A stretch of DNA of 64,000 nucleotides from an uncultured Actinomycetes bacterium (GTDB lineage: Bacteria; Actinomycetota; Thermoleophilia; RBG-16-64-13), in contig CAWJDT010000005.1 of NCBI GenBank assembly GCA_963841735.1, positions 190,944 to 254,943 on the forward strand, read 5' to 3'. The notes under the pieces are model-generated. The model saw only the letters and a list, made by a program, of their open reading frames with translations, was not told the DNA's origin and did no database searches. Made by a program: the position numbers and the translations under genes. This document shows positions 1 to 64,000 of the stretch, piece by piece. Positions within the stretch are counted from its first letter, which is position 1; each line of letters begins with the position of its first letter.

Positions 1-1289
1 TTCAACGCGACCAATGCTTCCTGATACGCCCGGCCCATCTGCCCGGCGTCGGGCGTGAAGCCCCCGATACCTGCCGAGATACTCAAGTCGGCGGACGTCC
101 TCCCAAGAGCCTGCAACGTGGTGGCGAGCTTCTTTAGAGAGGTCGCATCCTGGGCGGTCTTCCCGCACACAAAGATCACCACGTGGCCGGACTTCAGGCT
201 GGCGAGCGACGAGGGTTCGGTCGAGCCCAGGTGGCGCGAGCACTGGGAGAAGAACTGCTCGGCCCTCCGATCCAGCTCCTCCTGACCCCAGCCCTTGCGG
301 GGCACCAAACCGTCGAAATCATCCACCCCGAGCAAGATGACGGTGGACCCCTGGCTCAGGTCACATCCCAAGAACGCGCCGCGTCGTGAGAGGGAGTCTC
401 CATCCCGCGCCCCTCCGCTCACCACGTCGTCCACGAAGTCGCCCTTCAAACGCACCTCGGTCTCGAAGCGCACCCGGTCCTGAGCCATCTCGAGAGCCGC
501 GATGGTGACGGAGTGCTCCAAGATCATGATCTCATTGGCCGAAAGCTCCTCCGCCTCAGTGAGTGAGCACACATAGCCCAACCGCCTGTGACTGGCCACG
601 ATGGGCAGCGCAAACATGGCCGGCAGCCCTTCTTCGCTCAACCGCACCGGCTTTTGCCCCTCCCCCATTCCCGCGAACAGCTCTCGTGCTTTGGCGCCGG
701 CCAGGCCCGTCTTCAGGTGGATCCAAGCCGCGGCCAAGCCCTTCGAGGCTGCCAGCACCTCCAGGGAAGTGTCAAGCACCAGTGCAGGGCTCTCCAGCAG
801 GCGGGAGGCCTCATCGGCCAGGTCTTGCCAGCCGCCTCCCCGAATCACCACTCCCAGTAGACTCCGGTGAATCGACTGCGACTGCTCCAGCAACGACGCC
901 TGCCGGTTGATGATCAGCTCGGTGGCGTCCTGCATAAGCCGCGTCCAGCGAAGGCTCTGCGCCACCTCGACAATGGGGAACCTGCGCTTCTCGGCCAGCT
1001 CCAAGATGTCCCCCGGCAGGCTCTCGACAAAGCGAGTGGTCTTGATGAACAGCGCAGCCGCGTCGGCCATCATCACCCTGCGGCAAAACTCACGCTGCCT
1101 CTCCGGATCGCCCTTCACAGCGAAAAGCGTGGAGAGCACCAGCTCTCCCCCCGACAGCCAATCGGCGATATCGGGGACTTCTCCCACGGTCACCGACGAG
1201 ACCCTGCGGTCCAGACCGCCCTCGCCGGCAAGCATCCGAGCCTCTTTGAGCACCTCAAGCTGGAGTATTTGTGAAACCGTTACAGGCAT
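1..1289 (-). CDS. PucR-family transcriptional regulator, 3' end truncated by the window edge (N-terminal PucR/purine-catabolism-like sensor domain; C-terminal HTH lies beyond position 1)
   Basis: Manual reverse-complement translation from ATG at 1289-1287 runs with no stop to position 1. N-terminus MPVTVSQILQLEVLKEARMLAGEGGLDRRVSSVTVGEVPDIADWLSGGELVLST matches the PucR N-terminal domain signature (LAGEaGLDRpV...GGELlLTTG). Confidence 0.6.
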   Translation of the reverse strand, partial: MPVTVSQILQLEVLKEARMLAGEGGLDRRVSSVTVGEVPDIADWLSGGELVLSTLFAVKGDPERQREFCRRVMMADAAALFIKTTRFVESLPGDILELAEKRRFPIVEVAQSLRWTRLMQDATELIINRQASLLEQSQSIHRSLLGVVIRGGGWQDLADEASRLLESPALVLDTSLEVLAASKGLAAAWIHLKTGLAGAKARELFAGMGEGQKPVRLSEEGLPAMFALPIVASHRRLGYVCSLTEAEELSANEIMILEHSVTIAALEMAQDRVRFETEVRLKGDFVDDVVSGGARDGDSLSRRGAFLGCDLSQGSTVILLGVDDFDGLVPRKGWGQEELDRRAEQFFSQCSRHLGSTEPSSLASLKSGHVVIFVCGKTAQDATSLKKLATTLQALGRTSADLSISAGIGGFTPDAGQMGRAYQEALVAL

Positions 1290-1467
1290 AGTGCCACGAA
1301 CGATAGCAGTCGGAACGAGCGCCGTCGAATGGAGCGAGCCGGGCAGCCGATGGACACCGCGGGTTAGGGGCCGCCGACCTATGCCAGCTCGGCCTTGCGC
1401 ACCGCCTTCCTAGCTGGGACGATTCAGTGGATAGATCCGTCTGACCGAAAGAGGAGGGGGAGCCGCG

Positions 1468-2052
1468 GTGGACCGGACCGAGCTGAGGCATCTGTTCGCG
1501 TGGCGGCGCTGCCATAACTGCATGACTGTGACCGAGGACCAGGAGATTGCAGAGTCCGCGCCGGACCAATGCCCAAGTTGCGGCCAGACGGGCTACTTCC
1601 TGGATTGGCCGCCGGAACCCGCCCGGCTGTTGCTCAGAAGCGCCTTCCGTCAGAGCATCGAGGACTACGAAGGCCTTGCCACGATGAGCTTCCTGGTCGC
1701 CTCATCTATGGACTCGATCGTCCAGTGGGTGGTCGGGGCAGCCGCGGAATATCTGGCGCCCGAGGGCCAACGCGGCGCGCAACTCATCGAGAGCGCCCAC
1801 GATCCGGCCCTTTCCACCGAAGAGCGACTGCATCTGCTGAAGAACATCGCCGACCTTGACTACAAGGGGGTCGCGGAGAGCCTCGACGAGCCAGGCTTTG
1901 CCTCGAGATGGAAAGACCTGCGCAATGGACGAGATCAGTTCGTCCAGTTCTGCGATCCTTCCGCCTTTCAGTCCGTGACCGAACAGGACCTGTTCGACCT
2001 CGCCCGCATGGCAGTCAAGGTCTTCGCCCGGCTCAACAACATGATCTGGTGA
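1468..2052 (+). CDS. hypothetical protein with N-terminal CxxC...CxxC zinc-ribbon-like motif
   Basis: 194-aa ORF with GTG start preceded by AGGAGG at ~1450. Motifs CHNC...CPSC. No recognisable family. Confidence 0.45.
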   Translation: MDRTELRHLFAWRRCHNCMTVTEDQEIAESAPDQCPSCGQTGYFLDWPPEPARLLLRSAFRQSIEDYEGLATMSFLVASSMDSIVQWVVGAAAEYLAPEGQRGAQLIESAHDPALSTEERLHLLKNIADLDYKGVAESLDEPGFASRWKDLRNGRDQFVQFCDPSAFQSVTEQDLFDLARMAVKVFARLNNMIW

Positions 2053-2064
2053 GACCCGAAAGCC

Positions 2065-2307
2065 CTACGCCACGGGCGCGTCCCACATGATCGCCACAGC
2101 CTCCGGATCGCCCGAGCTGACCATCACAGCTAGGCTGGCCCCGGGAAGCACCCGCGACGCGTAGACCACCGCCACCGTTTCCTTTAAGCCTTTCATCTGC
2201 TTGAAGAGTCCCATGTCGAATCCTTTACTATCGCCATTCGATTCGAGGAACACTGGCCACACGGTCTGGCGTGTTACCAGATGGAGCGCTTTGCAGGCTA
2301 TGGGCAT
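2065..2307 (-). CDS. small hypothetical protein (start uncertain; ORF extends to 2370)
   Basis: ORF 2065..2370; the plausible part begins at MPIACKAL. No family recognised. Confidence 0.25.
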   Translation of the reverse strand: MPIACKALHLVTRQTVWPVFLESNGDSKGFDMGLFKQMKGLKETVAVVYASRVLPGASLAVMVSSGDPEAVAIMWDAPVA

Positions 2308-2380
2308 TGCGATTGACCCTCGGGGCCCGAGATGCAAATCCGGCGCGCACTCCCGCGGCGCGGGGGGCACGGCCTCGGTA

Positions 2381-3688
2381 CTACGCGTCGGCCACGAAGG
2401 AGCGATCGTCTTCCCCTCGCTTTTGCTTCAGCCACTCGGCATACCAGGTCGCATGGCCTTCGCGCGCGATCTCTCTCGGTAGCCTGCCCTTGACCATGGC
2501 TCTCAGCCCTCCTCGCCCATGCCGAGTGAGCAACGCTATGCCGAGATGACCAAACAGGAGCATGGCGCTGGTGACTGCCAAGACCTTGTGCCCCAAGAGG
2601 AGCCCTGGCAGCAGCCAGAGGGGCAGATGGAACCGGAACAACAGCAGGATGCCGGTGACGACGAAACCCAACGCCAGGCCCGCCACCAAGTGGGAGTTGA
2701 CCTTCTGCCCAGCGTTGAACCGGCCCTGAGGGGGCATCTTCCCACCGCGAAGCATGCGCCCGCTCAGCGCGGCGCGGAGCCAGCGGCCATCGTTGGCGTC
2801 CCATTCGTCCACCGCGCGCCGAGTCTCTGCCAGGCGCCGGCGATCAAGCACCAGGAAGATCAACAACGGGACGAGCACCATCGCGAGCCCCACATAGCCA
2901 TGGTACTGAGACACCGTGTAGCGAGCTCCGGCCATCCACGTCCGGGTCGACGGGATCCACATGAGCGCGCCACTGAGCCCCGCGACGAGGAAGCAGAAGG
3001 CATAGACCCAATGCGCGAGGCGCTCGGCGAGCACGAACCGCACCGGCCCGCTTACTGTTGCCCCCCCATTCGCCGAGGTCCGCCGGTTCCCTGACCACTG
3101 GATGGCCATTCCGGCCCAACCGATCAAGGCGAAGACACCGAGCAACGACATGAAAGCGATCCACCCGCCGGTGAGTCCGCCACCGCCGCCACCGGTCCCC
3201 GCCAACGCCGCGATCGAGTCGGTGCTGGTCGTGGTCGCTCCCTCAACGGTCGTGGTCGGCTCCAAAGAACTCGTGCTCGAGTCCAGGATGGTCGTGCTCG
3301 AGTCCAGGATGGTCGTGGTCGATCCCGCGATGGTCGTGGTCGATCCCACGATGGTCGTTGCCGCCGCCCCAGCGCCCGCCGCCGAAAGGCTCGTCGGCGT
3401 CGTTTTTGGCAAGGCCGGCTTCGTGGTGGCCGACGCCGGTGGCTTCGTGGTGGCCGGCGCGGGTGGCCTGGTGGTGACCGGCGCTGGTGGGCTGGTGGTA
3501 ACCGGCGCTGGTGGAGATGTGGTGACTGTAACGTGGCAACCGGGAGTGCCGTGCCCAGTATCAGGATTGCAGGTCTTGCCCGGCGTAGCTCCCGCCGGTT
3601 GTACGTAGCCCCAACCGAGCAGAGCAGCAGCCGCGACCGCCACGATCACCAAGCTCAGGGCAAGATAGCGTTTCCTTCTCTTCATCAT
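2381..3688 (-). CDS. cytochrome b561 / Ni-Fe-hydrogenase b-type cytochrome family membrane protein with N-terminal signal peptide and Thr/Pro-rich repetitive extracytoplasmic region
   Basis: 435 aa. Signal-like N-terminus (MMKRRKRYLALSLVIVAVAAAALL); TTSPPAPV x3 and TTI(V/A/L)GS/DSS repeats; then a multi-TM core with NAGQKVNSHLVAGLALGFVVTGILL, which matches the NxxQK motif of the PF01292 cytochrome b family. Confidence 0.6.
   Translation of the reverse strand: MMKRRKRYLALSLVIVAVAAAALLGWGYVQPAGATPGKTCNPDTGHGTPGCHVTVTTSPPAPVTTSPPAPVTTRPPAPATTKPPASATTKPALPKTTPTSLSAAGAGAAATTIVGSTTTIAGSTTTILDSSTTILDSSTSSLEPTTTVEGATTTSTDSIAALAGTGGGGGGLTGGWIAFMSLLGVFALIGWAGMAIQWSGNRRTSANGGATVSGPVRFVLAERLAHWVYAFCFLVAGLSGALMWIPSTRTWMAGARYTVSQYHGYVGLAMVLVPLLIFLVLDRRRLAETRRAVDEWDANDGRWLRAALSGRMLRGGKMPPQGRFNAGQKVNSHLVAGLALGFVVTGILLLFRFHLPLWLLPGLLLGHKVLAVTSAMLLFGHLGIALLTRHGRGGLRAMVKGRLPREIAREGHATWYAEWLKQKRGEDDRSFVADA
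3275..3536. repeat. in-frame coding tandem repeats: 4 x 21-nt units (3275-3358) and ~5 x 24-nt units (3417-3536) inside the cytochrome-b-like gene
   Basis: Direct reading: ctcgagtccaggatggtcgtg x2, gtcgatccc(g/a)cgatggtcgt(g/t) x2, ggcttcgtggtggcc(g/g)... x4-5. These encode the Thr/Pro-rich repeats. Confidence 0.6.
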
Positions 3689-3770
3689 GCTGTGCTTATA
3701 CCTCCAGACAGGACCGACGCTCGGGACGGTCTCGGGACGACAAGATGTCTACTAGCTCGCCAGGATCTGG

Positions 3771-4331
3771 CTAGTCATCCTCGTCGGGGTGTTCGTCGTC
3801 GGTATGCGATGCGGGCAAGTGATCGGAAGGCTCGTCGACCTCGTCGACCTCGTCCAAGCTCGGTGCATCCTCGTCGTGCTCGATAGCCGGCAGGTCAGAT
3901 GGCTCCTGAACGGTGGTGGGCGGCGAAGCGGGCTGCGTGGTCGGCGGCGAGACCGGCCGTGTGGTCACCGGCCTAGTCGGCTGTATGGTGGCCGGCGAGG
4001 CCGCAGGCCTCTGACTGCCTGTAACCAGTACCGGGCCGGCCGGTGCGGCCTGGCCCAGCGCGGCGCTTTGATCGATGAGTGGTTGCAGCAAGCCCTCGCT
4101 GGTCACGGTTGTCTCGGTTTCGGTTGTCTCTGCCTCCGTCGTCTCCGTCTCCACCACAGTGGCCGGGTCGGTCGCGGCAGCCACAACGGAGTTCAGTGTG
4201 GAGTCAAGAAGGGTCACGCTTGCATCTCCGCGGTGCACTTGCCCCAAGACTATCCCCGTGCCAACGAGCGCCACGACCGTCAACATGGCAAGAATCGGTG
4301 TCAACACGCTAGCTTTGATCCGCATTTGCAC
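3771..4331 (-). CDS. hypothetical membrane-anchored or secreted acidic low-complexity protein
   Basis: 186 aa. N-terminal hydrophobic segment (ASVLTPILAMLTVVALVGTGIVLG), ETTE repeats and a highly acidic C-terminus. Confidence 0.4.
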   Translation of the reverse strand: MQMRIKASVLTPILAMLTVVALVGTGIVLGQVHRGDASVTLLDSTLNSVVAAATDPATVVETETTEAETTETETTVTSEGLLQPLIDQSAALGQAAPAGPVLVTGSQRPAASPATIQPTRPVTTRPVSPPTTQPASPPTTVQEPSDLPAIEHDEDAPSLDEVDEVDEPSDHLPASHTDDEHPDEDD

Positions 4332-4476
4332 TCCTCCTCGCTAGGACCCGTCACCCACAATCGCTGAGGCGACGAGGCCCGACCGGCAACCAGGAGTTTA
4401 GACCTCGGTCGTAAGAGAACCTTAACAAGAGCTTAAGAATGCTCTTATCTTTGGACTTTTCCCGTCTTTCAGACCG

Positions 4477-5949
4477 TTACCGGCGTCTATTTGCACGTGG
4501 CCGCCGCGTCCCGTCCACACCGTCGGGCTCCCCTTTCGCCAACGGCGGCAGCAAGACGGTGAAGGTGCTCCCCTCCCCCTGCCGACTTACAACTTCAAGC
4601 GATCCTCCGTGCGCGACCACAATATCGCGGGCAATGGCAAGCCCCAGGCCCGAGCTCTCCTCGTCCCCCGAGAGCAGTCCTCTCCCCCGGTAGAACGGTT
4701 CGAAGATGTGGGGCAGGTCGTCCGCGGCGATGCCCGCGCCGGTATCGACCACATCGACGCAAATGGAGTCGGCCTGCGCCCGCGAGCAGCCTCGAGCTAG
4801 AACCCGGATGCGGCCCGACGGCGGGGTGAATCTTATGGCGTTGGCCAATAGATTAGACAGGACTCGAGCCAGGTCTTCGGCGAATCCGCTGACGTAGATG
4901 CCCGGCGGCACTTCGGTCTCAAGCTCGACCCCCTTTTCTTGGGCGAGCGGTTCCATATGCTGAACGGTGACTCCCAGTAGGTCGCTGAGGTCGACGGTCT
5001 CTGGCTCGTCGCTTCTGGCCCGACCGGCCCGGGCGACCACCAGAAGGTTTGTGCTAAGGCGAATCAGTCGGTCCACTTGACCCTCCAGATCGCGCAGAGC
5101 CTCTTCGTACTCTGCCGGAGTCCTGCGTCTCGAGAGTGTGACTCCGATGCCCCCCTTTATGGCCGTGAGCGGAGTGCGCAGCTCATGGGAGGCATCCGAC
5201 GTGAAGCGCCGTTCGCGCATAAACGCCTGCTCCACTCTGTCGAGCATCCGATCGAAGGCCGCCGCCAGCCTACCGATCTCGTCGCCCGGACCCCGATAGC
5301 GTATGCGCCGGCCGAAGTCGCCCGCGCGGATCGAGTCGGCTACCTGCGAGATGGTGACCAACGGACGAAGCGTCCGTCCGGTAAGAACATAGGCGGCCAG
5401 AGCGGCCAGTACGAGAGCGATGGGCAAAACCAGATACAGCTGTGTACGTAGAGTCTGCAGAAGACTTTCGGTAGGCGTCAGCGGTCTGGCCACCTGGATC
5501 CAACCGCGCGTCTGCCCGTCGGCGCCCGGGACCGCTTCTGTCAGGACCCTCCAGTTCTCGCCCGATGCGTTCACGGTCAGATATCCCGGCGCGGGAGGCG
5601 TGGGCAGTCCTGCGATGGCCTGCCCGGCGCCATCGGACTGCTCACCGTCGGCCCTAAGCACCAGGAGTGCAAAGCCGGCCTCCATATCGGCGTGCGAGAA
5701 CGTCGCTCCCTCGCCGCGAAGAACGAGTCGGCCATCCTCTTCCTCAAGCGACAGCAGGGCCTGAGAAGCGGCAGCCCGCAGACTGGAATCGACCTCCTGC
5801 AAAAGCCGGTGCTCAGTCTGAAAGTAGACATAAGTGCCCACCCCGAGCAGACTCATGCCTACCAGGATGACAAAAGATGCGACCACTCTCTGACGCAGCG
5901 TGCCGCGCAGTCGCCTCCGCGGGTCAGCCTGCGCCCGAACCATCGTCAT
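4477..5949 (-). CDS. two-component sensor histidine kinase (HisKA + HATPase_c)
   Basis: H-box SHELRTPLTAIKGG; N, G1 and G2 boxes (DTGAGIAADDLPHIFEPFYRG...GLGLAIARDIV); N-terminal TM and sensor region. Overlaps the upstream response regulator by 26 nt. Confidence 0.85.
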   Translation of the reverse strand: MTMVRAQADPRRRLRGTLRQRVVASFVILVGMSLLGVGTYVYFQTEHRLLQEVDSSLRAAASQALLSLEEEDGRLVLRGEGATFSHADMEAGFALLVLRADGEQSDGAGQAIAGLPTPPAPGYLTVNASGENWRVLTEAVPGADGQTRGWIQVARPLTPTESLLQTLRTQLYLVLPIALVLAALAAYVLTGRTLRPLVTISQVADSIRAGDFGRRIRYRGPGDEIGRLAAAFDRMLDRVEQAFMRERRFTSDASHELRTPLTAIKGGIGVTLSRRRTPAEYEEALRDLEGQVDRLIRLSTNLLVVARAGRARSDEPETVDLSDLLGVTVQHMEPLAQEKGVELETEVPPGIYVSGFAEDLARVLSNLLANAIRFTPPSGRIRVLARGCSRAQADSICVDVVDTGAGIAADDLPHIFEPFYRGRGLLSGDEESSGLGLAIARDIVVAHGGSLEVVSRQGEGSTFTVLLPPLAKGEPDGVDGTRRPRANRRR

Positions 5950-6613
5950 CTTCCAGCACGAACCCAGTGCCCCGAAGTGTGCGGATTACCGAGGCGCCCG
6001 GGCCGTGGCCGAGTTTCCGCCTTAGATAGCCGACGTAGACGGCGACGACGTTCGACTCGTTGTAGAAGTCGAATCCCCAGACCCGTTCCGCGATCTGAGT
6101 GCGGGTGAGCACCTCGCCAGGGTGGTGCATCATGTACTCCAAAAGGGCAAACTCCCGGCGGCTCAGCGCAACAGGCCGGTCGCCCACGCGGACCTCACGA
6201 CGGAGCACATCCATCTCTATTGAGCCCACGCGCAGCATAGGTTGAGCATCCGGCTGCGGACGCCGCAGCAAAGCGCGTACCCTCGCGACCAGCTCCGGGA
6301 AGGCAAAGGGCTTGACCAGATAGTCGTCCGCTCCCGAGTCCAGACCGCGTACGCGATCCTCGACGCCGTCGAGAGCCGTCAGCAGCAGAACGGGGCAGGT
6401 GATGCCCGCTGCGCGGGCCTGGACGAGCAGATCCAGCCCACTGATGTCGGGCAAAAGGACATCAAGGATAAGAAGATCGTGGACGCCGGTCAGGGCCTTT
6501 TCAAGGCCGCGTGCACCGTTGCGCTCCCAATCGATCTCATAGCCGGCTTCGACAAGACCTTGGCGAATGAATCTACCGATACCGGCGTCGTCTTCCACCA
6601 ACAATAGCCGCAA
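5924..6613 (-). CDS. OmpR-family response regulator (receiver + winged-helix)
   Basis: LLLVEDDAGIGRFI...LILDVLLPDISGLDL...DDYLVKPFAFPELVARV, followed by a winged-helix C-terminus. Probable TTG start at 6613, 6 nt after AAGGAGG; the listed ORF extends to 6655. Confidence 0.85.
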   Translation of the reverse strand: MRLLLVEDDAGIGRFIRQGLVEAGYEIDWERNGARGLEKALTGVHDLLILDVLLPDISGLDLLVQARAAGITCPVLLLTALDGVEDRVRGLDSGADDYLVKPFAFPELVARVRALLRRPQPDAQPMLRVGSIEMDVLRREVRVGDRPVALSRREFALLEYMMHHPGEVLTRTQIAERVWGFDFYNESNVVAVYVGYLRRKLGHGPGASVIRTLRGTGFVLEDDDGSGAG

Positions 6614-6778
6614 TGCAAGCCTCCTTGCTGGGGCCAGCCGGAGTATACACCCCACAAAGCGGCGCCCGGAGAATGCTTCGGCCGGCCCGCGCCTTGCGCG
6701 GACCGGCCGAATCGGAGGGGGTCTATGTTCTGAAGCACCGTGTCCGGCGCGGGCGCCGCCGAGCCGAGCGCCGTCCGG

Positions 6779-7120
6779 CTACCCGATGGCCACGTGTCCT
6801 GTCTCGCCGGTGCTGATGCGCACGCACTCCTGCAGGTCCAAGACGAAGATCTTGCCGTCGCCTATGCTGCCGGTGCGGGCACCCTTGTTGATGGCGTCCA
6901 TGGCCGGCGCCAGGAATTCGTCGTTCACCGCTATCTCGATTTTCACCTTGCGCAGCAGGCCGCCCGGTTCCACATGGCTCCGGTAGACCTCGGCCACACC
7001 CTTCTGCCTGCCGCGTCCCATGACATCCGACACCGTCATCAGGTTGATCTCGGCCTCGGTGAGCGCTTCCACCACCTCGTCCAGGCGATCGGGCTGGATT
7101 ATGGCGATTATGTATTTCAC
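6779..7120 (-). CDS. glnK: nitrogen regulatory protein P-II
   Basis: 113 aa. MKYIIAIIQPDRLDEVVEAL...GRGRQKG...Y in the T-loop region; canonical P-II. Immediately downstream of the ammonium transporter (amt-glnK arrangement). Confidence 0.9.
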   Translation of the reverse strand: MKYIIAIIQPDRLDEVVEALTEAEINLMTVSDVMGRGRQKGVAEVYRSHVEPGGLLRKVKIEIAVNDEFLAPAMDAINKGARTGSIGDGKIFVLDLQECVRISTGETGHVAIG

Positions 7121-7228
7121 GTCTCGAGCCTCCTTAGGTCCAACTGGTCACTGTCGCGAGTCGGCGGTCAGGCAACGATGGCGCCGGTCGCCGGCCACAC
7201 ATCGATGCCATGAGTCGCCGCTCACTTC

Positions 7229-8770
7229 TCATAGGTGCGGCGAAGCCGGGTAGGCCGGAACGCCCATCTCGGGTATGTCGAGCCCTATCATCTCTTCGTC
7301 GCGCGACACCCGGATACCTTGCACCCTCTTCTGGATGCGGAAGAACGCGTACATCAGCCCGAACGACCACGTTACCACCACGACGCAACCTATGGCCTGA
7401 GCAGCAAGCTGTCCGGCGCCGCCTCCGTAGAAGAGACCACGGATGGTGCCTTCCACTCCGTTCCAACCTTCTCCGTAGGTACCATCGGCGAAGAGTCCCA
7501 GCGCCAGCATGCCCCAAAGGCCGTTGATGCCATGCACCGAAACTGCGCCCACCGGGTCGTCCACCTTGAGCACGCGCTCTACGAAAACGATGGAGCCCAC
7601 CACGAGCAGCCCCGCGACGATACCGATGATCGCGGCACCCGTGGGGCTTACGAACGCACACGGTGCGGTGATGGCCACCAGACCGGCAAGCATGCCGTTG
7701 GCTGTCATCGACGGGTCGGGCTTGCCCCACAGCTTCCACACCAAGAACATGGCCGCGAGCGAACCGGTGGAGCAGGCGATGAACGTGTTGACGATGGCCA
7801 CTACAAAGCGCAGGTCGGTGGCCGCGAAGGTGGAGGCTCCGTTGAACCCTATCCAGCCGAATACCAGAACGATCACTCCCAGGATGGCCATGGGCATGTT
7901 ATGTCCAAGAATGGCCTTTGGTTTTCCGTCCTTGCCGAACTTGCCTATCCGCGGACCCAAGACGATGGCTCCGGCCAGCGCGGCAAACCCGCCGACTGCG
8001 TGCACCACACTCGATCCGGCGAAGTCCACAACTCCGTGACCAATACCTACGTTGCGGCCCAGCGCCGACAGCCAGCCGCCGCCCCACACCCAGTTGCCGT
8101 AGATGGGATACAAGATGGCCGCGATGAACACTCCGTACACGGCAAAAGCCGAGAACTTCCACCGTTCGGCCATAGCCCCGGTGGGGATGGTGGCTGTGGT
8201 GTCCATAAACACGAGCTGGAAAAAGAACATCGCCAGAATGGCTACGTCGTAGCTACTGCCCGACAGGAAGAAGCCTTTGGTGCCTATGAGACCCCAGCCC
8301 GACCCGGCCGAGGCCAGACCGTCCAAGGCCTGAGTGCCACCCAGCGTAGCGAAAGTGCCCACACCTCCAAACTGGAAGGCGAAGCCTACGGCCCAGTAGG
8401 TCACACAGCCGATGGCGAAGATCACGAAGTTGGTCATGATGACGTGCACCGCGTTCTTGGAACGCGAGAACCCGGTCTCGACCATGGCGAAGCCCATCTG
8501 CATGAAGAACACCAGCGCGCCGCCCATGATCAAGAAGAACATGTTGAGCGAGATCTTGGTGTGCCCCAACTCAGTGGCGAGCTCGCCCACAGTCGGACTG
8601 CCGCTGGTAGCAGCGGTAACGTCGGCCGCGGTGCCGGTGGCCGCTCCGGTGGGGTCGTTGGCCAGAGCCAGCCCCGTAACCAGCACCAGGGTCAGTCCGG
8701 CCAGCGCAATGATTGTGGCGAGCCTCTTCGCCCACGGCGACCAGGCCCAAGGTGGGGGTGCTTCTCTCAT
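7229..8770 (-). CDS. amt: ammonium transporter (Amt family) with N-terminal signal peptide
   Basis: 513 aa, 11-12 TM. Amt signatures FFLIMGGALVFFMQMGFAMVETGFSRSKNAVHVIMTNF and GHNMPMAILGVIVLVFGWIGFNG. Confidence 0.9.
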   Translation of the reverse strand: MREAPPPWAWSPWAKRLATIIALAGLTLVLVTGLALANDPTGAATGTAADVTAATSGSPTVGELATELGHTKISLNMFFLIMGGALVFFMQMGFAMVETGFSRSKNAVHVIMTNFVIFAIGCVTYWAVGFAFQFGGVGTFATLGGTQALDGLASAGSGWGLIGTKGFFLSGSSYDVAILAMFFFQLVFMDTTATIPTGAMAERWKFSAFAVYGVFIAAILYPIYGNWVWGGGWLSALGRNVGIGHGVVDFAGSSVVHAVGGFAALAGAIVLGPRIGKFGKDGKPKAILGHNMPMAILGVIVLVFGWIGFNGASTFAATDLRFVVAIVNTFIACSTGSLAAMFLVWKLWGKPDPSMTANGMLAGLVAITAPCAFVSPTGAAIIGIVAGLLVVGSIVFVERVLKVDDPVGAVSVHGINGLWGMLALGLFADGTYGEGWNGVEGTIRGLFYGGGAGQLAAQAIGCVVVVTWSFGLMYAFFRIQKRVQGIRVSRDEEMIGLDIPEMGVPAYPASPHL

Positions 8771-9053
8771 GGTTCCTCCTTTTGTCCAGGCAATGCTCCC
8801 GCGTCAATGCTACCGACCGGGAAGCCGTCCGCCATTCGCCCCACAACAAGAGAGAAACGGGACTTGTTTAGACACAAGGAGTAGCCGGAGACCAGCTCGG
8901 CCTCGTCGCTACCTGTAGTTTCGTGCTATTGGAGTGATGACTGTTTCGCTAGCTTGGCCTTATGGCCAAGCGGGACAGGGGTTGGCTGGGGCCCGCTGCC
9001 TGGTGCCTCCGCCAAGAATGCATGCAACAAGGCGCCAGGCCGCCCAGAAGCGA

Positions 9054-9572
9054 CTATCCTCGCCTCAGGCACGCAAAGTGTCCAAACCGCTCCAGCCACT
9101 CCTCGTCAAGCTCCTCGTTCCCATCGGCATAGAGCCAGGCCAAGTCATCATGGGAGATCCTGAAGACCACCCGCCCAGAAGAAGAGACGATATGGCAGTC
9201 CCACCCCGCGTAGAGAACGTAGCGGACCAAGGAGAGCAAGTCAGCGTGGTCATCCGGCCCGAAGAGATGACCTGGCTTGTCAAGAAGTTCGGCACCATCG
9301 CCCAGGGCCTGCCTGAACCTCAGGAACAGGTTGTAGTCGTAGTACTCCAGCGAACCCGCTCCCGCTACCTCGGTGTAAGCCAGTACTTCTGGGTCGTCCG
9401 AAAACAGGCAGGCAATAGGCGTCGCAATCACGGTTCTTGTCGCGGCCTCTTCACGAATGCCAAAGGAGAACACCTTTCGAAACCCCGAGAGGTTCATCCC
9501 CTCGTGCTTCCTGGCCAGCCTTCGCTCGCGAAGCCACGCGTCCATCTCTGAAAACTCGATGATCCTTGCCAT
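9054..9572 (-). CDS. hypothetical protein, third gene of the AbiE operon
   Basis: 172-aa ORF starting 5 nt after the AbiEii stop. No recognised domain. Confidence 0.4.
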   Translation of the reverse strand: MARIIEFSEMDAWLRERRLARKHEGMNLSGFRKVFSFGIREEAATRTVIATPIACLFSDDPEVLAYTEVAGAGSLEYYDYNLFLRFRQALGDGAELLDKPGHLFGPDDHADLLSLVRYVLYAGWDCHIVSSSGRVVFRISHDDLAWLYADGNEELDEEWLERFGHFACLRRG

Positions 9573-9576
9573 GCAA

Positions 9577-10467
9577 CTAACCTCCCCCGAGGACGCTTGG
9601 AATCCAGTCCTGAAGGTCCCTGATCACGATCTTGAACTCCGGCAGGAGCCTGACGAGATCGGCAAGACTCGAGTCCCACTGTCTTGCGGCCTCGGCGACG
9701 ACAATCGAAGGGAAGAAGTCCTCCGAGCCTTCAAAGCTCACGTCTCTCACGGAGCACTTTTGCCGCAGGATGCTCCCAACGACAGCGCTATTGACACTAT
9801 CGACGCCGGCCGCGTTCATCGAGGTCAACCACCAGAGATCGTAGTAGTCGCGAGCGCAGTTGCGCAGCCACCTGCCCTCTCGAGCCCGCTTCACGGCCTG
9901 GAGCGGAGTCCGCAGCTTCTCGGCGACGATCTCCTCCAACGAGTAGCAGACCAACCCGGCGTCCAATTGCTCCGCGTAGGCGTTCAGCAAGAGTCGATGG
10001 CTTGGCGGCAGTAGAACGGGTTCGTCCGTGGTTATCTCCACCTTGAGGTTACACATCGGCCGCGCATGCCAGGGGTATTTGATCTGCACTTGGAAGGCCT
10101 CTTGGGCAGCAGGGTGTGCTTCCCGCTCGGCTCTCCGGGACGAGACGACCCGAAACGGGCCTCGTTCCAGCAGAGTCTTCTCCGTCTCTCCGGCGACCTG
10201 AGCGACGGCCGCTTCCAGGTCCTGGCCTCGAGGCCCCCCATTTGCGGTAAAGTCGAGATCGACCGAGAAACGATAGCCCGGGAAGTAAGCTTTGCGAAGC
10301 GCAGTGCCACCCTTGAAGACAAGGCTTGAGGCCAACCCCTCGTTGCGAAAGATCGCCGCCAGGACATGGCTCAAGCCATAGTCCTTCTCGATGACCTCGA
10401 GCGGCACCCCCAGCTCGAAGGCCTTCGCTCTCAGCATGTCCTTCAGGGAAGGCGGCGAGTCACTCAC
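9577..10467 (-). CDS. abiEii: AbiEii/AbiGii-family nucleotidyltransferase toxin (type IV toxin-antitoxin)
   Basis: N-terminus PLEVIEKDYGLSHVLAAI...LVFKGGTALRKAY...RFSVDLDF is the hallmark of PF08843 (DUF1814/AbiEii). Overlaps the upstream antitoxin by 8 nt. Confidence 0.8.
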   Translation of the reverse strand: MSDSPPSLKDMLRAKAFELGVPLEVIEKDYGLSHVLAAIFRNEGLASSLVFKGGTALRKAYFPGYRFSVDLDFTANGGPRGQDLEAAVAQVAGETEKTLLERGPFRVVSSRRAEREAHPAAQEAFQVQIKYPWHARPMCNLKVEITTDEPVLLPPSHRLLLNAYAEQLDAGLVCYSLEEIVAEKLRTPLQAVKRAREGRWLRNCARDYYDLWWLTSMNAAGVDSVNSAVVGSILRQKCSVRDVSFEGSEDFFPSIVVAEAARQWDSSLADLVRLLPEFKIVIRDLQDWIPSVLGGG

Positions 10468-11314
10468 CTGCGGACTCTTGACTCAAGTTGGCGATGATCT
10501 TCCAGCGGCGGTCGTGCTCACCTCGGCGCATGCGTCCTGGGTCCAGAGGGCTGTAGTGGGAGGCGGGCAACTCAAGCAGTGGCATGACGGTCTTCATGTC
10601 GACGCCGGCGCGCTCCAGAGTCCACCCCAGGCGCTTGGCCACAGCCACGGACTTGTACTGCAGAGCGTAGTGGACCAGCTTTCCCAGATTGAGCTCATCA
10701 CGATGGCGGTCGACAACCGAGAGCGCCTCACCTATCCCCCCAAACATTCTCGGGAAAGCAAAGAGGTCGAGGACGGTGCGCTCCCGATCGGTGATGCTGA
10801 CGCGAAAGCGTTCCTCCAGCCAGATCGTCTCCAGGCCAAGCTGGAACCGGCGAGGGATGACCGTGACGTACCGACAGTCGATGCCGGCCACGTGCCAAAG
10901 GTGCCGGGCTTCTTCTACGGCGCCCCCTTTGCGCATGCTTGGGGTGACTACCTTCTTGGTAGTCGAGACAGTAATGACAAGTGGGATCTGGTCCGTCAAA
11001 TCATGATAGGCAAGCGCAGACAGGTGACTCACGGCCGATGGAGTGAACAGCGCGGTCGCGATCAAGAAAGTGGGCACATCCACCCCGCCGGGTAGACGAC
11101 CCGTTCCGGCGTAGAGATCGCGCCGCAGACGAACGATCCAGCCCGCGTCAGCCAACGACTTAAGAAGAGAGCGGACACGCCGAGGGTCAACGCCCTGGGG
11201 CGCCAGCTGCGTGGCGCGTTCCGTCGTGAAGATGTATGTCCCGGCCTTCGCGAGCGAAGCTGCAAGAGCCACGCCGGCCGACACGCCGTACTCCCTTGTC
11301 TCCGACTTGTCCAT
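10460..11314 (-). CDS. abiEi: AbiEi-family antitoxin / transcriptional regulator (type IV toxin-antitoxin)
   Basis: 284 aa. N-terminal wHTH-like region (PRRVRSLLKSLADAGWIVRLRRDLY) plus C-terminal domain. Gene order and overlap with AbiEii are typical. Confidence 0.75.
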   Translation of the reverse strand: MDKSETREYGVSAGVALAASLAKAGTYIFTTERATQLAPQGVDPRRVRSLLKSLADAGWIVRLRRDLYAGTGRLPGGVDVPTFLIATALFTPSAVSHLSALAYHDLTDQIPLVITVSTTKKVVTPSMRKGGAVEEARHLWHVAGIDCRYVTVIPRRFQLGLETIWLEERFRVSITDRERTVLDLFAFPRMFGGIGEALSVVDRHRDELNLGKLVHYALQYKSVAVAKRLGWTLERAGVDMKTVMPLLELPASHYSPLDPGRMRRGEHDRRWKIIANLSQESAGE

Positions 11315-11380
11315 GTGTGCGATTCTACTGCGTTAATGCGTTATTAGCAAACTTACGCAGTAGTGTCGCATAGGCAGCGG

Positions 11381-11818
11381 TCACACCCTTGCCGGTGGCA
11401 CTGGTAGCGGCCCGAGCCTCTGTTCCAGCGCCGCCAAGAAGGTCATCCGCTGCGCATCTGCGACATGGTCCAAGCGGAGCTTGACCCTCTTGCCGCCGCA
11501 GATGGTCAATTCGACGATGCCCCAACTCTTGCGTCTTGCGCCCTGTACCGAGGACCACTGAATCACCCTCCGTGGCCTAAAGCATGGCGGTACAGGCCGA
11601 AGCAGGCTCGTAAACGTGAGGCTCTCCCGCGACACGCGGGCGTATGGCAGGAGCGAGAGGACAGCGTTCGTCCCGGCGAGCACCGGCAAAGCCAGCCATA
11701 GCGCTAGCCAAACGAGGCCAGCCCCATCCAGGACCTTGACAACGCCGAAGCCGGTCCACACCAACTCAAGGAGCAGATTGCTGTAGAACCAGGCTCTGGG
11801 ATGTCGGAACTCAAGCAC
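11381..11818 (-). CDS. hypothetical membrane protein
   Basis: 145-aa ORF with two hydrophobic helices. Weak support. Confidence 0.2.
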   Translation of the reverse strand: MLEFRHPRAWFYSNLLLELVWTGFGVVKVLDGAGLVWLALWLALPVLAGTNAVLSLLPYARVSRESLTFTSLLRPVPPCFRPRRVIQWSSVQGARRKSWGIVELTICGGKRVKLRLDHVADAQRMTFLAALEQRLGPLPVPPARV

Positions 11819-11851
11819 CGTGCGCTCTCCCCCCCGTGAGCAGCCCCTGCC

Positions 11852-12574
11852 TCAGTAAGACGGTATCGCGGCGTAGTGGGCCGCCTTCGCGGCCGTGTAG
11901 GCCGCCTGCGCGCCGGAGGCCGCGCCAAGATACGGCACCCCGTTGGTCACCATCCCTGTGCTCTTCATAGCGTCGATAGCCACGACGAGGTTGGCGATCC
12001 AGGACAGCATGCTACCGGCCGCCTGCCCCAACCAGTACTGGGCATTTTCGTAGCCCGCGGGGGGAGTCGTGGACGCCTCCGGCAAGTACATGGTGATGAA
12101 GTCGGTCATGCCCACCAGCTCCTCCCGCACCGAGCCGGGGGTGCCGAGGCCCATGCTGCTGATCTGAGCAGCCAACTCCGGGATGCGTGTTTCGTCGACG
12201 TCGATCTCGTTCAGCAGGTGGTGTACCGACTGGATATACCCGATGTGCACCACCGACGGGTCCAAGGTAGTAGTCGTGATAGGCGGGGCGGTGGCGTGGG
12301 TAGTGGTCGTCGCCGGCGCAGCCGTCGTGGTAGTGGCGGGAGCTGCGGTGGTAGTTGTAGTCGAGACCGTGGTGACCACGCTGGTCTCGACGCCCACGAG
12401 CGTCGTGTCGCTCGAAGATACCGCGGTGGTGGGCAGCCCGCCCGGGAGGTCTGTGCACGCTGCCGCCAAGAGGCTGGTTCCTGCCAGCGCCAGCACCAGC
12501 CCCGCCACCATCAGCCATCTGATCTTCAGGCGATTCACGGTCCCCTCCTTGAGTCTCGGCAACACCTCACGCAC
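11852..12574 (-). CDS. hypothetical lipoprotein with Thr-rich linker
   Basis: Signal plus lipobox (LLAAAC), then TTTTTAAPATTTT x2 linker, then a globular C-terminus. Linker style is shared by other exported proteins in this window. Confidence 0.45.
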   Translation of the reverse strand: MREVLPRLKEGTVNRLKIRWLMVAGLVLALAGTSLLAAACTDLPGGLPTTAVSSSDTTLVGVETSVVTTVSTTTTTAAPATTTTAAPATTTTHATAPPITTTTLDPSVVHIGYIQSVHHLLNEIDVDETRIPELAAQISSMGLGTPGSVREELVGMTDFITMYLPEASTTPPAGYENAQYWLGQAAGSMLSWIANLVVAIDAMKSTGMVTNGVPYLGAASGAQAAYTAAKAAHYAAIPSY

Positions 12575-12660
12575 CTTGACCGACCAACACGTCGATTCTA
12601 CGCCGCAACACCGGCACCTTGCTCAGTGGTCACGTGTGGAGCGCGCCCCCCCGCCTCCAC

Positions 12661-12900
12661 TCAGGATTCCCACCACTCGATATCCACGCCTTCGGAGTCG
12701 CCCACGGCTTCCCGAAGCATCTCGATGAGCTCGGGGGCCGCCCCGGCTTCCTCCATCATCTCGATGGTCAGGGAGGTGATGTAGTAGTCGGTGTCTTCCT
12801 CGTCTTCCTCTACCAGTTGGTCGATAAGAAACTGGAGTTCAGACTCGTCGATCTCCCCCAGCACCTCACCGCTATCCTTCAATGACAACGTATACATCAA
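12661..12900 (-). CDS. small acidic hypothetical protein (79 aa)
   Basis: Strong RBS GGAGG 4-7 nt upstream. Its start overlaps the TGA stop of the upstream DUF1385 gene (TGATG), indicating translational coupling. Confidence 0.45.
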   Translation of the reverse strand: MMYTLSLKDSGEVLGEIDESELQFLIDQLVEEDEEDTDYYITSLTIEMMEEAGAAPELIEMLREAVGDSEGVDIEWWES

Positions 12901-14234
12901 GCAACCTCCATTCGCAGTAGTTCCTGTAACGCCCTTTGTCCAACCTCCAGCTGTTCCGTGGTGGGTTCACTGGTGGTCAAGCGCTTCTGGATGGCCCGCC
13001 CCGGCATGAGCATCAACCGGGCCAGCACCGAATCGCCGTGTTTGGTGGCCCAGCGCAGGGCCTCAAGAGCCAGGCCCAGACTGGCCGCGCCGGCCAGAGC
13101 CGACCCGACGGGTGTCTTCTTGCCCGAGCGACCCCGGGCAATCAGGTTGGTGGCCACGGTGGCGAGCAGATAGGGCCCCACCAGGTTGGAGCCGCAGCGG
13201 TCGTGCTCTTTGGCGGCGGCGGCCGAGTCGCCGATGAGGGTCGCGTCGACCGCGTCGGGCGCGGGGGCGGCATCGACCGCCCCGCCTGCCACGTCCGCGT
13301 CGACCGCGGCGCCGGGCGCGCCGGCTCTGCCCACCTCAAGCGCGTCCGCCCCGGCGTTGAGGGCGACCGGACCCGGCGCCGCTTCGCGGCCGCGGGCGCC
13401 GCCCGCCGCCCCCCGCGCCGCGGCCCGCAGGGCCTCCTCGCGTCCACCGATGACCTTGTGTTCGGCACCGTGATATCCGGAGATGGCGGAATTCTTGAGC
13501 GCCAGCATCGCGGGAACAAAGGCGGCAAGGGCCGTGCCGGTCTCCTGCGCCAGAGCCGACTTGGGAGCCGCCGCGCGGACCCCAGAGCTCACGGCCACGG
13601 AAGCCGCCAGCGCCGCCAACACCCGTCCTCCTTCGAGGGGCATCTTGGCATTGGGCAGCTTTGACTTCACTATGCCCAGCACCATAAGGCTCTCTCCAAA
13701 CCGGCCAAGGCCGCGCAACAGTGGCACGCCCGCGCTCGCGCCGCGCCGCAGGCCTGCGCCGGCTGCGCGGAGCGCTCCCGCGTCTGGGGTGGCGGCACCT
13801 GCGGCGGCGGCACCCGCACCGGCTTCTGTGACCGCGCCGCCGCCCACCACCGCGTACGTGCCCCCGCCCGGGGCGCGGCGCGTCGCCGGCGCCTCACGGG
13901 CCGGTCCTCCGCTGCCGGGCACGTGGGGCTTCGGGCCCGAAGCCACGCTGATAGAACCGTCGGCTTCGCGGATGGCCGCGGCCCAGTTGCGCTCCGACAC
14001 CAGCACCAGGCCGTTCTTCAGCGCGATGCCGCCCATGCGCAGAGCCGGATCGGCAGCGGGGTCGTACTCACCTTGAGGGGGCCGCCCGCCGGCGCCTGCC
14101 GCCGCGGGCGCGCCCGCGGCACCGCTCACACCCGCGCTCCCGGCGCCGCCCCCGCCGCCCGCTGCCGCCCCGAGTCTCTTGTCGCTACTCACTTCACGTC
14201 CTCCATCCCGGCCTCCTCGGCCGCTATCGCCCAC
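12897..14234 (-). CDS. DUF1385 (YqhQ-like) family protein with long Ala/Gly-rich insertions
   Basis: Motifs RMGGIALKNGLVLVSERNWAAAIREADGSI, GYHGAEHKVI and EHDRCGSNLVGPYLL resemble DUF1385 (GGQAVIEGVMMR / EYHGAEHK / HPRCGT). The same frame carries both ends of the domain despite the inserts. N-terminal start uncertain. Confidence 0.5.
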   Translation of the reverse strand: MGDSGRGGRDGGREVSSDKRLGAAAGGGGGAGSAGVSGAAGAPAAAGAGGRPPQGEYDPAADPALRMGGIALKNGLVLVSERNWAAAIREADGSISVASGPKPHVPGSGGPAREAPATRRAPGGGTYAVVGGGAVTEAGAGAAAAGAATPDAGALRAAGAGLRRGASAGVPLLRGLGRFGESLMVLGIVKSKLPNAKMPLEGGRVLAALAASVAVSSGVRAAAPKSALAQETGTALAAFVPAMLALKNSAISGYHGAEHKVIGGREEALRAAARGAAGGARGREAAPGPVALNAGADALEVGRAGAPGAAVDADVAGGAVDAAPAPDAVDATLIGDSAAAAKEHDRCGSNLVGPYLLATVATNLIARGRSGKKTPVGSALAGAASLGLALEALRWATKHGDSVLARLMLMPGRAIQKRLTTSEPTTEQLEVGQRALQELLRMEVA

Positions 14235-15514
14235 ACTTTCACCGGGTCGCCCCGGGCCGCCGACCGGGCCGCCCTGCGGGCGGCTGCCCGGGTGTTACCC
14301 GACGCCAGGGCCGCTTCCCAGGCAGCGTGCCCCCGTCGCGACGACGCCACTCTATAGGGCAGGTAGACGGCCACACCCATGAGCATCGCCGCCAGTCCCG
14401 CCATCAAGAAGGTCCGGCGGATGCCCACAACGTCGCCCAGCACTCCGCCCACCAAAAAGCCCACGGTGGCTCCTATCTGCCCAAAGCCGCCCCGCACCGC
14501 AAGCAGCCGTCCCTTGTCCGCTTCGGCCGGGATCTCCTGGAACATGGTGATGGAGGGTATCACCATCCCCACGTTCATCAGACCGGCTATACCCATCAGG
14601 GCGATCGCCACACCCAGATAATCGGTGGCCCACACCCCCACCAGGCAGGCGGCCACCAGCACCAGCGACAAAAGCACGTAGGCATTCTTGTCACCTTTCA
14701 AAGACATGCGACTGATGACCAGCGCCCCGGCTATGGACCCCACGGCCACTGCCGCCTCCATGAACCCCATGGCCAGAGCACCGGCGTCGAACACCTCCAG
14801 CACCAGCCCGTACGAATTGGGCATGCCCATCATCACGGCCATCGCCGGCAGCACCACCAGCAGCATGTTGGTGCGCAGGGCCGGATGCCGCCACATGCGC
14901 ATGAGCACCGCGGGCGACTCGGCTATGAGCGTGCGCACCGAAGCCGGCGGCTCCGCCCGCCGCGCGGCGCGGGGCAGCCCCAGCAGCAGCAGCCCCGAAG
15001 CCACGTAGCTGGCCGCGTCGATAGCGAAAGCGATCTTGTAGCCCAGGGCCAGCACCAGAGCGCCGCCGACCACGTAGCCGATCCACTCGGTAGAGTCCCG
15101 CGAGATGCTCGCATACGAGTTGGCCTTGACCAACTGCTCCCGCTCTACCAGTTCCAGAATCAGCTTTAGCTGTCCCGGGTTGAAGCAGGCCGAGAAGATG
15201 CCCAGCAGGCAGGCGATAACGTAGATAAATCCGATGGCCGCTTCGGCCGCAAAGGGCAGCAGCAAGATCAAAACCGCCCGGGCCGCGTCGGCCCCCACCA
15301 TGATCCACTTGGCGCTGAACCGGTCGAGCAGGGCGCCGCCTATCCAACTGGTCACTATGAGCGGAAAGGCCGAGATGGCCATGACCCCGCCCATTTGCAG
15401 CATGGATCCGGTGAGCTGGTAGACCATGATGCCAAGCGCCACCGTCGACACCGAGGTGCCAAAGCTGGAGAGGGCTTGAGCCCCCAAGAGCCGCCACAGA
15501 ACTTGCAGACGCAT
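14189..15514 (-). CDS. MFS transporter
   Basis: 441 aa, 12 predicted TM helices; N-terminus MRLQVLWRLLGAQALSSFGTSV typical of MFS_1/EntS-like exporters. Confidence 0.8.
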   Translation of the reverse strand: MRLQVLWRLLGAQALSSFGTSVSTVALGIMVYQLTGSMLQMGGVMAISAFPLIVTSWIGGALLDRFSAKWIMVGADAARAVLILLLPFAAEAAIGFIYVIACLLGIFSACFNPGQLKLILELVEREQLVKANSYASISRDSTEWIGYVVGGALVLALGYKIAFAIDAASYVASGLLLLGLPRAARRAEPPASVRTLIAESPAVLMRMWRHPALRTNMLLVVLPAMAVMMGMPNSYGLVLEVFDAGALAMGFMEAAVAVGSIAGALVISRMSLKGDKNAYVLLSLVLVAACLVGVWATDYLGVAIALMGIAGLMNVGMVIPSITMFQEIPAEADKGRLLAVRGGFGQIGATVGFLVGGVLGDVVGIRRTFLMAGLAAMLMGVAVYLPYRVASSRRGHAAWEAALASGNTRAAARRAARSAARGDPVKVWAIAAEEAGMEDVK

Positions 15515-15598
15515 GATCCCCCAACACCGAACGCGGGTAAGTCCCCGCTATCCTACCAAGCGCGGGCCATGCCGGGTCAAGCCCGGACCGGCCCTAGG

Positions 15599-16558
15599 TC
15601 ATTCCTCTCCGTCGGTCTCCCGCCTAGATGCCCGGGCACCGCGCGTCGCCATCGCCCCCACCGGCACGCGCGCCATCGCAGCTATCCCCTCCTCTGCCTG
15701 CCGCGCCCCCGCGGGCCTCGGCTGCCGATCGGTCCGCCGCCGCCCGCGCGCCACCACCGGCTCCGGCGCGGGCTCCGGAGGCTCGTAGTCCAGATCGTCC
15801 TCGGATTCGGCCGGCAGGTCGCGCAAGAACTTCACCGCCTGCACCTCCAAGCGGAAGTCGGCCTTCTCGCCCATGACGTAGGCCGTGTCGCTCCGCCCCA
15901 AAAGGCCCAGGAAGCAGTCCACCACCTGGGGATCAAACTGCGTGCCCTTGCGGTATTCCAGCTCGGCCTGGGCGATCTCCGCGGGCAACGGAGGCCCATA
16001 GGGCCGGTCGCTTATCATGGCCGAATAGGAGTCGGCCACCGAGATGATGCGGCTGGCCAAGGGGATGCTCTCTCCCGACAACCCATAGGGATAGCCGTTG
16101 CCGTCAAAACGCTCGTGGTGATGGAGCACCACCGTAGCCGGCTCATCGAACTGATCGATCTGTCTCAAGATCTTGTAGCCGTGCTGGCAGTGACCCTCCA
16201 CCTCCACCCAGTTCTCGGCGCTCAACTTCTCGGGCGACCGCAGGAGCTGCTCCGACACCCCTATCTTGCCCACGTCGTGCAAAAGGCTGGCCATGTGGGT
16301 GAGGTTGACGTCGTACTCGTTCAGCCCCATGGCCTCGGCGATATCCCCGGCCCACTGCGCCACCGCGGCCGAGTGCTGAGCGGTGTAGTTGTCTTTGAGG
16401 TCCAGTGCGTAGATAAGGCTCACCACGGCCTGCAGGGCCAGGCGCTCGTTGCGCACGGCCAGACGAGCGTTGCGCTTGGCCAGCCCGTGTTGGCGACCGT
16501 AGGCCCTAAAGGAGTAGATGAGGCCAACTACCGGCAGCAGACAGAGCATCACCAACAT
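15599..16558 (-). CDS. HD-GYP domain c-di-GMP phosphodiesterase (C-terminal catalytic part of a larger membrane-anchored protein)
   Basis: HSAAVAQWA...LLHDVGKIGV...HHERFDGNGYPYGL matches HD-GYP. One N-terminal TM. Confidence 0.8.
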   Translation of the reverse strand: MLVMLCLLPVVGLIYSFRAYGRQHGLAKRNARLAVRNERLALQAVVSLIYALDLKDNYTAQHSAAVAQWAGDIAEAMGLNEYDVNLTHMASLLHDVGKIGVSEQLLRSPEKLSAENWVEVEGHCQHGYKILRQIDQFDEPATVVLHHHERFDGNGYPYGLSGESIPLASRIISVADSYSAMISDRPYGPPLPAEIAQAELEYRKGTQFDPQVVDCFLGLLGRSDTAYVMGEKADFRLEVQAVKFLRDLPAESEDDLDYEPPEPAPEPVVARGRRRTDRQPRPAGARQAEEGIAAMARVPVGAMATRGARASRRETDGEE

Positions 16559-17274
16559 GGTGGCCTGGAGGGTATTGGCCCCGCCCGGTATCAGGCAGAT
16601 AGGTGCGGTAGACCGCGATGAGCCCCAGGCTAATGGCCAGGAAGAACACGTGGAAAGGCAAGAAGGGCTTCTCCCCTTCGCGCCAGAGCATCTTCATGCC
16701 GATGCCCCGCCGCATATAGGCGACGGGTGCCACCACGGCGAAGTTGAGCAGGGGATAGAAGACGCCAGCCCCCACGCCGATTAGAGATGATCTTCCAGAT
16801 CGCGGCGTTCTCAAAGCCGCCCACCCAGCTTAGCGCCGCCCAGTAGAGAAGAGAGGAACCGCCGGCAACGATGCCCGCGGTCGAAATGAAACACGTATGC
16901 CGTTCCCATTCGCTCAGCCTGAACCGGAAAATCTGGCTAGCGACGGCAACGGCCAAGGCCGCTAGCGGGCCAGCGATGGCCCCGCTCAGAAAGAACGTGA
17001 GAAAACTCGCAGACAGCTCCATGCCCGATCCAATGCGAACGGTACATGTCTCTGCCAACACGGCCAGAATCATCAAGAAGACGAAACTCGCCCACGGGAA
17101 TGGACCGGAAGGACCTATCCTTGGAAGAGAAACCTGAGCAAAGACAAGATACAACACAAGGCCAAGGGTGACAATCGCCAAGGCCCTGATATATAGCCCG
17201 GCCCCACCGGCTCTTGTCGTCTTCAGCCGAATGGTAGCCGGGCCCGCTACTCTCGCTGCGCGTTCTTTGGTCAT
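16506..17274 (-). pseudogene. two frame-shifted multi-TM ORF pieces (16630..17274 and 16506..16814) that appear to be the N-terminal 7TM-like sensor region of the HD-GYP gene
   Basis: Three consecutive overlapping frames each carry hydrophobic helices followed by an R-rich out-of-frame tail. The frame switch at ~16775 (...AAIWKIIS | LIGVGAGVFYPLLNF...) needs a 1-nt indel; the second switch lies near the G-run at ~16590. Confidence 0.35.
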
Positions 17275-18103
17275 CTATGCCGGTCCTAGCAAGTGGACAG
17301 AGGCTGCTTATAGTCCAATTGCGATATCGACCAGATGCCTCGAGAACGTTAGCGTAGGATTAGCCTAGTAGACCTTGAGCCACATATCTCTCTCCTCTCG
17401 TGCGAAAGTCCTCTCGGAAACCCCCGCCCAACGGCGGAGTTCCCGACCCATATGGCCCTTCCTTGTACCCAGAACACCCGGACGGTCCCATTCACCTCCG
17501 GAGTCCCAGCTTCAGACTTGAGCGCCCCATTCGGGCTTCAGTCTATGGCACAAGCGAGCCTGGCTCCAAAAGCCAGTGACCGTATCGTAAGGCCATCTAG
17601 GTCTGATTGTCAATGTATTGAGGTCAAGTTAGAGAAGAGTAATAGAAGTAAGCCGATAGTGAAGTCAATATACGTTGTTTTATGTATAGTCGCTTGCATC
17701 TAAGAGACAACTCTTAGACTCTAAGGCAAAATAACCTGATCTTTCCCAGGCAGGAGCAGGTCACCGGGATATCCTAAGGATGACAGCGATAGCCAGCCGT
17801 AAGCCGAAGATACCAAGGATATCCGCGGAAACCAGGCGGTAGAGGTTGTCCTGGACGGCAGCCGCAATTGCAGGCCCCAGAAACGCCAGCGCGTAGAGCC
17901 AGCATGACCCGACCAACAGTGAAGACCCTCCAACTTGATCTTCCCCCCCACGTTCTCTCCGATAGCGCGGCCATCGGCCCACCCATCGGATAGCCTAAGT
18001 CCGTGTCCCGATATAGGTGGTCATGTACTTCGACGTCCTCAGCATGCGCTGAGCCACGTAGTGAGCACAGACGACGCTAGTTCTAGCTATGGAATCCACG
18101 ACC

Positions 18104-19066
18104 TTGGTTGACACAAGCTATAGAGTAGCGAGAGTCAATCGGAGGTCGTTAGGATGACGAAAGCTGAGAGGGACATCAGGCGCAAGCTGGCCGTCTTTAG
18201 GTACGCCGAAGAGTCAGGCAACGTATCGCTCGCCTGCCGCCATTTCGGGATCTCACGACAGTGCTTCTACATCTGGAAGCGAGCCTGCGAGAAACATGGC
18301 GAGACGGGTCTCGTGAACAAGAAGCCCTGCCCGCAGAATGTGGCCCTACGCACGCCGGCCCCCGTCGAGGAGAAGATCCTTCACCTACGCCGTAACTATC
18401 ACTTCGGACCGCGGAGGATAGCCTGGTACCTGGAGCGCTATCACGGGATACCCATCTCGGCGAGCGGGGTCCACCGCGTGCTCACCCGGAATGGTCTCAG
18501 CCGGCTGCCCGCCAACTGTCGCACCCGCTCGATCATGAGCAAGCGCTACGAGAAGCAGATGCCCGGCCACCACGTGCAGGTGGACGTGAAGTTCCTGAAG
18601 TTCGTGGATCCGGCCGGCCGCAAGGTGCAGCGTTACCAGTTCACCGCCGTGGACGACGCCACCCGCATCCGCGCTCTCAAGGTCTATAACAAACACAACC
18701 AGGAGAGCGCCATCGACTTCATCGACCACGTCGTGGAGCGTTTCCCCTTCCGCATCCACACCGTGCGGACCGACAACGGCCACGAGTTCCAGGCCAAGTT
18801 CCATTGGCATGTGGAGGACCGGGGCATGAGGCACACCTACATCAAGCCGGGGAGCCCGAACCTCAACGGCAAGGTGGAGCGCTCCCACCTCACCGATCAG
18901 CTCGAGTTCTATCAGCTCCTTGAGTACACCGACGACGTCGACCTCAAGGAAAAGCTCGCGGTCTGGGAGGAGTTCTACAACGTCCACCGACCGCACGCCG
19001 GGCTCAAGGGGCAGACCCCGTATGAGGTCCTGAGAGGGAAGTTGGTATCGTGAAGCTGTCAACCGA
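18104..19066 (+). mobile_element. IS481-family insertion sequence (boundaries approximate)
   Basis: Single DDE transposase ORF flanked by imperfect inverted repeats GGTTGACACAAGCT (18104-18117) and AGCTGTCAACC (19056-19066; reverse complement GGTTGACAGCT). Size ~0.96 kb, consistent with IS481. Confidence 0.65.
18154..19053 (+). CDS. IS481-family DDE transposase (HTH + rve integrase core)
   Basis: 299 aa. N-terminal HTH (LACRHFGISRQCFYIWKR) and DDE triad context (VQVDVKF / VRTDNGHEF / KVERSH) with a C-terminal HxGLxGQTPxE tail typical of IS481. Confidence 0.85.
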   Translation: MTKAERDIRRKLAVFRYAEESGNVSLACRHFGISRQCFYIWKRACEKHGETGLVNKKPCPQNVALRTPAPVEEKILHLRRNYHFGPRRIAWYLERYHGIPISASGVHRVLTRNGLSRLPANCRTRSIMSKRYEKQMPGHHVQVDVKFLKFVDPAGRKVQRYQFTAVDDATRIRALKVYNKHNQESAIDFIDHVVERFPFRIHTVRTDNGHEFQAKFHWHVEDRGMRHTYIKPGSPNLNGKVERSHLTDQLEFYQLLEYTDDVDLKEKLAVWEEFYNVHRPHAGLKGQTPYEVLRGKLVS

Positions 19067-19482
19067 GGTCGTACAGGTCACAGCTAGTCACCGCCAGAAC
19101 CTCGCCGAATTCCCTCGCCACTAGGACCTTCGTCTCCTCAAGGGCACAACAACCAGCGGCAACCATGCATCGCACCGAAACCCGCCGAGGGTGATATCCA
19201 GCCCGTCTCGGAGCTTGCCTTGAACTCCACCCCCAGAAGCTCCGTGTGCACACCATGTACCTTTCCCGGTCCCGGTGCCGTCGCTTTCATCCTCTTTCGA
19301 TCATCGCCCTTCGTCAATCCGACGAGCCAACTGCGTGGGCGGAATGAGGGTTAAACCGATACCCCGGTTGAGTGGTATGCGTAGCGACTTAGCCGCAGCC
19401 TCTCTCAATCTGCCGCAAACCGGCCGGGAAGCGATACGAACGATTTCCTGCCAGTCCTTGCTGGAATCACGCCAGAAACCCC

Positions 19483-19845
19483 ATGACCTCGGACCACGCC
19501 CTTGTCCAACTCGACCCCAACCTGCTCGCAAGACGTGTCACGTTCACGGGCGGCTTCAGCTACTCCTGCCCGTACCCTGCCTCCCGTCCCGCTCTCCTGG
19601 GGTACGATAAGTGTTCTGTGAACACGCCCGCCATACTCACCTACCTCGCCGCCGCCCACCGGGTCAACCCGGAGGCGGAGGTCTCGGGCCCCGAACTGCA
19701 GCACGAGCTGGGGCTCGACGCCGCCACGGTGCGGCAGTGCGTGGCCGAGTTGGCCCGGCAAGGGCTGGTGGAGTGGGACCCGCTGCTCACCAACCTGTGG
19801 CTCCGAATCACCGACAAGGGGTTGGTTCACGCCGGCGGCTTCTGA
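19483..19845 (+). CDS. hypothetical winged-helix-like protein
   Basis: 120-aa ORF; C-terminal segment LGLDAATVRQCVAELARQGLVEWD resembles a wHTH recognition region. Weak. Confidence 0.35.
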   Translation: MTSDHALVQLDPNLLARRVTFTGGFSYSCPYPASRPALLGYDKCSVNTPAILTYLAAAHRVNPEAEVSGPELQHELGLDAATVRQCVAELARQGLVEWDPLLTNLWLRITDKGLVHAGGF

Positions 19846-20035
19846 CGGCTAGGGCCAAGGGCTGGCTGCCGGCGGCTCCAAAAGCCCGGTCCAGACGATC
19901 ACCTAGTGCTCAACGGCGCTTGCGTTGACGCTTAGCAGGTCGGCGATAGACTTGGGCACCGGGCCTTTCAGGGGACTTATCAGCAACATGCCTCCGTCCA
20001 TGCCCAGGCACGGACCGACGAGCTCCTCTAGTTGC

Positions 20036-22099
20036 CTATTTCAACAGCCCCTTTACCTGACTCAGCACCGGCTCGATCATAGCGATATAGCTGAAGCGCT
20101 TGACAGCGGTTCGGTTGGTGGTAAGAAGGGCGACGATGGGCGGCGGCACAGGGCCCTTGAGCGGGGTGAGCAGCAAGAGGCCCCCGTCGTTGGCCAAAAA
20201 CGGCCCGGCGGCCAGCGCGTCGGGGAACTTGTCTCCGGTGGCCAGGCCGGTGTGGGTGAAGGTGAGTCCGGCATAGGCCTGGGCCCACTTGGCCACGTTG
20301 GCGTTGGTGTAGTAGCGATCGGCTCCGGAGAGGTTGTAGTAGTTGACCGCGGCGGGAGTTTTGACGTAGGTGCCCACCTTGATGGCCTGGGTAATGCCTA
20401 GCTCAGATAGAGCCTGGGCGGCTTTGGGGTTCAGGACTGGATTGGGGTTGGCGGCGGTAGGCCCTTCGGTCAACAAGATGGGCCACAGCTTGGCACAAGC
20501 TAGGGGCGATACCCCGATGGCGTCGGGGAACTTGTTGCCCACGGTGATGATGGCCATAGCGTCGCTCATGTCTTCCAGCCCGATCTCCATCATCTTCGCT
20601 ACCCTGTAACTCATGTCGTAGACGTTGGCGCCATTGATGGGGATGACAAGGACGTCGTCGCCCAGAGCCGTCTGCACCTGCCCAACCACAGTCCCAGACA
20701 GCCCGATGCAGAACACCAAGTAGGGGTCCAGCCGGAGCATCTCCGCTCTGGTGCCGTTTTCGAGACCGGTGGAGGGTGTGAGAAGCACCGGGCCTCCCAC
20801 CGCGGCGGCCAGGGGCGCCCCACACAGCGCCTCCTGGAAGGTCTCACCCGGGGCAAGAACCAGCCCGGAATAGGCCGGGAGCCCGCCGGGGAACATGGCC
20901 TGGGAGATGAGCTGGGCGGTGTGGTAGCGGTGGGTGCCGCGAATGGAGGTGTAGGCCAACCGCGGGACCGCGGTGTAGATCTCGTAGTTGGGGTCGGCCC
21001 CTCCGATGTTCAGCCACACGACCCGATCACCAGAGACCATCGGGGCGCGATCCTGGTCACTGTTGGTGCTGATCTGGGTCAAGCCTGCCGTCGGTGTCCA
21101 CGTGATGGTCTCGGGGTCCCCGTCGGCCGAGTCGGTCCACACAACGCGGTTGCCCGAAACCTGCGGGTTGGCGCTCGTATACGTACCGCCGCTCAACCGT
21201 ACGATCCCTCCGGTGGGAGTCCACATCATTATCTCCGACCAGGGCATGCCATGAGACGACCAGACCACCCGCTCACCGGACACGCTGGGTTCATCGTCGG
21301 TAAGGTCGTCGACAGATATCTGGACGATCCCCCCCGTAGGCGTCCAGGTGAAGATCTCAAGGTCGTCGGCGGGAGCGGGCCCGCCGCGGCCCGTCCAAAC
21401 GACCCGATCACCGGATACACGTGGTTCGAAGTCATCCCCGCTGTTGATAGTGATCTGGGTCGTTCCCCCCGTAGGCGTCCAGGTGAAGATCTCGGAGTCA
21501 GCACCGTCGCGGCCCATCCACACGACGCGGTCGCCCGACAGCTTTGGTTCGGCGTCCTCGTAGGCGTTGGTGGTGAGCTGCACCACCCCGCCGCCGGGCG
21601 TCCAGGTGAAGATCTCTCTGTCTGCGTAGGCGTCGGAGTCTCCCGCCCCGCACCACACCACGCGGTCTCCCGAAACCCATGGCCACTCCTGCACCTTGGA
21701 ATCGAGCGTGAGCTGCACCACTCCGCCGCCGGGCGTCCAGGTAAAGACCTCCATGTCTGTGCCGCCGTCGGAGCCTCCCGTGCCGCACCACACCACGCGA
21801 TCGCCGGAGACCTGCGGCATGTCATCCCCGTACAGGTTGGTGGTGAGTTGTACCACCCCGCCGCCGGGCGTCCAGGTGAATATCTCCGTGTCTGTGCCGC
21901 CGTCGGAGCCTCCCATGCCGTACCAGACCACACGATCGCCGGAGACTTCCGCGGCTCCATCGTAGTCGGTGTTGGTAGTGAGTTGGGTTAGCGCGAAGGA
22001 CTCAGCGGCCCACGCCGTGCCGCACAAGCCCGCGGTAGAAAGCGCCCACAGCAGCACACCGGCGAAAATCGCCACGACAGCACAGTTTGAACGGTGCAC
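20036..22099 (-). CDS. cell-surface protein: signal peptide + nine ~43-aa propeller-like repeats + three C-terminal cell-wall-binding repeat 2 (CW_binding_2) domains
   Basis: Probable GTG start at 22099 behind GAAGGGGGGGG; the listed ORF extends to 22303. Signal AVVAIFAGVLLWALSTAGLCGTAWA. Repeats of (V/L)SGDRVVW...EIFTWTPxGG.VQ(L/I)T. C-terminal motifs IRGTHRYHTAQ and LSGADRYYTNANVAKWA match PF04122 (RxxGxDRYxTA). Confidence 0.7.
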   Translation of the reverse strand: MHRSNCAVVAIFAGVLLWALSTAGLCGTAWAAESFALTQLTTNTDYDGAAEVSGDRVVWYGMGGSDGGTDTEIFTWTPGGGVVQLTTNLYGDDMPQVSGDRVVWCGTGGSDGGTDMEVFTWTPGGGVVQLTLDSKVQEWPWVSGDRVVWCGAGDSDAYADREIFTWTPGGGVVQLTTNAYEDAEPKLSGDRVVWMGRDGADSEIFTWTPTGGTTQITINSGDDFEPRVSGDRVVWTGRGGPAPADDLEIFTWTPTGGIVQISVDDLTDDEPSVSGERVVWSSHGMPWSEIMMWTPTGGIVRLSGGTYTSANPQVSGNRVVWTDSADGDPETITWTPTAGLTQISTNSDQDRAPMVSGDRVVWLNIGGADPNYEIYTAVPRLAYTSIRGTHRYHTAQLISQAMFPGGLPAYSGLVLAPGETFQEALCGAPLAAAVGGPVLLTPSTGLENGTRAEMLRLDPYLVFCIGLSGTVVGQVQTALGDDVLVIPINGANVYDMSYRVAKMMEIGLEDMSDAMAIITVGNKFPDAIGVSPLACAKLWPILLTEGPTAANPNPVLNPKAAQALSELGITQAIKVGTYVKTPAAVNYYNLSGADRYYTNANVAKWAQAYAGLTFTHTGLATGDKFPDALAAGPFLANDGGLLLLTPLKGPVPPPIVALLTTNRTAVKRFSYIAMIEPVLSQVKGLLK
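20780..21950. repeat. ~129-nt in-frame tandem repeats (x9) encoding the SGDRVVW...FTWTP propeller-like units
   Basis: Periodic protein repeats in the ORF; several spurious long antisense or alternate-frame ORFs (e.g. 20921..21991 +) arise from the repetition. Confidence 0.55.
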
Positions 22100-22330
22100 G
22101 TCCCCCCCCTTCGGCGGCCGGCCTCGATGACCGTTCCGCGTCTTTATTTCCGCACAGGCAAAACTAACGGCTAGCACATTATCAAACCGCACCGCCTGCA
22201 GTCTAGCCTCCGCAATCCGCAGGAGTTTCGGTGGGCGCGTGGCGATGTGGGGCACGGCCGCGCCCACCGTAAGCCCGGTCCAGGCGATCACCTGCTTAAA
22301 CACGTCCGGAACTCCGGCGGACGCCGGCCC

Positions 22331-23221
22331 TTAGGGCAAGATGAAGATGGGTGTGCCGGGAACCACCGACTTAACCACCTGGGTGATGTCCTTGTTGTAC
22401 ATGCGGACGCAGCCGTGGCTTACGCTCTTGCCCACGCTGTCGGGGTTGTTGGTGCCATGGATGCCCACCACTCCCCCGCCCGGCCAGTCGAGCAGGGTGT
22501 CGGAGAAGGCACTGGTGGGGATAGCGTAGGGCCCATAAGCACCGCCCGGTTCGATCACCCCCAGGGCACAGAAGACGCCCAGCGGAGTGGGATTGACGTT
22601 GGTGCCTATGCACACCGGGTAGGAGTCCACCTTCACCCCCCCGTCGAAGAGGGTCAGCCGGTGGGCCGCCCGCTCGATGACGATGGCATGGGTGAGCGTG
22701 CGGGCGACAACCTCGTCGGCCGCGACCCAGCCTGTGCTCCCGTTGGGCCTCTGCGCCAGCCGCACCTCATACCAGCCGGACACCTTGTCGAAGCTCCCCA
22801 GGCCAACCACGGGCAGACTGGTGACTTCCTTGATGGCGTTGAGACGTGAGAGGGTCTTCACCACGGCGCCGCCGGGCGAATCGAGCACGTGCACCTGGCC
22901 GATGGCGGTCACTACGGCGTAGGAGGCGTGGATAGCCAGACCACCCGGCAACGTGACCAAGGTAGTGGTAGTGGTTGGGGCCACGGTGGTGGTGGTCGGC
23001 GCGACGGTGGTGGTTGTGGGAGGGGGCGCGGTAGTGGTGGTGGTGACCGCGGATGCCTCCGGCGTAGCCGTGAGGTCGGGCGCGGTGCCGGCCGACGGAC
23101 TCCCTGTGGCCGCGGGCAAACCGTCATCGGTGGCCGGGCCGGTGCCGGCGAAGATGGCGGCCGCGATTAGGCCGCACACCAGTACCACCCCTATGCCAAA
23201 AAATATCCGCGACTTCTTCAT
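22331..23221 (-). CDS. L,D-transpeptidase (YkuD domain) with signal peptide and Thr/Pro-rich linker
   Basis: Catalytic signature SHGCVRM near the C-terminus. N-terminal signal plus TTTTTAPPPTTTTVAPTTTTV linker. Confidence 0.8.
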   Translation of the reverse strand: MKKSRIFFGIGVVLVCGLIAAAIFAGTGPATDDGLPAATGSPSAGTAPDLTATPEASAVTTTTTAPPPTTTTVAPTTTTVAPTTTTTLVTLPGGLAIHASYAVVTAIGQVHVLDSPGGAVVKTLSRLNAIKEVTSLPVVGLGSFDKVSGWYEVRLAQRPNGSTGWVAADEVVARTLTHAIVIERAAHRLTLFDGGVKVDSYPVCIGTNVNPTPLGVFCALGVIEPGGAYGPYAIPTSAFSDTLLDWPGGGVVGIHGTNNPDSVGKSVSHGCVRMYNKDITQVVKSVVPGTPIFILP

Positions 23222-23255
23222 GGCGCGTCCCCCGATGGGTCAGGCCCCTCGGCCG

Positions 23256-23858
23256 CTACTCCAGCTGCCCGCGTAGCTCCCCGTTGCGGTTGGCTGCAGT
23301 GCCCACGTTGAGGTACACCGTGCCGGTCTCGAGAAGAGCCACCAAGTCGGCGATGGTCTTGCCCGCCAGAGGGCCCAGCAACTGAGCCGCTGTGAACGAC
23401 CCCTCGGCCACCACCCCGCTGAATGAGCCCACTATGGTGGGACCCGGGTAGAGGGTAAGAATCTCGTCACCTGAGGTCCCTGCCGCTCCCACGCGCACAC
23501 GAGCGACCGTGAGATCGGAAAGGTTGTCCACCTCAAACACGTAGTCTACAGAGGCACCGTCCTCGGCCACGGTCATGGTCAGGGTGCCGGTGGCGTCGGT
23601 TGTGACAGCGGGAACGGCTTCAGCGCCGGTGAGTTGGGCCACGAAGGTGGGAGTGAGATCCACCTCGGTGGTGGTGGTAGCTCTGATGGAAGTCGTTGTG
23701 GACGAACTCGTGGTGGAGCTGGTGGTGGTCACCGGCGGAGCAGTGGTGGTGGTAACAGCCGGCGATGTTGTGGTGGGGGCCGTGGGCTCCCCGCCCATCA
23801 GCAAGATGAGCAAAACGGCCACAACCACCGCGGCCACCAGGCCGCCCAGCGCCACCAA
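23256..23858 (-). CDS. CHRD-domain protein, N-terminally membrane-anchored
   Basis: AQLTGAEAVPAV...TGTVYLNVGTAANRNGELRGQL matches the CHRD consensus (YVNVHT...GEIRGQI). N-terminal TM plus Thr-rich linker. Confidence 0.6.
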   Translation of the reverse strand: MVALGGLVAAVVVAVLLILLMGGEPTAPTTTSPAVTTTTAPPVTTTSSTTSSSTTTSIRATTTTEVDLTPTFVAQLTGAEAVPAVTTDATGTLTMTVAEDGASVDYVFEVDNLSDLTVARVRVGAAGTSGDEILTLYPGPTIVGSFSGVVAEGSFTAAQLLGPLAGKTIADLVALLETGTVYLNVGTAANRNGELRGQLE

Positions 23859-24058
23859 CAGCCACCAGCGCGGACGCCGGCGGCCCAGGTTCCCGCCCGA
23901 GTGCCTTGGCGGTGTAGGTGCCCATTCCCGTGACTGTGGGGGCGGAAACGGGGCGCGCTCTGAAGGACCCGCCCGAAACCAGGGCGCGGGCCAGCACCCA
24001 CTTCTCCATGTCTTCCCAGCTATGCGGGTCGGCGGGGAATCTCCCCGGCTCAGAAGGC

Positions 24059-24259
24059 TCAGCGCCGGCCAAGTCGCTCGCGTACGGCGGCCATCATTGC
24101 CTGGATCTCGGCCGCAACCGCCTCGACGGTGCGCTCCCCCGTCACGATGTCCTGCTCATAGCCTTGAGCCGCCAACATCTCCCACTGCAGGTCGGTAAAA
24201 GGCCTGGGGAAGTATTTCTCTAAAGCCTCTCTGGCTTTGCTGCCGTTACTCACCTGCAA
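24059..24259 (-). CDS. small hypothetical protein (66 aa)
   Basis: ORF with TTG start 3 nt after GGGGAGA. No family recognised. Confidence 0.3.
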   Translation of the reverse strand: MQVSNGSKAREALEKYFPRPFTDLQWEMLAAQGYEQDIVTGERTVEAVAAEIQAMMAAVRERLGRR

Positions 24260-24410
24260 GTCTCCCCAATCTGGTGAACACGTCTATCCCGCTCGCAACC
24301 TAGGCGTCTGAGTTTATCAGGAGAGACGGGCGGGGCACACGGGCCGGAAGGTTTCCCGTCGGTGCACATGCTTGACCCCGGCCCCCTCCCGGCTACCGTC
24401 GAGGCCGGCG

Positions 24411-26461
24411 ATGAGCACCGTGACCCCAGAGATCGAAGCCCGCGCCCGCGCTCTGCGCGACCGGCTCACCCCGGCCGAGAAGCTCGGGATGCTCTCCGGC
24501 GGCGTGGACTTCTACCGCTTCATGGCCGGGATGCCCGGCACCGAAGCCGGCGTGGAGGCGGCCGCCGAGGCGGGCCGCCGGCCCACGCCGGCGGCCGCTG
24601 TCGAGCGCCTGGGACTGGCGGGCTCAGCTTCGCCGACGGACCGCGGGGCATCGCGGTGGGAGTGTCCACCTGCTTTCCGGCGCCCATGGCCCGGGCGGCC
24701 ACCTTCGACTACGACCTGGAGGAACGGGTGGGCGAAGCCATGGGCCGGGAGGCACGGGCCCACGGGGTGAACATCGTGGCGGCGCCGTGCATCAACCTGC
24801 TCCGCCACCCCGGCTGGGGCCGCGCCCAGGAGACCTATGGCGACGACCCCACCCACGTAGGCGAGATGGGCGCCGCGCTGACGCGAGGCCTGCAGAAACA
24901 CGTGATGGCCTGCGTCAAGCACTTCGCCTGTAACAGCATAGAGAACACCCGCTTCCGCCTTGATGTGCGCGTGGACCCCGAGGTGCTGGACACCGTCTAC
25001 CTGCCCCACTTCGAGCGGGTGGTGCGGGAGGGCGTGGCTTCGGTGATGTCGGCCTACAACTCGGTCAACGGCGAGTGGTGCTCCGAGAACCGCTATCTGC
25101 TCACCACGGTGCTCAAGGAGCGCTGGGGCTTCGATGGCTTCGTGATGAGCGACTTCGTCTTTGCCCTCCACGATGGGCCCAAGGCCGTCAACGCCGGCCT
25201 GGACCTGGAGATGCCGTCTCCCCTCTTTTTGGGCAAGCGGCTGGCGCGCGCGGTGGAACATGGCTTGGTGCCCTGGGAGCGCATCGACGACGCCGTGTTG
25301 CGGCTGATAAGGCAGCAGTTGCGGTTTCGCGCCGCCGGGGGCGGCGGCGGATGCGTGGGAGCACCGGGACTTGGTGCCGCCACCGCGGGGAGCACCACCG
25401 CCCTGGGGAGCGCCGCCACCGGAGTGCGCCGCCGAGCCATGTGGAATCGCCGCCCCGACCCCGGGCTACGGCCCCGAGGTAGCACCGACCTCGGCTACGC
25501 GAAGTGAGCCTGTGCCGCACACCGGGCTCTCGCTCGCGAGGTAGCCACCAGGGCCATCGTGCTGCTGCGTAACGAACCGGTGGATGGGGAGCCGGTGCTG
25601 CCGCTGCGCGCGGGCGCGGCGGACGTGGGCTCCGCCACGGGCGAGGGCGCCACCCTAGGCACCACAGACGGCGCCGCCGCGCAGCTGCGGCGCGTGGCGG
25701 TCATTGGCAGGTTGGCCGCCATACCCAACACCGGCGACCACGGTTCGAGCGATGTCGTGGCTCCCTATGTGGTCACCCCGCTCGAAGGACTGCGGGCGGC
25801 ACTGGAGCCAATGGGAGTGCAGGTCGTCCACGACCCGGGCGACGACCCGGCCCGGGCCGCGCGACTGGCGGCGGAGGCCGACGCAGCCCTGGTGGTCGTC
25901 GGCTACGACTACCGCGACGAGGGCGAGCTGATAGCCGCTCCCCTGCCCGCTGGGTTCCTGCGCAAACTCCCCCGGCCGCCGCTCAAGAGCCTACCTGGAG
26001 TGGTGGCTAAGGCAGCCAAAGCGGCGTGGGTCATGGTAGCCGCCAGGCTCCTCGGCAGAGGCGGCCTGGCCGGCGGCGGCGACCGCAGGAGCCTCACCCT
26101 CCCCGATTCCGACGAGAATCTGCTCTTGGCCGTCGCGGCCGCCAATCCCAGGACCGTGACAGTGCTCATGTGCGGCTCGGCCGTGCTGATGGAGCGCTGG
26201 CGGCAGAAGGTGCCTGCCATCCTCATCCTCTGGTATCCGGGCATGGAGGGCGGTCACGCCCTGGCCGACATCGTGCTGGGCCGCCGCTCACCCACCGGAC
26301 GTCTCCCCTTCACCATCCCCACCAGCTCGGAGCACCTGCCCTTCTTCGACCCCGACGCGACCAGCATCGAGTACGGCCCGCTCCACGGGCAGGCCCTGCT
26401 GGACCATCTGGGGGTGCCGGCCGCCTATCCGTTCGGGTTCGGGCTGACCTACAGCGACTGA
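24411..26461 (+). pseudogene. glycoside hydrolase family 3 (beta-glucosidase-like) gene disrupted by a 1-nt frameshift (~24620-24630) and an in-frame TGA (25505-25507)
   Basis: True N-terminus MSTVTPEIEARARALRDRLTPAEKLGMLSGG is in frame 0 (ORF 24372..24770). The N-terminal domain continues in frame 2 (LSFADGPRGIAVGVS...GFVMSDF). After TGA the same frame continues with AHRALAREVATRAIVLLRNEP and the full GH3 C-terminal domain. Confidence 0.65.
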
Positions 26462-26629
26462 CAGCCGCTACGGCAGATGCCCGTCAGGGGTTTAGCAGAG
26501 TCCCCCGCAGACCGCTACGTAGTCCCTCTTCACAAAGCTCGGATCCGCTACAGGCCGAGACCTGCTTCGGTCAAGCTGCAGAAGACGAGCCCCCTTGTCC
26601 TCTGTCGATTGGCTCCGTGAAGCGCGGAC

Positions 26630-27251
26630 CTACCGGATGAAATTGGTCGATGAGCCGCGGCTCTGTTTCGGGTAGGGCACTGTGCCTTTCGCCGCTTCGA
26701 GGCACTTGAGCAGCCAGGCCATGTTGCGGCCCAGGGTCCTCATGATCTGCATGCCCTCCAGGTCCTGCCTCACCTCTTCAGGTGTATTCCCGTGGGTCGC
26801 GTTCCAATACTGCGAGGACACGACGGGCATGCTGGAGATCGTGAAGTACTTGTTGAGCCTGTCAAACGCGGCGCTGGCGCCACCGCGGCGGCAGTTCACG
26901 ACGGCGGCCGCCGGCTTGTAGGCATATCCCGCACTCTTCCCGAAGAACATCCTGTCGAGGAAGGCACAGAGCGAGCCGTCGAGACCGGCGTAGTAGACAG
27001 GAGAGCCGACCACGATGCCATCGGCCTTCCTGGCTAGATCGATGCATTCATTCACGGAATCGTCCTCGAAGACGCAGTACCCGCTCTTGAGGCAGCCACC
27101 GCAGCCGCTGCATCCCTGGATCGCCTCGTCTCCAATGTGGAAGATGCTGCTATCGATGCCCTGTTTCTCGAGTCTGTCCGGCAACTTCCGAAAGCGCCGT
27201 ATACGTGCAGCCCTTCTCGTGCGGGCTTCCGTTGATCATGAGCACCTGCAT
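26630..27251 (-). pseudogene. iron-sulfur flavoprotein / NADPH-dependent FMN reductase-like gene with an apparent frameshift near 27185-27195
   Basis: ATG at 27251 gives MQVLMINGSPHEKGCTYTALSEVAG (typical Isf/FMN_red start), which then terminates. The rest (..RLEKQGIDSSIFHIGDEAIQGCSGCGGC...GSPVYY...) continues in another frame (ORF 26630..27184). Confidence 0.5.
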
Positions 27252-27424
27252 TGTTCCGCCCTTTCCTGTGCACCTGGTCCGCGAGCCGACGCGCTCCAAG
27301 GAACGCAGGGCGATGCTGGATTTTAGCGCCCAAGCGGCGCCCTGTGGTTCTGCCGTGGATAACGCGGCGCCTCTCCCCCGCGCCCGAGGCCAGGCTGGAC
27401 GGCACGCTGCGGCCGCAGGCGCCC

Positions 27425-27483
27425 GCTAGGTGGCGCGCACCGGCGCTCTCCGGCCCGCGGGGCCCTCGCTAGGTGGCGCGCAC
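27425..27483. repeat. direct duplication of the 3' end/stop region of the cluster-A esterase-RCC1 gene (GCTAGGTGGCGCGCAC x2, 43-nt spacing)
   Basis: Copies at 27425-27440 and 27468-27483; the second contains the TAG stop and the last codons (..PVRAT*). Confidence 0.5.
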
Positions 27484-29853
27484 AGGCCCCAGACGCCCGT
27501 TCCTGGCATTGCCCCATGCCCAGATGGTGCCGTCCCTGCCGAGGGCGAAGTTGTGATTGAAGCCGGTGTAGATCTCCCGGATGTCCGTCAGACCCAAGGC
27601 GCGGACCGGCGACCTGCTGCCGTCCAGGCTGCCTGCCCCCAGGACTCCGCTTCCCATCTGCTTGTTGTAACCCCAGGTCCACACACTGCCGTCTGCCTTC
27701 AGAGCTACCGTATGGTTCATTCCCGCCGTGATCTTCGCCACGCCTTCCAGCCCATCCACCCTCCTGGGATGCACAACAGTCGTAAAGAACTCCGGATTGG
27801 CATGGGGATCGTTTGGATCGATCTCAGGCATATATTCGCCGAGGCCCAGCTCTCCGTGACGGTTGAGTCCCCAGCTATGCACGGTGCCGTCGCTCTTTAG
27901 CACCGCCGTGAAGCAGCGGCCTTCCGCCGCGCCATTGACCCCGGTCAGGTAGCCGGTGGCATCGGACTTGTCCAGCGACTTGAAGGGCAGTGTGGTACCC
28001 GGACCGTGGCTAGCCACTCCCTTCCCTATCTGCCCGTATTCCCCGTCGCCCCAGCAGCGGATGGTGCCATCGCTCTTCACCGCGACAACGGTGCGCACAC
28101 CGGCCTCCAGATGCACCACATCCGTCAGAAATCCGCTCGCGTCATCGGGATCTTTGACCTGGCTGGGCTCGTGACTCCTAGTGTAGGTGCCGTTGCCAAA
28201 TTGCCCGTTGATGTTGGCCCCCCAGGCCCACACGGTGCCGTCCTGCTTCAGCGCGACGCCGTAGCTGTCGCCGGCATCGATCTGCCTCACCGTGGAGAGA
28301 CCCCCGATCACAACCGGCGCCGTATGGCGCTTTGTGGTGTCGGGGTCCCCCATCTGGCCGCAGTTGTTGCTCCCCCAGCCGTAGACGCTTCCATCTGCCG
28401 TGAGGGCGAGGCTGAAGTTGTTTCCCGCAGCGACCTGCACGATATCTTTCAGACCCTCTACCTGCACGGGAGTGTTCTGATCGGAGAACGCGCCGCACCT
28501 GCCGTTGCCCACCTGGCCGGTGCAGTTGAAGCCCCAGGCGAACACGCGCCCCTCCTCCAGCAAGGCCACGTTATGCCGGTTGCCGGCGGCGATCTGCTTG
28601 ACCTGCGACCCGTCGAACCCCAAGTTGACCATCACAGGCACGTGTTCGGCGGGCATGTTGTATTTGTAGGCCTCGGCCCAGGGCTCCGGATTCACATGAG
28701 AGAACAGCCAGTCGCGCACAGCCTCGTTGGTAATGGCGGGCCGCGCACCGAATTCGTGAGCCCAGCCGCCCAAGATGCTGCCCTCCCGATACAACGTGTG
28801 CAGAGTGTGCCCGCCTTTGGCCAGTTGCTCCTTGGCCATGCGGACGGCCGCCTCTCCACGCAACGACCCGTCCCAAACAGCCCGGTTGATGACGGCGCCG
28901 GCGCTCTCCAGCGTCTCCATGTTGTCAACGTTGCCGGGCATCGCCTTGTCGTCGTCCTCGCCGTGAAAGACCCAGAGGTTGTGGTCTTTCAGCACCTCGA
29001 GTTCCTCATAGTTGCTCTGGCCCGCAAAAACGATGCTGGCGGCGAACATCCTGTAGTACCGTTTGCTCGCTTCCCAGGACGACATCCCCCCCATGGAGAA
29101 GCCGGTGCAGTAGAGGCGGGTGCGATCCACGCTGTACTGCTCGAATAGGGAGAACATCAGCCCGCAGACGGCATCGAACACGCCCGTCATCTCATATGTG
29201 TCGGGATCGATCCAGTCGCCGTCGATGGGGCATTGGGGAACGAAGACGAAGCAAGGATGCTTCTTCTGCTCTTCTTCCGTCGCCCAGATCACACCGTTCA
29301 AGGAACACAGCATGCTCTTGAGGTTGTTGTTGCCCTTCTCGCCGCCGCCGTGCCAGTACAGAACGAACGGGTACTTCTTGTCCGGCCGGTAGTCCCTGGG
29401 CACGAACAATGAGTAGGCGACGGTGGTACCGTTCACGGGGTCCCGGTACGAATCCTTCTTGAACTGGTCGAACTCCAGGTTTGCGCCGTCCTGCACCTCG
29501 ACATGCTCCATCCAGGGACTGCAGACCCCTTCGTCGGCATAGACGACATCTTTGAGCTGACGCACGTCATAGGCGATTCTGACTCTCTCGTTCACCTCCC
29601 AGTGGAAAGGGAGCGTGGTGGCCGCCTTGTCGGACGGATCCATCTCCACGATCACGTAGCGTCCGTCATGCCCGCGCCCGTCTGGGTCCTGCGCCGCCTG
29701 CTCATTCGCGTAGGCCCTCAGGATCACCCTGCTGCTCACCGAGAACGATTCGGCGCCCAGGTCGGCGTTGCATACCGGCTGCGGGTACTCGATCGCGATG
29801 GCGACATTCTTTTCGCCGTCTTCCATCACTCGGTGGATAGCAAGGATATTCAT
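27469..29853 (-). CDS. fusion protein: N-terminal ~150-aa unknown domain + alpha/beta-hydrolase (esterase, GxSxG) + C-terminal RCC1-repeat beta-propeller; no signal peptide (cluster A)
   Basis: Probable start MNILAIH at 29853 behind AGGAGA; the listed ORF extends to 29877. Esterase motifs LYWHGGGE and GFSMGG. Multiple RCC1 repeats (GxNxxGQ(V/L/M)G(N/D)G...PV). Terminal gene of the ABC operon. Confidence 0.8.
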   Translation of the reverse strand: MNILAIHRVMEDGEKNVAIAIEYPQPVCNADLGAESFSVSSRVILRAYANEQAAQDPDGRGHDGRYVIVEMDPSDKAATTLPFHWEVNERVRIAYDVRQLKDVVYADEGVCSPWMEHVEVQDGANLEFDQFKKDSYRDPVNGTTVAYSLFVPRDYRPDKKYPFVLYWHGGGEKGNNNLKSMLCSLNGVIWATEEEQKKHPCFVFVPQCPIDGDWIDPDTYEMTGVFDAVCGLMFSLFEQYSVDRTRLYCTGFSMGGMSSWEASKRYYRMFAASIVFAGQSNYEELEVLKDHNLWVFHGEDDDKAMPGNVDNMETLESAGAVINRAVWDGSLRGEAAVRMAKEQLAKGGHTLHTLYREGSILGGWAHEFGARPAITNEAVRDWLFSHVNPEPWAEAYKYNMPAEHVPVMVNLGFDGSQVKQIAAGNRHNVALLEEGRVFAWGFNCTGQVGNGRCGAFSDQNTPVQVEGLKDIVQVAAGNNFSLALTADGSVYGWGSNNCGQMGDPDTTKRHTAPVVIGGLSTVRQIDAGDSYGVALKQDGTVWAWGANINGQFGNGTYTRSHEPSQVKDPDDASGFLTDVVHLEAGVRTVVAVKSDGTIRCWGDGEYGQIGKGVASHGPGTTLPFKSLDKSDATGYLTGVNGAAEGRCFTAVLKSDGTVHSWGLNRHGELGLGEYMPEIDPNDPHANPEFFTTVVHPRRVDGLEGVAKITAGMNHTVALKADGSVWTWGYNKQMGSGVLGAGSLDGSRSPVRALGLTDIREIYTGFNHNFALGRDGTIWAWGNARNGRLGPVRAT

Positions 29854-29869
29854 AGTCTTTGGTGGTCTC

Positions 29870-30901
29870 CTATTCATCGGTTCTGCTTGCGTCTGTGTGG
29901 CGAGGTTCTTCGCCCCCTGAGTGGCGCCAACCCGCGGGCCGGGAACCCGGCACGTTGATCTCGCTCACCCGGCAGCACAGCACGTGGTGATGAGGTTCCA
30001 CTTCCTCCATCACCTGACGCTCTTGACATCTCTCTTGCGCGTAGGGGCACCTGGCCGCGAACCGGCAGCCCGGCTTGGGGTTGATGGGTGACGTGAGTTC
30101 GCCCTTGAGTTCGACTCGCTTCATGGGATGGTCGATATCGATGGAGGGCACCGCGGAGAGCAGGGCCTTGGTGTAGGGATGCATCGGCCTGGCGAAGAGG
30201 CCTTCTGAAGTGCTGGTCTCAACGAGTTGGCCGAGGTACATGACGCAGATGTCGTCGGATATGTGGCGTACGACCGACAAGTCATGAGTCACGAACATAT
30301 AGGTGAGGCCAACCTCGTCCTGTAGGTCCATGAGGAGGTTGAGTATCTGAGCCTGTATGGACACGTCCAAGGAGGACACGGGCTCGTCGCACACCACAAA
30401 AGCTGGGTTGAGGGCGATAGCGCGGGCTACACCGACCCTCTGCCGTCTACCACCGTCCAGTTCGTGCGGATATGCGTTGCGCAGGCGCTGGTCGATACCA
30501 ACCAAGTCCATGAGCCTGGTGACCTCGGTTGCCAACCGTCCCCTGCCAAAGCGCCCGGACAGCTTGAGGGGCTGTCTGATGATCTCCTCCACACTCCGTC
30601 TGGGGTTGAGCGAGGAGTAGGGATCCTGAAAGATGATCTGCATATCCGACCGTAGGCCGCGCAGCCCGCGCCCCTTAGCCTCCGTGACGTCCTTGCCCTC
30701 AAAGAGTATCTGGCCGTCGGTTGAATGCTGGAGGTGGATCATGGTGCGCCCAAGGGTGGACTTGCCGCAGCCCGACTCACCTACTACGCCCATGGTCCGA
30801 CCCTTTTCTATGGAGAAGGAGACGTCGTCCACAGCGTGCAGTAGGCCGGTGCCCACCCGGAAGTACTTCTTGAGGTTACGGACTTCGATCAAGGCCGCCA
30901 T
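29870..30901 (-). CDS. ABC transporter ATP-binding protein (DppF/OppF-like) (cluster A)
   Basis: Walker [13 protein letters not shown] signature, Walker [12 protein letters not shown] and the C-terminal oligopeptide-transporter Cys-rich extension. Confidence 0.85.
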   Translation of the reverse strand: MAALIEVRNLKKYFRVGTGLLHAVDDVSFSIEKGRTMGVVGESGCGKSTLGRTMIHLQHSTDGQILFEGKDVTEAKGRGLRGLRSDMQIIFQDPYSSLNPRRSVEEIIRQPLKLSGRFGRGRLATEVTRLMDLVGIDQRLRNAYPHELDGGRRQRVGVARAIALNPAFVVCDEPVSSLDVSIQAQILNLLMDLQDEVGLTYMFVTHDLSVVRHISDDICVMYLGQLVETSTSEGLFARPMHPYTKALLSAVPSIDIDHPMKRVELKGELTSPINPKPGCRFAARCPYAQERCQERQVMEEVEPHHHVLCCRVSEINVPGSRPAGWRHSGGEEPRHTDASRTDE

Positions 30902-30902
30902 G

Positions 30903-31889
30903 TCATTCCTCCGAAAGCGCCGGGTAGAGACAGCGGCAGCGATGTCCGGGCGCGATGTCGGCCAAGGGGATACTCTCGCCTCTGCACTTGTCTGTCGCTC
31001 GCGGACAGCGAGGATTGAACCGGCAACCGTCCGGCAGGTTCGAGGGATCAGGCATAAGACCCTCGATGGGCTGAAGTCTTCTGGAATCCTTGGACATGCT
31101 GGGCAGCGAGGCGAACAGGCCCAGCGTGTAAGGATGCGCCGCGCGCTTGAAGATGTCGCGCTTGCTGCCGTGCTCGATGATCTCGCCCGCGTAGATAACC
31201 GCTACGTCGTCGCAGACCTCGGCGACTACACCCAGATTGTGGGTGATCATTATCATGGCGGTGTTGAGCCTGTCCCTGAGGTTGCGGATCATCTCGAGCA
31301 CCTGGGCTTGGATGGTCACGTCCAGCGCGGTGGTGGGCTCGTCGGCGATGAGCAATTCAGGATTGCAGGCCAGCGCCTCGGCTATGACCACCCGTTGTCT
31401 CATGCCGCCCGAGAACTCGTGGGGGAACTGCTTGAACCGCTCCGCCGGAATACCGACCATCTCCAGCATCTCTGTGGCGCGTCGCTCGGCGTCCACGCGG
31501 CTGACCGCGTTGTGCAGGCGGACGGCCTCGGCAATCTGTTCGCCCACAGTCATGAGGGGGTTGAGCGCCGTCATAGGGTCCTGGAAGATCATCGATACCT
31601 TCTCGCCTCTGATCCTGCGCATGTCCTTCTCGGGCAGGCCCAGAAGGTCCTCGCCGTCCAGGATGATCTCGCCGTCGGCGACCCGAGCCGTAAACTCGGG
31701 GAGTATTCGCATGATGGTCTTCGCAGTCGTGGTCTTGCCGGCGCCCGTCTCTCCTACCAGCCCAAGGGTCTTTCCACGCACCAGGTCGAAAGACACGTCG
31801 TTCACCGCGTGTACGATGCTCTTGCCCGAGCGGTACTCGACCTTCAGGTTCCTGACCGACAAAAACACGTCGTTACCGTTGTTCACCAA
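30903..31889 (-). CDS. ABC transporter ATP-binding protein (DppD/OppD-like) (cluster A)
   Basis: Walker [10 protein letters not shown], signature SGGMRQRV, Walker [12 protein letters not shown]. Confidence 0.85.
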   Translation of the reverse strand: MVNNGNDVFLSVRNLKVEYRSGKSIVHAVNDVSFDLVRGKTLGLVGETGAGKTTTAKTIMRILPEFTARVADGEIILDGEDLLGLPEKDMRRIRGEKVSMIFQDPMTALNPLMTVGEQIAEAVRLHNAVSRVDAERRATEMLEMVGIPAERFKQFPHEFSGGMRQRVVIAEALACNPELLIADEPTTALDVTIQAQVLEMIRNLRDRLNTAMIMITHNLGVVAEVCDDVAVIYAGEIIEHGSKRDIFKRAAHPYTLGLFASLPSMSKDSRRLQPIEGLMPDPSNLPDGCRFNPRCPRATDKCRGESIPLADIAPGHRCRCLYPALSEE

Positions 31890-31902
31890 GGCCTTACCCT
31901 CC

Positions 31903-32766
31903 TCATCGCTTCATCTTGGGGTCAAGCGCATCACGTAGGCCGTCCCCGAAGATGCTCACGGCGAGAACCGTGATCACGATGGCAAGACCTGGGAAGAGGA
32001 TGATGTGCGGATGAGCAAGGACGCTGGCGATACCTTCAGTGACCATGGCGCCCCATTCGGGTGTCGGGGGGCGTACGCCGAAGCCTAGGAAGCTCAGCGA
32101 TGCGGCCACCAGAATGGTGCCCCCTATGGCCGTGGTGGTGTGCACTATCAGAGGCGACAAGGTGTTGGGCAGGATCTCCGAGAACATGATGCGCATCTTG
32201 CCGCTGTTTATCGACTCGGCCGCTTCTACGTATTCCCTGGTCCGTTCTCCCAAGATCTGTCCACGGGTGATCCTGGTTGCCGGTACGATGCCTCCCACGG
32301 TGAGGGCGATGACGGTCTTCCAGAAGCCGCCCCCCAAGACGGCCGCGATGAGGATAGCTATGAGGATGCCCGGAATAGCCTGCAAGACGTCCATGAAGCG
32401 CATGATGCTGTTGTCGATCCATCTGCCGAAGTAACCCGCGAAGGCGCCAAAGACCACTCCGATGATGGTGCTGAGCAGCGCACCGGCGAGCCCGAGAACT
32501 AGGGAGTACCGGCCGCCGTAGAGCAACCGGGTGAGGATGTCGCGTCCCTGCTGGTCGGTGCCGCAGAGGTGCTGCCAAGAGGGGCCCAGGTTCGCGTTGT
32601 TGAGATCCATCTTGGCGGGGTCGTAGTGGGTGAGCAACGGAGCCAGCAAGCACAGCAACACGATAATGAACAGAAGAGCCAAACCGGCGACGGCGAGCTT
32701 GCTGTGGAATACACGTATGAGGGTCTGCAGGGCCAGACTGCGTCTCTGTGGATGGCTGGTGGTCAT
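31903..32766 (-). CDS. ABC transporter permease (DppC/OppC-like) (cluster A)
   Basis: 6 TM; BPD_transp_1 EAA-like loop YVEAAESINSGKMRIMFSEILPN. Overlaps the upstream permease by 4 nt. Confidence 0.85.
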   Translation of the reverse strand: MTTSHPQRRSLALQTLIRVFHSKLAVAGLALLFIIVLLCLLAPLLTHYDPAKMDLNNANLGPSWQHLCGTDQQGRDILTRLLYGGRYSLVLGLAGALLSTIIGVVFGAFAGYFGRWIDNSIMRFMDVLQAIPGILIAILIAAVLGGGFWKTVIALTVGGIVPATRITRGQILGERTREYVEAAESINSGKMRIMFSEILPNTLSPLIVHTTTAIGGTILVAASLSFLGFGVRPPTPEWGAMVTEGIASVLAHPHIILFPGLAIVITVLAVSIFGDGLRDALDPKMKR

Positions 32767-33710
32767 ACCCTCGCGTCTCCCTTGTACTGAGCCTTTATGC
32801 GAGGATCGACGAACCCATAGGCTAGGTCGGTAAGTAGCATGACAACCGTCGTGATGAGCGACAGAAACACGACCACGCCTTGGACTATGGGGTAGTCACG
32901 GTTCATGATGGCGTTCATCAGCAGCAGCCCCAGTCCAGGGATGGCGAACACCATCTCGATGATTATCAGACTGGTAAGGACCACGGCGAACGAGAAGCCG
33001 GTGACGGTGATCACTGGTATCAGCGCGTTAGGCAGCACGTGCCGGTAGATGACGCGTCGCTCCGAAGCCCCCTTGGCGCGAGCGCTCTGGACGTAGTCGG
33101 CCCTGAAGGTCTCCAGCACGCTGGAGCGCATCTGGCGGGTCACAATGCCTATGCCCCCAAGCGAGGCGGCGATGATGGGTATCACGTAGTTCTTCCAGTT
33201 GCCTATGCCGAAGCCCGGCAGCCAGTGCAACTTGACGGCAAACAGCACCACCAGCTCAACGGCCAGCCAATAGCCGGGGACCGCGAACCCAAGCATGGCG
33301 ATGAACAGACTCAGGCCATCACGAGTCTTGCCTTGGTGGGTGGCGGCCATGACACCCAGCGGAACGCCGACGACGGTGCCTAGGAGCACGCTGATGAATC
33401 CGATCAGCATAGTCCGAGGCAGCCTTTCCAGGATCTGCCCGGTCACAGGCAGACTGCGCTGATAGGAGACCCCGAGGTCGAAGTGGAGAAAGGCCCGGTT
33501 CAAGAAGTGGCCGAGCCGAACGATGTACGTTTCGTCCAACCCCAGTTGGTGACGCTTGGCCTCCAAGTCCGCTGCTTTTGCGCCGGTGCCCAGGATGAGT
33601 GTTGCGGGATCACCAGGCACGAAGTACATGATGGTGAAGATTATGATGGCCGAGAAGAAGACCACGAAGATCATCATCAGCAGCCGTTTCAATATGTATT
33701 TCGCCATCAT
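32763..33710 (-). CDS. ABC transporter permease (DppB/OppB-like) (cluster A)
   Basis: 6 TM; conserved loop YVQSARAKGASERRVIYRHVLPNALIPV. Confidence 0.85.
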   Translation of the reverse strand: MMAKYILKRLLMMIFVVFFSAIIIFTIMYFVPGDPATLILGTGAKAADLEAKRHQLGLDETYIVRLGHFLNRAFLHFDLGVSYQRSLPVTGQILERLPRTMLIGFISVLLGTVVGVPLGVMAATHQGKTRDGLSLFIAMLGFAVPGYWLAVELVVLFAVKLHWLPGFGIGNWKNYVIPIIAASLGGIGIVTRQMRSSVLETFRADYVQSARAKGASERRVIYRHVLPNALIPVITVTGFSFAVVLTSLIIIEMVFAIPGLGLLLMNAIMNRDYPIVQGVVVFLSLITTVVMLLTDLAYGFVDPRIKAQYKGDARV

Positions 33711-33737
33711 CTACCTCGTTACTGGCGGGCGACATGG

Positions 33738-33767
33738 GAGTGGCGCGGTCTTGCGACCGCGCCACTC
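33738..33767 (-). other. perfect 13-bp stem / 4-nt loop hairpin between the SBP and permease genes (intra-operon RNA stabiliser or attenuator)
   Basis: gagtggcgcggtc-ttgc-gaccgcgccactc. No U-tract follows on the transcribed strand. Confidence 0.4.
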
Positions 33768-33817
33768 GCGTTCGCCCGAGGATCTGTTGCTAGGTCCTAG
33801 GCCTTCTTGGGTCGGTG

Positions 33818-35455
33818 CTACTTGGCCTCGTACGAGCAGGCGTTCGGGATGAGCCACAACTGATCGCTCAGCACGAAGTTGGTGCACCAGCTCGGATACG
33901 CGGCATTGATGTAGTTGGCGCTGACGCCGTAGGCGTAAGCGTTGGCGTTGATGTAGTCCTGCGCGGCGTTGACCGTGTCTTGGCTGTGAGTGCTGACGGT
34001 CATGGCAGCTTTGACAAGGGTCTGGAGCTGGTCATCGGTGACCATGTTCATAGGCTTGCCGGTCGGTCCCCACTCGGGAGTGAGGTTCATGAACGTGCTG
34101 GCCAGGAAGTCGGTTGAGAAAGTGGGGAATTGCTGCAGGTCCCACTGAGTCGCATCCCCGGCCACCGGCATGTAGCTGGCGCCGTTGACGGCGGTCAGTT
34201 GCGCGTCGATGACGCCGGTCTCGTTGAGGAAGCCCTGGACCAACTCCATGAGGCCCTTGAAGGTAGGCTGCTCCATGACCAGCATCTTCAACTGCAGCTT
34301 GTTGGTCTCGTTGTAGCCGGCTTCAGCAAGCAGGGCTTTGGCCTTGGCAACATCGTAGTTGAAGTAGTCGGCCGTAGCCCAAGCCTTGTTGTAGTCGGAG
34401 TAGTGGTCCGCGCCCATGGCTTTGGACAACGTCGCATCGTCGCCGAACATCCGCTTCACTATGGCCGCGCTGTCGATGGCGCAGAAGACGGCCTCGCGCA
34501 CCTTCGGGTCGCTCATCTTGCTGGTGGGATCGCAGTTCGGGTAGAGCACATGGTTCATGGCCTCGCCGAAACTCTTGACCATGGAAGTGCCGGACGCGGT
34601 CACTTCGGCCACGTTGTCCAGGGCTATGTTCTGAGCGAAATCGATCTGGCCGCTCTTAAGAGCTATTGCCATCTGATTGAGGTCCATGATGATGAAGAAG
34701 TTGATCGTCTTGACGTTAGCCTGTTCGACCGGAGTCTTGAGGGCCTCGTCGGTCTTCCAATAGGTGTCGGTCTTCTCGACGGTCAACTGCGAGCCGGAGG
34801 TGTACTTGGTGACCTTGTAGGGGGCCGTGGTCACCGGATCGACGATCATGTGGTCTGCGCTCGCGGTCCAGGCCTTCTCTGTAACGAAGTACAGACCGGT
34901 GAGTACGTCGGTCACATTGCTCAGATACATGTCATGAGCAAAGGTGATCTTGACGTTCAGGTCGTCGATCGCCTCGGCACTCGCGATGCTGCCGGCCTTC
35001 TGCTGGGCGGACTCGACGCACTTGGCGATGCCGAAGGCCACGTCCGAAGCCTTGAAGGGATTACCGGCCTGGTCGACGATGTTGTTGTAAAGGGTCACGG
35101 TGATCGTCTTGGAGTCGTCAACCTTGTACGACTCCATGAGGATGCCCTTGAAGGTGCCGTCGGGCATCAGATAGGCCAGGGGCTGCACCCAGATGGGATG
35201 CGTCGTTCCGTTCCTGTGGCCAAGGGTGGTGTAGGGGTCCAGATCGGTCGGGTCGCCGTCGATACCGACGTTGACAACATCCGGGACGTAAGCCGCGGCC
35301 ACGGTAGTCGGGGTTTCTCCCCCGGTAGTCGAGGTTTCGCCACCGGTCGTCGGGGTGACCGCGGACGAGGTCGTGGTGGTGGTGTCGTTGCCGCACCCGG
35401 CTACCATGCCAAGGATCACGGTCAGAACAAGGAGAACGAGAACGATTCTTTTCAT
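33818..35455 (-). CDS. ABC transporter substrate-binding lipoprotein, family 5 (DppA/OppA-like) (cluster A)
   Basis: Lipoprotein signal (LVLLVLTVILGMVAGC), Thr-rich linker, ~500-aa SBP_bac_5-type body. First gene of the operon. Confidence 0.85.
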   Translation of the reverse strand: MKRIVLVLLVLTVILGMVAGCGNDTTTTTSSAVTPTTGGETSTTGGETPTTVAAAYVPDVVNVGIDGDPTDLDPYTTLGHRNGTTHPIWVQPLAYLMPDGTFKGILMESYKVDDSKTITVTLYNNIVDQAGNPFKASDVAFGIAKCVESAQQKAGSIASAEAIDDLNVKITFAHDMYLSNVTDVLTGLYFVTEKAWTASADHMIVDPVTTAPYKVTKYTSGSQLTVEKTDTYWKTDEALKTPVEQANVKTINFFIIMDLNQMAIALKSGQIDFAQNIALDNVAEVTASGTSMVKSFGEAMNHVLYPNCDPTSKMSDPKVREAVFCAIDSAAIVKRMFGDDATLSKAMGADHYSDYNKAWATADYFNYDVAKAKALLAEAGYNETNKLQLKMLVMEQPTFKGLMELVQGFLNETGVIDAQLTAVNGASYMPVAGDATQWDLQQFPTFSTDFLASTFMNLTPEWGPTGKPMNMVTDDQLQTLVKAAMTVSTHSQDTVNAAQDYINANAYAYGVSANYINAAYPSWCTNFVLSDQLWLIPNACSYEAK

Positions 35456-35546
35456 CTATTCAACCCTCCTGCTTGTGGAACATGTGGCACGGTGAACCGT
35501 AGCAACCGCCATCTCCCTATGGAAATTCGATTCCGGCATGGATGCT

Positions 35547-35559
35547 TTCCAGAATGGAA
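35547..35559. promoter_or_regulatory. T-N11-A palindrome TTCCAGAATGGAA (candidate LysR-type operator) 92 nt upstream of the cluster-A SBP start
   Basis: Perfect dyad TTCCA-N3-TGGAA. A paralogous copy lies at the identical offset before the cluster-B SBP. Confidence 0.3.
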
Positions 35560-35800
35560 TGGGCCTGTTCAGCGGCACAGCGGCACGGCGGACTGGAGGG
35601 CGGTGTCCGATGGACGCGCCGAGTCGGCCGCCGAGCTTGAGATTGCCGGCGCGCCTCAGCGAGGCGGCTATGCTTGCTGGTCCCCCAAGCGGCCTCCTAC
35701 GGCCTGCCGACGGACCTAGTGATACCGGGCGCAAGCAAGAGAGACAGTGAAGCGCAAACCGAAGGTTGTGAGGCCCGCACCGCGCCCCGCGGCGCCCACG

Positions 35801-35858
35801 ATAGGTGGCGCGCACCGGCGCTCTCCGCCCCGCGGCGCTCCCGCTAGGTGGCGCGCAC
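35801..35858. repeat. same 3'-end duplication downstream of the cluster-B esterase-RCC1 gene (aTAGGTGGCGCGCAC / GCTAGGTGGCGCGCAC)
   Basis: Copies at 35801-35815 and 35843-35858. Conserved between the paralogous clusters although the surrounding sequence has diverged. Confidence 0.5.
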
Positions 35859-38228
35859 AGGCCCCAAGCGCCCGTTCCTGGCATTCCCCCAGGCCCAGAT
35901 GGTCCCGTCCTTGCCGATGGCGAAATTGTGGTTAAGGCCGGTGGAGATCTCCCTGATGTCGGTCAGGCCCAGGACGCGGACCGGCGAGTTGCTCCCATCC
36001 AGGTTGCCCGCCCCCAAGGCCCCGCTGCTCATCAGCTTGCTGCAGCCCCAGCTCCATACACTGCCGTCTTCCTTCAAAGCGACCGTGTGGTTCATCCCGG
36101 CTGCGATCCCAGCGACACCTTCCAGCCCGTCGATCATCCTGGGATGCACCACCGTCGTCAAGAAGTCCGAGTTCATGTGGGGATCAGACACATCTATCTC
36201 CGGCTGGTAGTCGCCCAGGCCAAGTTCCCCATGGCGGTGCAGCCCCCAACTGCACACGGTGCCGTCGTTCTTCAGAACCGCCGTGAAACAGCGTCCTTCC
36301 GCGACGCGGCTGACGTCGGCCAGGTGTCCGGTCGAATCGGACCTGTCCAGGGCCTTGAAGGGCAGCTTTGTGCCCGGACCGTGCATGGCGAGTCCCTTGC
36401 CTAGCTGTCCGTATTCCCCGTCACCCCAGCACCGGATGGTGCCGTCGGCCTTCAATGCGACTACAGTCCGCACGCCGGCTTCGACATGGACGACATCCGA
36501 AAGAAATCCTCCAGCGTCATCGGGGTCCATTACCCGGGCGGGCGCATGGTTTCTCGCAAAGGTCCCGTTCCCGAGCTGTCCGTTGACGTTGGCGCCCCAG
36601 GCACATACGGTGCCGTTCCGCATCAGGGCGACGGCATAGCTGTCTCCGGCCTCGATCTGGGCTGCCTCGGACAGACCATCGATCCGGACCGGCGCCGTAT
36701 AGCGCTTCGTTGTGTCGGCATCCCCCAGTTGGCCGCTACTGTTGCTGCCCCAACCGTAGACGCTCCCATCGGCCGCCAGGGCGAGACTGAAGTTGTTCCC
36801 CGCCGCGACCTGGACGATGTCTTGCAGGCCCTCCACCAGCACGGGAGTCTCCTGGCCGGAGAATGCGCCGCACTTGCCGTTGCCCACCTGGCCGGTGCAG
36901 TTGAAGCCCCAAGCAAACACGCGCCCGTCCTCGAGAAGGGCCACGTTGTGCCGGTTGCCGGCGGCGATCTGTTTGACCTCTGACCCGCCGAACCCTAGGT
37001 CGACCATGACAGGCACATATTCGGCAGGCACCGTATAGCCGTAGGACTCGAGTGAAGGGGTCGGATTCGCGTTGGAGAACAGCCAGTCCCGAACGGTCTC
37101 GTTGGTAACGGCAGGCCGCCATCCGAACTGATGCACCCAATCGCCCGAGACACTGCCTTCCCTGTAGAGGGTGTGCAGAATATGCCCGCCTCCTGCCAGT
37201 TGCTGCTTCGCCATTTGAACGGCGGCCGGCCCACGGAGAGATCCGTCCCACACCGCGCGATTGACGAAAGCGCCGACACTCTCCAGCGTCTCCAAATTGT
37301 CCACGTTGCCGGGCCCGGCCTTGTCGTCGTCCTCCCCGTGGAAGACCCAGAGGTTGCTGTCTTTCAGCACCTCGAGCTCCTCGTAGTTGCTCTGCCCCGC
37401 CAAGATGAGGGTGGCGGCGAACAACCCGCAGTACCGCTTACTGACTTCCCAGGCCGCCATTCCGCCCATGGAGAAACCCGTGCAATACACCCGGGTAAGA
37501 TCCACGCTGCACTTGTCGAGGAGAGAGACCATCAGCCCACAAAAGGCATCGAGCACGCCGGTCGTCTCGTACGTGTCCGGATCGATCCAGTCGCCCTCGC
37601 TTGGACATTGCGGCACGAGGACAAAGCAGGGGTGTTTCTTCTGCTCTTCCTCCGTGGCCCAGATCACGGCGTTCATCGTGCTGAGCAGGCTCTTGAGGTT
37701 GTTGTCACCCTTTTCGCCGCCACCATGCCAGTAGACCACCAACGGGTACTTCTCGCCGGGTTTGCAGTCTTTGGGAACAAAGAGCGCGTAGGAGAGGGCG
37801 GAGCCGTTGCTCGGGTCACGATAGAGGCCCGGCGTGAACCGGTCGAACTCAACATCGGCGCCGTTCTGGACCTCGACGTTCTCCGTCCAGGGCGCGCAGA
37901 TGTTCCCATCCGTATAGACGACGTCCTTGAGCTGGCTGACCTGGTACGGGATCTTGCGTCTCTCCTTCACCACCCACTCAAGGGGAAGGGTTCCCGCCGA
38001 GGCGTCCGCGGGATCCATCTCCACCACCACATAGCGGCCGTCGCACCCGATCCCATCGCCAGCCTGAGCCGCGTGGTCATTTGCATACACCTTCAGAATG
38101 ATCCTGCTGCTGACGGAGAAGCCATCGATGTCGAGCGTCGCGTTGAGTACCGGCTTGGGGTACTCCAACACAAGAGCGACATTACGTTCGCCGTCTTCCG
38201 TCACGCTGTGTATCGCAAGGATGTTCAT
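35844..38228 (-). CDS. paralogous unknown-domain + alpha/beta-hydrolase + RCC1-repeat fusion protein (cluster B)
   Basis: Probable start MNILAIH at 38228, directly after the upstream ATPase stop; the listed ORF extends to 38369. Roughly 75-80% identical to the cluster-A protein over its full length (estimated by eye, not computed). Motifs VVYWHGGGE, GFSMGG and RCC1 repeats are conserved. Confidence 0.8.
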   Translation of the reverse strand: MNILAIHSVTEDGERNVALVLEYPKPVLNATLDIDGFSVSSRIILKVYANDHAAQAGDGIGCDGRYVVVEMDPADASAGTLPLEWVVKERRKIPYQVSQLKDVVYTDGNICAPWTENVEVQNGADVEFDRFTPGLYRDPSNGSALSYALFVPKDCKPGEKYPLVVYWHGGGEKGDNNLKSLLSTMNAVIWATEEEQKKHPCFVLVPQCPSEGDWIDPDTYETTGVLDAFCGLMVSLLDKCSVDLTRVYCTGFSMGGMAAWEVSKRYCGLFAATLILAGQSNYEELEVLKDSNLWVFHGEDDDKAGPGNVDNLETLESVGAFVNRAVWDGSLRGPAAVQMAKQQLAGGGHILHTLYREGSVSGDWVHQFGWRPAVTNETVRDWLFSNANPTPSLESYGYTVPAEYVPVMVDLGFGGSEVKQIAAGNRHNVALLEDGRVFAWGFNCTGQVGNGKCGAFSGQETPVLVEGLQDIVQVAAGNNFSLALAADGSVYGWGSNSSGQLGDADTTKRYTAPVRIDGLSEAAQIEAGDSYAVALMRNGTVCAWGANVNGQLGNGTFARNHAPARVMDPDDAGGFLSDVVHVEAGVRTVVALKADGTIRCWGDGEYGQLGKGLAMHGPGTKLPFKALDRSDSTGHLADVSRVAEGRCFTAVLKNDGTVCSWGLHRHGELGLGDYQPEIDVSDPHMNSDFLTTVVHPRMIDGLEGVAGIAAGMNHTVALKEDGSVWSWGCSKLMSSGALGAGNLDGSNSPVRVLGLTDIREISTGLNHNFAIGKDGTIWAWGNARNGRLGPVRAT

Positions 38229-39202
38229 GATCCGCACCCCACCGACGCAACCGCATTTATCTCCCTCGCCCTGCAGCACAACGCGAAATGCTGGGGCTCT
38301 ATCTCCTCCAGCGCTTGGGGACTTTGGCACCTCTCCTCCACGTACGGGCATCTGGCCGCAAACCGGCAACCCGGCTTGGGATTGATGGGCGACGTGAGCT
38401 CGCCCGTCAGCTCCACCCGCTTCATGGGATGGTCGATGTCAATGGACGGGATCGCCGAGAGCAGAGCCTTTGTATACGGATGCAACGGCTTGTTGAACAG
38501 CTCCTTGGAGGGGCTGGTCTCAACCATCTGGCCCAAATACATAACGCAGATGTTGTCGGAGATATGGCGGACCACCGATAGGTCGTGCGTCACGAACATG
38601 TACGTCAGTCCAAACTCGTCCTGCAGATCCATAAGCAGGTTCAGGATCTGCGCCTGAATGGAGACATCCAGGGACGACACGGGTTCGTCGCAGACCACAA
38701 ACGCGGGATTGAGAGCGATAGCGCGGGCGACGCCAACCCTCTGCCGTCTCCCCCCATCCAGCTCATGGGGGTACGAGTTGCGCAGACGTTGGTCGATGCC
38801 GACCAAGTCCATCAGCCTCGTTACCTCCTTCTCGAGCTCCGCCCTCTTGAAGCGTCCCGAAAGCTTGAGAGGCTGCTGAATGATCTCCCCGATGCTTCGC
38901 CTGGGATTCAGTGAGGAATAGGGGTCCTGGAAGATGATCTGCATGTTGGTACGAAGCCGGTGCAGCTCCTTGCCCTCCACGTGCGTGACATCTTCACCGT
39001 CGAAGAGTATCTGACCGCCCGTGGGCTGCTGCAGATGGATGATCGTGCGTCCGAGCGTGGACTTGCCGCAGCCCGATTCACCGACTACACCCATCGTCCT
39101 GCCCTTCTCAACAGAGAACGTGACGTCATCGACGGCATGCAGCAGGCCGTGCGCCACCTTGAAGTACTTCTTTAGATTTCGGACTTCGACGCTGGCCGTC
39201 AT
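38225..39202 (-). CDS. ABC transporter ATP-binding protein (DppF/OppF-like) (cluster B)
   Basis: Paralog of 29870..30901 (GESGCGKST...[11 protein letters not shown]). Confidence 0.85.
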
Positions 39203-40182
39203 GCTTCTGGACTCCTAACGTTGCAGCAGCGACAGAAATGCCCCGGGCCGATCTCCGTCAACGGGACGCTCTCGCTTCCGCAAGAGTCCGTCGCGAGGGG
39301 ACAACGGGGATGAAACCGGCAGCCCTCCGGCAGATTGGATGGATCGGGCGGAAGTCCCAAGATCGGATGGAGCCTGTCCGAGTCGTCCCGCAGGTTGGGC
39401 AGCGACCCGAAAAGTCCAACGGTATACGGGTGCGACGCATGCTTGAAGATGTCCCTCTTGCTGCCCTTTTCGATGATCTCGCCCGCATAGACGACCGCCA
39501 CGTCGTCACAGACCTCCGCGACCACGCCCAGATCGTGTGTGATCATGATCATGGCTGTGTTGAGGCGGTTTCGAAGGTCGCGGATCGTCTCCAGCACCTG
39601 AGCCTGGATGGTCACATCCAGCGCAGTGGTAGGTTCGTCCGCAATCAGGAGCTCCGGATTGCAGGCCAGCGCCTCGGCGATGACGACGCGCTGCTTCATA
39701 CCACCGGAAAACTCATGAGGAAACTGCTTGAAGCGCTCCGCGGGAATGCCGACCATCTCCAGCATCTCGACGGCGCGTTCTGTCGCATCGACCGCGCCTA
39801 TCTTGTTGTGGAGTCGGACGGCTTCCGCTATCTGGGCACCGACCGTCATCAGCGGGTTGAGAGCCGTCATGGGGTCCTGAAAGATCATGGAGACCTTTTC
39901 GCCCCGGATCTTGCGCATGGCCTTCTCGCGTACCTTCAAGAGGTTCTCGCCGTCCAGCACGACTTCTCCCCCTGTCACCCGGGCCGAGAACTCGGGCAGG
40001 ACCCGCATGATCGTCTTTGCGATCGTTGTCTTTCCGGCTCCCGTTTCGCCGACCAGGCCCAGAGTTCTCCCTCTCGAGAGGTCGAGGGACACCCCGTTGA
40101 CCGCATGGATGGTGACCTTCCCCGACCGGTATTCCACAACCAGGTCTCTTACCGACAGGAATACGTCGTTGCCGATACTCAC
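39199..40182 (-). CDS. ABC transporter ATP-binding protein (DppD/OppD-like) (cluster B)
   Basis: Paralog of 30903..31889. Confidence 0.85.
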
Positions 40183-40198
40183 GAACGAGTCCCCCTTT

Positions 40199-41056
40199 TC
40201 ACTTCTTCATCTTGGGGTCAAGAGCATCACGCAGACCATCCCCGAAGAGGTTGACCGCAAGCACAGTGATCACGATGGCGAGCCCCGGGAACAGGGCGAT
40301 ATGCGGATAGTTGCGGATAAAGTTCCGACCCGCGGTGAGCATGGCGCCCCATTCCGGCGTCGGAGGCTGCACGCCCAGGCCGATGAAGCTGAGGGCCGAA
40401 GCCACCATGATCGTGCCGCCGACGGCCAACGAGGTGTGTACTATCAAAGGAGACAAGGTGTTCGGGAGGACCTCCATGAACATGATGCGCATCTTGCTGC
40501 AGTTGATCGACTCGGCCGCCTCCAGATACTCCTTGCTGCGTTCGGACAGAATCTGCCCGCGCGTGATCCGGATGGCCACCGGAACGCCTCCCACCGTGAG
40601 GGCTATGACCGTGTTGACAAACCCGCTGCCCAGAACCGTCGCGATGAGGATGGCGATCAGGATGCCGGGGATGGCCTGCAGCACATCGGTAGCGCGCATG
40701 ATGATGCTGTCCGTCCGTTTGCCAAAGTATCCGGCGTAAACGCCGAACACCACCCCAACGATGACGCTGAGTAGGGCACCGGCGATGCCGAGGCTGAGAG
40801 AATACCGGCCGCCGTACAGCACCCGGGTGAAGATGTCCCGACCCATATCGTCCGTGCCAAACAAATGGTGCCATGAAGGCCCTTGGTTGGAGTTCACGAG
40901 GTCCATCATTTCAAGCCCCTCGGGCGCGATCACAGGAGCCAGAAGACAGAGAACAGTGATGACAAACAGAGTGACGAAACCGACTATGGCGAGTCTGCTA
41001 TGGCATAGCCTGATCAGCGTCAGTACGTAAAGGCTCTGCTTTCTATTCCTAGCCAT
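40199..41056 (-). CDS. ABC transporter permease (DppC-like) (cluster B)
   Basis: Paralog of 31903..32766 (EYLEAAESINCSKMRIMFMEVLPN). Confidence 0.85.
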   Translation of the reverse strand: MARNRKQSLYVLTLIRLCHSRLAIVGFVTLFVITVLCLLAPVIAPEGLEMMDLVNSNQGPSWHHLFGTDDMGRDIFTRVLYGGRYSLSLGIAGALLSVIVGVVFGVYAGYFGKRTDSIIMRATDVLQAIPGILIAILIATVLGSGFVNTVIALTVGGVPVAIRITRGQILSERSKEYLEAAESINCSKMRIMFMEVLPNTLSPLIVHTSLAVGGTIMVASALSFIGLGVQPPTPEWGAMLTAGRNFIRNYPHIALFPGLAIVITVLAVNLFGDGLRDALDPKMKK

Positions 41057-41059
41057 CGG

Positions 41060-42004
41060 TCAACCCCTCGCTGTTCCCTTGTACTCAGCCTTGATGCGTG
41101 GGTCGACGAACGCATAGGCCAAATCGACCAGCAACATGACGAAACTCGTCATGAACGACAAGAAGATGACAGTGCCCATGATGATTGGATAGTCGCGGTT
41201 CATGATGCCTTGCATGAGCAAGAGCCCGATGCCGGGAATGGTGAACACCGTCTCGATGATGATGGAACCGGCGACGACGCCTCCGAAGCCATAGCCCACG
41301 ACGGTTATGACTGGAATGAGGGCGTTCGGTAGCATGTGCCGAAAGATCACGCGTCGTTCAGATGCCCCCTTGGCTCGGGAGCTCAGCACGAAATCGGCGC
41401 GCATGGTCTCCAACATGCTGGACCGCGTCATGCGGGTCGCAATGCCCATGCCCCCCAAGGATGCGGCAATGATAGGCAGCACGTAGTTCTTCCAGCCACC
41501 GATGCCGAAACCCGGGAACCAGTGCAGCTTCAGGGCGAACAGGACGACCAACATCAGCGCCAGCCAGAATCCTGGAATCGCGCCACCGATCATCGCAAGC
41601 ACGAGGCTGATCTGGTCCTGGATCTTCCCCTGGTGGATGGCGGCCCAGATGCCCAGCGCCACACCAACTACCGCTCCCACGATCGTGCTGACTACGCCGA
41701 TCAGCATCGTCCTCGGAAGTCTTTCCCAGATCTCACTCATGACAGGCCGGCCCCGCTGGTAGCCATCGCCCAGGTCGAAATGCAGAAACACGTCCTTCAG
41801 AAAGGTCCCCAACCGCAAAAAGTACGAGTGGTCCAGCCCCAGCTCGACGCGCTTCGCTGCCAACTGCGCAGGCGACGCGCCAGGTCCCAAGACCAGCACA
41901 GCCGGGTCGCCGGGCACGAAGTACATGATGCTGAAGATTATTATGGCGGCGAAGAAGACCACCAGGATCATCATCAGGCATCGCTTCAGGATGTACAGAG
42001 ACAC
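41060..42004 (-). CDS. ABC transporter permease (DppB-like) (cluster B)
   Basis: Paralog of 32763..33710. Confidence 0.85.
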   Translation of the reverse strand: MSLYILKRCLMMILVVFFAAIIIFSIMYFVPGDPAVLVLGPGASPAQLAAKRVELGLDHSYFLRLGTFLKDVFLHFDLGDGYQRGRPVMSEIWERLPRTMLIGVVSTIVGAVVGVALGIWAAIHQGKIQDQISLVLAMIGGAIPGFWLALMLVVLFALKLHWFPGFGIGGWKNYVLPIIAASLGGMGIATRMTRSSMLETMRADFVLSSRAKGASERRVIFRHMLPNALIPVITVVGYGFGGVVAGSIIIETVFTIPGIGLLLMQGIMNRDYPIIMGTVIFLSFMTSFVMLLVDLAYAFVDPRIKAEYKGTARG

Positions 42005-42064
42005 CTTCTACCTCACTGTTCGCACGTTGGTCCGCATACCGATGCGATGGGTTCTGGCTACATC

Positions 42065-42092
42065 AGTGGCGCCGCCTTTCGGCGGCGCCACT
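42065..42092 (-). other. perfect 12-bp stem / 4-nt loop hairpin between the SBP and permease genes (cluster B)
   Basis: agtggcgccgcc-tttc-ggcggcgccact. Positional equivalent of the cluster-A hairpin. Confidence 0.4.
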
Positions 42093-42119
42093 GCTTTCCT
42101 CGATTCGGGCTGGACTAGC

Positions 42120-43748
42120 TCAGTGCTGCGTGTACGTGCAGCCACCGGGGATGATCCACATGTGGTCGCTCAGTACGAAGTCGCTGATCCAACTAGGATA
42201 GACGATGTTGATGTAGTTGCCGCCAATTCCGTAGGCGTAGGCCTTGGAGTTGATATAGGCCTGGCCCGCCTCAACTGTCTCGGCGCTGTGCGTCGCCATG
42301 GAGCGGCCCGCGGCGATGACTGCCTGCAACTCAGGGTCCTGGATGAAGTTGATCGGACCGGTCGGGCTGTAGGTATCGGCGAGGTTGCTCCAGGCGCTAA
42401 CAACGTAGTCGCTGGAGAACGTGGGCATATGCTGGAGGTCCCACTTGGCCGGATCCGTAGCGTCCGCGAAGTAGCTTCCACCGTTTTCCGCAAGCAGCTG
42501 GGCCTCGATGCCGATGGCGGTCAGGTAGCCCTGGACGATTTCCATGATCGCCTTGAATGTGGGCTGCTCGATGACCAGGAGTTTCAGCGTAAGCGGGTTG
42601 TCCTCGGTATAGCCGGCCTCAGCGAGAAGCGCCTTCGCCTTTTCGGGATTGTAGTTCCAGTAGTCCGCATCCGCCCAGGCGGGGTTGTAGTCGGGAGAGC
42701 TGACGTTACCGATGCACTTAGAAAGGACGGCCTCAGGGCCAAACATCTTCAGAACGAGCGCCTTCGCGTCGATCGCATAGAAGATGGCCTCTCTGACGCG
42801 CTGATCGCTGCACGGGCTGGTGGGATCACAGTTGGGGTTAAGCACATGGATCAAGAATTCGGGGAAGGTGTACACGGTGTACTTCGACGCGTCGGTGAAG
42901 TAGTCGGTGTCGGCCAAGCCGATATTCTGGCAGATGTCGATCTGACCGGTCTGGAGAGCCATTGTCATCTGGCTGGCTTCCAGGATGACAAGGTAGTTGA
43001 TCGTCTGGACGTTCGCCTTCTCAACCGGGGTCAGCAGGCTTGCATCGGTCTTCCAGTACCCGTCCCATTTCTCAAGGGTAAGTGAGGAACCGGCAACATA
43101 CTTCGCCACCTTGTATGGCGCAGTGGTCACAGGACTGGTCTTCATGCCCTCGGGGTTGGCCTCCCAGGCGACCTGGGTAACAAGACCGAGGTTCGTGAAC
43201 ACGTCGGTCAGGTCGTTTGTGAAGAGGTCATGGGTGAAATGGATGGTGAAGGTAAGGTCGCCGGTCTGCTCGACACTCTTGATGCTGGCCGCATACCGAT
43301 TCTTGCTTTCGACATGTTTGTTCAGGCCCCAGACGGCATCCGTCGCGGTGAAGGCGTTGCCGGCCTGGTCCTTGATGTTGTCGTACAGGGTGACGTTGAC
43401 AGTCTGCAGATCAGCCTGCTCATACGACTTCATCAAGATACCGCTGAAACTGCCGTCCTTGTTCAAATAGCCCAACACCTGTACGAACTGCGGATTCACA
43501 GTGTTGTTCTTCATTCCCAGCGAGGTGTATGGATCCAGGTCCATCGGGTCGCCGTCGATGCCGACATTAACCACATCCTGGATGTAGGCGGCCGCTACGG
43601 TCGTTGGGGTTTCGGATCCGGTGGTCGGGGTTTCGGATCCGGTGGTCGGGGTTCCTCCCACGGTGGTTGTCGTGGCACCGTCGCCGCACCCTGCAACCAT
43701 GCCAAGGATCACGGCCAGAACGACAAGAACAAGAACGTTTCTCTTCAT
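42120..43748 (-). CDS. ABC transporter substrate-binding lipoprotein, family 5 (cluster B)
   Basis: Paralog of 33818..35455 (LVLVVLAVILGMVAGC lipobox). Confidence 0.85.
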   Translation of the reverse strand: MKRNVLVLVVLAVILGMVAGCGDGATTTTVGGTPTTGSETPTTGSETPTTVAAAYIQDVVNVGIDGDPMDLDPYTSLGMKNNTVNPQFVQVLGYLNKDGSFSGILMKSYEQADLQTVNVTLYDNIKDQAGNAFTATDAVWGLNKHVESKNRYAASIKSVEQTGDLTFTIHFTHDLFTNDLTDVFTNLGLVTQVAWEANPEGMKTSPVTTAPYKVAKYVAGSSLTLEKWDGYWKTDASLLTPVEKANVQTINYLVILEASQMTMALQTGQIDICQNIGLADTDYFTDASKYTVYTFPEFLIHVLNPNCDPTSPCSDQRVREAIFYAIDAKALVLKMFGPEAVLSKCIGNVSSPDYNPAWADADYWNYNPEKAKALLAEAGYTEDNPLTLKLLVIEQPTFKAIMEIVQGYLTAIGIEAQLLAENGGSYFADATDPAKWDLQHMPTFSSDYVVSAWSNLADTYSPTGPINFIQDPELQAVIAAGRSMATHSAETVEAGQAYINSKAYAYGIGGNYINIVYPSWISDFVLSDHMWIIPGGCTYTQH

Positions 43749-43838
43749 ACTATCGACCCTCCTGTTTGGAAACTTGTAGCATCATGAACCGTACCAACCG
43801 GCTTCTTCATATGCGAGTTCAAATGTGGCACCAATAGT

Positions 43839-43851
43839 TTCCATAGTGGAA
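43839..43851. promoter_or_regulatory. T-N11-A palindrome TTCCATAGTGGAA (candidate LysR-type operator) 91 nt upstream of the cluster-B SBP start
   Basis: Dyad TTCCA-N3-TGGAA at the same offset as in cluster A. The adjacent 5'UTR segment (atgaaccgtaccaaccg) is also conserved. Confidence 0.3.
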
Positions 43852-43927
43852 CCAGTGTCATCGACGGCGCAAAAAAGGACGACAGTCAACCGGTCATCCT
43901 CCGAGGTCCGGCACAGAAGTCAGTCGA

Positions 43928-44797
43928 CTATCCGATGGACTCCGCCACGAATTTCAGGAAGAGCTTTGCTCCAGACGACAGCTGGGCATCCATCCGATAG
44001 CAGATGGATACCTCGAAGGGAGCCTTCGGAGTGATCTCGACAATCGACACACCGTCCGTATTGATTGCCGCCACGGAGTGCTCTTGGATCAGAGAGATCC
44101 CCATCTCCTGTCGGACGAGATCGACCAAGTCACTCCCATGAAGCCCGGTCATCACGGTCTTGGGAGTGAATCCCGCCTGCTGACATATGTCCAGGCACGA
44201 CTTGGTGTGCACGGCGTAAGGAGGCAGCATGACGAAATCCTCCGATTTCAACTCCTCCAGCGAGATCATCTTACGGCCGGCCAGCGGATGGGAGGCATAC
44301 AGCACGGCGACGAATACATCTGTGGTGTAGGGGATCGAGACGAAATCGCCGTCCGGATCCTCCAGGTTGCAGATGAAGGCGAGCTCGCATTTCCCACTGC
44401 GGAGCAGTTCCCTAACCTCACCCCGAACGTTACCCTCGATGGTGCTCAGCAGATAGTTCTTGTTGTTGGTACGGAAGTCGGTCAGCAGACCTGTCACCCG
44501 GTATTCCGTCCCGATGACGATGAGATTATCGGCGTCGTGCAGCTTGTTGTAGACGTCCTTCACGAAGTGGTCTTCGAGCATGACTATCTGCTTGGCATAC
44601 GGAAGGAGCAGCTTCCCGTATTCGTTCAGGACGATACCCTTGCCCGTTCGATCAAACAGGGGAGCGCCAAATTCTTCTTCCATGGACTTGACGTGCTTGG
44701 AGAGTGACGACTTGGACACGAAGAGCCTGCCCGCCGCCTCGCCGACGTTACAGAGCTGAGCCAGGACCGTGAATTCCCTGAGATATCTCGTATCCAT
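43928..44797 (-). CDS. LysR-family transcriptional regulator
   Basis: N-terminal HTH (REFTVLAQLCNVGEAAGRLFVSKSSLSKHVKSMEEEFGAPLFDR) plus a LysR substrate-binding domain. Start at MDTRYLREF; the listed ORF extends to 44821. Confidence 0.8.
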   Translation of the reverse strand: MDTRYLREFTVLAQLCNVGEAAGRLFVSKSSLSKHVKSMEEEFGAPLFDRTGKGIVLNEYGKLLLPYAKQIVMLEDHFVKDVYNKLHDADNLIVIGTEYRVTGLLTDFRTNNKNYLLSTIEGNVRGEVRELLRSGKCELAFICNLEDPDGDFVSIPYTTDVFVAVLYASHPLAGRKMISLEELKSEDFVMLPPYAVHTKSCLDICQQAGFTPKTVMTGLHGSDLVDLVRQEMGISLIQEHSVAAINTDGVSIVEITPKAPFEVSICYRMDAQLSSGAKLFLKFVAESIG

Positions 44798-44998
44798 CCA
44801 GCCACCCCGGTCAACCGACACAAAGGGGGATGTGCGCGAAACAACGCCGCTTCCCCGACTCCCTTGGGCAGCATCATATCAATTACGGGCGTGGTACTCG
44901 GTCGCATCCACAATGCGGCCGCGACCGCTCCCTGCGTACCGGCCTCGCGGTCGCCAAGCGTGTCCGCAGCGGCGAGGCTTCGGCCCGAAACAAGTCTG

Positions 44999-45868
44999 TT
45001 AAACGATCGACTCTCGCACGTGCTCCAGGAAGAGCTTCGCTCCGGACGACAGCGGGGCGTCCCTTAGATAGCAGATGGATATCTCGAAGGGAACGCTGGG
45101 GGCGATCTCGACCATCACTACGCCGTCCGTGATGATCGCGGAGGCGGAGCGTCCAAAAAGCAGGGAGATCCCTATCTTCTGCCGGACAAGATCAACAACG
45201 TCGCTCCCGCGGGAGCCGGTCATGACGATCTTCGGCGTGAATCCGGCCTTCCTGCATATGTCCATGCAGAAGCTGGTGTGCAGGGCATAAGGAGGCAGCA
45301 TGACGAAATCCTCCGATCGCAGCTCCTCCAGCAAGATCGTCCTACGGCCGGCCAGCGGATGTGAGGCATAAAGAACGGCGACGAACTGATCGGTTGTGTA
45401 GGGCGTCGAGACGAACTCCTGGTCCGGGTCGTCCAGGTTGCAGAGGAACGCAAGCTCACATTTTCCGCTGCTCAGCAGGGCCTCCGTCGTGCCCATGAGA
45501 TTGTCTTCAATGGTGCTGAGCAGGTAGTCGTGATTCTTGGTGCGGAAGTCCGTCAGCAGACTCGTGATGCGGTATTCCGTGGCGATGACGATGGTATTGT
45601 CGGCGTCGTGCAACTTGGTGTGAACGTCCTTCTTCAAGTGGTCTTCGAGCATGACCATCTGTTTGGCGTAGGGAAGAAGAATTCTCCCGTATTCGTTAAG
45701 AACGATGCCCTTCCCCGTCCGGTCGAACAAGGGCGCGCCCAATTCCTCTTCCACCGACTTGATGTGCTTGGAGAGCGACGACTGGGACATGAAGAGCTTC
45801 TCCGCCACCTCGCCGAAATTGCATACCTGGGCGAGGACCGTGAATTCCCTGATGTATCTCGTATCCAT
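44999..45868 (-). CDS. LysR-family transcriptional regulator (paralog of 43928..44797)
   Basis: Roughly 75% identical to the neighbouring LysR (estimated by eye, not computed). Conserved ~40-nt upstream element (...ccccgactcccttg...catcatatcaatt) is present before both genes. Confidence 0.8.
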   Translation of the reverse strand: MDTRYIREFTVLAQVCNFGEVAEKLFMSQSSLSKHIKSVEEELGAPLFDRTGKGIVLNEYGRILLPYAKQMVMLEDHLKKDVHTKLHDADNTIVIATEYRITSLLTDFRTKNHDYLLSTIEDNLMGTTEALLSSGKCELAFLCNLDDPDQEFVSTPYTTDQFVAVLYASHPLAGRRTILLEELRSEDFVMLPPYALHTSFCMDICRKAGFTPKIVMTGSRGSDVVDLVRQKIGISLLFGRSASAIITDGVVMVEIAPSVPFEISICYLRDAPLSSGAKLFLEHVRESIV

Positions 45869-46012
45869 CCAGCCACCGCCTACCGTTCACGCCCCAGGGC
45901 TGCCTGATGGCAGGAATGCACTGCGAACAAGGCCGTCTGGGGGCAACGCCGTTCCCCCGACTCCCTTGTCCGCCATCATATCAATTCGGGGAATCCTCCC
46001 CTCCGCGGCACG

Positions 46013-46064
46013 CTTCTAGGGCGCCGGGACTTCGCTTTTCGGCGGCCTTCTAGGGCGCCGGGAC
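46013..46064. repeat. direct duplication CTTCTAGGGCGCCGGGAC x2 (34-nt spacing) spanning the stop of the lipoprotein gene
   Basis: Copies at 46013-46030 and 46047-46064; again the stop-containing 3' end is repeated just downstream. Confidence 0.5.
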
Positions 46065-47414
46065 GAACAGCCGCAGGCTCTTGGCCGCCTCGATGAGCTC
46101 GGCCTCGTCCGCCGGCCCCGCATCCCCCCAGCCAGCAATGTCGATAGTAGTTCCGCCCCGCGTCGCCACGTAGAAGAGCTCTCCAGAGCCGGAGTCGTAG
46201 ATGGCGTCCACGTGTCCGTCGACTTCTGCGGTGCGGATCAGCTTCCACCCTTCAAACGGCTTCTTGCGCTCAGGCGTCAGGATTGGATCGTATAGGTAGA
46301 TTGCGATATGGGATGGGGTCTGGTGACTCAGGTCTCTGTAGTAGATGCCAACCTGGGGCCTCATGCCTTCGGTCTTCTCCGCCGGCCTGACCATCTCCAA
46401 CGGGAGACCGTGAAACGATTCCCCCAGGTAGTAGAGCGGATACGGCACCTCTGGAGAGATCTTGGCCAGTTCCTCCAGACAGGCCGCCAGACCGACAGCC
46501 TCCTCGAGCATCTGAGGAAGCTGCTCGTCGGTCATGGGTTTCACGCCGGCCGGGAACGTCAGGCTGAACAAGGCGCTGAGGTCTGCATCCTCGACCACTT
46601 CAAGATCGGCCAGGCGGCAGGAGTAGAGAGCGCCATTCGAGCGATACATGCGATCGTCCAGCGGAAAGCCGGTGGCGGCATCGGCGAGGACTACTCTGCC
46701 GGTGGAAGCGTCCACGCCTAACTTGCCCTCGTAGCGCACGATCTCCCGGCCGTTCACCTGGCCCCGGCCCGTCTCGCGCAGCATACCCCCCGCGACCGCC
46801 TGCCGAATCTCGGCCACCGACCGCCCGATCTCTCCCTGATCCATCGCGAAAGGATCCACCTTGTCCTCAAGGACCGAGGCCTGGTAGGCCTCATACGTGA
46901 AGTCGAAGGCCTCGTTCGAAGGCGTGGAATACCACTGCAGCCTCTCTCCGGTAAACACCTGAAGCGACTCTGACTGCCCCGAGCGCTCGTTGCCGGGACT
47001 GCTCGCGGCCTGACGGAACCGACCACTAGACGGCTGATGCCAGAAGTCCATCTTGAACTCGGCCGAATTGAGTTCCCTGGTGACCAACTGCAGGTGCAGC
47101 ACTTGGTCTCCGGCATCGAGAGTCATGGGAAAACTACCAGGCAGATCCGGGGCGACAAGCCCGAAGGGTGAGTCACTCCCGACGACGAGGGCCGGGTCGG
47201 TCGAGTCGACGACGGAAGTCGAGCCAAGGGCCGTCGTGGTTGTCTGCGACGTGGACGAGACCGCGGGCCCGGCGCCTCCGACCGTGACGGCAGATTCCGA
47301 ACTGCTGCAGGCGGCGGCACCGACGACGGTGCAGATACCAAGCGCACTGACCAGCAATACTCTGGACTTGCGGCTCATGGAACGCAACGCGTTTTGCCGA
47401 GCAGTCACATCCAT
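46050..47414 (-). CDS. hypothetical lipoprotein (~455 aa)
   Basis: Probable start ATG at 47414 after AGGGGG. Lipoprotein signal MSRKSRVLLVSALGICTVVGAAAC. The listed ORF extends upstream into an R-rich out-of-frame-looking stretch. Confidence 0.5.
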   Translation of the reverse strand: MDVTARQNALRSMSRKSRVLLVSALGICTVVGAAACSSSESAVTVGGAGPAVSSTSQTTTTALGSTSVVDSTDPALVVGSDSPFGLVAPDLPGSFPMTLDAGDQVLHLQLVTRELNSAEFKMDFWHQPSSGRFRQAASSPGNERSGQSESLQVFTGERLQWYSTPSNEAFDFTYEAYQASVLEDKVDPFAMDQGEIGRSVAEIRQAVAGGMLRETGRGQVNGREIVRYEGKLGVDASTGRVVLADAATGFPLDDRMYRSNGALYSCRLADLEVVEDADLSALFSLTFPAGVKPMTDEQLPQMLEEAVGLAACLEELAKISPEVPYPLYYLGESFHGLPLEMVRPAEKTEGMRPQVGIYYRDLSHQTPSHIAIYLYDPILTPERKKPFEGWKLIRTAEVDGHVDAIYDSGSGELFYVATRGGTTIDIAGWGDAGPADEAELIEAAKSLRLFVPAP

Positions 47415-47448
47415 CCCCCTTGTGGCTCCCACCTGCCGACTGGACGCC

Positions 47449-48975
47449 CTACTCCAGAGGTATCCCCCACACCGATGACATGCCCACCCCGCCGCTCTCC
47501 GCGTTCTGCGAGAAGGTGGACGGATCGGAGTCGACGAGGGTGTAGCTCCCGGCGGGGACCACCAAGTCATCCAGCGTGACGGTCCAGTAGGCGTTAGCCA
47601 CATCGCCCTGGCCCGGGCTACCGACGGCCTGAAACGGTCCGTACATGGTGCCGTCCTCGGCCCGCAGGCCGATGGTGCCCACCCCGGGTAGTCCCCCCCA
47701 GATATAGTGGTAGGTCTGAAGCGTTGTGATCTTCGTGGTAACGTCCAGCACAAACGTGGGGAGGGTGGCGCCGGGACTCACTCCGCCGATGTTGCCGTTA
47801 CTGAAAAGCTCTTGAGGCTCCTGCGCAACGTCCTGGTCTCCGGTGGTCCCGACCGGCCGATCGAACTCCTCGCCCGTGTCGATGTCGACTACGACGAAGA
47901 TGTTGATGATCACCACAGTCGGCTGGACCACGACGATGGTGGCCGGATCGAAGTCGGGCCACTTGGTGCCTGTGTATTTGGGAGCTTTCGTGGCCAGTTT
48001 GGGCGGAGTCAACGGGTTCCCGCATTCACAGCGCACCCGGGGTACGCCGTATTGGTCGACCAGCACCATCTGCCCCTTCTGCAACACCGACTGGCGAGGG
48101 GTAGGCTTGCCGTCACGGAAGCCGTTGTTGGTGACCCTGGTGTCGCGGGTGAGCATCAGGGGGGTGAGCTCAGCGAAGTAGTCGCGGAGCTGAGAGGGCT
48201 GAATCTGGGTGCCGCCGCTCCACTTGAAGGTGGGATCGGCGTTGAGGGCGGCGCAGAAGGCCGCGGCCTTATCGGGGTTCTGTTCGAAGAACTCGAGCTG
48301 ACCTTCTTTGTCGGCCAGAGCCTTGTCTTTGGATCCGCCATACAGGGCCGGCTTGTCTCCGGAGACGGCAGCCACCTGCACAGTTCCCGGAGCGGTGGTG
48401 ACAGCTCCAATTGGCGGAGCTGTCGTAGCAACTCCAACCGGCAACGTGGTCGTCGGCGCGAGTGTGGTGGTGGGCAGGTTAAGCGACGGTGGAGGACCCG
48501 CCAGCACAAAGGACTCGCCGGTGAACGGCTCGGGTCCGGACTTGCCGGCCGCCTCCAAGAGAATCTCACCCTCTTGCTGCGCAGCGGTGGCGTCCGTGGT
48601 CGCATCCGTGGTTGCTTCGCCGGTGGCGGAGCCGGACGAGGACGACGTCACCGTGGTGTTGCCGGAGGCCGTCTTGTCCGAGTCATCACCGCGCAGACCG
48701 AAGTAAAGACCGACCCCCAATGCCGCCAGCAGTATGACCGCGGCCGCAACTATCCCAGCGATCAAGGGTCCGCGGCCCCGCCTGGCGGGCGCCGGCGACT
48801 GTGGGGGCTGCCAACCCGGGCCCCCCGGGCCGTATCCCCCCGTCATCATCGGGGGCGGCGGAGACGGCGGTGCCTGGGCGAAACCGGGAGGAGAGGGCTG
48901 CCAACCCGGAGCGCCACAGTGCACACAGAATGGCGCGCCCTCCGTCAAAGGCTGACCGCATTTCGTGCAAAGCAT
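47449..48975 (-). CDS. zinc-ribbon membrane protein with Pro-rich region, single TM and large extracytoplasmic domain
   Basis: Probable start MLCTKCGQPLTEGAPFCVHCGAP at 48975, 3 nt after AAGGAGGG. TM PLIAGIVAAAVILLAALGVGLYFGL; Thr-rich linker. Confidence 0.5.
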   Translation of the reverse strand: MLCTKCGQPLTEGAPFCVHCGAPGWQPSPPGFAQAPPSPPPPMMTGGYGPGGPGWQPPQSPAPARRGRGPLIAGIVAAAVILLAALGVGLYFGLRGDDSDKTASGNTTVTSSSSGSATGEATTDATTDATAAQQEGEILLEAAGKSGPEPFTGESFVLAGPPPSLNLPTTTLAPTTTLPVGVATTAPPIGAVTTAPGTVQVAAVSGDKPALYGGSKDKALADKEGQLEFFEQNPDKAAAFCAALNADPTFKWSGGTQIQPSQLRDYFAELTPLMLTRDTRVTNNGFRDGKPTPRQSVLQKGQMVLVDQYGVPRVRCECGNPLTPPKLATKAPKYTGTKWPDFDPATIVVVQPTVVIINIFVVVDIDTGEEFDRPVGTTGDQDVAQEPQELFSNGNIGGVSPGATLPTFVLDVTTKITTLQTYHYIWGGLPGVGTIGLRAEDGTMYGPFQAVGSPGQGDVANAYWTVTLDDLVVPAGSYTLVDSDPSTFSQNAESGGVGMSSVWGIPLE

Positions 48976-49041
48976 GATTCCCTCCTTGCGCCCGCTCCTC
49001 AGCGATACGCCCACTCCGGTGACTACATTGGCAAGCGTAGG

Positions 49042-49815
49042 CTAGTTGCCCGCAATAGTCCATAGTCTGATGGTTTCTTCCATCCAGCAGGCAGCCGCTT
49101 CCATCATGTTGCCCAGCTCTTCCTTCGGATAGGCGCCATCAGCACGCAGGGGCGGGGGATACATCGGCTCACCGAACACCTGCCTCATCCGCGGGCGATG
49201 CGTGCACTCCGAGCCGTTCCGGCGGTAGCGTTTGGTGAACACGTAGACCATCGGGAGGATGGGTGCCTGGTGGAGACAGGACATGTAGAAGGCACCTGGC
49301 TTGAAACGGTAGATCTCCTGGCTCAGGTAGACAAGATCGCCCTCGGGCAGGAAGAGCACGTGATGCCCGCGGCGCAGCGCCTCGCCCACCGGAGCCGTGA
49401 TCATCTTGAAACCCAAGGCTCTGGCCGGAATGGGAAACGCCCGCACCATGCGGAGTATGCGGCGGACAACCGGCACCTCGAAGTTCCGTTGCGCAACGGA
49501 GATGTAGAGTCTCCGCGGAAACACTGCCGCGCCTGCGAACACCGTGTCAAAGTAGTGGCAGTGGTTGGAGATGACAATACATGCCCTCTTCCGCAGAATG
49601 CGCTTGTTGGCGCGTCCGCTTACCCTTAGCCCAAAGTACACGCCGGCAAGCCCGGCAATGGGATAGAGCAGGAGCATGACCGGGAGCGTGAGAAGTGTGA
49701 ACCACCAGTCGAAGTAGATGTACTTGTACGGCTTGCGAAAATCGAGCTTCTTGGTGTCGTTGGTGACCACGAACAGCTTCTCTTGCGGAATGGTGTTCCG
49801 CTGCCTTTTCTCCAT
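49042..49815 (-). CDS. 1-acyl-sn-glycerol-3-phosphate acyltransferase (PlsC/LPLAT family)
   Basis: NHCHYFD (HX4D) and FLPEG acyltransferase motifs; N-terminal TM. Confidence 0.75.
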   Translation of the reverse strand: MEKRQRNTIPQEKLFVVTNDTKKLDFRKPYKYIYFDWWFTLLTLPVMLLLYPIAGLAGVYFGLRVSGRANKRILRKRACIVISNHCHYFDTVFAGAAVFPRRLYISVAQRNFEVPVVRRILRMVRAFPIPARALGFKMITAPVGEALRRGHHVLFLPEGDLVYLSQEIYRFKPGAFYMSCLHQAPILPMVYVFTKRYRRNGSECTHRPRMRQVFGEPMYPPPLRADGAYPKEELGNMMEAAACWMEETIRLWTIAGN

Positions 49816-49851
49816 GTTGTCGATTGGAAAGATAGAAGTCGGGCGACCCGG

Positions 49852-51006
49852 CTAGGCCATCTGCGGTTCTAGGGTCGGCTCACCGCTCAGGATCTCGCGC
49901 TCGAACTCCGCGTAGATATCCTCCATGAGGTCAAGACATCTCTCAAAGCGATACTGCTCGGCCATTTGCAGGACCTTTGCGCGGGAGGCGCGGAGCTCGT
50001 CCTTGTGCTCAAACCAATAGTCGATCTTCTTCGCAAGGTCGTCCTCGTCGTCCTTGCGGAACATGAACCGGTCGTCCAAGGCAAACTGCGGCGCGGCGCT
50101 ATAGCTGGAATCGCCTATGAGGCACGGAAGCCCACAACCGATGGCCTCAAGACACGAGAGACTCTCCAGCTCGACGATAGAACCGTGCACGTACATGTCG
50201 GCGGTGTTCAGGTACTGCAGCTTCTCTTCGTTGCTGACATAGCGGATGAGCGGCTTGTTGGGCAACTCGTCGCCGAGGCGCACAAGCTCGTCGGTCATCT
50301 CGCCCGTGCCACAGAGCATGAGAGTTATCTTGTCCGCGTACTTTGAGCGTCTGACGCCCCCGATGAGCAGCGACTGCCGCTTCTCAAGGGCATGGCGGCC
50401 GACGTTCATGAGCACCAGATTGTCGCCGTAGAAGTCCGGACGGTCGTATCTGCCGGCCGCGTACTCCCGGGGGATGCCGTTGGACACCACCCGCAGGGCG
50501 CTATTGCAGCCGTGGCCCCAGAGCATATCGGCAGCGAACTGCGAGGGACATTGTACTAGCGGCACACGATTGAAAAGCAGGAAGTTGAACAGCTTGTGCA
50601 CCGTCCACTCCAGGGACTTGCTCTCCTTGCCCATGGCCGAGATGATGTTCTGCGGCTGCACGTGGAACGCGCCCATGACGTTCTTGCCCATCTGCTTGGC
50701 GACCTTGGCCGCCCCGTACCCCAGATAGAACGGGAACTGGATCTGCACCAGGTCTACGTCGGCGAACGCCTTGCGCAGCACGTCTTTCTCGGGGACGCCG
50801 AACATGAAGTCCATCTTGTCCTGTGATTCCTTGGTGCCCGGCAGAAAGAACCCCTTGACCTTGTAGAACCGCTCTTCTTCAAGGGACTTGGTGGCGACAA
50901 TGGTGAACTTGTGCCCACGCTTCTTGAGACCTTCCACCAAGCGCATGGTGGCGATGGTGCCGCCATTGGCCCTGTTGAACGTGTCTACGACGACTGCTAT
51001 CTTCAT
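49852..51006 (-). CDS. glycosyltransferase family 4 (GT1_4-like; glycolipid synthase-like)
   Basis: Probable start MKIAVVVDTF at 51006 after GGAAGGA. C-terminal EX7E motif (ELESLSCLEAIGCGLP). Confidence 0.75.
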   Translation of the reverse strand: MKIAVVVDTFNRANGGTIATMRLVEGLKKRGHKFTIVATKSLEEERFYKVKGFFLPGTKESQDKMDFMFGVPEKDVLRKAFADVDLVQIQFPFYLGYGAAKVAKQMGKNVMGAFHVQPQNIISAMGKESKSLEWTVHKLFNFLLFNRVPLVQCPSQFAADMLWGHGCNSALRVVSNGIPREYAAGRYDRPDFYGDNLVLMNVGRHALEKRQSLLIGGVRRSKYADKITLMLCGTGEMTDELVRLGDELPNKPLIRYVSNEEKLQYLNTADMYVHGSIVELESLSCLEAIGCGLPCLIGDSSYSAAPQFALDDRFMFRKDDEDDLAKKIDYWFEHKDELRASRAKVLQMAEQYRFERCLDLMEDIYAEFEREILSGEPTLEPQMA

Positions 51007-51258
51007 TCGGGCGTCCTTCCACGTGCCTGTGCCACGAGCAGGGACCCACAACGACTCGCGACATTTAGCGAACACTTAATGTTCGGAGTTGCACATGCTA
51101 GCAGACGCGGCGGCGACCTGTCGAACGGCGCGGCCGTGTCTCACAAGCCCATCAAGATCACCGGCAGGCGAGGCAGCGCCGTACTTGGTGAGTGAGGACG
51201 ATTGGCGAGCGGTGCAGACGATCGGGCGCCTTGCGGAGCTCATCGCTCCAATACAAAC

Positions 51259-52116
51259 CTACCGCTTCGGCCAGACGATATTCCCGCTCCTGTCGATCAT
51301 GGCCTTGTATCCGTCTTCGTGACCAATGCTCACCAAGGCAAGCCCGTCCCTGAACGGCTCGGCCCAGGCGAGGTCCGGCTCGATGGCCCAGGCCCCGGTC
51401 CGGTCGATGAAGCCAAAGACCAGAACGCCGTCGTCGAATAGGCAACAGGCTGCAAGGCCCTCCGTGAACTCCTGAGCCGAGTTGAAACGCGGTTGCACGA
51501 CAACCACTCCTGTCGTATCCAGGTAACCGAACTGATCACCGATGCGGGCGGCCGCCAGGCCCTCGGAGAAGTCGAAGGCCTCATAGAACTGCGGCTGGAT
51601 GACCAGGGCCCCAAAGGTATCGACATAGCCCCACTTGCCCCCAACTCGCACCGCTGCGAGGCCGTCGTCTGTGAAGCTGCGGCCCTCGTCGTATCTCGGT
51701 TCGATCTTCCAGGCCCCGGTCTTGTCGATGTAGCCCCACCTGCCGGAAGCATCCGCCGCCGGACAGAGACCCTCCGAAAACGACCTCTCCATGAAGGCCG
51801 GCGCGTCGCCCGGCCGGATGACCCAGGCCCCGGTCTTGTCTACGAAGCCCACCGGGTACCCGTGCTCCTTCTCATCCAGCACTACACTGGCGACACCCTC
51901 GCTGAAATCCTCGGCACTGAGCAGGGTAGGCTCGATTGCCCAGTCGCTCTGTGGGTCGATGAACCCGCACGGGCCATCTCCCTTCTCCGGCGCCACACAC
52001 GCGAGTCCATCGGAAAACCAGGAGGCATAGGCGAACTGTGGCTCAATGGCCCACGCTCCCGTCCTGTCGATGTAGCCCCACTTGTCCCCTCCAACCAATA
52101 CCGGGTAGAGATGCAC
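51259..52116 (-). CDS. WG-repeat (KWG) containing protein; GTG start immediately follows an in-frame TAA that terminates a lipoprotein leader ORF
   Basis: At least six repeats of KWGY(I/V)D.(T/S)G.W.I.P.F. Same frame as the upstream ORF 52117..52338. Confidence 0.7.
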   Translation of the reverse strand: MHLYPVLVGGDKWGYIDRTGAWAIEPQFAYASWFSDGLACVAPEKGDGPCGFIDPQSDWAIEPTLLSAEDFSEGVASVVLDEKEHGYPVGFVDKTGAWVIRPGDAPAFMERSFSEGLCPAADASGRWGYIDKTGAWKIEPRYDEGRSFTDDGLAAVRVGGKWGYVDTFGALVIQPQFYEAFDFSEGLAAARIGDQFGYLDTTGVVVVQPRFNSAQEFTEGLAACCLFDDGVLVFGFIDRTGAWAIEPDLAWAEPFRDGLALVSIGHEDGYKAMIDRSGNIVWPKR

Positions 52117-52338
52117 TTAGGTCGTCTGCGAGTCGGTGGACGTGGTTGTGGCCGCACCTGTCGTCGTGGTGGCGCTGACTATGGTGGTCGTAGAATGGGA
52201 AGTGGTCGTCGTGGCCAGGATGGTGGTCGTGGGCTCTTCGCAACCGGCAGCCAACCCAGCGCCTACTCCCATACAAACTGTGATTACCGCGGCCGACAAC
52301 GCGATCGCCAGTCTTCTCATCGAATCCCCCCTCGGCAA
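52117..52338 (-). CDS. lipoprotein signal peptide + Thr-rich linker ORF (73 aa), probably the severed N-terminus of the WG-repeat protein
   Basis: MRRLAIALSAAVITVCMGVGAGLAAGC lipobox, then a TTTxxTTTT linker ending ...TDSQTT-TAA, followed in frame by VHLYPVLVGGDKWGYID. Confidence 0.4.
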   Translation of the reverse strand: MPRGDSMRRLAIALSAAVITVCMGVGAGLAAGCEEPTTTILATTTTSHSTTTIVSATTTTGAATTTSTDSQTT

Positions 52339-52531
52339 CGTCTACCCCCCCAACACGCTTGAGTATAGGCAGATTCGGGTTCGAGTCAACCGGCGCTGGA
52401 TGCTGGACAGCTGGACCCCCAGGCGGACCTAACTGGACAACTTTTGAACTTTTCCGTCAAGGTCCAACAGCTACTTCAGCGCTCCTCGACGGCGTCCTGA
52501 TCGGCCTGAGGCGCCAAAGACCCGCAGGCGT

Positions 52532-54682
52532 CTAGACACGCAATAGCCCTTCTCCGACAAGGAACTCCGCCCCATTTCCCATTCCGTAGTCCAGAAGCTC
52601 GTCGCTGAAGGAGCCCTTGAGAGCGCAGAAGTACACCTGCGCGCCGATCCTCCTGGCCATCTCGACAATCCGCGTGGCTTGGTCGAGTTTGAGTGAATCG
52701 GCCGTCCGTTTACATTCTGCGACGAGTCGTTCTGGGCCGAAGCCGAAAAAGACGTCAAAGTCCACGGTTGGTGCGCCGGGCACCGTGACATCCAAGCCTG
52801 GCCAATAGGCCATTTGAAGAGCACTCCGGTCACGGGGCGTGAAACGGCGAACTGCCGCCAAGACTGGGAGCAAGTCGTTGTCCATCATTGTTTCAGCCAA
52901 ACCATCCAGCCTAAGGTAAGACTTGGCTTCTAGTCCGTCCCCTTGAAGCAGCGGCAGGGTGAATTCAGCCCGACAGGCAAGGCAACGCATGACGTCATCA
53001 AGATCAGAAATCGGATAGAACTCCTTTGCCCCGCATTCCTCGCACTGGTAGGTTCTCCCTCGCCTGACTAGACCTGTCGCCAAGAGTCTCTCTAGAAGCG
53101 GCGCGATGTCCGCTCTGGCGAAGCCAATTTGTGACGCGATGTCGTCCAGCGTCTTGGTATTGGGCCGAAGAAGGATCAACTCGTTCTTGACCGTGTCCTG
53201 GATAAACCGGTCAAAGCCTTCAGGCTCCTCGCACTTGGCGTCCTTGAGCGCTTTAGAGATGCTCGCCTCAACCTTGCGCCTGGCGAGAGAGGCGAGATTC
53301 TCGAAGATGGCGATGGCCAGGGTGTTGGTCAACACAGACAAGCCTTCAAGTCCTCCAACTCGGTCAATGACGGCCCGCGCAAACCTTCCTGGGGGAGTAA
53401 TCTCGGCGCTCAAACCTAGGTCCTGCATGTAAGCATTCAGGGCCTCATCCGGGTCTAAGACTCTCAGCTTGAGATCAAAAGAGCGACTCGGAGACTGAGT
53501 GCGAATGCAGAACCTCCCTTGGTAGGCGTAGCCGTTTTGCTGAATCTTGGCTGCAGCTGATCTCGTAACCGGGAAGGGATTCGGCCAGGTCACCTCCAAC
53601 ACGACGCTGTTGCTGTATTTAGCCGCAAAGCCTTTAGGTACCCCGAATCGCATGGTGTTTTCCCCACGCCGCAATGCAGCGAGATCGTCGGCAAACAGAC
53701 CGCGTCTGAGCTGCCCTCCCGGGAGATATCCCGCAAACGCGAATTCGAGCGCGCGCTGCTCGCTTGCTGCCGGTCCTCTAAGCTGTTCAGTCCGAGTTTC
53801 CTCTGGCACCTCAACCATTCCAGCGGCGACTAGCTCCTGTCTGGCGGAATCCCGAATAGAGGCCGCCGCGAATATGCGCACATCCGGCTTCTGGCGAAGC
53901 CGCGACTCCGCGGCAATCCACTTGACCATCTCCGCGACAACCGCCTGCTCCTTGAGAAAGCCGACCGGCATGATAATCAGTTGCTCACGGCTACCCCAGC
54001 TCACCACGCGGGAGCGATAGTTCCAGGCCGTGCACAGGTCATCAAAGCTGTCCGTCTGGACGACGTAGATGAATCTGTCATAAGCGGGAGAGACTTGCTC
54101 ATGTAGGTCGATCAGGCGGACTGATTGCGCGAGCGGCGAGACGCCAGAGGTTTGGCCGTCAAGCAGCGCGAGCTTCGCTGCCAATTCAGTTGGGGCCGCA
54201 CGCAAAGAGAAGGCTTCTTCATACGCTCCTCGATCTCCCGGATTCAGCGAGCCCCAGATGATGGTTTCGACATCTGGCAGAGGATCTTCATTGACGGAGG
54301 GAATAGTGAGCAGGTACTTCGAGGAAGAGTCTCCCGAGAGCCAGAGATTCAGCGGATGAAGATACCAGTCCGTTAGCTTCGGGTGAATCTGCTGGACATT
54401 GATTCGTGGAAACAGCTCTCGGATTGCTGCCGCCGAGAACGCAGAGTGATAGAAGACTGTCTCCACATCGCGAATCGCGGTATAGGCGCCAGTAGCGGGG
54501 TCCATTTCTGGCGTCCCCTCCGAGACCGGAATCACGAGAGCGTTCGCTCCGTTCCAGATTTCCGAGGCATTTCGGGCAACACTGGCTAGGGCCGAGATAT
54601 CTCCTCGCGGAATGACAAACCCCAGTTCGGGTCCCCGGAGGCCATACGAGATTCGCTGCTGTGATAGCTCACCTTGCCCCAT
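52532..54682 (-). CDS. large hypothetical protein (716 aa) with winged-helix-like segment, CxxC...CxxC zinc ribbon and C-terminal PD-(D/E)xK-like nuclease motif; candidate defence gene
   Basis: LDDIASQIGFARADIAPLLERLLATGLVRRG (wHTH-like); YQCEECGAKEF...RCLACRAEF (Zn ribbon); DFDVFFGFGPERLVAECKR (D...ExK). No P-loop. Reduced GC. Confidence 0.5.
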   Translation of the reverse strand: MGQGELSQQRISYGLRGPELGFVIPRGDISALASVARNASEIWNGANALVIPVSEGTPEMDPATGAYTAIRDVETVFYHSAFSAAAIRELFPRINVQQIHPKLTDWYLHPLNLWLSGDSSSKYLLTIPSVNEDPLPDVETIIWGSLNPGDRGAYEEAFSLRAAPTELAAKLALLDGQTSGVSPLAQSVRLIDLHEQVSPAYDRFIYVVQTDSFDDLCTAWNYRSRVVSWGSREQLIIMPVGFLKEQAVVAEMVKWIAAESRLRQKPDVRIFAAASIRDSARQELVAAGMVEVPEETRTEQLRGPAASEQRALEFAFAGYLPGGQLRRGLFADDLAALRRGENTMRFGVPKGFAAKYSNSVVLEVTWPNPFPVTRSAAAKIQQNGYAYQGRFCIRTQSPSRSFDLKLRVLDPDEALNAYMQDLGLSAEITPPGRFARAVIDRVGGLEGLSVLTNTLAIAIFENLASLARRKVEASISKALKDAKCEEPEGFDRFIQDTVKNELILLRPNTKTLDDIASQIGFARADIAPLLERLLATGLVRRGRTYQCEECGAKEFYPISDLDDVMRCLACRAEFTLPLLQGDGLEAKSYLRLDGLAETMMDNDLLPVLAAVRRFTPRDRSALQMAYWPGLDVTVPGAPTVDFDVFFGFGPERLVAECKRTADSLKLDQATRIVEMARRIGAQVYFCALKGSFSDELLDYGMGNGAEFLVGEGLLRV

Positions 54683-54801
54683 GCCGACGTTCCTCCTGAA
54701 GAAAGTAGCCGCCTTGCCGAGCTAGCTGGGCAGTGCCAAGCATAGCGCGACCTCAGCTGGACGACAGCCAGTAATACGCTTAGCTATCCGATAAGTCGCG
54801 A

Positions 54802-56004
54802 TCACCGGGAGGCGCGGAATCCAAAGGCTGTGTTGGTGCTGCCTGGCACACTGCCCAAATCAAGGTTAAGCACGCCCGCTTGGCCGCCATCGCTCCAACG
54901 GCCGCCACGCCGAAAACCACGTAATGATGCGTCGCTAACTGAGCTATACAGCTGGCCAACACCTTGGCTAGAGTTCCAAGTGTCTGAACCAGACAAGCCG
55001 ATACTTCTAGGGAGAGGATTTGCCGGCAAGGAGCCCGGCTCTGTCACGGCGGTCCATTGCTTCCAGGCGAAGGCGCCTTCTCCAGTAATGCCCGGCTGGC
55101 CGCCGGTCGTCTGGCCAGCTGTCCATTCCGAGACATTACCTGCAAAGTCCCAGATTACTTCTCCGTTCGTGAGAGTGAGCGTACGGCTCTGGTTGCCGCT
55201 AGCGCTTCCAGTGCCGTAGTAGCCGTTAGAGTCGTTTGAATCGGCTGCCAGGGCGTTTGTCGGATCATTGTCATTGTGTCCCGAGTAGATATAGCCGGAG
55301 CCGACGCTCCCGCCGCTCCAGTTGCTGGCGACGGCCAAGACGTTCTGGGCGACTGTCATCCATTCGGCTTCGGTAATCAGGTGGCAGCCGTCGCAACCGA
55401 CAACATTGGAGCTGTAAGCAGCGGCATTGGTCTGGTTGATGCTGACCCAGGGTGCGCCGGAGGCTTGTGAAACGGGGACGGTGCCTCCGGCGTTCTTGGC
55501 TTCATACTTCATGAGGCAGAAGTCATTGGTGCCGTACGTGCCACTGCCAGGAACCGGTATGAAACCGGAAGGACAGGCCGAGCCAACCGATGAGCCGCTG
55601 CCGGTGGTGGCTATGGCCGGGGCGGTCATGTCGGTAACGGAGTAGCTGGCAGTGCCGTTGGTACTGGTCAAGTGGAAGGTCTTGCCGGCTATCTGGCTGT
55701 AGACCAGCGTGTTGCCCAAGCTGGTCTTCAGGCAGTAGTTGGCATCTACAGTGGGCGCGGTTGGGCAGTTGCTGCCGTCCAGCGACGTGGGGTAGGAACC
55801 ATAGAGCGTGTTGTAGTTCTTGAGCAGGGTTGAGGCATTGGCCAGGTCAGACTGCAGAGAGCTGACCTTGGCCCTATTGGATATACCTGAATAGGAAACG
55901 ATGGTTATGGCGGCCAGGATGCCGATGACGACAATGACAACCAGAAGCTCGACGATGGTGAAAGCAGGACGTCTGGTTGGAAACAGCTTATCTATAATAC
56001 GCAT
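54802..56004 (-). CDS. prepilin-type N-terminal methylation/cleavage motif protein with C-terminal FGE-sulfatase (SUMF1/DUF323)-like domain
   Basis: N-terminus RRPAFTIVELLVVIVVIGILAAI is a class-III signal / pseudopilin helix. C-terminus ...LRGFRRGGRWSDGG...TAFGFRASR resembles the FGE-sulfatase domain end (RGGSW...GFRcar). GC ~50%. Confidence 0.55.
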   Translation of the reverse strand: MRIIDKLFPTRRPAFTIVELLVVIVVIGILAAITIVSYSGISNRAKVSSLQSDLANASTLLKNYNTLYGSYPTSLDGSNCPTAPTVDANYCLKTSLGNTLVYSQIAGKTFHLTSTNGTASYSVTDMTAPAIATTGSGSSVGSACPSGFIPVPGSGTYGTNDFCLMKYEAKNAGGTVPVSQASGAPWVSINQTNAAAYSSNVVGCDGCHLITEAEWMTVAQNVLAVASNWSGGSVGSGYIYSGHNDNDPTNALAADSNDSNGYYGTGSASGNQSRTLTLTNGEVIWDFAGNVSEWTAGQTTGGQPGITGEGAFAWKQWTAVTEPGSLPANPLPRSIGLSGSDTWNSSQGVGQLYSSVSDASLRGFRRGGRWSDGGQAGVLNLDLGSVPGSTNTAFGFRASR

Positions 56005-56122
56005 CTATGAATAGAGTTTATGCTTAAGCTGCATTGAGAGCAATACTTCGCCTGTTATGGTTGTGGATAAGTCAGCCGTATAGCTAGACTGGGCGAGCCT
56101 GCACGGCGTCTATAATGAAGGC

Positions 56123-57370
56123 ATGACAGACAATCAAAACAACCCTCCCTACCAGTCGGCCCTCGATATTCCATCGATTGCGAAAATGGCCGACGAGCTG
56201 CAGACTGCCGGAAGGCTGACGCGTGTGTTCGGGCGAAAGCATCGCGCGGAGATCTTGAAGATCGAGGCCCAGCTGCATCGGCTCGTTGGGATCGTCGATC
56301 GCTTCTATGCCCTGTTGGGGCCTCGTCACTGGATCTTTCACGACCGGTTGAATGTCGAACAAATCGCGGACCTACTCGACCTGCCGGTGGACGAGGCCGA
56401 GCGCAGACTAATTGAGCTGTACATGGAGCCCGAATCTCTCCGATTCGCGATTCTCGGACTGAACCATTTCCCAGCCATGCGATTACGCATGCATCTGTTG
56501 GAACGAGCCGAGAAGGATTACCACGAGAAGCGCTACTACTCGACCGTCCTCGTGCTGCTGGCCGTCATGGATGGATTCGTGAACGATTTCGAGAACCAGC
56601 ATCGAGGTCTGCACACGCGGTCCGAGGAGGAAATGAGCGCATGGGATAGTGTCGTCGGGCATCACCTCGGCCTAACGAATGCTCACAGGACCTTCACGAA
56701 GAGCACATCAAAGACGAGCGATGAAGAGGTCTTCGATCTCTATCGGAATGGCATCGTCCACGGCACTATCGTGAACTTCGACAATGACGTCGTGGCAACC
56801 AAGGCGTGGAACCGGCTTTTTGCCGTCTGTGACTGGGCAACTAGCGAGGAACGCCGCCGAGTCGAGCCCGAAGCAGAGCCGACTTGGCGAGAGCTATTTG
56901 CACAGATGGCCGAGAACCAGAAAGCCAGAAAAGCGCTAGATGAGTGGAAGCCGTCGGTGCTGGAGGCTGGAGCGCCCGGACTGGAATCCAACGAGGTCTT
57001 TGTTAGGGCGAATGAGTACCTCTCCCTCTGGAAGCGGGGCAACTACGGCCGCATGGCTCCGTTCCTGTCCAAGCTCGTCGCGGAAGACTCGGACAAAGCC
57101 ACTGCCGGGATGATTCGCACGGAGTACAGCACCTTCCCGCTGACGGCGTTCACCATCACTGCAGTCAGGCATGACGTGCCGGCAATCTGTGAGGTCGAAG
57201 CGGAGCTGGAGTTCGGTCCTGAGCGCAAGAGTGCGCGCATGCAGTGGAACCGAGAGGGCGACGACTGGGTGCCGGTATCACCAAACCAGCCAGGTGAGTG
57301 GCGACTGGTGCGTTGGGGTCCTCTCGCCATGATGCAGCCCGAACCAGCTGGCGAGGACGAGACGAGCTAG
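56123..57370 (+). CDS. hypothetical protein (415 aa), the only plus-strand gene in the island
   Basis: Clean ORF with moderate GC and no recognisable motifs. Its stop overlaps the convergent OLD-family gene by 4 nt. Confidence 0.45.
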   Translation: MTDNQNNPPYQSALDIPSIAKMADELQTAGRLTRVFGRKHRAEILKIEAQLHRLVGIVDRFYALLGPRHWIFHDRLNVEQIADLLDLPVDEAERRLIELYMEPESLRFAILGLNHFPAMRLRMHLLERAEKDYHEKRYYSTVLVLLAVMDGFVNDFENQHRGLHTRSEEEMSAWDSVVGHHLGLTNAHRTFTKSTSKTSDEEVFDLYRNGIVHGTIVNFDNDVVATKAWNRLFAVCDWATSEERRRVEPEAEPTWRELFAQMAENQKARKALDEWKPSVLEAGAPGLESNEVFVRANEYLSLWKRGNYGRMAPFLSKLVAEDSDKATAGMIRTEYSTFPLTAFTITAVRHDVPAICEVEAELEFGPERKSARMQWNREGDDWVPVSPNQPGEWRLVRWGPLAMMQPEPAGEDETS

Positions 57371-59256
57371 TCCAATACTCTGACGTGCTCCAGCGTGATT
57401 GACAGACAGTCGGGTATCTTGCCACCGGCAAGCAAGCAGGCATCGTGGTATGTCCAAGCATCCTTGCCAGCGAATCCAAGCCCTTGTGATACGAGTTCGT
57501 CCCTAGCCGCAACCCACTCCGGCCAGGAATCGTGAACTAGCGCCTCCAAGGTCGGCTCATTGAAGAATAGACGATCGGCCACCTTCCCTGAGGGCCAGTC
57601 GATTTCGCTGCAGCCGAAGAACTTCAGCAGTTTGCGGTTCCAGGACTTGGTGTTTTCTATACTCGACTCCAGGTCTTTTTCGCGCTTGGAGTCAGCTGCG
57701 GCCTTTGCTTCAGCCAGCTTATCCTCAAGTTGTCGATCGTTGTCCACGACAACTACTGCGGGTACTCCCAGCCGCTCCAAGATTACGAATGGCAGGAGCA
57801 CGCCCGTCTTACCTCCGCATTCTGCGACGCACACTCCGTTGCTGACCAAGCTCTGCACTAGCTCCGAAGCACCATTGAACATGCCTCTGTCCGTCGAGCC
57901 CTCTACAAGAAGAACCCTATCAGCGAACAGCGCCTCGGCTAGAGAGCCCATGCACACGCCATCGAGCTGGCGCTTGACGCTTGGTTCATCCACGTAGCAA
58001 TCTAGGCGCGCTAGCACCTTGTCCACGGAAGATCCCGAAACTGACACCGCGCCTTGACTGCCGCCGCCTGAACGGCTGACCCGCCTGATCTGATGAAAGG
58101 CCCGGGGTTCTATGAAATATGGGCTATGAGTTGCGTATGCGACTTGCACGCCCTGGTCAGGGTTCTTCGCTAGATCACGCAGGACCGACGCAAAGTTGCG
58201 AGCCTGCAGGGGATGCTGAAAGAGTTCGGGCTCCTCAATTGCGAGGCAGATCGTGCCTTGCTCTCCCTTGCCCTTTCCGCGCTCAGCCAGCAGCTGAAGA
58301 GCTGAGATCAACAGGGCGCGCTGGAAACCGTGTCCCTGTCTTTCCACGGTTGTCTCAGTGTCGTCGTCCATGATCTTGACTTTGAACTGCGCCTTTTGCT
58401 GCGGAATTGCTAGGTCCTGCGCGCTGACCTGAACTTCGCGCCCTGAAGTGAAGGCGGACACGGCCGAGGTCATCCTCTCGGAAAGCTCCTTGAGCTGCTC
58501 TCCAAAATGCTTACCGTGGATGTCTGCCTGCTCAGCAGCCACCTTAGCCATCAACTCGGCAAGGTCGGCGTCCGCGCCAGACCGATCGACCGCTTGTTCG
58601 AGGACGCGGCCGATTATGGCATTTCGGTTGTCTTGTGCTTGTTCGCTCGCGCGCAGGTCGGCGGTTACAAAGACGTAGTCGAAAAGACCCGTCATTACAA
58701 ATTGGCCGTTGAAACCGAACAGGTGAGTGGTCGATGAGATATCAACATCTTCTAGCTTATCGGGGTTGTCTGCTTCCCACTGATCCAGCGCGGTCAGCCG
58801 CCCGGCATCGTTCCGAACCGATGGAAGCCCGAGGTCGGGGCGAGCAACTCTTAACTCGTCATATCGCTCCCCACGTTCGGTTGCGTTAATCCCCTCACGA
58901 ACACTCGCGAACTCCGGCCGGGCTCTGCCCTTTCCATAGAGCTTATCTTTGCCGTCTTGCCAATGCTTCCAGAGGGTTACAGCGTCTCTCCCTGGTACGG
59001 CATAGCGACCTAGTGCTTCCCGATCCTTGTCTGTCAACCCAGCGAACTCGACTGACACTTCAATTTGCTTTTCTTCCGCTCCCGAGAAGACATCGTCCTC
59101 GGTAATAGTGCCGCCATTGAAGAACCAATCAAGAGCTCGCAGAATGGTAGATTTCCCGACTCCATTCGGCCCGATGAAAGTCGTTACATCGTCGAAGTCG
59201 ACAGCGACGTCGTCTAGGCAGCGGAAACCGACGATGTGAACCTTCTTGATTCGCAT
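57367..59256 (-). CDS. OLD-family ATP-dependent endonuclease (N-terminal ABC-type ATPase + C-terminal Toprim), class-1 single-gene type
   Basis: MRIKKVHIVGFRCLDDVAVDFDDVTTFIGPNGVGKSTILRALDWFFNG is the characteristic AAA_15/OLD N-terminus with Walker A. C-terminal Toprim with VLLVEGSTD and VVVVDNDRQ. Confidence 0.8.
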   Translation of the reverse strand: MRIKKVHIVGFRCLDDVAVDFDDVTTFIGPNGVGKSTILRALDWFFNGGTITEDDVFSGAEEKQIEVSVEFAGLTDKDREALGRYAVPGRDAVTLWKHWQDGKDKLYGKGRARPEFASVREGINATERGERYDELRVARPDLGLPSVRNDAGRLTALDQWEADNPDKLEDVDISSTTHLFGFNGQFVMTGLFDYVFVTADLRASEQAQDNRNAIIGRVLEQAVDRSGADADLAELMAKVAAEQADIHGKHFGEQLKELSERMTSAVSAFTSGREVQVSAQDLAIPQQKAQFKVKIMDDDTETTVERQGHGFQRALLISALQLLAERGKGKGEQGTICLAIEEPELFQHPLQARNFASVLRDLAKNPDQGVQVAYATHSPYFIEPRAFHQIRRVSRSGGGSQGAVSVSGSSVDKVLARLDCYVDEPSVKRQLDGVCMGSLAEALFADRVLLVEGSTDRGMFNGASELVQSLVSNGVCVAECGGKTGVLLPFVILERLGVPAVVVVDNDRQLEDKLAEAKAAADSKREKDLESSIENTKSWNRKLLKFFGCSEIDWPSGKVADRLFFNEPTLEALVHDSWPEWVAARDELVSQGLGFAGKDAWTYHDACLLAGGKIPDCLSITLEHVRVLD

Positions 59257-59421
59257 ACATGTCTCCCTTCAGCTACCCGTGTTCTGCTCCCGTTGGCCGT
59301 TCGGCTTAGCCAAGTGCTACGTTTCGTCATCATCTGCGACCCATTATATGAGCACGAACGTTTGTTCGCAATCGCATGGACTCGGTGCGGGCTCCAATGC
59401 GTGCCGACAGCTTCAGGTTGT

Positions 59422-60303
59422 TCACCGTTTTGGAAACAGCCCGCCAAAGAGGAGTCCGAGATACAAGAACGCCATGTCCTCATCGTCGTCCCTGTACGCG
59501 TCAAGAGCCTTCCTGGCCCTGCCCGCCGCCGTCTTGAGCTTCGACAGAGCCTCTGAATGCTTGGCTTCACTTGAACAGGGGTGGATTCTTCCGCAGGCAC
59601 CCTTGGGGTCGTTCATGGCAGCGAGTTCATGGCCTTCGAGACTCTCAAGGATCAGGCACAGGTCAAAGACGTGGATATAGAGAGACTGCTTCGCTACGTG
59701 CTGCGCAGCGCGCATCTCCAGATAGAACGAGGAAATCGGGACGTTTAAGTAGTACTTCCACGCTTTAAGCAGTCGCGCGAGACCCTTTGCATCGCCCTTG
59801 TGCGGCTTTTCATTACATTCATTCACGTAGGCAAGGTGCTCATAAGGCGCGGAATCAATCCAGCCGCTTCCAACGCTGGGGCCTGGGATGTCGTACACCA
59901 ACTGACCGGGGCCACCTCTACCCGTGAGGAAGGCGGGGATGACTTCCCACGTCTCAGCTCCTCCAGCGAATCTCACAGCTACCGCCGGTCGGCGAATCGT
60001 GACCTCGGTCGAGGGGAATCTCTTCGAAAGCGCATCCTTCACCCACTCAAGAGCTGTGTACGACGATTCCGGCTTCGAGTCCTTCAGCCGCACCACGGCA
60101 TCGACATCGCTATAGAACCGAATGCCTGTTCCGTGCGAGAAGGAGCCAGTCTCGAAGAAGTTGGCGACGCTTAGATTGTCTTCAAGAGCGGCCTTGACCG
60201 ATGCACGGTGGGATGCGGCAGCGCTGCGCTCCGTTGCCGTAGGAGTCAGCCCGGATAGGAAGTCTTCAAAAGCCTGGCTCACAGTCCGCGCCATACGATT
60301 CAC
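59422..60303 (-). CDS. CD-NTase / SMODS-like nucleotidyltransferase (copy A)
   Basis: Motifs TGSFSHGTGIRFYSDVDAVV (GS...[DE]h[DE] pol-beta-type NTase core) and later WIDSAPYEH; N-terminal helix MARTVSQAFEDFLSGL typical of SMODS/CD-NTase proteins. ~290 aa. Confidence 0.6.
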   Translation of the reverse strand: MNRMARTVSQAFEDFLSGLTPTATERSAAASHRASVKAALEDNLSVANFFETGSFSHGTGIRFYSDVDAVVRLKDSKPESSYTALEWVKDALSKRFPSTEVTIRRPAVAVRFAGGAETWEVIPAFLTGRGGPGQLVYDIPGPSVGSGWIDSAPYEHLAYVNECNEKPHKGDAKGLARLLKAWKYYLNVPISSFYLEMRAAQHVAKQSLYIHVFDLCLILESLEGHELAAMNDPKGACGRIHPCSSEAKHSEALSKLKTAAGRARKALDAYRDDDEDMAFLYLGLLFGGLFPKR

Positions 60304-61182
60304 CTATCCATATGCTGGAAAATCATCGCCAAGTATGATTCCCCATAGCCTTATGGCTTCTTCATGATCTCCGTCTCGCTGCGCCTCGATTGCATCTGAG
60401 GCCCGGCCGTGAGTTGAAGAAAAAGACTGCTTCAGGTCTGATTCTTGGAGGGGAGTGAGGCTCGCCCCAAGATCGCCGCCATAGCCGTCCGGGTCCTGAA
60501 CGTGGATGTAGCCCCCGGCCCATTCGAAGAACTTCTGAAGTCCTATCGCATGGTTACTACTCATGGTTGAAAACGCAGCCCCGACCATTGCCTCAAGGTG
60601 CCATGAGCCGAGCCGCTTGCTGTGTTCGTTGTTCCATCGCTTAAGAATTCGCACCCGTCGTCTGAACTGGCCAGACAAGGCCGTATCGCGGTCCTGAGCC
60701 CACTGCTCCTGCTTTGGCGGGTCCGTCTTTATCCAGGAACCGTCACCAGCCGGCAGGAAATAGCCTCCACTATTCACGCCGAAGACCGGCGCGATATCGA
60801 CGTGTAATCCGTCTTTGTAGAAGAGCCTGACTGCTTGGCCTCGTGCTCCAACTTGTTGCACTTCAGTGCGGGCGTCTATCCTGCGTGTAACCCAGTAAAG
60901 GAAGCTTTGAGAGTCGTGCCGGTACTTCTCGAAGACCTGATTCTTGTTAGTAAAGACAGCCAGAACGTCTATGTCATCGAGCGGACGAATCATCGTTCCT
61001 CGTGCCCCGGACCCCATCAACCGACTGGTCTTGAGTGGTACGTCGCAGTCAGCGGGGAATGACTCATCCAGCAGTTCCTTGACCCGAGCCGCTCGACTGA
61101 CCATCGTCACTCGCTGCGCCTCGGTCAAGACGATCGCAGCTGCGAATTCCTTGAAGGCTTGCTCAACCGTCCTGGCCATCGC
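60304..61182 (-). CDS. CD-NTase / SMODS-like nucleotidyltransferase (copy B, paralog)
   Basis: MARTVEQAFKEFAAAI...MGSGARGTMIRPLDDIDVLAVF; same architecture as copy A. Start at MARTV (61182), 20-nt overlap with the upstream 4TM gene. The stop abuts the start of copy A. Confidence 0.6.
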   Translation of the reverse strand, partial: AMARTVEQAFKEFAAAIVLTEAQRVTMVSRAARVKELLDESFPADCDVPLKTSRLMGSGARGTMIRPLDDIDVLAVFTNKNQVFEKYRHDSQSFLYWVTRRIDARTEVQQVGARGQAVRLFYKDGLHVDIAPVFGVNSGGYFLPAGDGSWIKTDPPKQEQWAQDRDTALSGQFRRRVRILKRWNNEHSKRLGSWHLEAMVGAAFSTMSSNHAIGLQKFFEWAGGYIHVQDPDGYGGDLGASLTPLQESDLKQSFSSTHGRASDAIEAQRDGDHEEAIRLWGIILGDDFPAYG

Positions 61183-62068
61183 TTGCCCCCGGCCCGATGT
61201 TTCTCGCCGCATACTGCATGTCTTCTTCGAAAGAAGGAACAAGTGCCTTGTAGAACCATTCTGGAACTAGCGGAGCAATCTTGCGCAGCCGGAATATTCC
61301 GTCCTGCAGCTCCCTCAACGGTTGCACCTCGCCAGGGAGGTGGGAGAGAAGGCTATCAACCTCATCCTCCAACAACTGGCGACTACCAGCAGCCTGAAAA
61401 TGCTCGCGCGCTAGTTCGCAAGCGTCCAGCAACGCTGGCAGCGAGGGCAACGCGATGGTTGTAAGGTAAGCCGCCAGGGTCGCGTTGCCAGTCAAAGCAA
61501 GTGCAACACCGGCTAAGAACCAGAGCACCGCCGCGCCTGCCAGCACCCACGCGTAGGCGTAGTGCTGTCTGCGAGCCCATACTGCATTGGATCTCAGGCA
61601 GATGAGGACCGAATCGGGCCAAGCGTGCGCTGCCTGCGTTGGATACCAATCGCGTACGGAGGCAAAGGGCGCCTCTCCCTTGCTCGCGTTCCGTATCTCC
61701 TCTGCGGGAATTGGCTTGCCAAGGACTGGGTTCCATGGCAACCCGAGGACATCGCAGTCGAACATCTCTTGCGCGAGCGCGCCTTTGATCCGACATCGGT
61801 CACGCCATGGACTAATCAGAACCCGGGAGACGAAGATCCAAACTCCGGCGAGGGCTCCGAGAAGCGGCCCGTAGGTCGGAGCGATAAAGAAGATCAACGG
61901 CGCGACTAGCGCAAGCAAGAGTGCCACTGAACGTCCCGCAAGTTGCATCCGTTTTGCTCGTCCGTAGTAGCAGCCCGCCGCAGTTTGGCGACGGAGGTTA
62001 GCTTCGCTCCTCTGTCTGCATCCGATGTCGGCCATGGTCGGACGACGTTCCACAAAACGATGAGTCAT
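61163..62068 (-). CDS. four-transmembrane-helix protein (S-4TM-like; candidate membrane effector)
   Basis: TM1 SVALLLALVAPLIFFIAP, TM2 GPLLGALAGVWIFVSRVLI, TM3 YAWVLAGAAVLWFLAGVALAL, TM4 TLAAYLTTIALPSLPALL. Its ATG overlaps the methyltransferase TGA (ATGA). Confidence 0.55.
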   Translation of the reverse strand: MTHRFVERRPTMADIGCRQRSEANLRRQTAAGCYYGRAKRMQLAGRSVALLLALVAPLIFFIAPTYGPLLGALAGVWIFVSRVLISPWRDRCRIKGALAQEMFDCDVLGLPWNPVLGKPIPAEEIRNASKGEAPFASVRDWYPTQAAHAWPDSVLICLRSNAVWARRQHYAYAWVLAGAAVLWFLAGVALALTGNATLAAYLTTIALPSLPALLDACELAREHFQAAGSRQLLEDEVDSLLSHLPGEVQPLRELQDGIFRLRKIAPLVPEWFYKALVPSFEEDMQYAARNIGPGASDGQDG

Positions 62069-64000
62069 GCAGTCTTCTTCCGCTCACCGTTTGAGTGCCA
62101 GGCGAAGCCGCTGAGGTCGCGAACGGAACCGATTGTTGTGAGCAGCTGCGCGTTAGCAATGACCCGCTCGTCGTTCAGCGACAGCTTGATTCCGGCTTCG
62201 CTCATCCGCCGTATCTTCGACGCTGCTGAGCCAAGAGCATCCGACCTGGCGGCCGGGCGCGTTCCTTCATCCTTCCGGCAGACGACTATGGCGTCAATCT
62301 GAATGGGGCTCTTCGCCTGCGACTTCGGAGTCGCCCCGGACATCTCGGACTTGACGGGATGAGCATTGACGACGACGAAGCCGGATTCGACCACGGCCCT
62401 CGCTACGGAGTCCCATCCTTCGTCTCGCGAATGATGGTAGGTGAAAACCAGGAGCCCCGAAGGCTTCAAGACACGATGGCACTCGCGAAAGACGGAGGCC
62501 AGCTTATGGCTAAACAATGTCGCTTGCGCGTCTTGGACTTCCCCGGCGGAACGAGTGCTGCCGGATTCCTTGACGAAGCCTCGCGGAGTCAGTTGTTGCC
62601 AGGCATAGAAGAAATCGGCGAGTTCGGAATAGTGCACGTTATCGAAGAAGGGCGGATCGGTCACGACGAGGTCAATACTGCTGGCAGGAAAGCCGGTTTC
62701 GCTGGAATCGCCGCACGAAAGATAGATCGCTCGTCCGCTCCTGTCGCCGTTAAGGGGAGTGTCCATGTGGACTTGTCCAGCAAAGGCCGCCGAACACTGC
62801 ACTGCCTGGCCACTGCTAGAACCAACGATCTCCAAGGGATTGCGCCGGTAACTGATCGCTTTCAGCAGACGACCAGCGAACAAGCCCGAAAAGCTTCCGG
62901 AACTCTTCGAGGTTCCCCATATGTTGGCCTCAATTGGTGTTCGTTCCGGCTTCAAGATGTGATGAGAGAACATATGTCGGACTGCGCCGGTGCCTTCGCC
63001 CTTGTATGAGGCGAACATGTTGTTGAATTCGAGAGCGCCGGAGAACAAGAGCAACAGGGCATCTCTCGATTCGGTGTCTTTCACTTCGGAAATGGCCCGA
63101 TGCAGCTTCGCGAGTCCCAGCAGTTGCCGATCGTTGTGGAAGTCTCGCCAGCGCTTGAACCCGTAACTAATGGCCTGACGGGTATTGTTGCCATCCGCGA
63201 GTTCCAACGAGGGAACGGATAGAGCACCTTGCTCCAATTCTCGCTTCAGCTCGCTGGAGCATTCCTCGTAGCGCGCCAGATCCTGCGCGTTTGCGGCCAA
63301 GTACTCCTTGCGTCCCTCCCGCGTCAGGACGAGCTTGGCATACAAGCGAAACGACGACGGAGCCTCCCCAGATAGCGTGTCAAGCACTCGAAAGTCGTTG
63401 CGGCAAGAAGGGCAAGTGGCCGAGCGACCGTTCACAACGCCAACGTCCTGGTTGAAGTCGTGTCCGCAGCGATCGCAAGTCGCGTCCGGCTGATCGTATC
63501 TGCCCTCAAAGATTTGGTCGCATTTCGGGCAAAGCACTTGGACTTCTGGCTTTCGACGCGGATAGGCGTTCCGCGCAAATACCCAAGAGGAAAAGAGATC
63601 AACAGTGCTTCGACAGGTTGGACAGCCGGCCTGCATCACCCAGAAGTAGTAGAGAACCTCGCACTGTTCGCCCCTGCTGTCTTCCGAGGCGTACATAGCG
63701 CGAAGCTCTTCACCAACAGAGGCTGAGAGCGAATCAAAGGCTCTTCGCAGCTTGATTTCGTCCAGCCCACCCAATGCCACTCGCACTGCCTCAGCCGCCA
63801 CCGGGTTGATGTCGCGACCTACTGCGGTGAGCCCGAGCTTGTGAGCTTCTCCGATTGTAGTTCCAGACCCCATGAAAGGGTCAAAGGCAGTAACGCCTGC
63901 GTAGTCTTGCCTGCGATAGAACTCGCTCCGCAAGTCGCTATCGGCCGGAAGGAGGCAGCCGAGAAGGATTCCCCGGAACACGGAACCGAGCCTTTTCGCC
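62065..64000 (-). CDS. DNA methyltransferase (N6-adenine/N4-cytosine class) with inserted multi-CxxC zinc-ribbon region; 5' end lies beyond the window
   Basis: AdoMet motif I DPFMGSGTTIGEAHKLGLTAVGRDINP; catalytic motif IV DLVVTDPPFFDNV; four CxxC pairs between them (CPTC...CPKC...CDRC...CPSC). No stop upstream before position 64000. Confidence 0.7.
   Translation of the reverse strand, partial: AKRLGSVFRGILLGCLLPADSDLRSEFYRRQDYAGVTAFDPFMGSGTTIGEAHKLGLTAVGRDINPVAAEAVRVALGGLDEIKLRRAFDSLSASVGEELRAMYASEDSRGEQCEVLYYFWVMQAGCPTCRSTVDLFSSWVFARNAYPRRKPEVQVLCPKCDQIFEGRYDQPDATCDRCGHDFNQDVGVVNGRSATCPSCRNDFRVLDTLSGEAPSSFRLYAKLVLTREGRKEYLAANAQDLARYEECSSELKRELEQGALSVPSLELADGNNTRQAISYGFKRWRDFHNDRQLLGLAKLHRAISEVKDTESRDALLLLFSGALEFNNMFASYKGEGTGAVRHMFSHHILKPERTPIEANIWGTSKSSGSFSGLFAGRLLKAISYRRNPLEIVGSSSGQAVQCSAAFAGQVHMDTPLNGDRSGRAIYLSCGDSSETGFPASSIDLVVTDPPFFDNVHYSELADFFYAWQQLTPRGFVKESGSTRSAGEVQDAQATLFSHKLASVFRECHRVLKPSGLLVFTYHHSRDEGWDSVARAVVESGFVVVNAHPVKSEMSGATPKSQAKSPIQIDAIVVCRKDEGTRPAARSDALGSAASKIRRMSEAGIKLSLNDERVIANAQLLTTIGSVRDLSGFAWHSNGERKKTA

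Follow-up and report, generated by a model that had tools for sequence, protein, structure and literature searches.

Two colinear six-gene units lie head to tail on the minus strand of the 64-kb stretch of DNA analysed in this study (the window), unit A running from 35559 to 27413 and unit B from 43851 to 35787. In each, a lipoprotein SBP of family 5 is encoded together with two permeases, two ATPases and a 794-aa signal-less enzyme in which an esterase is joined to an RCC1 propeller; with two LysR genes, the order on this strand is R2, R1, operon B, operon A. On balance we favour the view that these are two LysR-activated modules, which would take up related, ester-bearing phenolics or glycosides of plants for de-esterification in the cytoplasm. 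A general mechanism of import and de-esterification by two LysR-controlled modules seems quite likely; phenolic esters as the class of substrate are a tentative proposal, which may well prove wrong.

The mechanism that we infer, from transport direction and esterase activity to regulator assignment and substrate class, would run as follows. Each operon would start at its own promoter, bearing a TTCCA-N3-TGGAA LysR box. The surface-anchored SBP would capture an ester-containing small molecule, the Opp/Dpp (PepT)-type transporter would import it, and the cytoplasmic esterase (an EstA-type Ig domain and a CE1/PHB-depolymerase-like α/β-hydrolase, rigidly fused to a seven-bladed RCC1 propeller) would cleave the imported ester, the substrate or the product presumably being the LysR co-inducer. 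Candidate substrates are phenolic-acid esters or acylated glycosides of plants, among them tannin fragments and esters of the galloyl or hydroxycinnamoyl kind. Gallate esters entering the cell are a substrate of intracellular TanB (PMC8276758).

An ORF check of the window recovered all 14 genes at the positions given in the original prediction, every one on the minus strand (Table 1). The fusion gene overlaps the last ATPase gene by 4 nt in cluster B and is separated from it by a 16-nt gap in cluster A. The gene immediately 5' of the cluster B promoter is R1, followed on its 3' side by a hairpin and then a T-run. The FMN reductase gene downstream of cluster A is syntenic with that of L059, one of the related loci compared here, and looks frameshifted near its 5' end; the FMN_red gene of L059 matches it in two frames, at 78-87% aa. 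A GH3 gene of the window is oriented opposite to the operons, lacks a box and is split over two ORFs.

Table 1. Features of the two operons, their regulators and flanking elements, in window coordinates.
Feature	Position	Strand	Remarks
LysR R2	44999..45868	-	289 aa; HTH_1 + LysR_substrate
Conserved patch 5' of R2, AATTGATATGATG...CAAGGGAGTCGGGG	45944..45990	-	second copy 5' of R1, 44842-44889
LysR R1	43928..44797	-	289 aa from ATG 44797; ORF extends to 44821; HTH_1 + LysR_substrate
Palindromic LysR-type box TTCCACTATGGAA (T-N11-A), cluster B promoter	43839..43851	-	~92 nt upstream of SBP_B start codon
SBP_B lipoprotein	42120..43748	-	542 aa; SBP_bac_5 E = 1.7e-57
Cluster B permeases	41060-42004 + 40199-41056	-	314 aa + 285 aa; by identity to cluster A permeases
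Cluster B ATPases	39199-40182 + 38225-39202	-	327 aa + 325 aa; by identity to cluster A ATPases
Cluster B EstA-type esterase-RCC1 fusion (P0004)	35844..38228	-	794 aa; EstA_Ig_like, RCC1, weak Abhydrolase_6
Palindromic LysR-type box TTCCATTCTGGAA, cluster A promoter	35547..35559	-	~92 nt upstream of SBP_A start codon
SBP_A lipoprotein	33818..35455	-	545 aa; SBP_bac_5 E = 8e-50
Cluster A permeases	32763-33710 + 31903-32766	-	315 aa + 287 aa; BPD_transp_1 with BPD_transp_1_N; BPD_transp_1 with OppC_N
Cluster A ATPases	30903-31889 + 29870-30901	-	328 aa + 343 aa; ABC_tran + oligo_HPY
Cluster A EstA-type esterase-RCC1 fusion (P0001)	27469..29853	-	794 aa from database start 29853; ORF 27469-29877
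GC-rich 3' tail common to both units	A 27413..27468, B 35787-35843	-	repeat-unit end; BLASTN + sequence reading
FMN reductase gene downstream of cluster A	26630..27251	-	FMN_red E = 8e-19

By its components the transporter belongs to the Opp/Dpp (PepT) type, since a family-5 SBP is combined with OppB-like and OppC-like permeases and two oligo_HPY ATPases. The Pfam scan of permeases and ATPases covered cluster A, those of cluster B being assigned by their 68-81% identity to A. Both SBPs carry lipoprotein signal peptides with lipoboxes, which in SBP_B is VAGC, followed by a Thr-rich linker. The best solved relative of SBP_A is AgaA (6HLX, E = 8e-23), and the ligands of the nearest solved SBP relatives are opines, glutathione or metals. 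No component reaches the cut-off of any named NCBIfam equivalog (OppA, DppA, MppA, NikA, GsiB, CntA), the best SBP score being 96-100 bits against a cut-off of 600 for Opp5A_nikA.

The enzyme encoded by the last gene of each unit contains, according to Pfam, EstA_Ig_like (E = 2.8e-21), hydrolase and RCC1 domains. Residues 3-306 of fusion A match T. maritima EstA (3DOH, E = 6e-54) and, as in EstA-type enzymes, the N-terminal Ig-like domain precedes an α/β-hydrolase whose triad is Ser-Asp-His; 21 homologues show no variation in the HGGG oxyanion motif, G-x-S253-x-G, D301 or H366. The hydrolase is related to the CE1/Esterase_PHB family, and the window fusion proteins show no match to NCBIfam tannase_A or tannase_B. 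The propeller displays RCC1 and RCC1_2 repeats and scores 276 bits for WD40_RLD, against a cut-off of 150. An AF2 model of fusion A (pLDDT 90.9, pTM 0.90) contains 27 strands and seven blades, and Foldseek aligns it with EstA (TMt 0.86) and UVR8 (TMt 0.85). Since the fusion proteins have no signal peptide (the B protein begins MNILAIH), they are predicted to be cytoplasmic, and we regard them as putative cytoplasmic serine esterases. The propeller may bind substrate, form a lid or mediate oligomerisation. This EstA-RCC1 fusion is rare, with about 22 proteins found, and most bacterial RCC1 proteins found are giant multi-repeat proteins.

Linkage of the fusion gene to an Opp-type ABC system, as a rule together with a LysR gene, recurs in L058, L059, L060, L061, L062, L065 and L076. 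The TTCCA-N3-TGGAA sequence occurs exactly twice in the 64 kb, against 0.02 occurrences expected, once before each SBP gene, giving each operon promoter a T-N11-A palindrome as a putative LysR binding site. The box also precedes the SBP genes of L058, L059, L060, L062 and L077, and the only other boxed gene in these close-relative loci is the tannase gene of L059. LysR genes and boxed promoters are equal in number: two of each in the window and in L059, and one of each in L058, L060 and L062. L059 has two adjacent LysR genes and one ABC cluster only, the slot homologous to cluster B being filled by its boxed gene, which encodes a subtype-B tannase (tannase_B 456.6 bits, cut-off 300) without signal peptide. 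A single cluster with both LysR genes is the arrangement that the original prediction had named as speaking against it; as the second boxed promoter of L059 drives the tannase gene, the correspondence of two regulators with two boxed promoters still holds. TBLASTN with the L059 tannase gave no match in the window.

Both regulators have the domains of LysR-type proteins and share 80% aa identity in the HTH and 71% in the effector domain. The patches 5' of R2 and R1 are 85% identical over 48 nt, and the same patch is found 5' of Ra in L059; that of R2 is probably a promoter or 5' leader. LysR-type regulators are commonly, though not obligatorily, transcribed divergently from their target operon; such divergence is absent here, R2, R1 and both operons all lying on the minus strand. 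In L077, the gene immediately 5' of an A-type SBP gene (81% aa) is an R2 orthologue (88% aa), and in the window R1 directly precedes B, which suggests that R2 probably regulates cluster A and R1 cluster B. The idea of one LysR per cluster thus gains from this pairing and from the presence of a box at each cluster, but it may not hold strictly: with near-identical boxes and similar HTH regions, either regulator might act at both boxes, and the operons might be cross-regulated.

Hints to the substrate come from the gene neighbours. Besides the boxed tannase, a linkage seen in one relative (L059), UbiD/UbiX(/LpdD) hydroxyarylic-acid decarboxylase genes are found within 10 kb in L060, L063 and L075, and GH3 genes adjoin or lie near the cluster in the window, L062 and L063; these UbiD and GH3 genes are unboxed. 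Neither a tannase nor a UbiD gene was found in the window. Counter to the phenolic-ester reading are the ligands of the nearest solved SBP relatives, the JGI annotation of the fusion as 'predicted peptidase', and L058, in which carB and carA flank the cluster and catabolic neighbours are lacking.

The modules could instead serve the use of acylated oligosaccharides, acetylated or feruloylated gluco- or xylo-oligosaccharides being imported, deacylated by the esterase and cut by GH3. We judge this unlikely; it overlaps with our preferred explanation because galloyl-glucoses are acylated sugars. It would fit the GH3 genes, the YdjC, PfkB kinase, class II aldolase and GFO/IDH/MocA genes that surround distant fusion genes, and the relation of the hydrolase to CE1/Esterase_PHB; we also count in its favour that T. 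maritima EstA (TM0033) adjoins a GH3 gene and a beta-glucoside transporter of the Opp family. Yet the window GH3 gene is on the opposite strand, unboxed and in two ORFs, GH3 genes from different loci share only 26-29% identity and are therefore not orthologues, and the sole co-regulated extra enzyme seen is a tannase. Salvage of peptides or depsipeptides, with ordinary oligo- or dipeptide permeases and a 'predicted peptidase' that trims the imports, would suit the Opp/Dpp-type components, the oligo_HPY ATPases and the JGI label, but appears quite improbable: the SBPs fall far under every OppA, DppA and MppA cut-off (33-48 bits against 1005 for DppA), the catalytic domain is homologous to EstA, a characterised esterase, and the relatives' neighbours encode tannase, aromatic-acid decarboxylases, GH3 and sugar-type enzymes, not peptidases. 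No support for peptides or opines as substrates was found in this analysis of the locus.

Pairwise and BLASTN alignments identify the clusters as true paralogues, each an Opp/Dpp (PepT)-type system with its hydrolase-RCC1 gene, colinear gene for gene and end to end, as originally predicted. BLASTN aligns the units in two blocks (E = 0), of 5650 nt at 70.8% and 2449 nt at 77.7%; the homology begins exactly at the LysR box and stops about 56 nt beyond the fusion stop codon, and immediately downstream of the box A and B differ in sequence. Pairwise identities between A and B are 57% aa and 71% nt for the SBPs, 69 and 68% aa (74 and 75% nt) for the permeases, 74% aa (79% nt) for the fusion, and 79 and 81% aa (77 and 79% nt) for the ATPases, so that an earlier estimate of about 80% nucleotide identity was slightly high, the measured range being 71-79%; the figure of about 75% for the LysR genes is right for the proteins (74% aa, 80.5% nt). 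Divergence is greatest in the SBPs, so that A and B most likely take related but different ligands. All copies are under purifying selection, with dN/dS of 0.08-0.33.

A recent tandem duplication in place, leaving A and B redundant for the same substrate and the two LysRs interchangeable, is very unlikely. The units do lie head to tail with box and 3' tail in common, and the LysR HTH regions are similar; however, the SBPs have diverged as described, dS between A and B is saturated (0.85-1.66), and in L077 unrelated genes separate the A and B types. Furthermore, the window clusters are never sisters (W_A+W_B monophyletic in 0% of bootstraps for every gene), A being nearer to clusters of other organisms: in the concatenation it groups with the L058/L059 clusters at 100% bootstrap, and its relatives in the tree are single-copy clusters of other metagenome assemblies. 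The placement of cluster B has a bootstrap of just 53%. These results support an old A/B split, in line with the original prediction.

The LysR split looks younger. The dS of the LysR pair is 0.69, against 1.07-1.66 for the transporter genes, and R1 groups with (R2, L077_R) at a moderate 62% bootstrap but in 0% with LysRs from B-type clusters, the W_R2+L077_R clade itself reaching 100%. Tree placement and lower dS support the view that the two pairs, of LysRs and of clusters, arose separately, and both agree with the earlier argument against a simple whole-unit tandem duplication. We infer that the A and B cluster types diverged before the lineages carrying them separated; the regulator gene would have been duplicated later and locally, making the locus an example of local regulator duplication serving an older, separately diverged paralogous operon.

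Uptake of polyester oligomers, 3-hydroxyalkanoate or similar, for cleavage by an intracellular oligomer hydrolase has next to no credibility, since the weak scl-PHA depolymerase catalytic-domain matches (E = 4e-10 and 1e-13) score 40-51 bits against a cut-off of 150 and span the shared α/β-hydrolase core only, and, although 3HCDH, BKACE and acyl-CoA synthetase genes lie 7-10 kb away in L060, no PHA genes recur across loci.

The import-and-de-esterify reading describes a real but fairly ordinary uptake-and-hydrolysis locus and, if the substrate is ordinary, simply paired paralogous nutrient-uptake operons. Its most interesting part is the rare, uncharacterised esterase-propeller enzyme, as no member of this architecture has been solved or characterised and no role has so far been assigned to cytoplasmic bacterial RCC1 propellers. 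The entry of tannin fragments and other phenolic esters into bacteria is poorly defined, and the substrates of known intracellular tannases are described as compounds 'that potentially enter the cell' (PMC8276758). The conserved importer-esterase operon is a concrete, testable candidate for this uptake step, and one relative co-regulates a TanB-type tannase with the importer. In a bolder version, which we would not expect to hold, the fusion would be a new class of intracellular polyphenol-ester hydrolase, tannase-like or depsidase-like and unrelated to known tannase families, with the propeller serving to bind polyphenols or glycosides; the Opp-type systems linked to it would be the first ABC importers dedicated to hydrolysable-tannin fragments or phenolic esters, and the two LysR sensors would discriminate two ester classes.

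Among known systems, the tannin system of Lactiplantibacillus plantarum (TanR, TanB, LpdBCD, GacP) offers a parallel, and TanR is reportedly LysR-type. There, a regulator controls the intracellular hydrolysis of imported gallate esters (PMC8004764, PMC8276758). TanB has its counterpart in the L059 subtype-B tannase, under the same LysR box as the ABC operon, and the gallate decarboxylase LpdBCD in the LpdBCD-like genes near the fusion gene in L063 and L075; unlike in L. plantarum, neither a tannase nor a decarboxylase gene is present in the window, the enzyme is EstA-type, and the importer is an ABC system, not GacP. With the Opp/Dpp (PepT) importers AgaA (agropinic acid), GsiB, NikA and DppA, the locus shares the five-component architecture and the OppC_N, BPD_transp_1_N and oligo_HPY domains, but its SBPs are Gram-positive-type lipoproteins with Thr-rich tethers and score below the equivalog cut-offs. 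T. maritima EstA (3DOH/3DOI) is homologous in its Ig-like and α/β-hydrolase domains (~30% identity), with nucleophile, acidic residue and His conserved. EstA is secreted, whereas the locus enzymes lack a signal peptide, are encoded in tight linkage with the importer's last ATPase gene, and add a C-terminal 400-aa RCC1 propeller, a pairing present in no solved structure. Finally, that propeller matches UVR8, the HERC2 RLDs, RCC1 and BLIP-II in fold and repeat signature (TMt 0.75-0.85, Pfam RCC1/RCC1_2) but, unlike them, is fused to a predicted cytoplasmic bacterial esterase.

The two six-gene units, A and B, carry all the genes listed in the original prediction, on the minus strand and at the positions proposed there, and ORF calls and alignment together confirm that they form a pair of paralogous colinear clusters. 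BLASTN aligned unit A (35559→27413) with unit B (43851→35787) end to end (E = 0), the homology starting at the promoter box and ending ~56 nt beyond the stop codons, with a unique spacer of 227 nt between the units. Nucleotide identity, estimated by eye at ~80%, proved somewhat lower when measured gene by gene (71-79%). Pairwise comparison of A and B gave 57% aa / 71% nt identity for the substrate-binding proteins (SBPs), 69 and 68% aa / 74 and 75% nt for the permeases, 79 and 81% aa / 77 and 79% nt for the ATPases, and 74% aa / 79% nt for the sixth gene, which encodes an esterase-RCC1 propeller fusion protein. The two LysR regulators R1 and R2 share 74% protein and 78.6-80.5% DNA identity. 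The second ATPase of A (343 aa) has a C-terminus 16-18 residues longer than that of its paralogue and of most orthologues (323-327 aa; 347 aa in the related locus L058), and its junction with the fusion gene is a 16-nt gap, versus a 4-nt ATGA overlap in B and in the related loci L059 and L060.

Positions of the genes and promoter boxes of the two paralogous units and their regulators
Feature	Position	Strand	Remark
SBP A	33818-35455	minus	ORF
Permeases A	32763-33710, 31903-32766	minus	ORFs
ATPases A	30903-31889, 29870-30901	minus	ORFs
Fusion gene A	27469-29877	minus	794 aa, MNILAIH start by database homologues
SBP B	42120-43748	minus	ORF
Permeases B	41060-42004, 40199-41056	minus	ORFs
ATPases B	39199-40182, 38225-39202	minus	ORFs
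Fusion gene B	35844-38228	minus	794 aa, MNILAIH start by database homologues
LysR R1	43928-44797	minus	ORF
LysR R2	44999-45868	minus	ORF
Box A	35547-35559		~92 nt upstream of SBP A start codon
Box B	43839-43851		~92 nt upstream of SBP B start codon

According to Pfam and NCBIfam the importer is a canonical Opp/Dpp system of the PepT type, comprising a family-5 SBP, OppB-like and OppC-like permeases, and two oligo_HPY ATPases. None of its components reached an NCBIfam equivalog cut-off (peptide, nickel, glutathione, opine), so the ligand is not readable from homology; among SBPs of solved structure the nearest relative is AgaA, which binds agropinic acid, with an E-value of only 8e-23. Both SBPs contain a VAGC lipobox and a Thr-rich tether, and are thus surface lipoproteins of the Gram-positive type.

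Residues 1-~390 of the fusion protein are homologous to Thermotoga maritima EstA, which combines an Ig-like domain with an α/β-hydrolase (PDB 3DOH, E = 6e-54), while residues ~400-794 form an RCC1 propeller (Pfam). The core of the hydrolase is akin to the CE1/Esterase_PHB family, and all 21 aligned full-length homologues conserve without exception the HGGG oxyanion motif, the GxS253xG nucleophile, D301 and H366. No signal peptide was detected in either fusion protein. The AlphaFold2 model (pLDDT 90.9, pTM 0.90) displays seven four-stranded blades, and the high pTM suggests that propeller and esterase may adopt a fixed mutual arrangement. A Foldseek search against the PDB retrieved EstA (TMt 0.86) and UVR8, HERC2 and RCC1 (TMt up to 0.85), with no solved chain spanning both halves.

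This esterase-RCC1 fusion is rare. A word-filtered search of 5.8 billion clusters yielded ~22 full-length proteins, and among the best 150 matches of an exhaustive search three 50%-identity representatives matched over the full length in one stretch, the remainder being dominated by giant multi-RCC1 proteins. Among the matches listed, a metagenome scan with the family alignment gave only distant esterases (24-32% identity), and the genome scan gave a single close relative, L058, from a MAG labelled 'uncultured Actinomycetes bacterium'. Literature searches found no published description of such a fusion or of this operon. In the related locus L065 (GCA_902363555.1), a stand-alone 393-aa EstA-type esterase (4382-5563) lies directly 3' of the ABC genes, and the fusion gene (10001-12391) is found five genes beyond it, with ceramidase-like, metallo-β-lactamase and unknown genes in between. 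RCC1 domains are associated with Opp-type transporters a second time, independently, in the database protein P0102 (616 aa, MDO5016692.1, Eubacteriales MAG), an OppC-type permease with a propeller inserted after the first transmembrane segment. This protein was considered as a sign that the propeller docks on the transporter, and rejected as such because its propeller probably lies in an extracytoplasmic loop.

The palindrome found in both SBP promoters, TTCCA-N3-TGGAA, is a LysR-type T-N11-A site with exactly two occurrences across the 64 kb, where 0.02 would be expected. An identical box precedes the SBP gene in the related loci L058, L059, L060, L062 and L077, where a conserved stretch, GTGCCACAT-TGAAT, and then a TACGGT-like hexamer come after it; these five loci contain no further box, besides one at an additional gene of L059. 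In the window, the sequence following the box of operon A has diverged. Downstream of R1 there is a hairpin with a T-run after it, and a 48-nt patch (AATTGATATGATG…) is present upstream of R2, R1, and Ra, one of the two LysR genes (Ra and Rb) of L059. Rfam searches returned no family in the window, and generic promoter and terminator scans performed at chance level. Identity between R1 and R2 amounts to 80% over the HTH domain and 71% over the effector domain, a pattern that would fit shared DNA recognition and different effectors.

L058, L059, L060, L061, L062, L065 and L076 all have the fusion gene in linkage with an ABC system of the Opp type, and usually with a LysR gene as well. The L058 cluster is inserted between carB and carA, and its sole LysR gene (3225-4215) is split by an apparent frameshift into ORFs of 270 and 58 aa. 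Of particular value for the pairing of regulators and operons is L077, a 7-kb JGI contig on which ATPase and fusion genes of the B type (79.8% nt identity to window B) are succeeded by an unrelated tRNA methyltransferase gene, a Gly_transporter-domain gene, a LysR gene (88% aa identity to R2), a boxed promoter and an SBP gene 81% identical to SBP A. Thus an R2 orthologue is the immediate upstream neighbour of an A-type operon in L077, as R1 is of B in the window. We infer from these positions, the best available evidence, that R2 would act on A and R1 on B.

L059 (contig Ga0598244_0000150) shares synteny with the window at either end: the sequence upstream of Ra matches that upstream of R2, the sequence downstream of Rb, box included, matches that downstream of R1, and in L059 as in the window the A-type cluster is succeeded by an FMN reductase gene. 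L059 contains a single ABC cluster, the slot of operon B being occupied by one gene with its own boxed promoter. A single cluster flanked by both LysR genes speaks formally against the proposal of two modules with one regulator each, yet two LysR genes and two boxed promoters are still kept in L059. In the window, the alignment of the FMN reductase gene (26630-27251, minus strand) with the orthologue from L059 falls into two frames (residues 1-31 at 27251-27159, residues 26-206 at 27175-26633), which points to a frameshift near 27160-27175, and hence a pseudogene or an assembly error.

Bootstrapped, distance-based neighbour-joining trees bear out the argument that the locus did not arise by simple whole-unit tandem duplication. 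In the concatenated tree A clusters with L058 and L059, which have one cluster each (100%), while B joins L060 and L062 with a bootstrap of 53% only; the A/B split therefore predates the separation of these lineages. The regulator duplication looks younger and local: R2 pairs with the LysR of L077 (100%), R1 attaches to this pair at 62%, and the two LysRs of L059 group together (71%). Synonymous divergence between A and B is 1.07-1.66 (saturated) for the transporter genes and 0.85 for the fusion gene, and 0.69 between R1 and R2, with dN/dS values of 0.08-0.33 in all pairs, indicating purifying selection. Ra and Rb match R2 and R1 in their flanks, and independent duplication or concerted evolution is possible; positional orthology was rejected at the level of protein sequence (0-6% bootstrap). 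Arrival of R1 and B as one old unit was likewise rejected, R1 grouping with the LysRs of the B-type clusters of L060 and L062 at 0%, and a recent tandem duplication is dismissed by the 0% bootstrap of A and B as sisters in every gene and in the concatenations.

The product of the single gene in the L059 slot is a subtype-B tannase (NF041556, 456.6 bits for a cut-off of 300) with no signal peptide. TanR of L. plantarum is reportedly a LysR-type regulator. TanB-type tannases are intracellular, their substrates being gallate esters that can get into the cell, and in the L. plantarum regulon such a tannase is found with tanR, gacP and gallate decarboxylase genes (PMC8276758, PMC8004764). UbiD/UbiX genes lie less than 10 kb from the fusion gene in L060 (UbiD only), L063 and L075; in L063 they are accompanied by LpdD, and the UbiD is VdcC-like (441 bits, below the cut-off of 650). 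A GH3 glycosidase gene directly follows the fusion gene in L062 and is near it in L063, and the GH3 gene of the window lies at a distance of 2.3 kb from cluster A, on the other strand and with no LysR box. Recurrent neighbours of the distant (~49% identity) fusion genes are YdjC, GFO/IDH/MocA and FMN_dh, with a PfkB kinase and a class II aldolase in addition in L075. Neither a tannase nor a UbiD gene is present within the window.

Taken together, these findings indicate that each operon probably serves to take up a small molecule with an ester bond and to hydrolyse that bond in the cytoplasm. The most likely molecules are plant phenolic-acid esters or acylated glycosides, the phenolic-ester class being a tentative assignment; peptides or depsipeptides, acylated oligosaccharides and polyester oligomers are possible substrates as well. 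In the ~49%-identity clade the fusion gene is always adjoined by a conserved ~570-aa protein without Pfam family (L063 12385-14100, L075 12420-14135, L076 724-2427), 53-70% identical among these loci and with a weak α/β-hydrolase signal; FMN_dh is nearby in all three, and YdjC and GFO/IDH/MocA in most.

Several other genes of the window were noted. The GH3 β-glucosidase/xylosidase-like gene (plus strand) consists of N-domain and C-domain ORFs (24362-25507, 25559-26461) separated by 51 nt, which reflects either disruption of the gene or an organisation in two ORFs. Genes for an OLD-family nuclease (AAA_15 and TOPRIM; 57367-59256), a CBASS-like SMODS nucleotidyltransferase (59422-60303) and a DNA methylase (62065-63981), all on the minus strand, likely form a defence island, with large ORFs without Pfam match nearby (52532-54682, 56123-57370). 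An AbiEii-type nucleotidyltransferase toxin gene overlapping an unannotated upstream ORF (9577-10467, 10460-11314, minus strand) looks like a type IV toxin-antitoxin pair. An IS-type transposase (HTH and rve integrase core) is encoded at 18154-19053 (plus strand), and a lower-GC stretch (0.58) spans 16-18 kb. The products of three cell-envelope genes (20036-22303, 22331-23221, 23256-23858, minus strand) are a 755-aa protein bearing three CWB2 repeats for cell-wall binding, a YkuD L,D-transpeptidase and a protein with a CHRD domain.

Both the transporter and the regulators are typical of their families, and a tandem of paralogous units is by itself nothing unusual; what lends the locus moderate interest is the architecture of the enzyme, which is rare, and a possible connection with the uptake of phenolic esters. 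The esterase half of the fusion is of the EstA type. What sets the enzyme apart from known systems is its cytoplasmic location and C-terminal RCC1 propeller, together with the tight linkage of its gene to the last ATPase gene and the conserved LysR box before the operons.

Follow-up and report, generated by a model that had tools for sequence, protein, structure and literature searches.

Two paralogous genes in the window analyzed here, a 64-kb stretch of DNA from an uncultured Actinomycetes bacterium, encode proteins in which a predicted esterase of the EstA type is joined to a predicted seven-bladed RCC1 propeller. Each gene closes an operon for an Opp-type ABC importer, and we consider it probable (about 0.6) that the fusion protein is a cytoplasmic esterase acting on the cargo of this importer. 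The fusion genes and their parts are located as follows:

27469..29853, minus strand: gene A, EstA-type esterase-RCC1 fusion, 794 aa, terminal gene of operon A (Pfam EstA_Ig_like plus RCC1/WD40_RLD)
29464..29853, minus strand: gene A, EstA Ig-like N-terminal domain, aa 1-130 (PF18435)
28669..29463, minus strand: gene A, alpha/beta-hydrolase core, aa 131-395 (alignment to 3DOH, Foldseek TMt 0.86)
27472..28668, minus strand: gene A, linker and seven-bladed RCC1-like propeller, aa 396-794
29344..29352, minus strand: gene A, H168-G-G oxyanion motif
29095..29097, minus strand: gene A, Ser253 codon
28951..28953, minus strand: gene A, Asp301 codon
28756..28758, minus strand: gene A, His366 codon
35844..38228, minus strand: gene B, paralogous EstA-RCC1 fusion, 794 aa, last gene of operon B
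37470..37472, minus strand: gene B, Ser253 codon
37326..37328, minus strand: gene B, Asp301 codon
37131..37133, minus strand: gene B, His366 codon

The fusion of an alpha/beta-hydrolase with RCC1 repeats, proposed in a preliminary description of this DNA, was recovered in both paralogs by domain and structure matches. Gene B, which had been named there as a paralog, encodes a product of equal length that is 74% identical to that of gene A and aligns with zero indels. Both genes are under purifying selection, with dN/dS values of 0.16–0.24 in each of the three domains. The ATG of gene A lies 12 nt downstream of AGGAG and 16 nt past the stop of the preceding ATPase gene (29870..30901), and not 17 nt as first described. 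The ATG of gene B overlaps the stop of its preceding ATPase gene as ATGA. Promoter and terminator scans gave results no better than those obtained with shuffled sequences.

Both operons contain the complete Opp-type set, i.e., an SBP_bac_5 lipoprotein, two permeases, and two ATPases with oligo_HPY, and the terminal position reported for the fusion gene was confirmed for A and B. Two LysR genes lie upstream of the importer operons. The transporter and regulator features are:

29870..30901, minus strand: operon A, ATPase 2 (OppF/DppF-like), ABC_tran plus oligo_HPY
30903..31889, minus strand: operon A, ATPase 1 (OppD-like), ABC_tran plus oligo_HPY
31903..32766, minus strand: operon A, permease (OppC-like), OppC_N plus BPD_transp_1
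32763..33710, minus strand: operon A, permease (OppB/NikB-like), BPD_transp_1_N plus BPD_transp_1
33818..35455, minus strand: operon A, solute-binding lipoprotein (family 5; SBP A), SBP_bac_5
35545..35559, minus strand: putative LysR box TTCCATTCTGGAAAG, T-N11-A dyad, ~90 nt upstream of SBP A
38225..39202, minus strand: operon B, ATPase 2, ABC_tran plus oligo_HPY, 81% identical to its operon A counterpart
39199..40182, minus strand: operon B, ATPase 1
40199..41056, minus strand: operon B, permease (OppC-like)
41060..42004, minus strand: operon B, permease (OppB-like)
42120..43748, minus strand: operon B, solute-binding lipoprotein (SBP B), SBP_bac_5, lipobox, 57% identical to SBP A
43837..43851, minus strand: putative LysR box TTCCACTATGGAAAC, upstream of SBP B
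43928..44821, minus strand: LysR-family regulator 1, HTH_1 plus LysR_substrate
44999..45868, minus strand: LysR-family regulator 2, 74% identical to regulator 1

The whole unit, comprising LysR, the five transporter genes, and the esterase, is a tandem duplication. Within the fusion proteins, identity between the paralogs is highest in the propeller (78%) and lower in the Ig domain (64%); the solute-binding proteins are 57% identical. This greatest divergence in the binding protein suggests, at the level of sequence, that the two units may serve two related cargoes. The putative T-N11-A box, of the form TTCCA-N3-TGGAA in operons A and B, is conserved upstream of both operons and of the related loci L001 and L031, and only two matches to it were found in the whole window, compared to 0.06 expected. 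A 567-aa ORF with no Pfam domain (46050..47753) was considered as a conserved partner and rejected; it resembles a gene of locus L027 in length and clusters with no gene.

In SBP A, a T/G/P-rich linker comes after the lipobox VAGC, and the nearest PDB entries to this protein are AgaA (6HLX) and GsiB. Both binding proteins are nearest to the Nik/Gsi/opine branch, with every NCBIfam equivalog score below its cutoff; for the NikA, GsiB, OppA, DppA, and CntA equivalogs, the best score was ~100 bits against cutoffs of 393–1005. In operon A, ATPase 2 matched best the NCBIfam dipeptide ABC ATPase subfamily (381 bits, under the cutoff of 408), and the OppB/NikB-like permease scored 297 bits with Opp2B, under the cutoff of 350. 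The peptide cargo proposed in the preliminary description was not borne out, as the binding proteins lie below all equivalog cutoffs and the accessory genes described below point elsewhere.

The EstA-RCC1 fusion is rare. An exhaustive representative search gave ~35 clusters at 90% identity and 6–7 at 50%, inside the very large EstA family, and few matches came from an indexed search for homologs of the esterase half. The hosts belong to uncultured Actinomycetota and to Clostridia of the gut or rumen; the cultured Lachnospiraceae isolate MGYG-HGUT-00127 has the locus that corresponds to L003/L007. For the window itself, the taxonomy read from its sequences rests on the sister locus, in an "uncultured Actinomycetes" MAG, and on Amt relatives with the labels Thermoleophilia, Coriobacteriia, or Actinomycetota. 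In 12 of 14 related loci from two phyla, at fusion identities from 73% down to 35%, the fusion occurs together with the same LysR and/or ABC genes (ABC genes in 11, LysR in 10), and the link between enzyme and transporter is therefore more than a local coincidence. Of the 13 clustered sources, the window included, 10 have a LysR homolog with the fusion, and so does L031. The ATPases are 67–85% identical across loci. The binding proteins of distant loci share 26–28% identity, and therefore the cargo may differ between clades. A literature search covering RCC1, esterase, ABC transporter, and EstA/TM0033 returned no publication on the EstA-RCC1 architecture.

The N-terminal part of the fusion (aa 1–390) is homologous over its full length to EstA of Thermotoga maritima (TM0033; PDB 3DOH/3DOI), an esterase reportedly described by Levisson et al. 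in 2009 (J Mol Biol 385:949). This part matches 3DOH with a TM score of 0.86 and ~30–40% identity. The phmmer alignment to 3DOH (E 5.9e-54) extends across residues 3–306 plus the C-terminal helix region, and Foldseek matched the whole EstA chain (E 5e-33, TMt 0.86). The first ~150 residues had been taken as unknown, but ~130 of them form the EstA_Ig_like domain known from T. maritima EstA. PF18435 was matched at 76.3 bits in gene A (aa 4–109) and at 68.1 bits in the other paralog (cutoff 26.7), and the domain of gene A aligns to 3DOH residues 9–111. The oxyanion-like HGGGE motif (in YWHGGGEKG), the GFSMGG elbow, and the downstream Asp and His candidates noted earlier were all found. Residues H168, G170, S253, D301, and H366 are unchanged in all 28 family members, and the Ser-Asp-His triad, the completeness of which had been proposed as a check, is intact in both paralogs. 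In the alignment to 3DOH, S253 and D301 fall on catalytic positions of EstA, which we take to be Ser286 and Asp334. The fusion thus shares with EstA the order of a PF18435 Ig-like domain and an alpha/beta-hydrolase, the GxSMG elbow, HG(G/A)G, and the Asp and His. It differs from EstA, a protein of ~395 aa without a propeller, by ~400 additional residues of RCC1 and by its conserved context of LysR and Opp-type ABC genes. Judged by these matches, the fusion is most likely a serine carboxylesterase of the EstA type.

Of the two subfamilies offered in the preliminary description, a PHB-depolymerase-like esterase and an S9 peptidase, neither was matched above cutoff. In the fusion proteins, Peptidase_S9 (PF00326) reached only 14.2 bits, far under the cutoff of 22.6, and the PHB-depolymerase and scl-PHA profiles TIGR01840 and NF050058 gave 18 and 16 bits against 107.85, and 40 and 52 bits against 150. 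These S9 scores bear on an unlikely alternative, namely that the protein is a cytoplasmic peptidase or amidase similar to prolyl oligopeptidase (POP), which would cleave imported oligopeptides or N-acyl or depsipeptide bonds and use the propeller as a size filter. An Opp/Dpp-type transporter with oligo_HPY ATPases would suit such an enzyme, as would the weak Peptidase_S9 and Dpp5 matches and the label "predicted peptidase" that relatives carry at JGI. Furthermore, a standalone EstA gene in L003 adjoins ceramidase-like amidases and an MBL gene, and in L025, L027, and L030 an FMN-dependent alpha-hydroxy-acid dehydrogenase, which suits depsipeptide hydroxy acids, lies beside the fusion. However, besides the low S9 score, the nearest solved homolog is an esterase, the binding proteins stay under the OppA and DppA equivalog scores, and the propeller, being RCC1-type and C-terminal, is unlike that of POP. 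The resemblance to the S9 prolyl oligopeptidases lies in the architecture, as these are cytoplasmic enzymes for small imported molecules with a serine alpha/beta-hydrolase rigidly joined to a seven-bladed propeller. With a non-homologous propeller and a core below the S9 cutoff in the fusion, a propeller acting as gate or filter would be a possible functional analogy.

According to the structural model, aa 400–794 are a UVR8-like, seven-bladed RCC1 propeller. WD40_RLD was matched with an E value of 5e-82 (277 bits, cutoff 150), together with seven RCC1_2 stretches (Pfam), and the propeller matched UVR8/HERC2/RCC1 at E 1e-47 and UVR8 in Foldseek with a TMt of 0.86. In the AF2 model, the propeller has 28 beta-strands with pLDDT above 90. 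The seven RCC1_2 stretches and these 28 strands agree with the seven-blade-type repeats that had been read from the sequence. For the whole gene A product, pLDDT was 93.7 and pTM 0.91, with an ordered linker; this pTM indicates that the predicted propeller is rigidly packed on the esterase. The conserved face of the propeller comprises the turns bearing R426, N478, R587, and R646/C647 and the WGxNxxG loops bearing E605/Y606, H666, and M733. The earlier statement that RCC1 propellers are rare in bacteria was overstated, as one search alone yielded hundreds of RCC1 proteins from bacteria. Most of these are large, multidomain, and extracellular-looking by domain content.

Seven blades built from RCC1 repeats are also found in UVR8, the HERC2 RLDs, and RCC1 (PF00415/PF13540/PF25390). 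In contrast to these, the propeller of the fusion is bacterial, apparently cytoplasmic, and joined to an enzyme, and the fusion implies neither a GTPase partner, as for RCC1, nor the photoreceptor tryptophans of UVR8. BLIP-II of Streptomyces (1JTD, 3QHY), recovered by Foldseek with a TMt of 0.74–0.78, is likewise a bacterial seven-bladed RCC1-like propeller, which uses one face to cover a serine hydrolase at its active site. However, BLIP-II is a separate inhibitor protein, small and secreted, whereas the propeller of the fusion is covalently joined to the hydrolase. Because the propeller is the best conserved part of the two fusion proteins, a constant partner or moiety is more in line with it than a determinant specific to each paralog. 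This evidence leans against the specificity module of the preliminary description, and the propeller is probably not what sets paralog-specific specificity.

Alternatively, the propeller might be a docking module that tethers the enzyme to the importer ATPases or mediates UVR8-like homo-oligomerization, with hydrolysis coupled to or regulated by transport instead of ligand recognition. The RCC1 domain and the ATPases (78% and 81%) are the best conserved parts of the paralogous operons, the ATPases are conserved across loci as given above, and eukaryotic RCC1-like domains bind proteins. In addition, the conserved R426, R587, and R646 lie in the turn that presumably corresponds to that of the salt-bridging Arg at the UVR8 dimer interface. 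Nevertheless, we regard docking as improbable: at several loci, the ABC genes are either separated from the fusion by several other genes or transcribed divergently from it, and in the model (pTM 0.91) the propeller already packs on the esterase.

The nature of the cargo is hinted at by genes next to the fusion in related loci. In L031, a GH3 gene directly downstream of the fusion matches 5VQD (E 1.6e-144), a beta-glucoside phosphorylase (PMC8950772), and an ortholog of this gene is also present in L025. A VdcC-like UbiD, a hydroxyaryl-acid decarboxylase, lies with UbiX beside the fusion in L025 (there with an additional LpdD) and L030, two closely related loci that together amount to about one observation. 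A DAPG_hydrolase-family gene lies within or next to the ABC operon in six loci, and a PF00756 esterase resembling feruloyl or tributyrin esterases does so in five. A phloroglucinol reading was kept weak, as no relative of the DAPG_hydrolase neighbor has a solved structure and its match to PhlG is faint. Among standalone EstA relatives, the closest one in the indexed search (33% identity) has as neighbors a tannase and the OMA tautomerase and CHA aldolase of the gallate pathway; the tannase/feruloyl esterase family PF07519 itself had no Pfam match in the fusion and appeared only as this neighbor. For the Dictyoglomus ortholog of TM_0033, the annotation is intracellular feruloyl esterase. Operons A and B of the window contain none of these accessory polyphenol or glucoside genes. 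A GH3 gene does lie nearby (24362..26461, plus strand), on the opposite strand and broken by an in-frame TGA; it is not orthologous to the phosphorylase-like GH3 genes of L031 and L025 and was rejected as support for a cargo.

Taken together, the neighboring genes give a weak indication that the cargo consists of acylated or phenolic glucosides. An acyl-glucoside, e.g., a galloyl, hydroxycinnamoyl, or acetyl ester of a beta-glucoside, is the leading candidate for the cargo class, at low certainty. Against it, the binding proteins and permeases are closer to Nik/Gsi/opine systems than to the Opp systems known to bind sugars, with all matches under cutoff. The siderophore-like cargo of the preliminary description is less favored, as the accessory genes of related loci weakly suggest the glucosides instead. 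More generally, an esterase for a non-glycoside ester, such as a metallophore, an opine-like compound, or 3-hydroxyalkanoate oligomers, seems quite remote. The closest matches of the binding proteins and permeases are Nik, CntA, AgaA, and GsiB, the hydrolase core has sub-threshold similarity to the catalytic domains of PHA depolymerases, and PF00756 of the five loci is also the Pfam family of siderophore esterases. All these matches, however, are under curated cutoffs, siderophore, metal, and PHA genes occur in none of the loci, and the PF00756 neighbors resemble feruloyl or tributyrin esterases.

The absence of a signal peptide, noted earlier for gene A, extends to all 28 fusion members, none of which has a hydrophobic N-terminus, signal peptide, or transmembrane segment. 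Their maximum Kyte-Doolittle value in a 12-residue window was 0.2–1.8, compared to 3.7 for the signal of the SBP lipoprotein, and every member begins directly at the first strand of the Ig domain. T. maritima EstA has an N-terminal signal sequence, which is absent from the fusion. The fusion esterase is probably cytoplasmic, as far as the sequence allows this to be read. An exported or surface-exposed enzyme that acts outside the cell before the importer is very improbable, because, although many standalone EstA relatives have N-terminal extensions of 30–60 aa and bacterial RCC1 proteins look mostly extracellular, 0 of the 28 fusion members carries an export signal or transmembrane segment and all start at Ig strand 1. 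The preliminary view of an intracellular esterase acting on an imported substrate is supported in fold, triad, lack of a signal peptide, and synteny, and unsupported for the peptide or siderophore cargo.

For a cytoplasmic esterase acting on imported cargo, the following mechanism can be proposed. LysR would control the co-production of the enzyme and the Opp/Nik-family ABC importer, and the importer would bring an ester-bearing small molecule into the cell. The esterase, with Ser253, Asp301, and His366, would then strip the ester-linked acyl group from the imported molecule. The propeller would form a fixed platform on the esterase for binding or gating, either recognizing a constant part of the cargo or restricting access to the active site, as in hydrolases of the prolyl-oligopeptidase type; we put forward this binding or gating role tentatively, at somewhat less than even odds. 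The Geobacillus esterase Axe2 is an intracellular carbohydrate esterase coupled to ABC import of oligosaccharides. By analogy, import of an acylated compound followed by de-esterification in the cytoplasm, as for the acylated oligomers of Axe2, may apply to the fusion, although enzymes of the Axe2 type belong to other esterase families (SGNH, CE) and lack a propeller. In a more far-reaching version, the fusions would be a class of self-compartmentalized cytoplasmic esterases. An RCC1 propeller from the extracellular repertoire would cap the active site and admit only the plant acylated phenolic glucosides (galloyl- or hydroxycinnamoyl-glucose) delivered by the importer, as a polyphenol-ester module common to gut Clostridia and soil Actinomycetota. 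We consider this version rather unlikely.

What is new here is the addition of an RCC1 propeller to a known EstA-type esterase, with transporter and regulator neighbors that have been kept. For the EstA family, a crystal structure is known, but to our knowledge not the natural substrate. If the proposed reading is true, it would give the EstA esterase family a physiological setting and, for the first time, assign a function to a cytoplasmic bacterial RCC1 propeller that is fused to an enzyme. LysR, the Opp-type importer, and the esterase would then constitute a compact conserved module in gut and rumen Clostridia and environmental Actinomycetota. Such a module may act on plant esters or polyphenol glycosides, the transporters of which are poorly known, and the diverged tandem duplication offers a natural pair for mapping the determinants of specificity.

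The two paralogous genes of the window each encode an EstA-family esterase extended by an RCC1 propeller, and this fusion is part of a conserved LysR/Opp-type module. An ORF search of the window located both as long reading frames:

27469-29853, minus strand: gene A, EstA-RCC1 fusion
35844-38228, minus strand: gene B, EstA-RCC1 fusion

The preliminary description had recognized these ORFs and their architecture, which we confirm. It had placed the starts 17 nt after, or abutting, the last ATPase gene. The start codon of gene A is the ATG at 29853, which has an AGGAG 12 nt upstream and follows the stop of the upstream ATPase gene by 16 nt; the ATG of gene B at 38228 overlaps the stop of its upstream ATPase gene as ATGA. 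The ORF finder also offered longer reading frames, extended upstream by 8 and 47 codons; neither extension is hydrophobic, and that of gene B runs into the ATPase gene. The products are 794 aa each and align at 74% identity with zero indels.

Pfam assigned EstA_Ig_like (PF18435) to aa 4-110, far over the cutoff, so the N-terminal ~150 aa, previously regarded as unknown, contain a known domain. Residues 140-315 gave only weak matches to generic alpha/beta-hydrolase families (DLH, Esterase_PHB, S9), and residues 400-794 matched RCC1, RCC1_2, and WD40_RLD very strongly. In a PDB sequence search, residues 3-306 aligned to the Thermotoga maritima esterase EstA (3DOH/3DOI, E 5.9e-54) and residues 341-385 did so more weakly, so that the alignment spans the whole EstA chain. 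The C-terminal half aligned to UVR8, HERC2, and RCC1 (E down to 1.5e-47). An AlphaFold2 model based on 28 family members had very high confidence (mean pLDDT 93.7, pTM 0.91) and an ordered linker, with 28 strands between residues 402 and 782 forming seven four-stranded blades. In Foldseek searches, the whole EstA chain superposed on the N-terminal half and UVR8 on the C-terminal half (TMt 0.86 each). BLIP-II was among the structural matches, and no solved structure covering both halves was found. The high pTM for a three-domain chain of 794 aa points to a predicted rigid packing of the propeller against the esterase, not to a flexible tether.

Aligning 28 full-length fusions (35-82% identity to gene A) showed residues H168, G170, G251, S253, M254, G255, D301, K303, and H366 to be invariant. 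S253 and D301 match the EstA positions that we take to be Ser286 and Asp334, and H366 is at most one residue away from the His of EstA in the weakly aligned segment of the PDB sequence search. The candidate triad S253-D301-H366 is therefore retained in both paralogs. Purifying selection acts on both, in all three domains (dN/dS 0.24, 0.16, and 0.17; dS ~0.86). Neither a signal peptide nor a hydrophobic N-terminus was present in any family member examined; in all members the chain begins directly at the first Ig-domain strand, which argues against secretion. Unlike the fusions, both solute-binding proteins (SBPs) of the window carry classical lipoprotein signals. The earlier view of a cytoplasmic esterase coupled to an ABC importer appears, as judged from sequence, correct in outline.

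Genes A and B are each the last gene of a complete Opp/Nik-type operon, which comprises a family-5 SBP lipoprotein, OppB- and OppC-type permeases, and two ATPases with oligo_HPY domains. Two LysR genes lie upstream on the same strand. Therefore, the entire LysR-importer-fusion unit is duplicated in tandem, and the divergence between the copies is uneven across components.

Identity between the two copies of the unit
SBP: 57%
Permeases: about 70%
LysR: 74%
ATPases: 81%
Fusion, whole: 74%
Fusion, Ig domain: 64%
Fusion, hydrolase: 73%
Fusion, RCC1: 78%

The dyad TTCCA-N3-TGGAA lies ~90 nt upstream of each SBP gene and has the T-N11-A form typical of LysR boxes. These putative boxes are its only occurrences in the window (0.06 expected), and the dyad is kept in the orthologous loci L001 and L031. 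The term "oligopeptide" importer holds for the transporter family and not for the substrate, because the SBPs and permeases score under every NCBIfam equivalog cutoff and are nearest the Nik, Gsi, and opine branch (closest PDB entry AgaA, 6HLX).

The analysis covered 14 related loci: 12 entered an all-against-all comparison with the window, and L030 and L031 were inspected separately. ABC genes are found with the fusion in 11 of the 14 loci, LysR in 10, and one or both in 12. In L030 neither is within reach of the fusion, and the L011 contig stops just past it. Gene order in L001, L031, and L002 is the same as in the window; in Clostridia loci, the fusion is divergent from the ABC genes or a few genes apart. 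Across loci, identity is 67-85% for the ATPases and falls to 35% for the fusion and 26-28% for the SBP. Transporter core and esterase travel together across loci, with the binding protein evolving fast. Recurrent neighbors are a small membrane protein of ~212 aa (seven loci), a DAPG_hydrolase-family protein (six), a PF00756 esterase whose solved relatives include ferulic-acid esterases (five), additional weak alpha/beta-hydrolases, and MATE exporters.

Individual loci showed further features. In L001, the closest related locus, the unit lies among genes for carbamoyl-phosphate synthase, glutamate synthase, and glutamine synthetase (nitrogen assimilation); the window has an Amt ammonium transporter ~20 kb from the unit, possibly by coincidence. 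L003/L007 (Lachnospiraceae MGYG-HGUT-00127; L003 2382-10391) hold the fusion and a standalone EstA (393 aa) in one cluster. The latter directly follows the ABC ATPases, and two ceramidase-like proteins, an MBL-fold hydrolase, and a FUSC_2 membrane protein are encoded between the two. The fusion ortholog of L031, a JGI contig, has a mis-called start codon (724 aa) and a long Gly/Arg/Pro-rich low-complexity insertion in its Ig-like domain (about 9590-10100), which may be an assembly artefact or real. L028 (202-4778) has a standalone EstA-like esterase in what looks like a gallate or tannin catabolic operon, together with a LigK-type CHA aldolase, a 4-oxalomesaconate tautomerase, and a tannase-family protein.

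The full-length architecture forms about 35 clusters at 90% identity, all of them from MAGs, metagenomes, or isolates, annotated, where at all, as "RCC1 family protein/predicted peptidase". In an exhaustive search with the esterase half, the EstA-like family proved very large (10,155 representatives at E ≤ 1e-3, 210 at E ≤ 1e-30), and only 6-7 representatives at 50% identity reached the fusion length. A species-level genome scan found hosts in Lachnospiraceae (human gut isolate MGYG-HGUT-00127), Oscillospiraceae, Ruminococcus bicirculans, and Pseudobutyrivibrio, and the closest relative (73%) in one "uncultured Actinomycetes" MAG. The proteins nearest to the window's Amt ammonium transporter carry the labels Thermoleophilia, Coriobacteriia, or Actinomycetota. 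The fusion family thus spans two phyla. In four proteins of 1,700-2,660 aa (P0132, P0133, P0135, and P0141), the esterase half matches at 3-7 separate places each, suggesting several EstA-like modules in tandem. RCC1 propellers were held to be rare in bacteria in the preliminary description, but RCC1 repeats were common in bacteria in a sequence search, mostly in large proteins with domains suggesting an extracellular location. The unusual part is the apparently cytoplasmic, enzyme-fused propeller.

Other features of the window were as follows:

9577-10467, minus strand: AbiEii nucleotidyltransferase toxin gene
10460-11314, minus strand: overlapping 284-aa ORF, no Pfam match, possibly the AbiEi antitoxin
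18154-19053, plus strand: transposase (rve integrase core and HTH domains) between MFS/HD-domain and cell-wall protein genes
20036-23858, minus strand: cell-envelope group (755-aa protein with three CWB2 cell-wall-binding repeats, YkuD L,D-transpeptidase, CHRD-domain protein)
24362-26461, plus strand: GH3 glycosidase (N- and C-terminal domains) as two same-frame ORFs
46050-47753, minus strand: 567-aa ORF just upstream of the LysR pair, no Pfam or NCBIfam match, not conserved in the related loci compared
52532-54682, minus strand: 716-aa ORF, no Pfam match
56123-57370, plus strand: 415-aa ORF, no Pfam match
57367-63981, minus strand: apparent defence island with a GajA-like OLD-family ATPase (AAA_15 and TOPRIM; 57367-59256), a SMODS nucleotidyltransferase (59422-60303), and an N6/N4 DNA methylase (62065-63981)

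GC content falls to 0.58 at 16-18 kb. CWB2 repeats are best known from Clostridia; the window belongs to Actinomycetota.

All clues to the importer cargo come from related loci. In L031, from the clade of the window (71% identity), a GH3 gene directly 3' of the fusion on the same strand encodes a full-length homolog (E 1.6e-144) of BglP (5VQD), a GH3 beta-glucoside phosphorylase (PMC8950772). L025 has an ortholog of this GH3 gene, with 44% identity, close to its fusion. L025 and L030 encode a VdcC-like UbiD and a UbiX-like flavoprotein, with LpdD also in L025, a set that makes a hydroxyaryl-acid decarboxylase. Other genes present in both encode an FMN-dependent alpha-hydroxy-acid dehydrogenase, GFO/IDH/MocA, and YdjC, and L030 has PfkB in addition. 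The closest standalone EstA relative (33% identity; indexed search) shares an operon with a tannase-family protein and two enzymes of the gallate pathway, 4-oxalomesaconate tautomerase and CHA aldolase, both over equivalog cutoffs. The Dictyoglomus ortholog of TM_0033 (EstA) is annotated as an intracellular feruloyl esterase. Together, the GH3 phosphorylase, the UbiD set, the tannase/gallate neighbors, and the feruloyl esterase annotation point to an acylated, possibly phenolic, beta-glucoside as the best single guess. This guess is weak, because the GH3-phosphorylase, UbiD, and gallate-type extras are absent from the window's own operons, L025 and L030 are closely related to each other, and the window GH3 near the operons belongs to another subfamily, lies on the opposite strand, and has an in-frame TGA that interrupts it. 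This codon (25505-25507; …DLGYAK*ACAAHRALA…) could reflect a pseudogene, a sequencing error, or readthrough.

A role of the propeller as a paralog-specific specificity module, as first proposed, is doubtful from the sequence comparison: it should then diverge with the SBP, yet it is the most conserved part of the fusion between paralogs. In the 28-fusion alignment, residues conserved in the family but differing from the generic RCC1 repeat form two clusters, one in strand 2-3 turns (R426, N478, R587, R646, and C647) and one in WGxNxxG loops (E605, Y606, H666, and M733). The up-down topology of a four-stranded blade puts these turns and loops on the same face, which in UVR8 forms the dimer interface. 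We infer that this conserved face is functional and would either pack against the esterase or bind a partner or a constant moiety. In its design, the fusion resembles prolyl oligopeptidases, which combine a hydrolase with a gating propeller, and BLIP-II, whose RCC1-like propeller covers a serine-hydrolase active site; membership tests placed the fusion in neither family. The searchable literature yielded no description of the EstA-RCC1 architecture. The fusion module is a clean, testable, and phylogenetically conserved unit rather than a categorically new system.

Follow-up and report, generated by a model that had tools for sequence, protein, structure and literature searches.

Type I CBASS operons with a 4TM effector have a minimal architecture in which SMODS/CD-NTase cyclases with intact active sites are joined to an S-4TM protein; the Escherichia coli CdnD12-4TM operon is a tested example (bioRxiv 10.1101/2023.05.21.541620). 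Class 1 OLD proteins, such as phage P2 Old, join an ABC-type ATPase at the N-terminus to a TOPRIM nuclease at the C-terminus in one chain, have no partner gene and have prophage relatives. The CARF-nuclease effectors of type III CRISPR systems (Card1, Can2, Cdn1, VC1899) place a C-terminal PD-(D/E)xK nuclease after alpha/beta and helical domains, and DUF4209, the C6orf70 family of HEPN proteins, has been reported in restriction-modification-related operons (Anantharaman et al. 2013, PMC3710099). We compared with these systems an 11.6-kb block at the right end of a 64,000-nucleotide stretch of DNA (hereafter the window) from an uncultured actinomycete.

The initial annotation had described a change from housekeeping and transport genes to defence-like genes at ~52.4 kb, and Pfam and PADLOC annotation on both sides bears this out. 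The left side encodes peptide ABC transporters, LysR regulators, an ammonium transporter, a histidine kinase, an MFS transporter, a GT4 glycosyltransferase, an acyltransferase and a WG-repeat lipoprotein. The block to the right consists of eight genes with almost no intergenic space (gaps <=211 nt; Table 1), and its description as a defence island holds, with at least three recognised modules (restriction-modification methylase, type I CBASS and OLD nuclease) and two nuclease-like candidates in 11.6 kb. We consider it likely that this chromosomal defence island of an uncultured soil actinomycete was assembled horizontally, as a mosaic of independent anti-phage modules and not one system. Along the minus strand, the proposed order is restriction-modification, CBASS, OLD, the convergent p415, a pilin-like protein and p716.

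Table 1. Features of the block and its left junction, in window positions.
Feature	Position	Strand	Basis or remark
Left junction	52321..52531	.	Gap between native WG-repeat lipoprotein gene and first island gene; codon usage switches between the flanking genes
p716 (716 aa): large alpha/beta N-terminal region, winged helix, Zn ribbon, PD-(D/E)xK nuclease	52532..54682	-	Alignment and AlphaFold2 model
Pilin-like protein: prepilin N-methylation signal, C-terminal FGE-sulfatase-like (C-type-lectin fold) domain	54802..56004	-	N_methyl 6e-5
p415 (415 aa): helical HEPN-like N-terminal domain, NTF2-like C-terminal domain	56123..57370	+	Convergent with OLD; R208-x4-H213
OLD-family nuclease: ABC-type ATPase fused to TOPRIM, stand-alone (class 1-like)	57367..59256	-	PADLOC Old 1.1e-56; Pfam AAA_15 4.5e-43; OLD-like_TOPRIM 1.4e-13
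CD-NTase 1 (CBASS cyclase, 290 aa)	59422..60294	-	PADLOC Cyclase PDLC00776 4.7e-117; Pfam SMODS 2.8e-15
CD-NTase 2 (CBASS cyclase, 291 aa, different subfamily)	60304..61179	-	PADLOC Cyclase PDLC00823 1.9e-87; Pfam SMODS 1.2e-15
S-4TM membrane effector of CBASS	61163..62068	-	Pfam S_4TM 2.4e-70; PADLOC 4TM Effector 2.9e-70
N6/N4 DNA methyltransferase with Zn ribbons	62065..64000	-	Cut by window end; full length 704 aa (P0122); N6_N4_Mtase 1.2e-13; phrog_10183 1e-92

Restriction-modification, CBASS and OLD modules

An independently assembled 12.9-kb contig (read set ERR15459710) spans window positions 51710-64603 with identical gene order, and mapping onto it places the start of the methylase at ~64179. 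The AdoMet-binding motif DPFMGSGTT and the catalytic motif DPPF (TDPPFF) are readable in the translation, and the protein has more than 5400 homologues, with relatives of ~60% identity in Planctomycetota, Acidobacteriota and Acetothermia. The methylase is predicted to be the second gene of a two-gene type II restriction-modification module. Beyond the window, the gene upstream of it is present on the independent contig as a 146-aa fragment that overlaps the methylase start by 17 nt. In two other contigs (L046 and L047) and on plasmids, the methylase partner is 263-267 aa long and carries the motif SYPDF...GYE(I/L)KG (PD...E-x-K); it is 65% identical between L046 and L047 and matches no Pfam or PADLOC family. 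The module resembles type II systems with COG1743/DUF1156-like Zn-ribbon methylases in its AdoMet and DPPF motifs, in the translationally coupled upstream PD...E-x-K partner of ~265 aa seen in its relatives, and in the occurrence of the pair on small mobilisable plasmids, here MOBF and MOBQ plasmids of Actinomycetota and Alphaproteobacteria. The endonuclease gene would lie just outside the window; host DNA would be marked by the methylase, and incoming DNA that lacks the mark would be cut by the endonuclease. BREX, MADS, Hma and the DUF1156 anti-phage system were rejected as assignments, because only the methylase catalytic core aligns (for example, residues 477-622 of 919 in PglXI) and partner genes are missing; the methylase scores 121 bits against the DUF1156 anti-phage model, whose cut-off is 1000.

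The boundary between this module and the next is sharp. DNA homology to L046, at 78.6% identity over the methylase module, extends from the window end as far as 62065, exactly where the methylase stop meets the start of the CBASS cassette, and then ceases; the flanks of L046 differ entirely. The endonuclease-methylase pair also occurs with no adjoining CBASS in L046, L047 and two plasmids.

The gene for S-4TM, the predicted pore effector, shares 4 nt at its start with the methylase stop and 17 nt at its stop with the cyclase 2 start, an arrangement in which CBASS would be co-transcribed with the methylase. CD-NTase 2 has canonical GS, DxD and D motifs (GSGARGT/DDIDV/HVDIA). CD-NTase 1 keeps the GS, DxD and third acidic residues (GSFSHGT/SDVDA/WEVIP), the last as a glutamate that is also found in single-cyclase relatives of its subfamily. 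Judged by these motifs, both cyclases are predicted to be catalytically intact. None of the eight block genes, all of which were scanned, encodes Cap2/Cap3 (E1/E2/JAB) or HORMA/TRIP13, and the system is accordingly classed, on its gene content, as a putative type I CBASS with cyclases and effector in one operon and no ancillary genes. Upon infection, one or both active CD-NTases would make a cyclic (oligo)nucleotide that opens or activates S-4TM, and the infected cell would die before phage release.

The locus shares the minimal cyclase and S-4TM architecture of CdnD12-4TM and its kin. Unlike those operons, two cyclases of different subfamilies share one effector here, the effector gene leads the operon, and the cassette adjoins a DNA methylase gene directly at its stop codon. 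The trio of two cyclases and S-4TM recurs in two other metagenomic loci (L020 and L021) with differing gene orders, and each cyclase subfamily is also found singly with S-4TM. A description of two-cyclase CBASS operons was not found in the literature searched; the original SMODS and CBASS surveys reportedly mention such operons.

The third recognised module, the OLD protein, combines ABC ATPase and TOPRIM in a single polypeptide, the domain arrangement that defines class 1. Its Walker A motif (GPNGVGKST) can be read at residues 29-37, and the gene has its own promoter-like site at 59371-59343. Classes 2-4 (Gabija, PARIS and retron Eco8) were rejected: the gene is flanked by cyclase 1 and p415, with no UvrD-like helicase (GajB), AriB (DUF4435) or reverse transcriptase alongside and no retron RNA in Rfam. 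The GajA, AriA and Eco8 models score more weakly on the protein or cover only part of it. The gene product would thus be a stand-alone ATPase-TOPRIM nuclease under its own promoter, as in P2 Old. In contrast to P2 Old, the gene is chromosomal within an actinomycete island, and its homologues on 11 prophage-type viral contigs are 41-44% identical to it; it is a candidate for phage exclusion.

Two nuclease-like families and a pilin-like protein

The protein p716 matches no Pfam, PADLOC, NCBIfam or PHROG family, and its homologues comprise 591 cluster representatives (phmmer). Invariant in the family are four cysteines (C547, C550, C567, C570) and the residues D643, E656 and K658, and some members match the Hjc, NERD or Card1_endonuc models. 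In Foldseek searches with the AlphaFold2 model (pLDDT 88), the best PDB matches were VC1899, Cdn1, Can2 and Card1, and this group accounts for all 14 matches with E <= 0.001 (E 6e-6 to 6e-4, probability 0.95-1.0, TM-score 0.15-0.38). The alignments extend over 539-578 columns including gaps, with an rmsd of 15-18 A and TM-scores no higher than 0.38, so only ~150 residues superpose rigidly. The likeness to the Card1 group lies in the domain order, with the C-terminal nuclease following alpha/beta and helical domains. Unlike the Card1/Can2 group, p716 is almost double in length, contains an additional winged helix and four-cysteine Zn ribbon, and has no sequence match to any CARF model. One homologue adjoins a Qat-like system and another MmeI together with primase, excisionase and integrase genes; no cyclase or CRISPR locus was found beside p716 homologues in the neighbourhoods examined. 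From the motifs and the weak-to-moderate fold matches, p716 is a candidate stand-alone defence nuclease, possibly a Zn-ribbon PD-ExK nuclease that binds DNA and has a large N-terminal region acting as a sensor.

More than 1000 homologues of p415 were found at ~50% identity, all of them free of Pfam domains. R208, G210, H213 and G214 are invariant in the family, within the motif RNGIVH. The AlphaFold2 model (pLDDT 82) has low confidence in the region of the HEPN motif; its C-terminal part resembles the curved sheet of the PBP2a N-terminal domain and ketosteroid isomerase. Two features recall the C6orf70 family, namely the invariant R-x4-H and a DUF4209 protein as the best viral fold match (E 1.9e-3). 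In contrast to that family, p415 has an extra NTF2-like C-terminal domain and no sequence-level match to PF13910 or to HEPN models. SLATT, TIR, DUF6119 and ImmA-type genes occur in the neighbourhoods of its homologues, and relatives are absent from the viral contigs searched. On its motifs and weak-to-moderate fold matches, p415 is a candidate abortive-infection RNase, and the product of this convergent HEPN-like gene is probably a toxic RNase of that type.

Between p415 and p716 lies the gene for the pilin-like protein, with a GspG-like N-terminus (3e-10), a match to phrog_2889 (4e-11) and an FGE-sulfatase match (1.5e-3) below the Pfam cut-off. A diversity-generating retroelement target was considered and rejected: the 3' end of the gene is not repeated anywhere in the window, and no reverse transcriptase is present. 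The gene has foreign codon usage (GC3 0.68), and its lectin-fold product would be one module of the island.

Foreign composition and the left junction

The initial annotation had placed a GC drop at ~52.4 kb, from 65-70% to 50-58%. The drop and its position stand, but its size is smaller, from 62.6% (1-52400) to 57.5% (52401-64000), with 1-kb windows inside the block at 0.554-0.598. In a scan of the whole window, position 52301 is the start of the lowest-GC 11.6-kb stretch. The block is not singled out by total GC alone, because the region at 38-46 kb is equally low (0.56-0.60); the genes of that region keep native GC3 (0.75-0.80).

Codon usage is the clearer signal of foreignness, and the suggested check shows that usage is not uniform over the boundary, with GC3 and codon fit both stepping down at the junction. 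All eight genes right of 52.4 kb have GC3 between 0.61 and 0.72 (mean 0.654), against 0.788 +/- 0.050 in 42 left genes (Mann-Whitney p = 2.5e-7), and on the native codon table they score -0.005 bits/codon, compared with 0.305 for the left genes (p = 1.8e-7). The tetranucleotide signatures of the block correlate least with the left part (0.65-0.68, against 0.73-0.91 for left chunks, values that are inflated because left chunks are included in the reference). GC3, codon fit and tetranucleotide signature thus all deviate from the rest of the window, and the foreign composition of the island is established, as is its tight operon structure. Left of the block, the gene at 16630-17274 is as atypical in codon usage as the block genes.

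The native WG-repeat gene has a promoter-like site on the minus strand at 52389-52362, placing the junction at ~52390-52531, and the composition break falls at 52.39-52.53 kb. The junction is real, since the independent 12.9-kb contig crosses it. The native border gene, encoding the WG-repeat lipoprotein, has an in-frame stop. The absence of an intact tRNA or integrase at the left border was confirmed by tRNA, domain and repeat searches: the junction has no tRNA and no repeat of note, no tRNA or Rfam family occurs in the whole 64 kb, the block contains no integrase, and no att repeat or transposase flanks it within the window. An IS-type rve transposase, encoded at 18154-19053, is the sole recombinase of the window. 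As had been proposed, the right border falls beyond the window, with the operon running at least 600 nt past base 64000 on the independent contig.

Origin of the block and its meaning

Horizontal acquisition, also part of the initial annotation, is well supported, if indirectly, by the codon and oligonucleotide shift from 52321-52531, by the homology to L046 with its different flanks, and by relatives of the modules on plasmids, viral contigs and other islands. Wherever relatives of the block's modules were found, whether on plasmids, in prophages or in other defence islands, their neighbours differ; the p716 and p415 homologues belong to other defence islands or to integrative elements. Four related MAGs (80-89% amino acid identity in GT4) have only the GT4-acyltransferase pair in common with the window, and nothing else even among themselves. 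In these four, the nearest genomes found, the block is missing up to 10 kb away from the GT4 gene they share with the window, but so is all other synteny with the window, and the comparison is therefore uninformative as to whether relatives lack the block at this site.

Several explanations of the block's origin were weighed. It is possible, at well under even odds, that a larger integrated mobile element (prophage, ICE or integrative island) with its core genes beyond 64 kb carries the block as cargo, in which case it would not be a free-standing chromosomal defence island. The OLD homologues on viral contigs, the methylase match to a phage family (phrog_10183), the p716 homologue within an element having primase, excisionase and integrase, and the extension of the operon past the window end all point in this direction, against which stand 11.6 kb devoid of phage structural, replication or conjugation genes, the absence of p415 relatives from viral contigs and a megablast of the block against plasmids that returned no match. 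Such a vehicle is compatible with horizontal assembly and differs from it only in how the block travelled; the acquisition route is something we infer.

A native, fast-evolving variable region, in which old resident genes acquired low GC3 through weak expression and relaxed codon selection and not through transfer, is improbable. In its favour, the GC shift is modest (~5 points), low GC3 can also occur in native genes that are weakly expressed, the border has no mobility gene, and the left gene at 16630-17274 is equally atypical. Against this, the change is a step and not a scatter, with eight of eight consecutive genes below the native range from one intergenic gap onward; the methylase DNA is 78.6% identical to a contig with unrelated flanks, its ~60%-identity relatives are found in Planctomycetota, Acidobacteriota and Acetothermia, and the other modules occur in unrelated contexts. 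Least credible of all is a chimeric join of two organisms at ~52.4 kb by assembly or binning, which the 318.6-kb metagenomic source contig, the abrupt change in composition and the in-frame stop of the border gene might suggest, but the separate contig begins within the WG-repeat gene (51710) and covers the entire block, encoding identical proteins.

The defence island is real but ordinary. Its domain content and intact catalytic motifs are established, as is the presence of its modules elsewhere with other neighbours; anti-phage activity and the nature of the signals we infer. Most of its genes are of known kinds and two come from uncharacterised nuclease-like families, and the only parts that merit further attention are p716, p415 and the two-cyclase CBASS.

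Composition and the left junction

GC content is 61.7% over the whole window, 62.6% at 1-52400 and 57.5% at 52401-64000, with 1-kb values in the latter block ranging from 0.554 to 0.598. The GC drop described at about 52.4 kb in the initial annotation is thus real and correctly placed, but its size was overstated (65-70% to 50-58%). Total GC alone would not pick out the block, since 1-kb values at 38-46 kb are just as low. The transporter genes of that stretch keep a GC3 of 0.75-0.80, so their low GC derives from amino-acid composition and is native. Codon usage was examined for uniformity across the boundary, and a step was found instead. Mean GC3 is 0.654 (sd 0.032) in the eight genes to the right versus 0.788 (sd 0.050) in the 42 genes to the left (Mann-Whitney p = 2.5e-7), and leave-one-out fit to the native codon table is -0.005 versus 0.305 bits per codon (p = 1.8e-7). 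Among all 11.6-kb stretches of the window, the one that begins at 52301 is lowest in GC, and the block has the worst tetranucleotide correlation with the rest of the window (0.65-0.68 versus 0.73-0.91, the left chunks being themselves part of the reference). A second compositional anomaly occupies 16630-19053, where a membrane ORF of foreign codon usage (16630-17274, GC3 0.59) and a non-coding stretch of 54% GC (about 17.3-18.1 kb) precede an rve transposase gene of native codon usage.

The step sits in a 211-nt gap that separates the start of a WG-repeat lipoprotein gene (52320) from the stop codon of the leftmost gene of the island (52532). With a promoter-like site of the native WG-repeat gene at 52389-52362, the junction can be confined to about 52390-52531. 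It does not stem from an assembly artefact, because a separately assembled 12.9-kb contig (read set ERR15459710) covers window positions 51710-64603; its continuation past 64000 also bears out the earlier placement of the right border beyond the window. ARAGORN detected no tRNA in the 64 kb, and the only recombinase in the window is the IS-type rve transposase at 18154-19053, in line with the reported lack of an intact tRNA or integrase at the left border. No Rfam families were found in the window. A tRNA remnant at the border was considered and rejected: GGTTCGAGTC at about 52379 is T-loop-like, but its flanks are unable to pair and ARAGORN returned no match. The WG-repeat gene itself (51259-52320, minus strand) carries an in-frame TAA at 52117-52119 that parts the signal peptide and Thr-rich linker from the in-frame WG repeats. 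This stop is probably real, because the gene call on the 12.9-kb contig begins at the same position, and the interruption may point to a pseudogene, a split gene or read-through.

The switch in gene content noted at the boundary was confirmed. To the right lie defence genes; to the left lies ordinary chromosome, encoding a PucR-type regulator, a histidine kinase, an ammonium transporter, an MFS transporter, LysR regulators, two peptide-type ABC transporter operons, a DUF6777 protein, an acyltransferase, a GT4 glycosyltransferase and the WG-repeat lipoprotein. Each ABC operon adjoins one of two paralogous genes (27469-29877 and 35844-38369) for large secreted proteins that contain an esterase Ig-like domain and RCC1 repeats, an arrangement suggestive of locus duplication. 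For a presence/absence comparison, the GT4 gene was used as an anchor against one-genome-per-species contigs, yielding four related uncultured Actinomycetes MAGs (GT4 at 80-89% amino acid identity). These share with the window, and among themselves, the GT4-acyltransferase pair only; lacking wider synteny, the comparison cannot speak to the presence or absence of the block. The pair (49042-51006) has different neighbours in each of the four MAGs (loci L001-L015), GT4 relatives occur in Bacteroidales MAGs at 54-62% identity, and the pair resembles a cassette that has been shuffled or transferred, although its codon usage is native.

A methylase module joined to a two-cyclase CBASS

The island comprises eight genes with hardly any spacing, p415 alone lying on the plus strand.

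Genes of the island, from the right end of the window to the left junction
Gene	Window coordinates	Strand	Matches and features
DNA methylase (N6/N4, Zn ribbons)	62065 to beyond 64000	-	N6_N4_Mtase 1.2e-13; phrog_10183 1e-92
S-4TM membrane effector	61163-62068	-	Pfam 2.4e-70
Cyclase 2 (CD-NTase, 291 aa)	60304-61179	-	PADLOC PDLC00823 1.9e-87
Cyclase 1 (CD-NTase, 290 aa)	59422-60294	-	PADLOC PDLC00776 4.7e-117
OLD nuclease	57367-59256	-	PADLOC Old 1.1e-56; AAA_15 + OLD TOPRIM
p415 (415-aa HEPN-like protein)	56123-57370	+	
Pilin-like protein	54802-56004	-	Prepilin methylation signal; sub-threshold FGE-sulfatase/lectin-fold domain
p716 (716-aa wHTH-Zn-ribbon-PD-ExK nuclease-like protein)	52532-54682	-	

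BREX, MADS and Hma readings of the methylase (P0122, 704 aa at full length) were rejected, since the PglX, DUF1156 and HmaB models match its core domain only. In its closest relative (P0123, 81% aa) and in a 60% relative, the methylase is preceded by a gene of 263-267 aa, which in metagenomic locus L046 shares 17 nt with the start of the methylase and in L047 directly abuts it. The two partners are 65% identical and fall in no Pfam or PADLOC family, and both contain SYPDF...GYE(I/L)KG, a PD...E-x-K nuclease signature. Two plasmids also carry the partner-methylase pair: a MOBF plasmid from Tomitella and an 8.2-kb MOBQ plasmid from Tabrizicola, in which the pair takes up much of the sequence. 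On the 12.9-kb contig a gene fragment overlaps the start of the window's methylase, again by 17 nt, from which we infer a putative endonuclease gene from about 64163 onward, beyond the window. L046 additionally carries, about 350-400 nt upstream of its endonuclease-like gene, a remnant of some 32 codons (2410-2508) resembling window 54802-54900, the 3' end of the pilin-like lectin-fold gene with its stop. The remnant hints that the pilin-like gene and the methylase module travelled together at an earlier time.

L046 and the window are homologous in DNA (78.6%) from base 64000 down to precisely 62065 and no further, and the L046 methylase has 15 additional codons. It follows that the CBASS cassette was attached to the methylase gene at its 3' end. 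No CBASS lies downstream of the methylase in the methylase relatives examined, and the methylase was rejected as a CBASS component because its relatives occur without CBASS and the CBASS relatives without the methylase. The result is a clean, datable junction between a CBASS cassette and the stop codon of the restriction-modification methylase to which it was grafted. The S-4TM start overlaps the methylase stop by 4 nt, the cyclase 2 start overlaps the S-4TM stop by 17 nt, and cyclase 1 follows cyclase 2 after 0-9 nt, depending on the choice of start codon. Methylase and CBASS are now transcribed together.

The CBASS is of type I, as neither Cap2/Cap3 nor HORMA/TRIP13 genes occur among the island genes. 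Its cyclases match different PADLOC models and both keep their catalytic residues, those of cyclase 2 being canonical (GS, DID, D). Cyclase 1 has Glu at the third acidic position, as do all relatives of its subfamily, including sole cyclases adjoining S-4TM genes; because it is kept even in these single-cyclase relatives, the Glu characterises the family and does not signal loss of activity. One cyclase of each subfamily is carried by two of 21 metagenomic loci with S-4TM relatives, in the order S-4TM, cyclase-1-like, cyclase-2-like in L020 (54/68/50% identity) and cyclase-2-like, cyclase-1-like, S-4TM in L021. The other S-4TM loci showing an adjacent cyclase have a single one, of one subfamily or the other. 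The orders in L020 and L021 indicate that the layout of two cyclases and one effector is recurrent and rearranged. Such comparison of loci argues that the pairing is under selection, its purpose aside; its logic may lie in redundancy, in responding to two triggers or in making two signals. No published account of two-cyclase CBASS operons was found in the literature searched. The original SMODS and CBASS surveys reportedly mention such operons.

A stand-alone OLD nuclease and two uncharacterised families

The OLD protein fuses ATPase and TOPRIM domains and has an intact Walker A motif. No helicase, AriB or retron component adjoins it, and Gabija, PARIS and retron readings were rejected because these partners are absent. 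It fits the stand-alone OLD class exemplified by P2 Old. A promoter-like site lies within the 165-nt gap upstream of the gene, and homologues occur on 11 IMG/VR viral contigs at 41-44% identity.

More than 1000 homologues of p415 were found at about 50% identity, mostly in soil actinobacterial metagenomes, none with a Pfam domain. Their neighbours vary (SLATT, TIR, DUF6119, an antirepressor, an ImmA-type peptidase with HTH) and are typical of defence islands; none has an adjoining OLD gene, and p415 was accordingly rejected as an OLD partner. Four residues of the stretch RNGIVHG do not vary (R208, G210, H213 and G214), in keeping with the R-x4-6-H signature of HEPN RNases. AlphaFold2 (pLDDT 82) predicts an NTF2-like domain at the C-terminus and models the motif region poorly. 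Among viral proteins, a DUF4209 member is the best structural match to this model (E 1.9e-3, probability 1.0, TM 0.44). DUF4209 is the C6orf70 HEPN family, reported from operons related to restriction-modification (PMC3710099). Judged from motif and model, p415 is probably a HEPN protein.

A word-indexed search with p716 returned only itself, and exhaustive phmmer recovered 591 cluster representatives, mostly of about 720 aa and 25-34% identity. Cys 547, 550, 567 and 570 are invariant, together with D643, E656 and K658. Individual members touch Hjc, NERD, Card1_endonuc and HTH models, and the family profile weakly matches Z-alpha-type winged helices and Hjc. With a confident AlphaFold2 model (pLDDT 88, pTM 0.83), all 14 PDB matches at E <= 0.001 were CARF-nuclease effectors (VC1899, Cdn1, Can2 and Card1; E 6e-6 to 6e-4), but at TM-scores of only 0.15-0.38, so rigid superposition is roughly limited to the nuclease domain. 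A CARF-like sensor in p716 is a lead, not a result. One of two p716 homologues adjoins a Qat-like system and the other MmeI in an integrase-bearing element, with no cyclase near either locus. The pilin-like gene was rejected as a p716 partner because p716 homologues are preceded by genes unrelated to it, and a diversity-generating retroelement reading of its lectin-fold product was dismissed for want of a template repeat in the window. Directly upstream of the closest full-length p716 homologue, metagenomic locus L048 encodes a 637-aa protein without family (409-2322), which adjoins the Qat-like system (KAP NTPase ... TatD) and is unrelated to the pilin-like gene that holds the same position in the window.

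Within the island, p716 and the cyclases are 5 kb apart. We consider it very improbable that each cyclase makes a different nucleotide signal, one opening the S-4TM membrane effector and the other activating the Card1/Can2-like p716 in trans. If this conjecture were true, the CBASS would work with a pair of signals and a pair of effectors, and one effector would come from a protein family so far unrecognised as a receptor for cyclic nucleotides. Guilt by association flags p415 and p716 each as a candidate single-gene defence system, and both represent sizeable uncharacterised families outside Pfam and PADLOC v2.

Acquisition is indicated jointly by composition, by the mosaic junction and by the scattered occurrence of every module, in agreement with the horizontally acquired defence island first proposed. 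The island is a typical composite defence island whose known systems belong to known kinds, an ordinary case of how bacteria stack anti-phage systems in blocks of foreign DNA. Of modest interest are the CBASS with its two cyclases, fused to a restriction-modification operon, and the two nuclease-like families, as yet uncharacterised, that occur among the defence genes.
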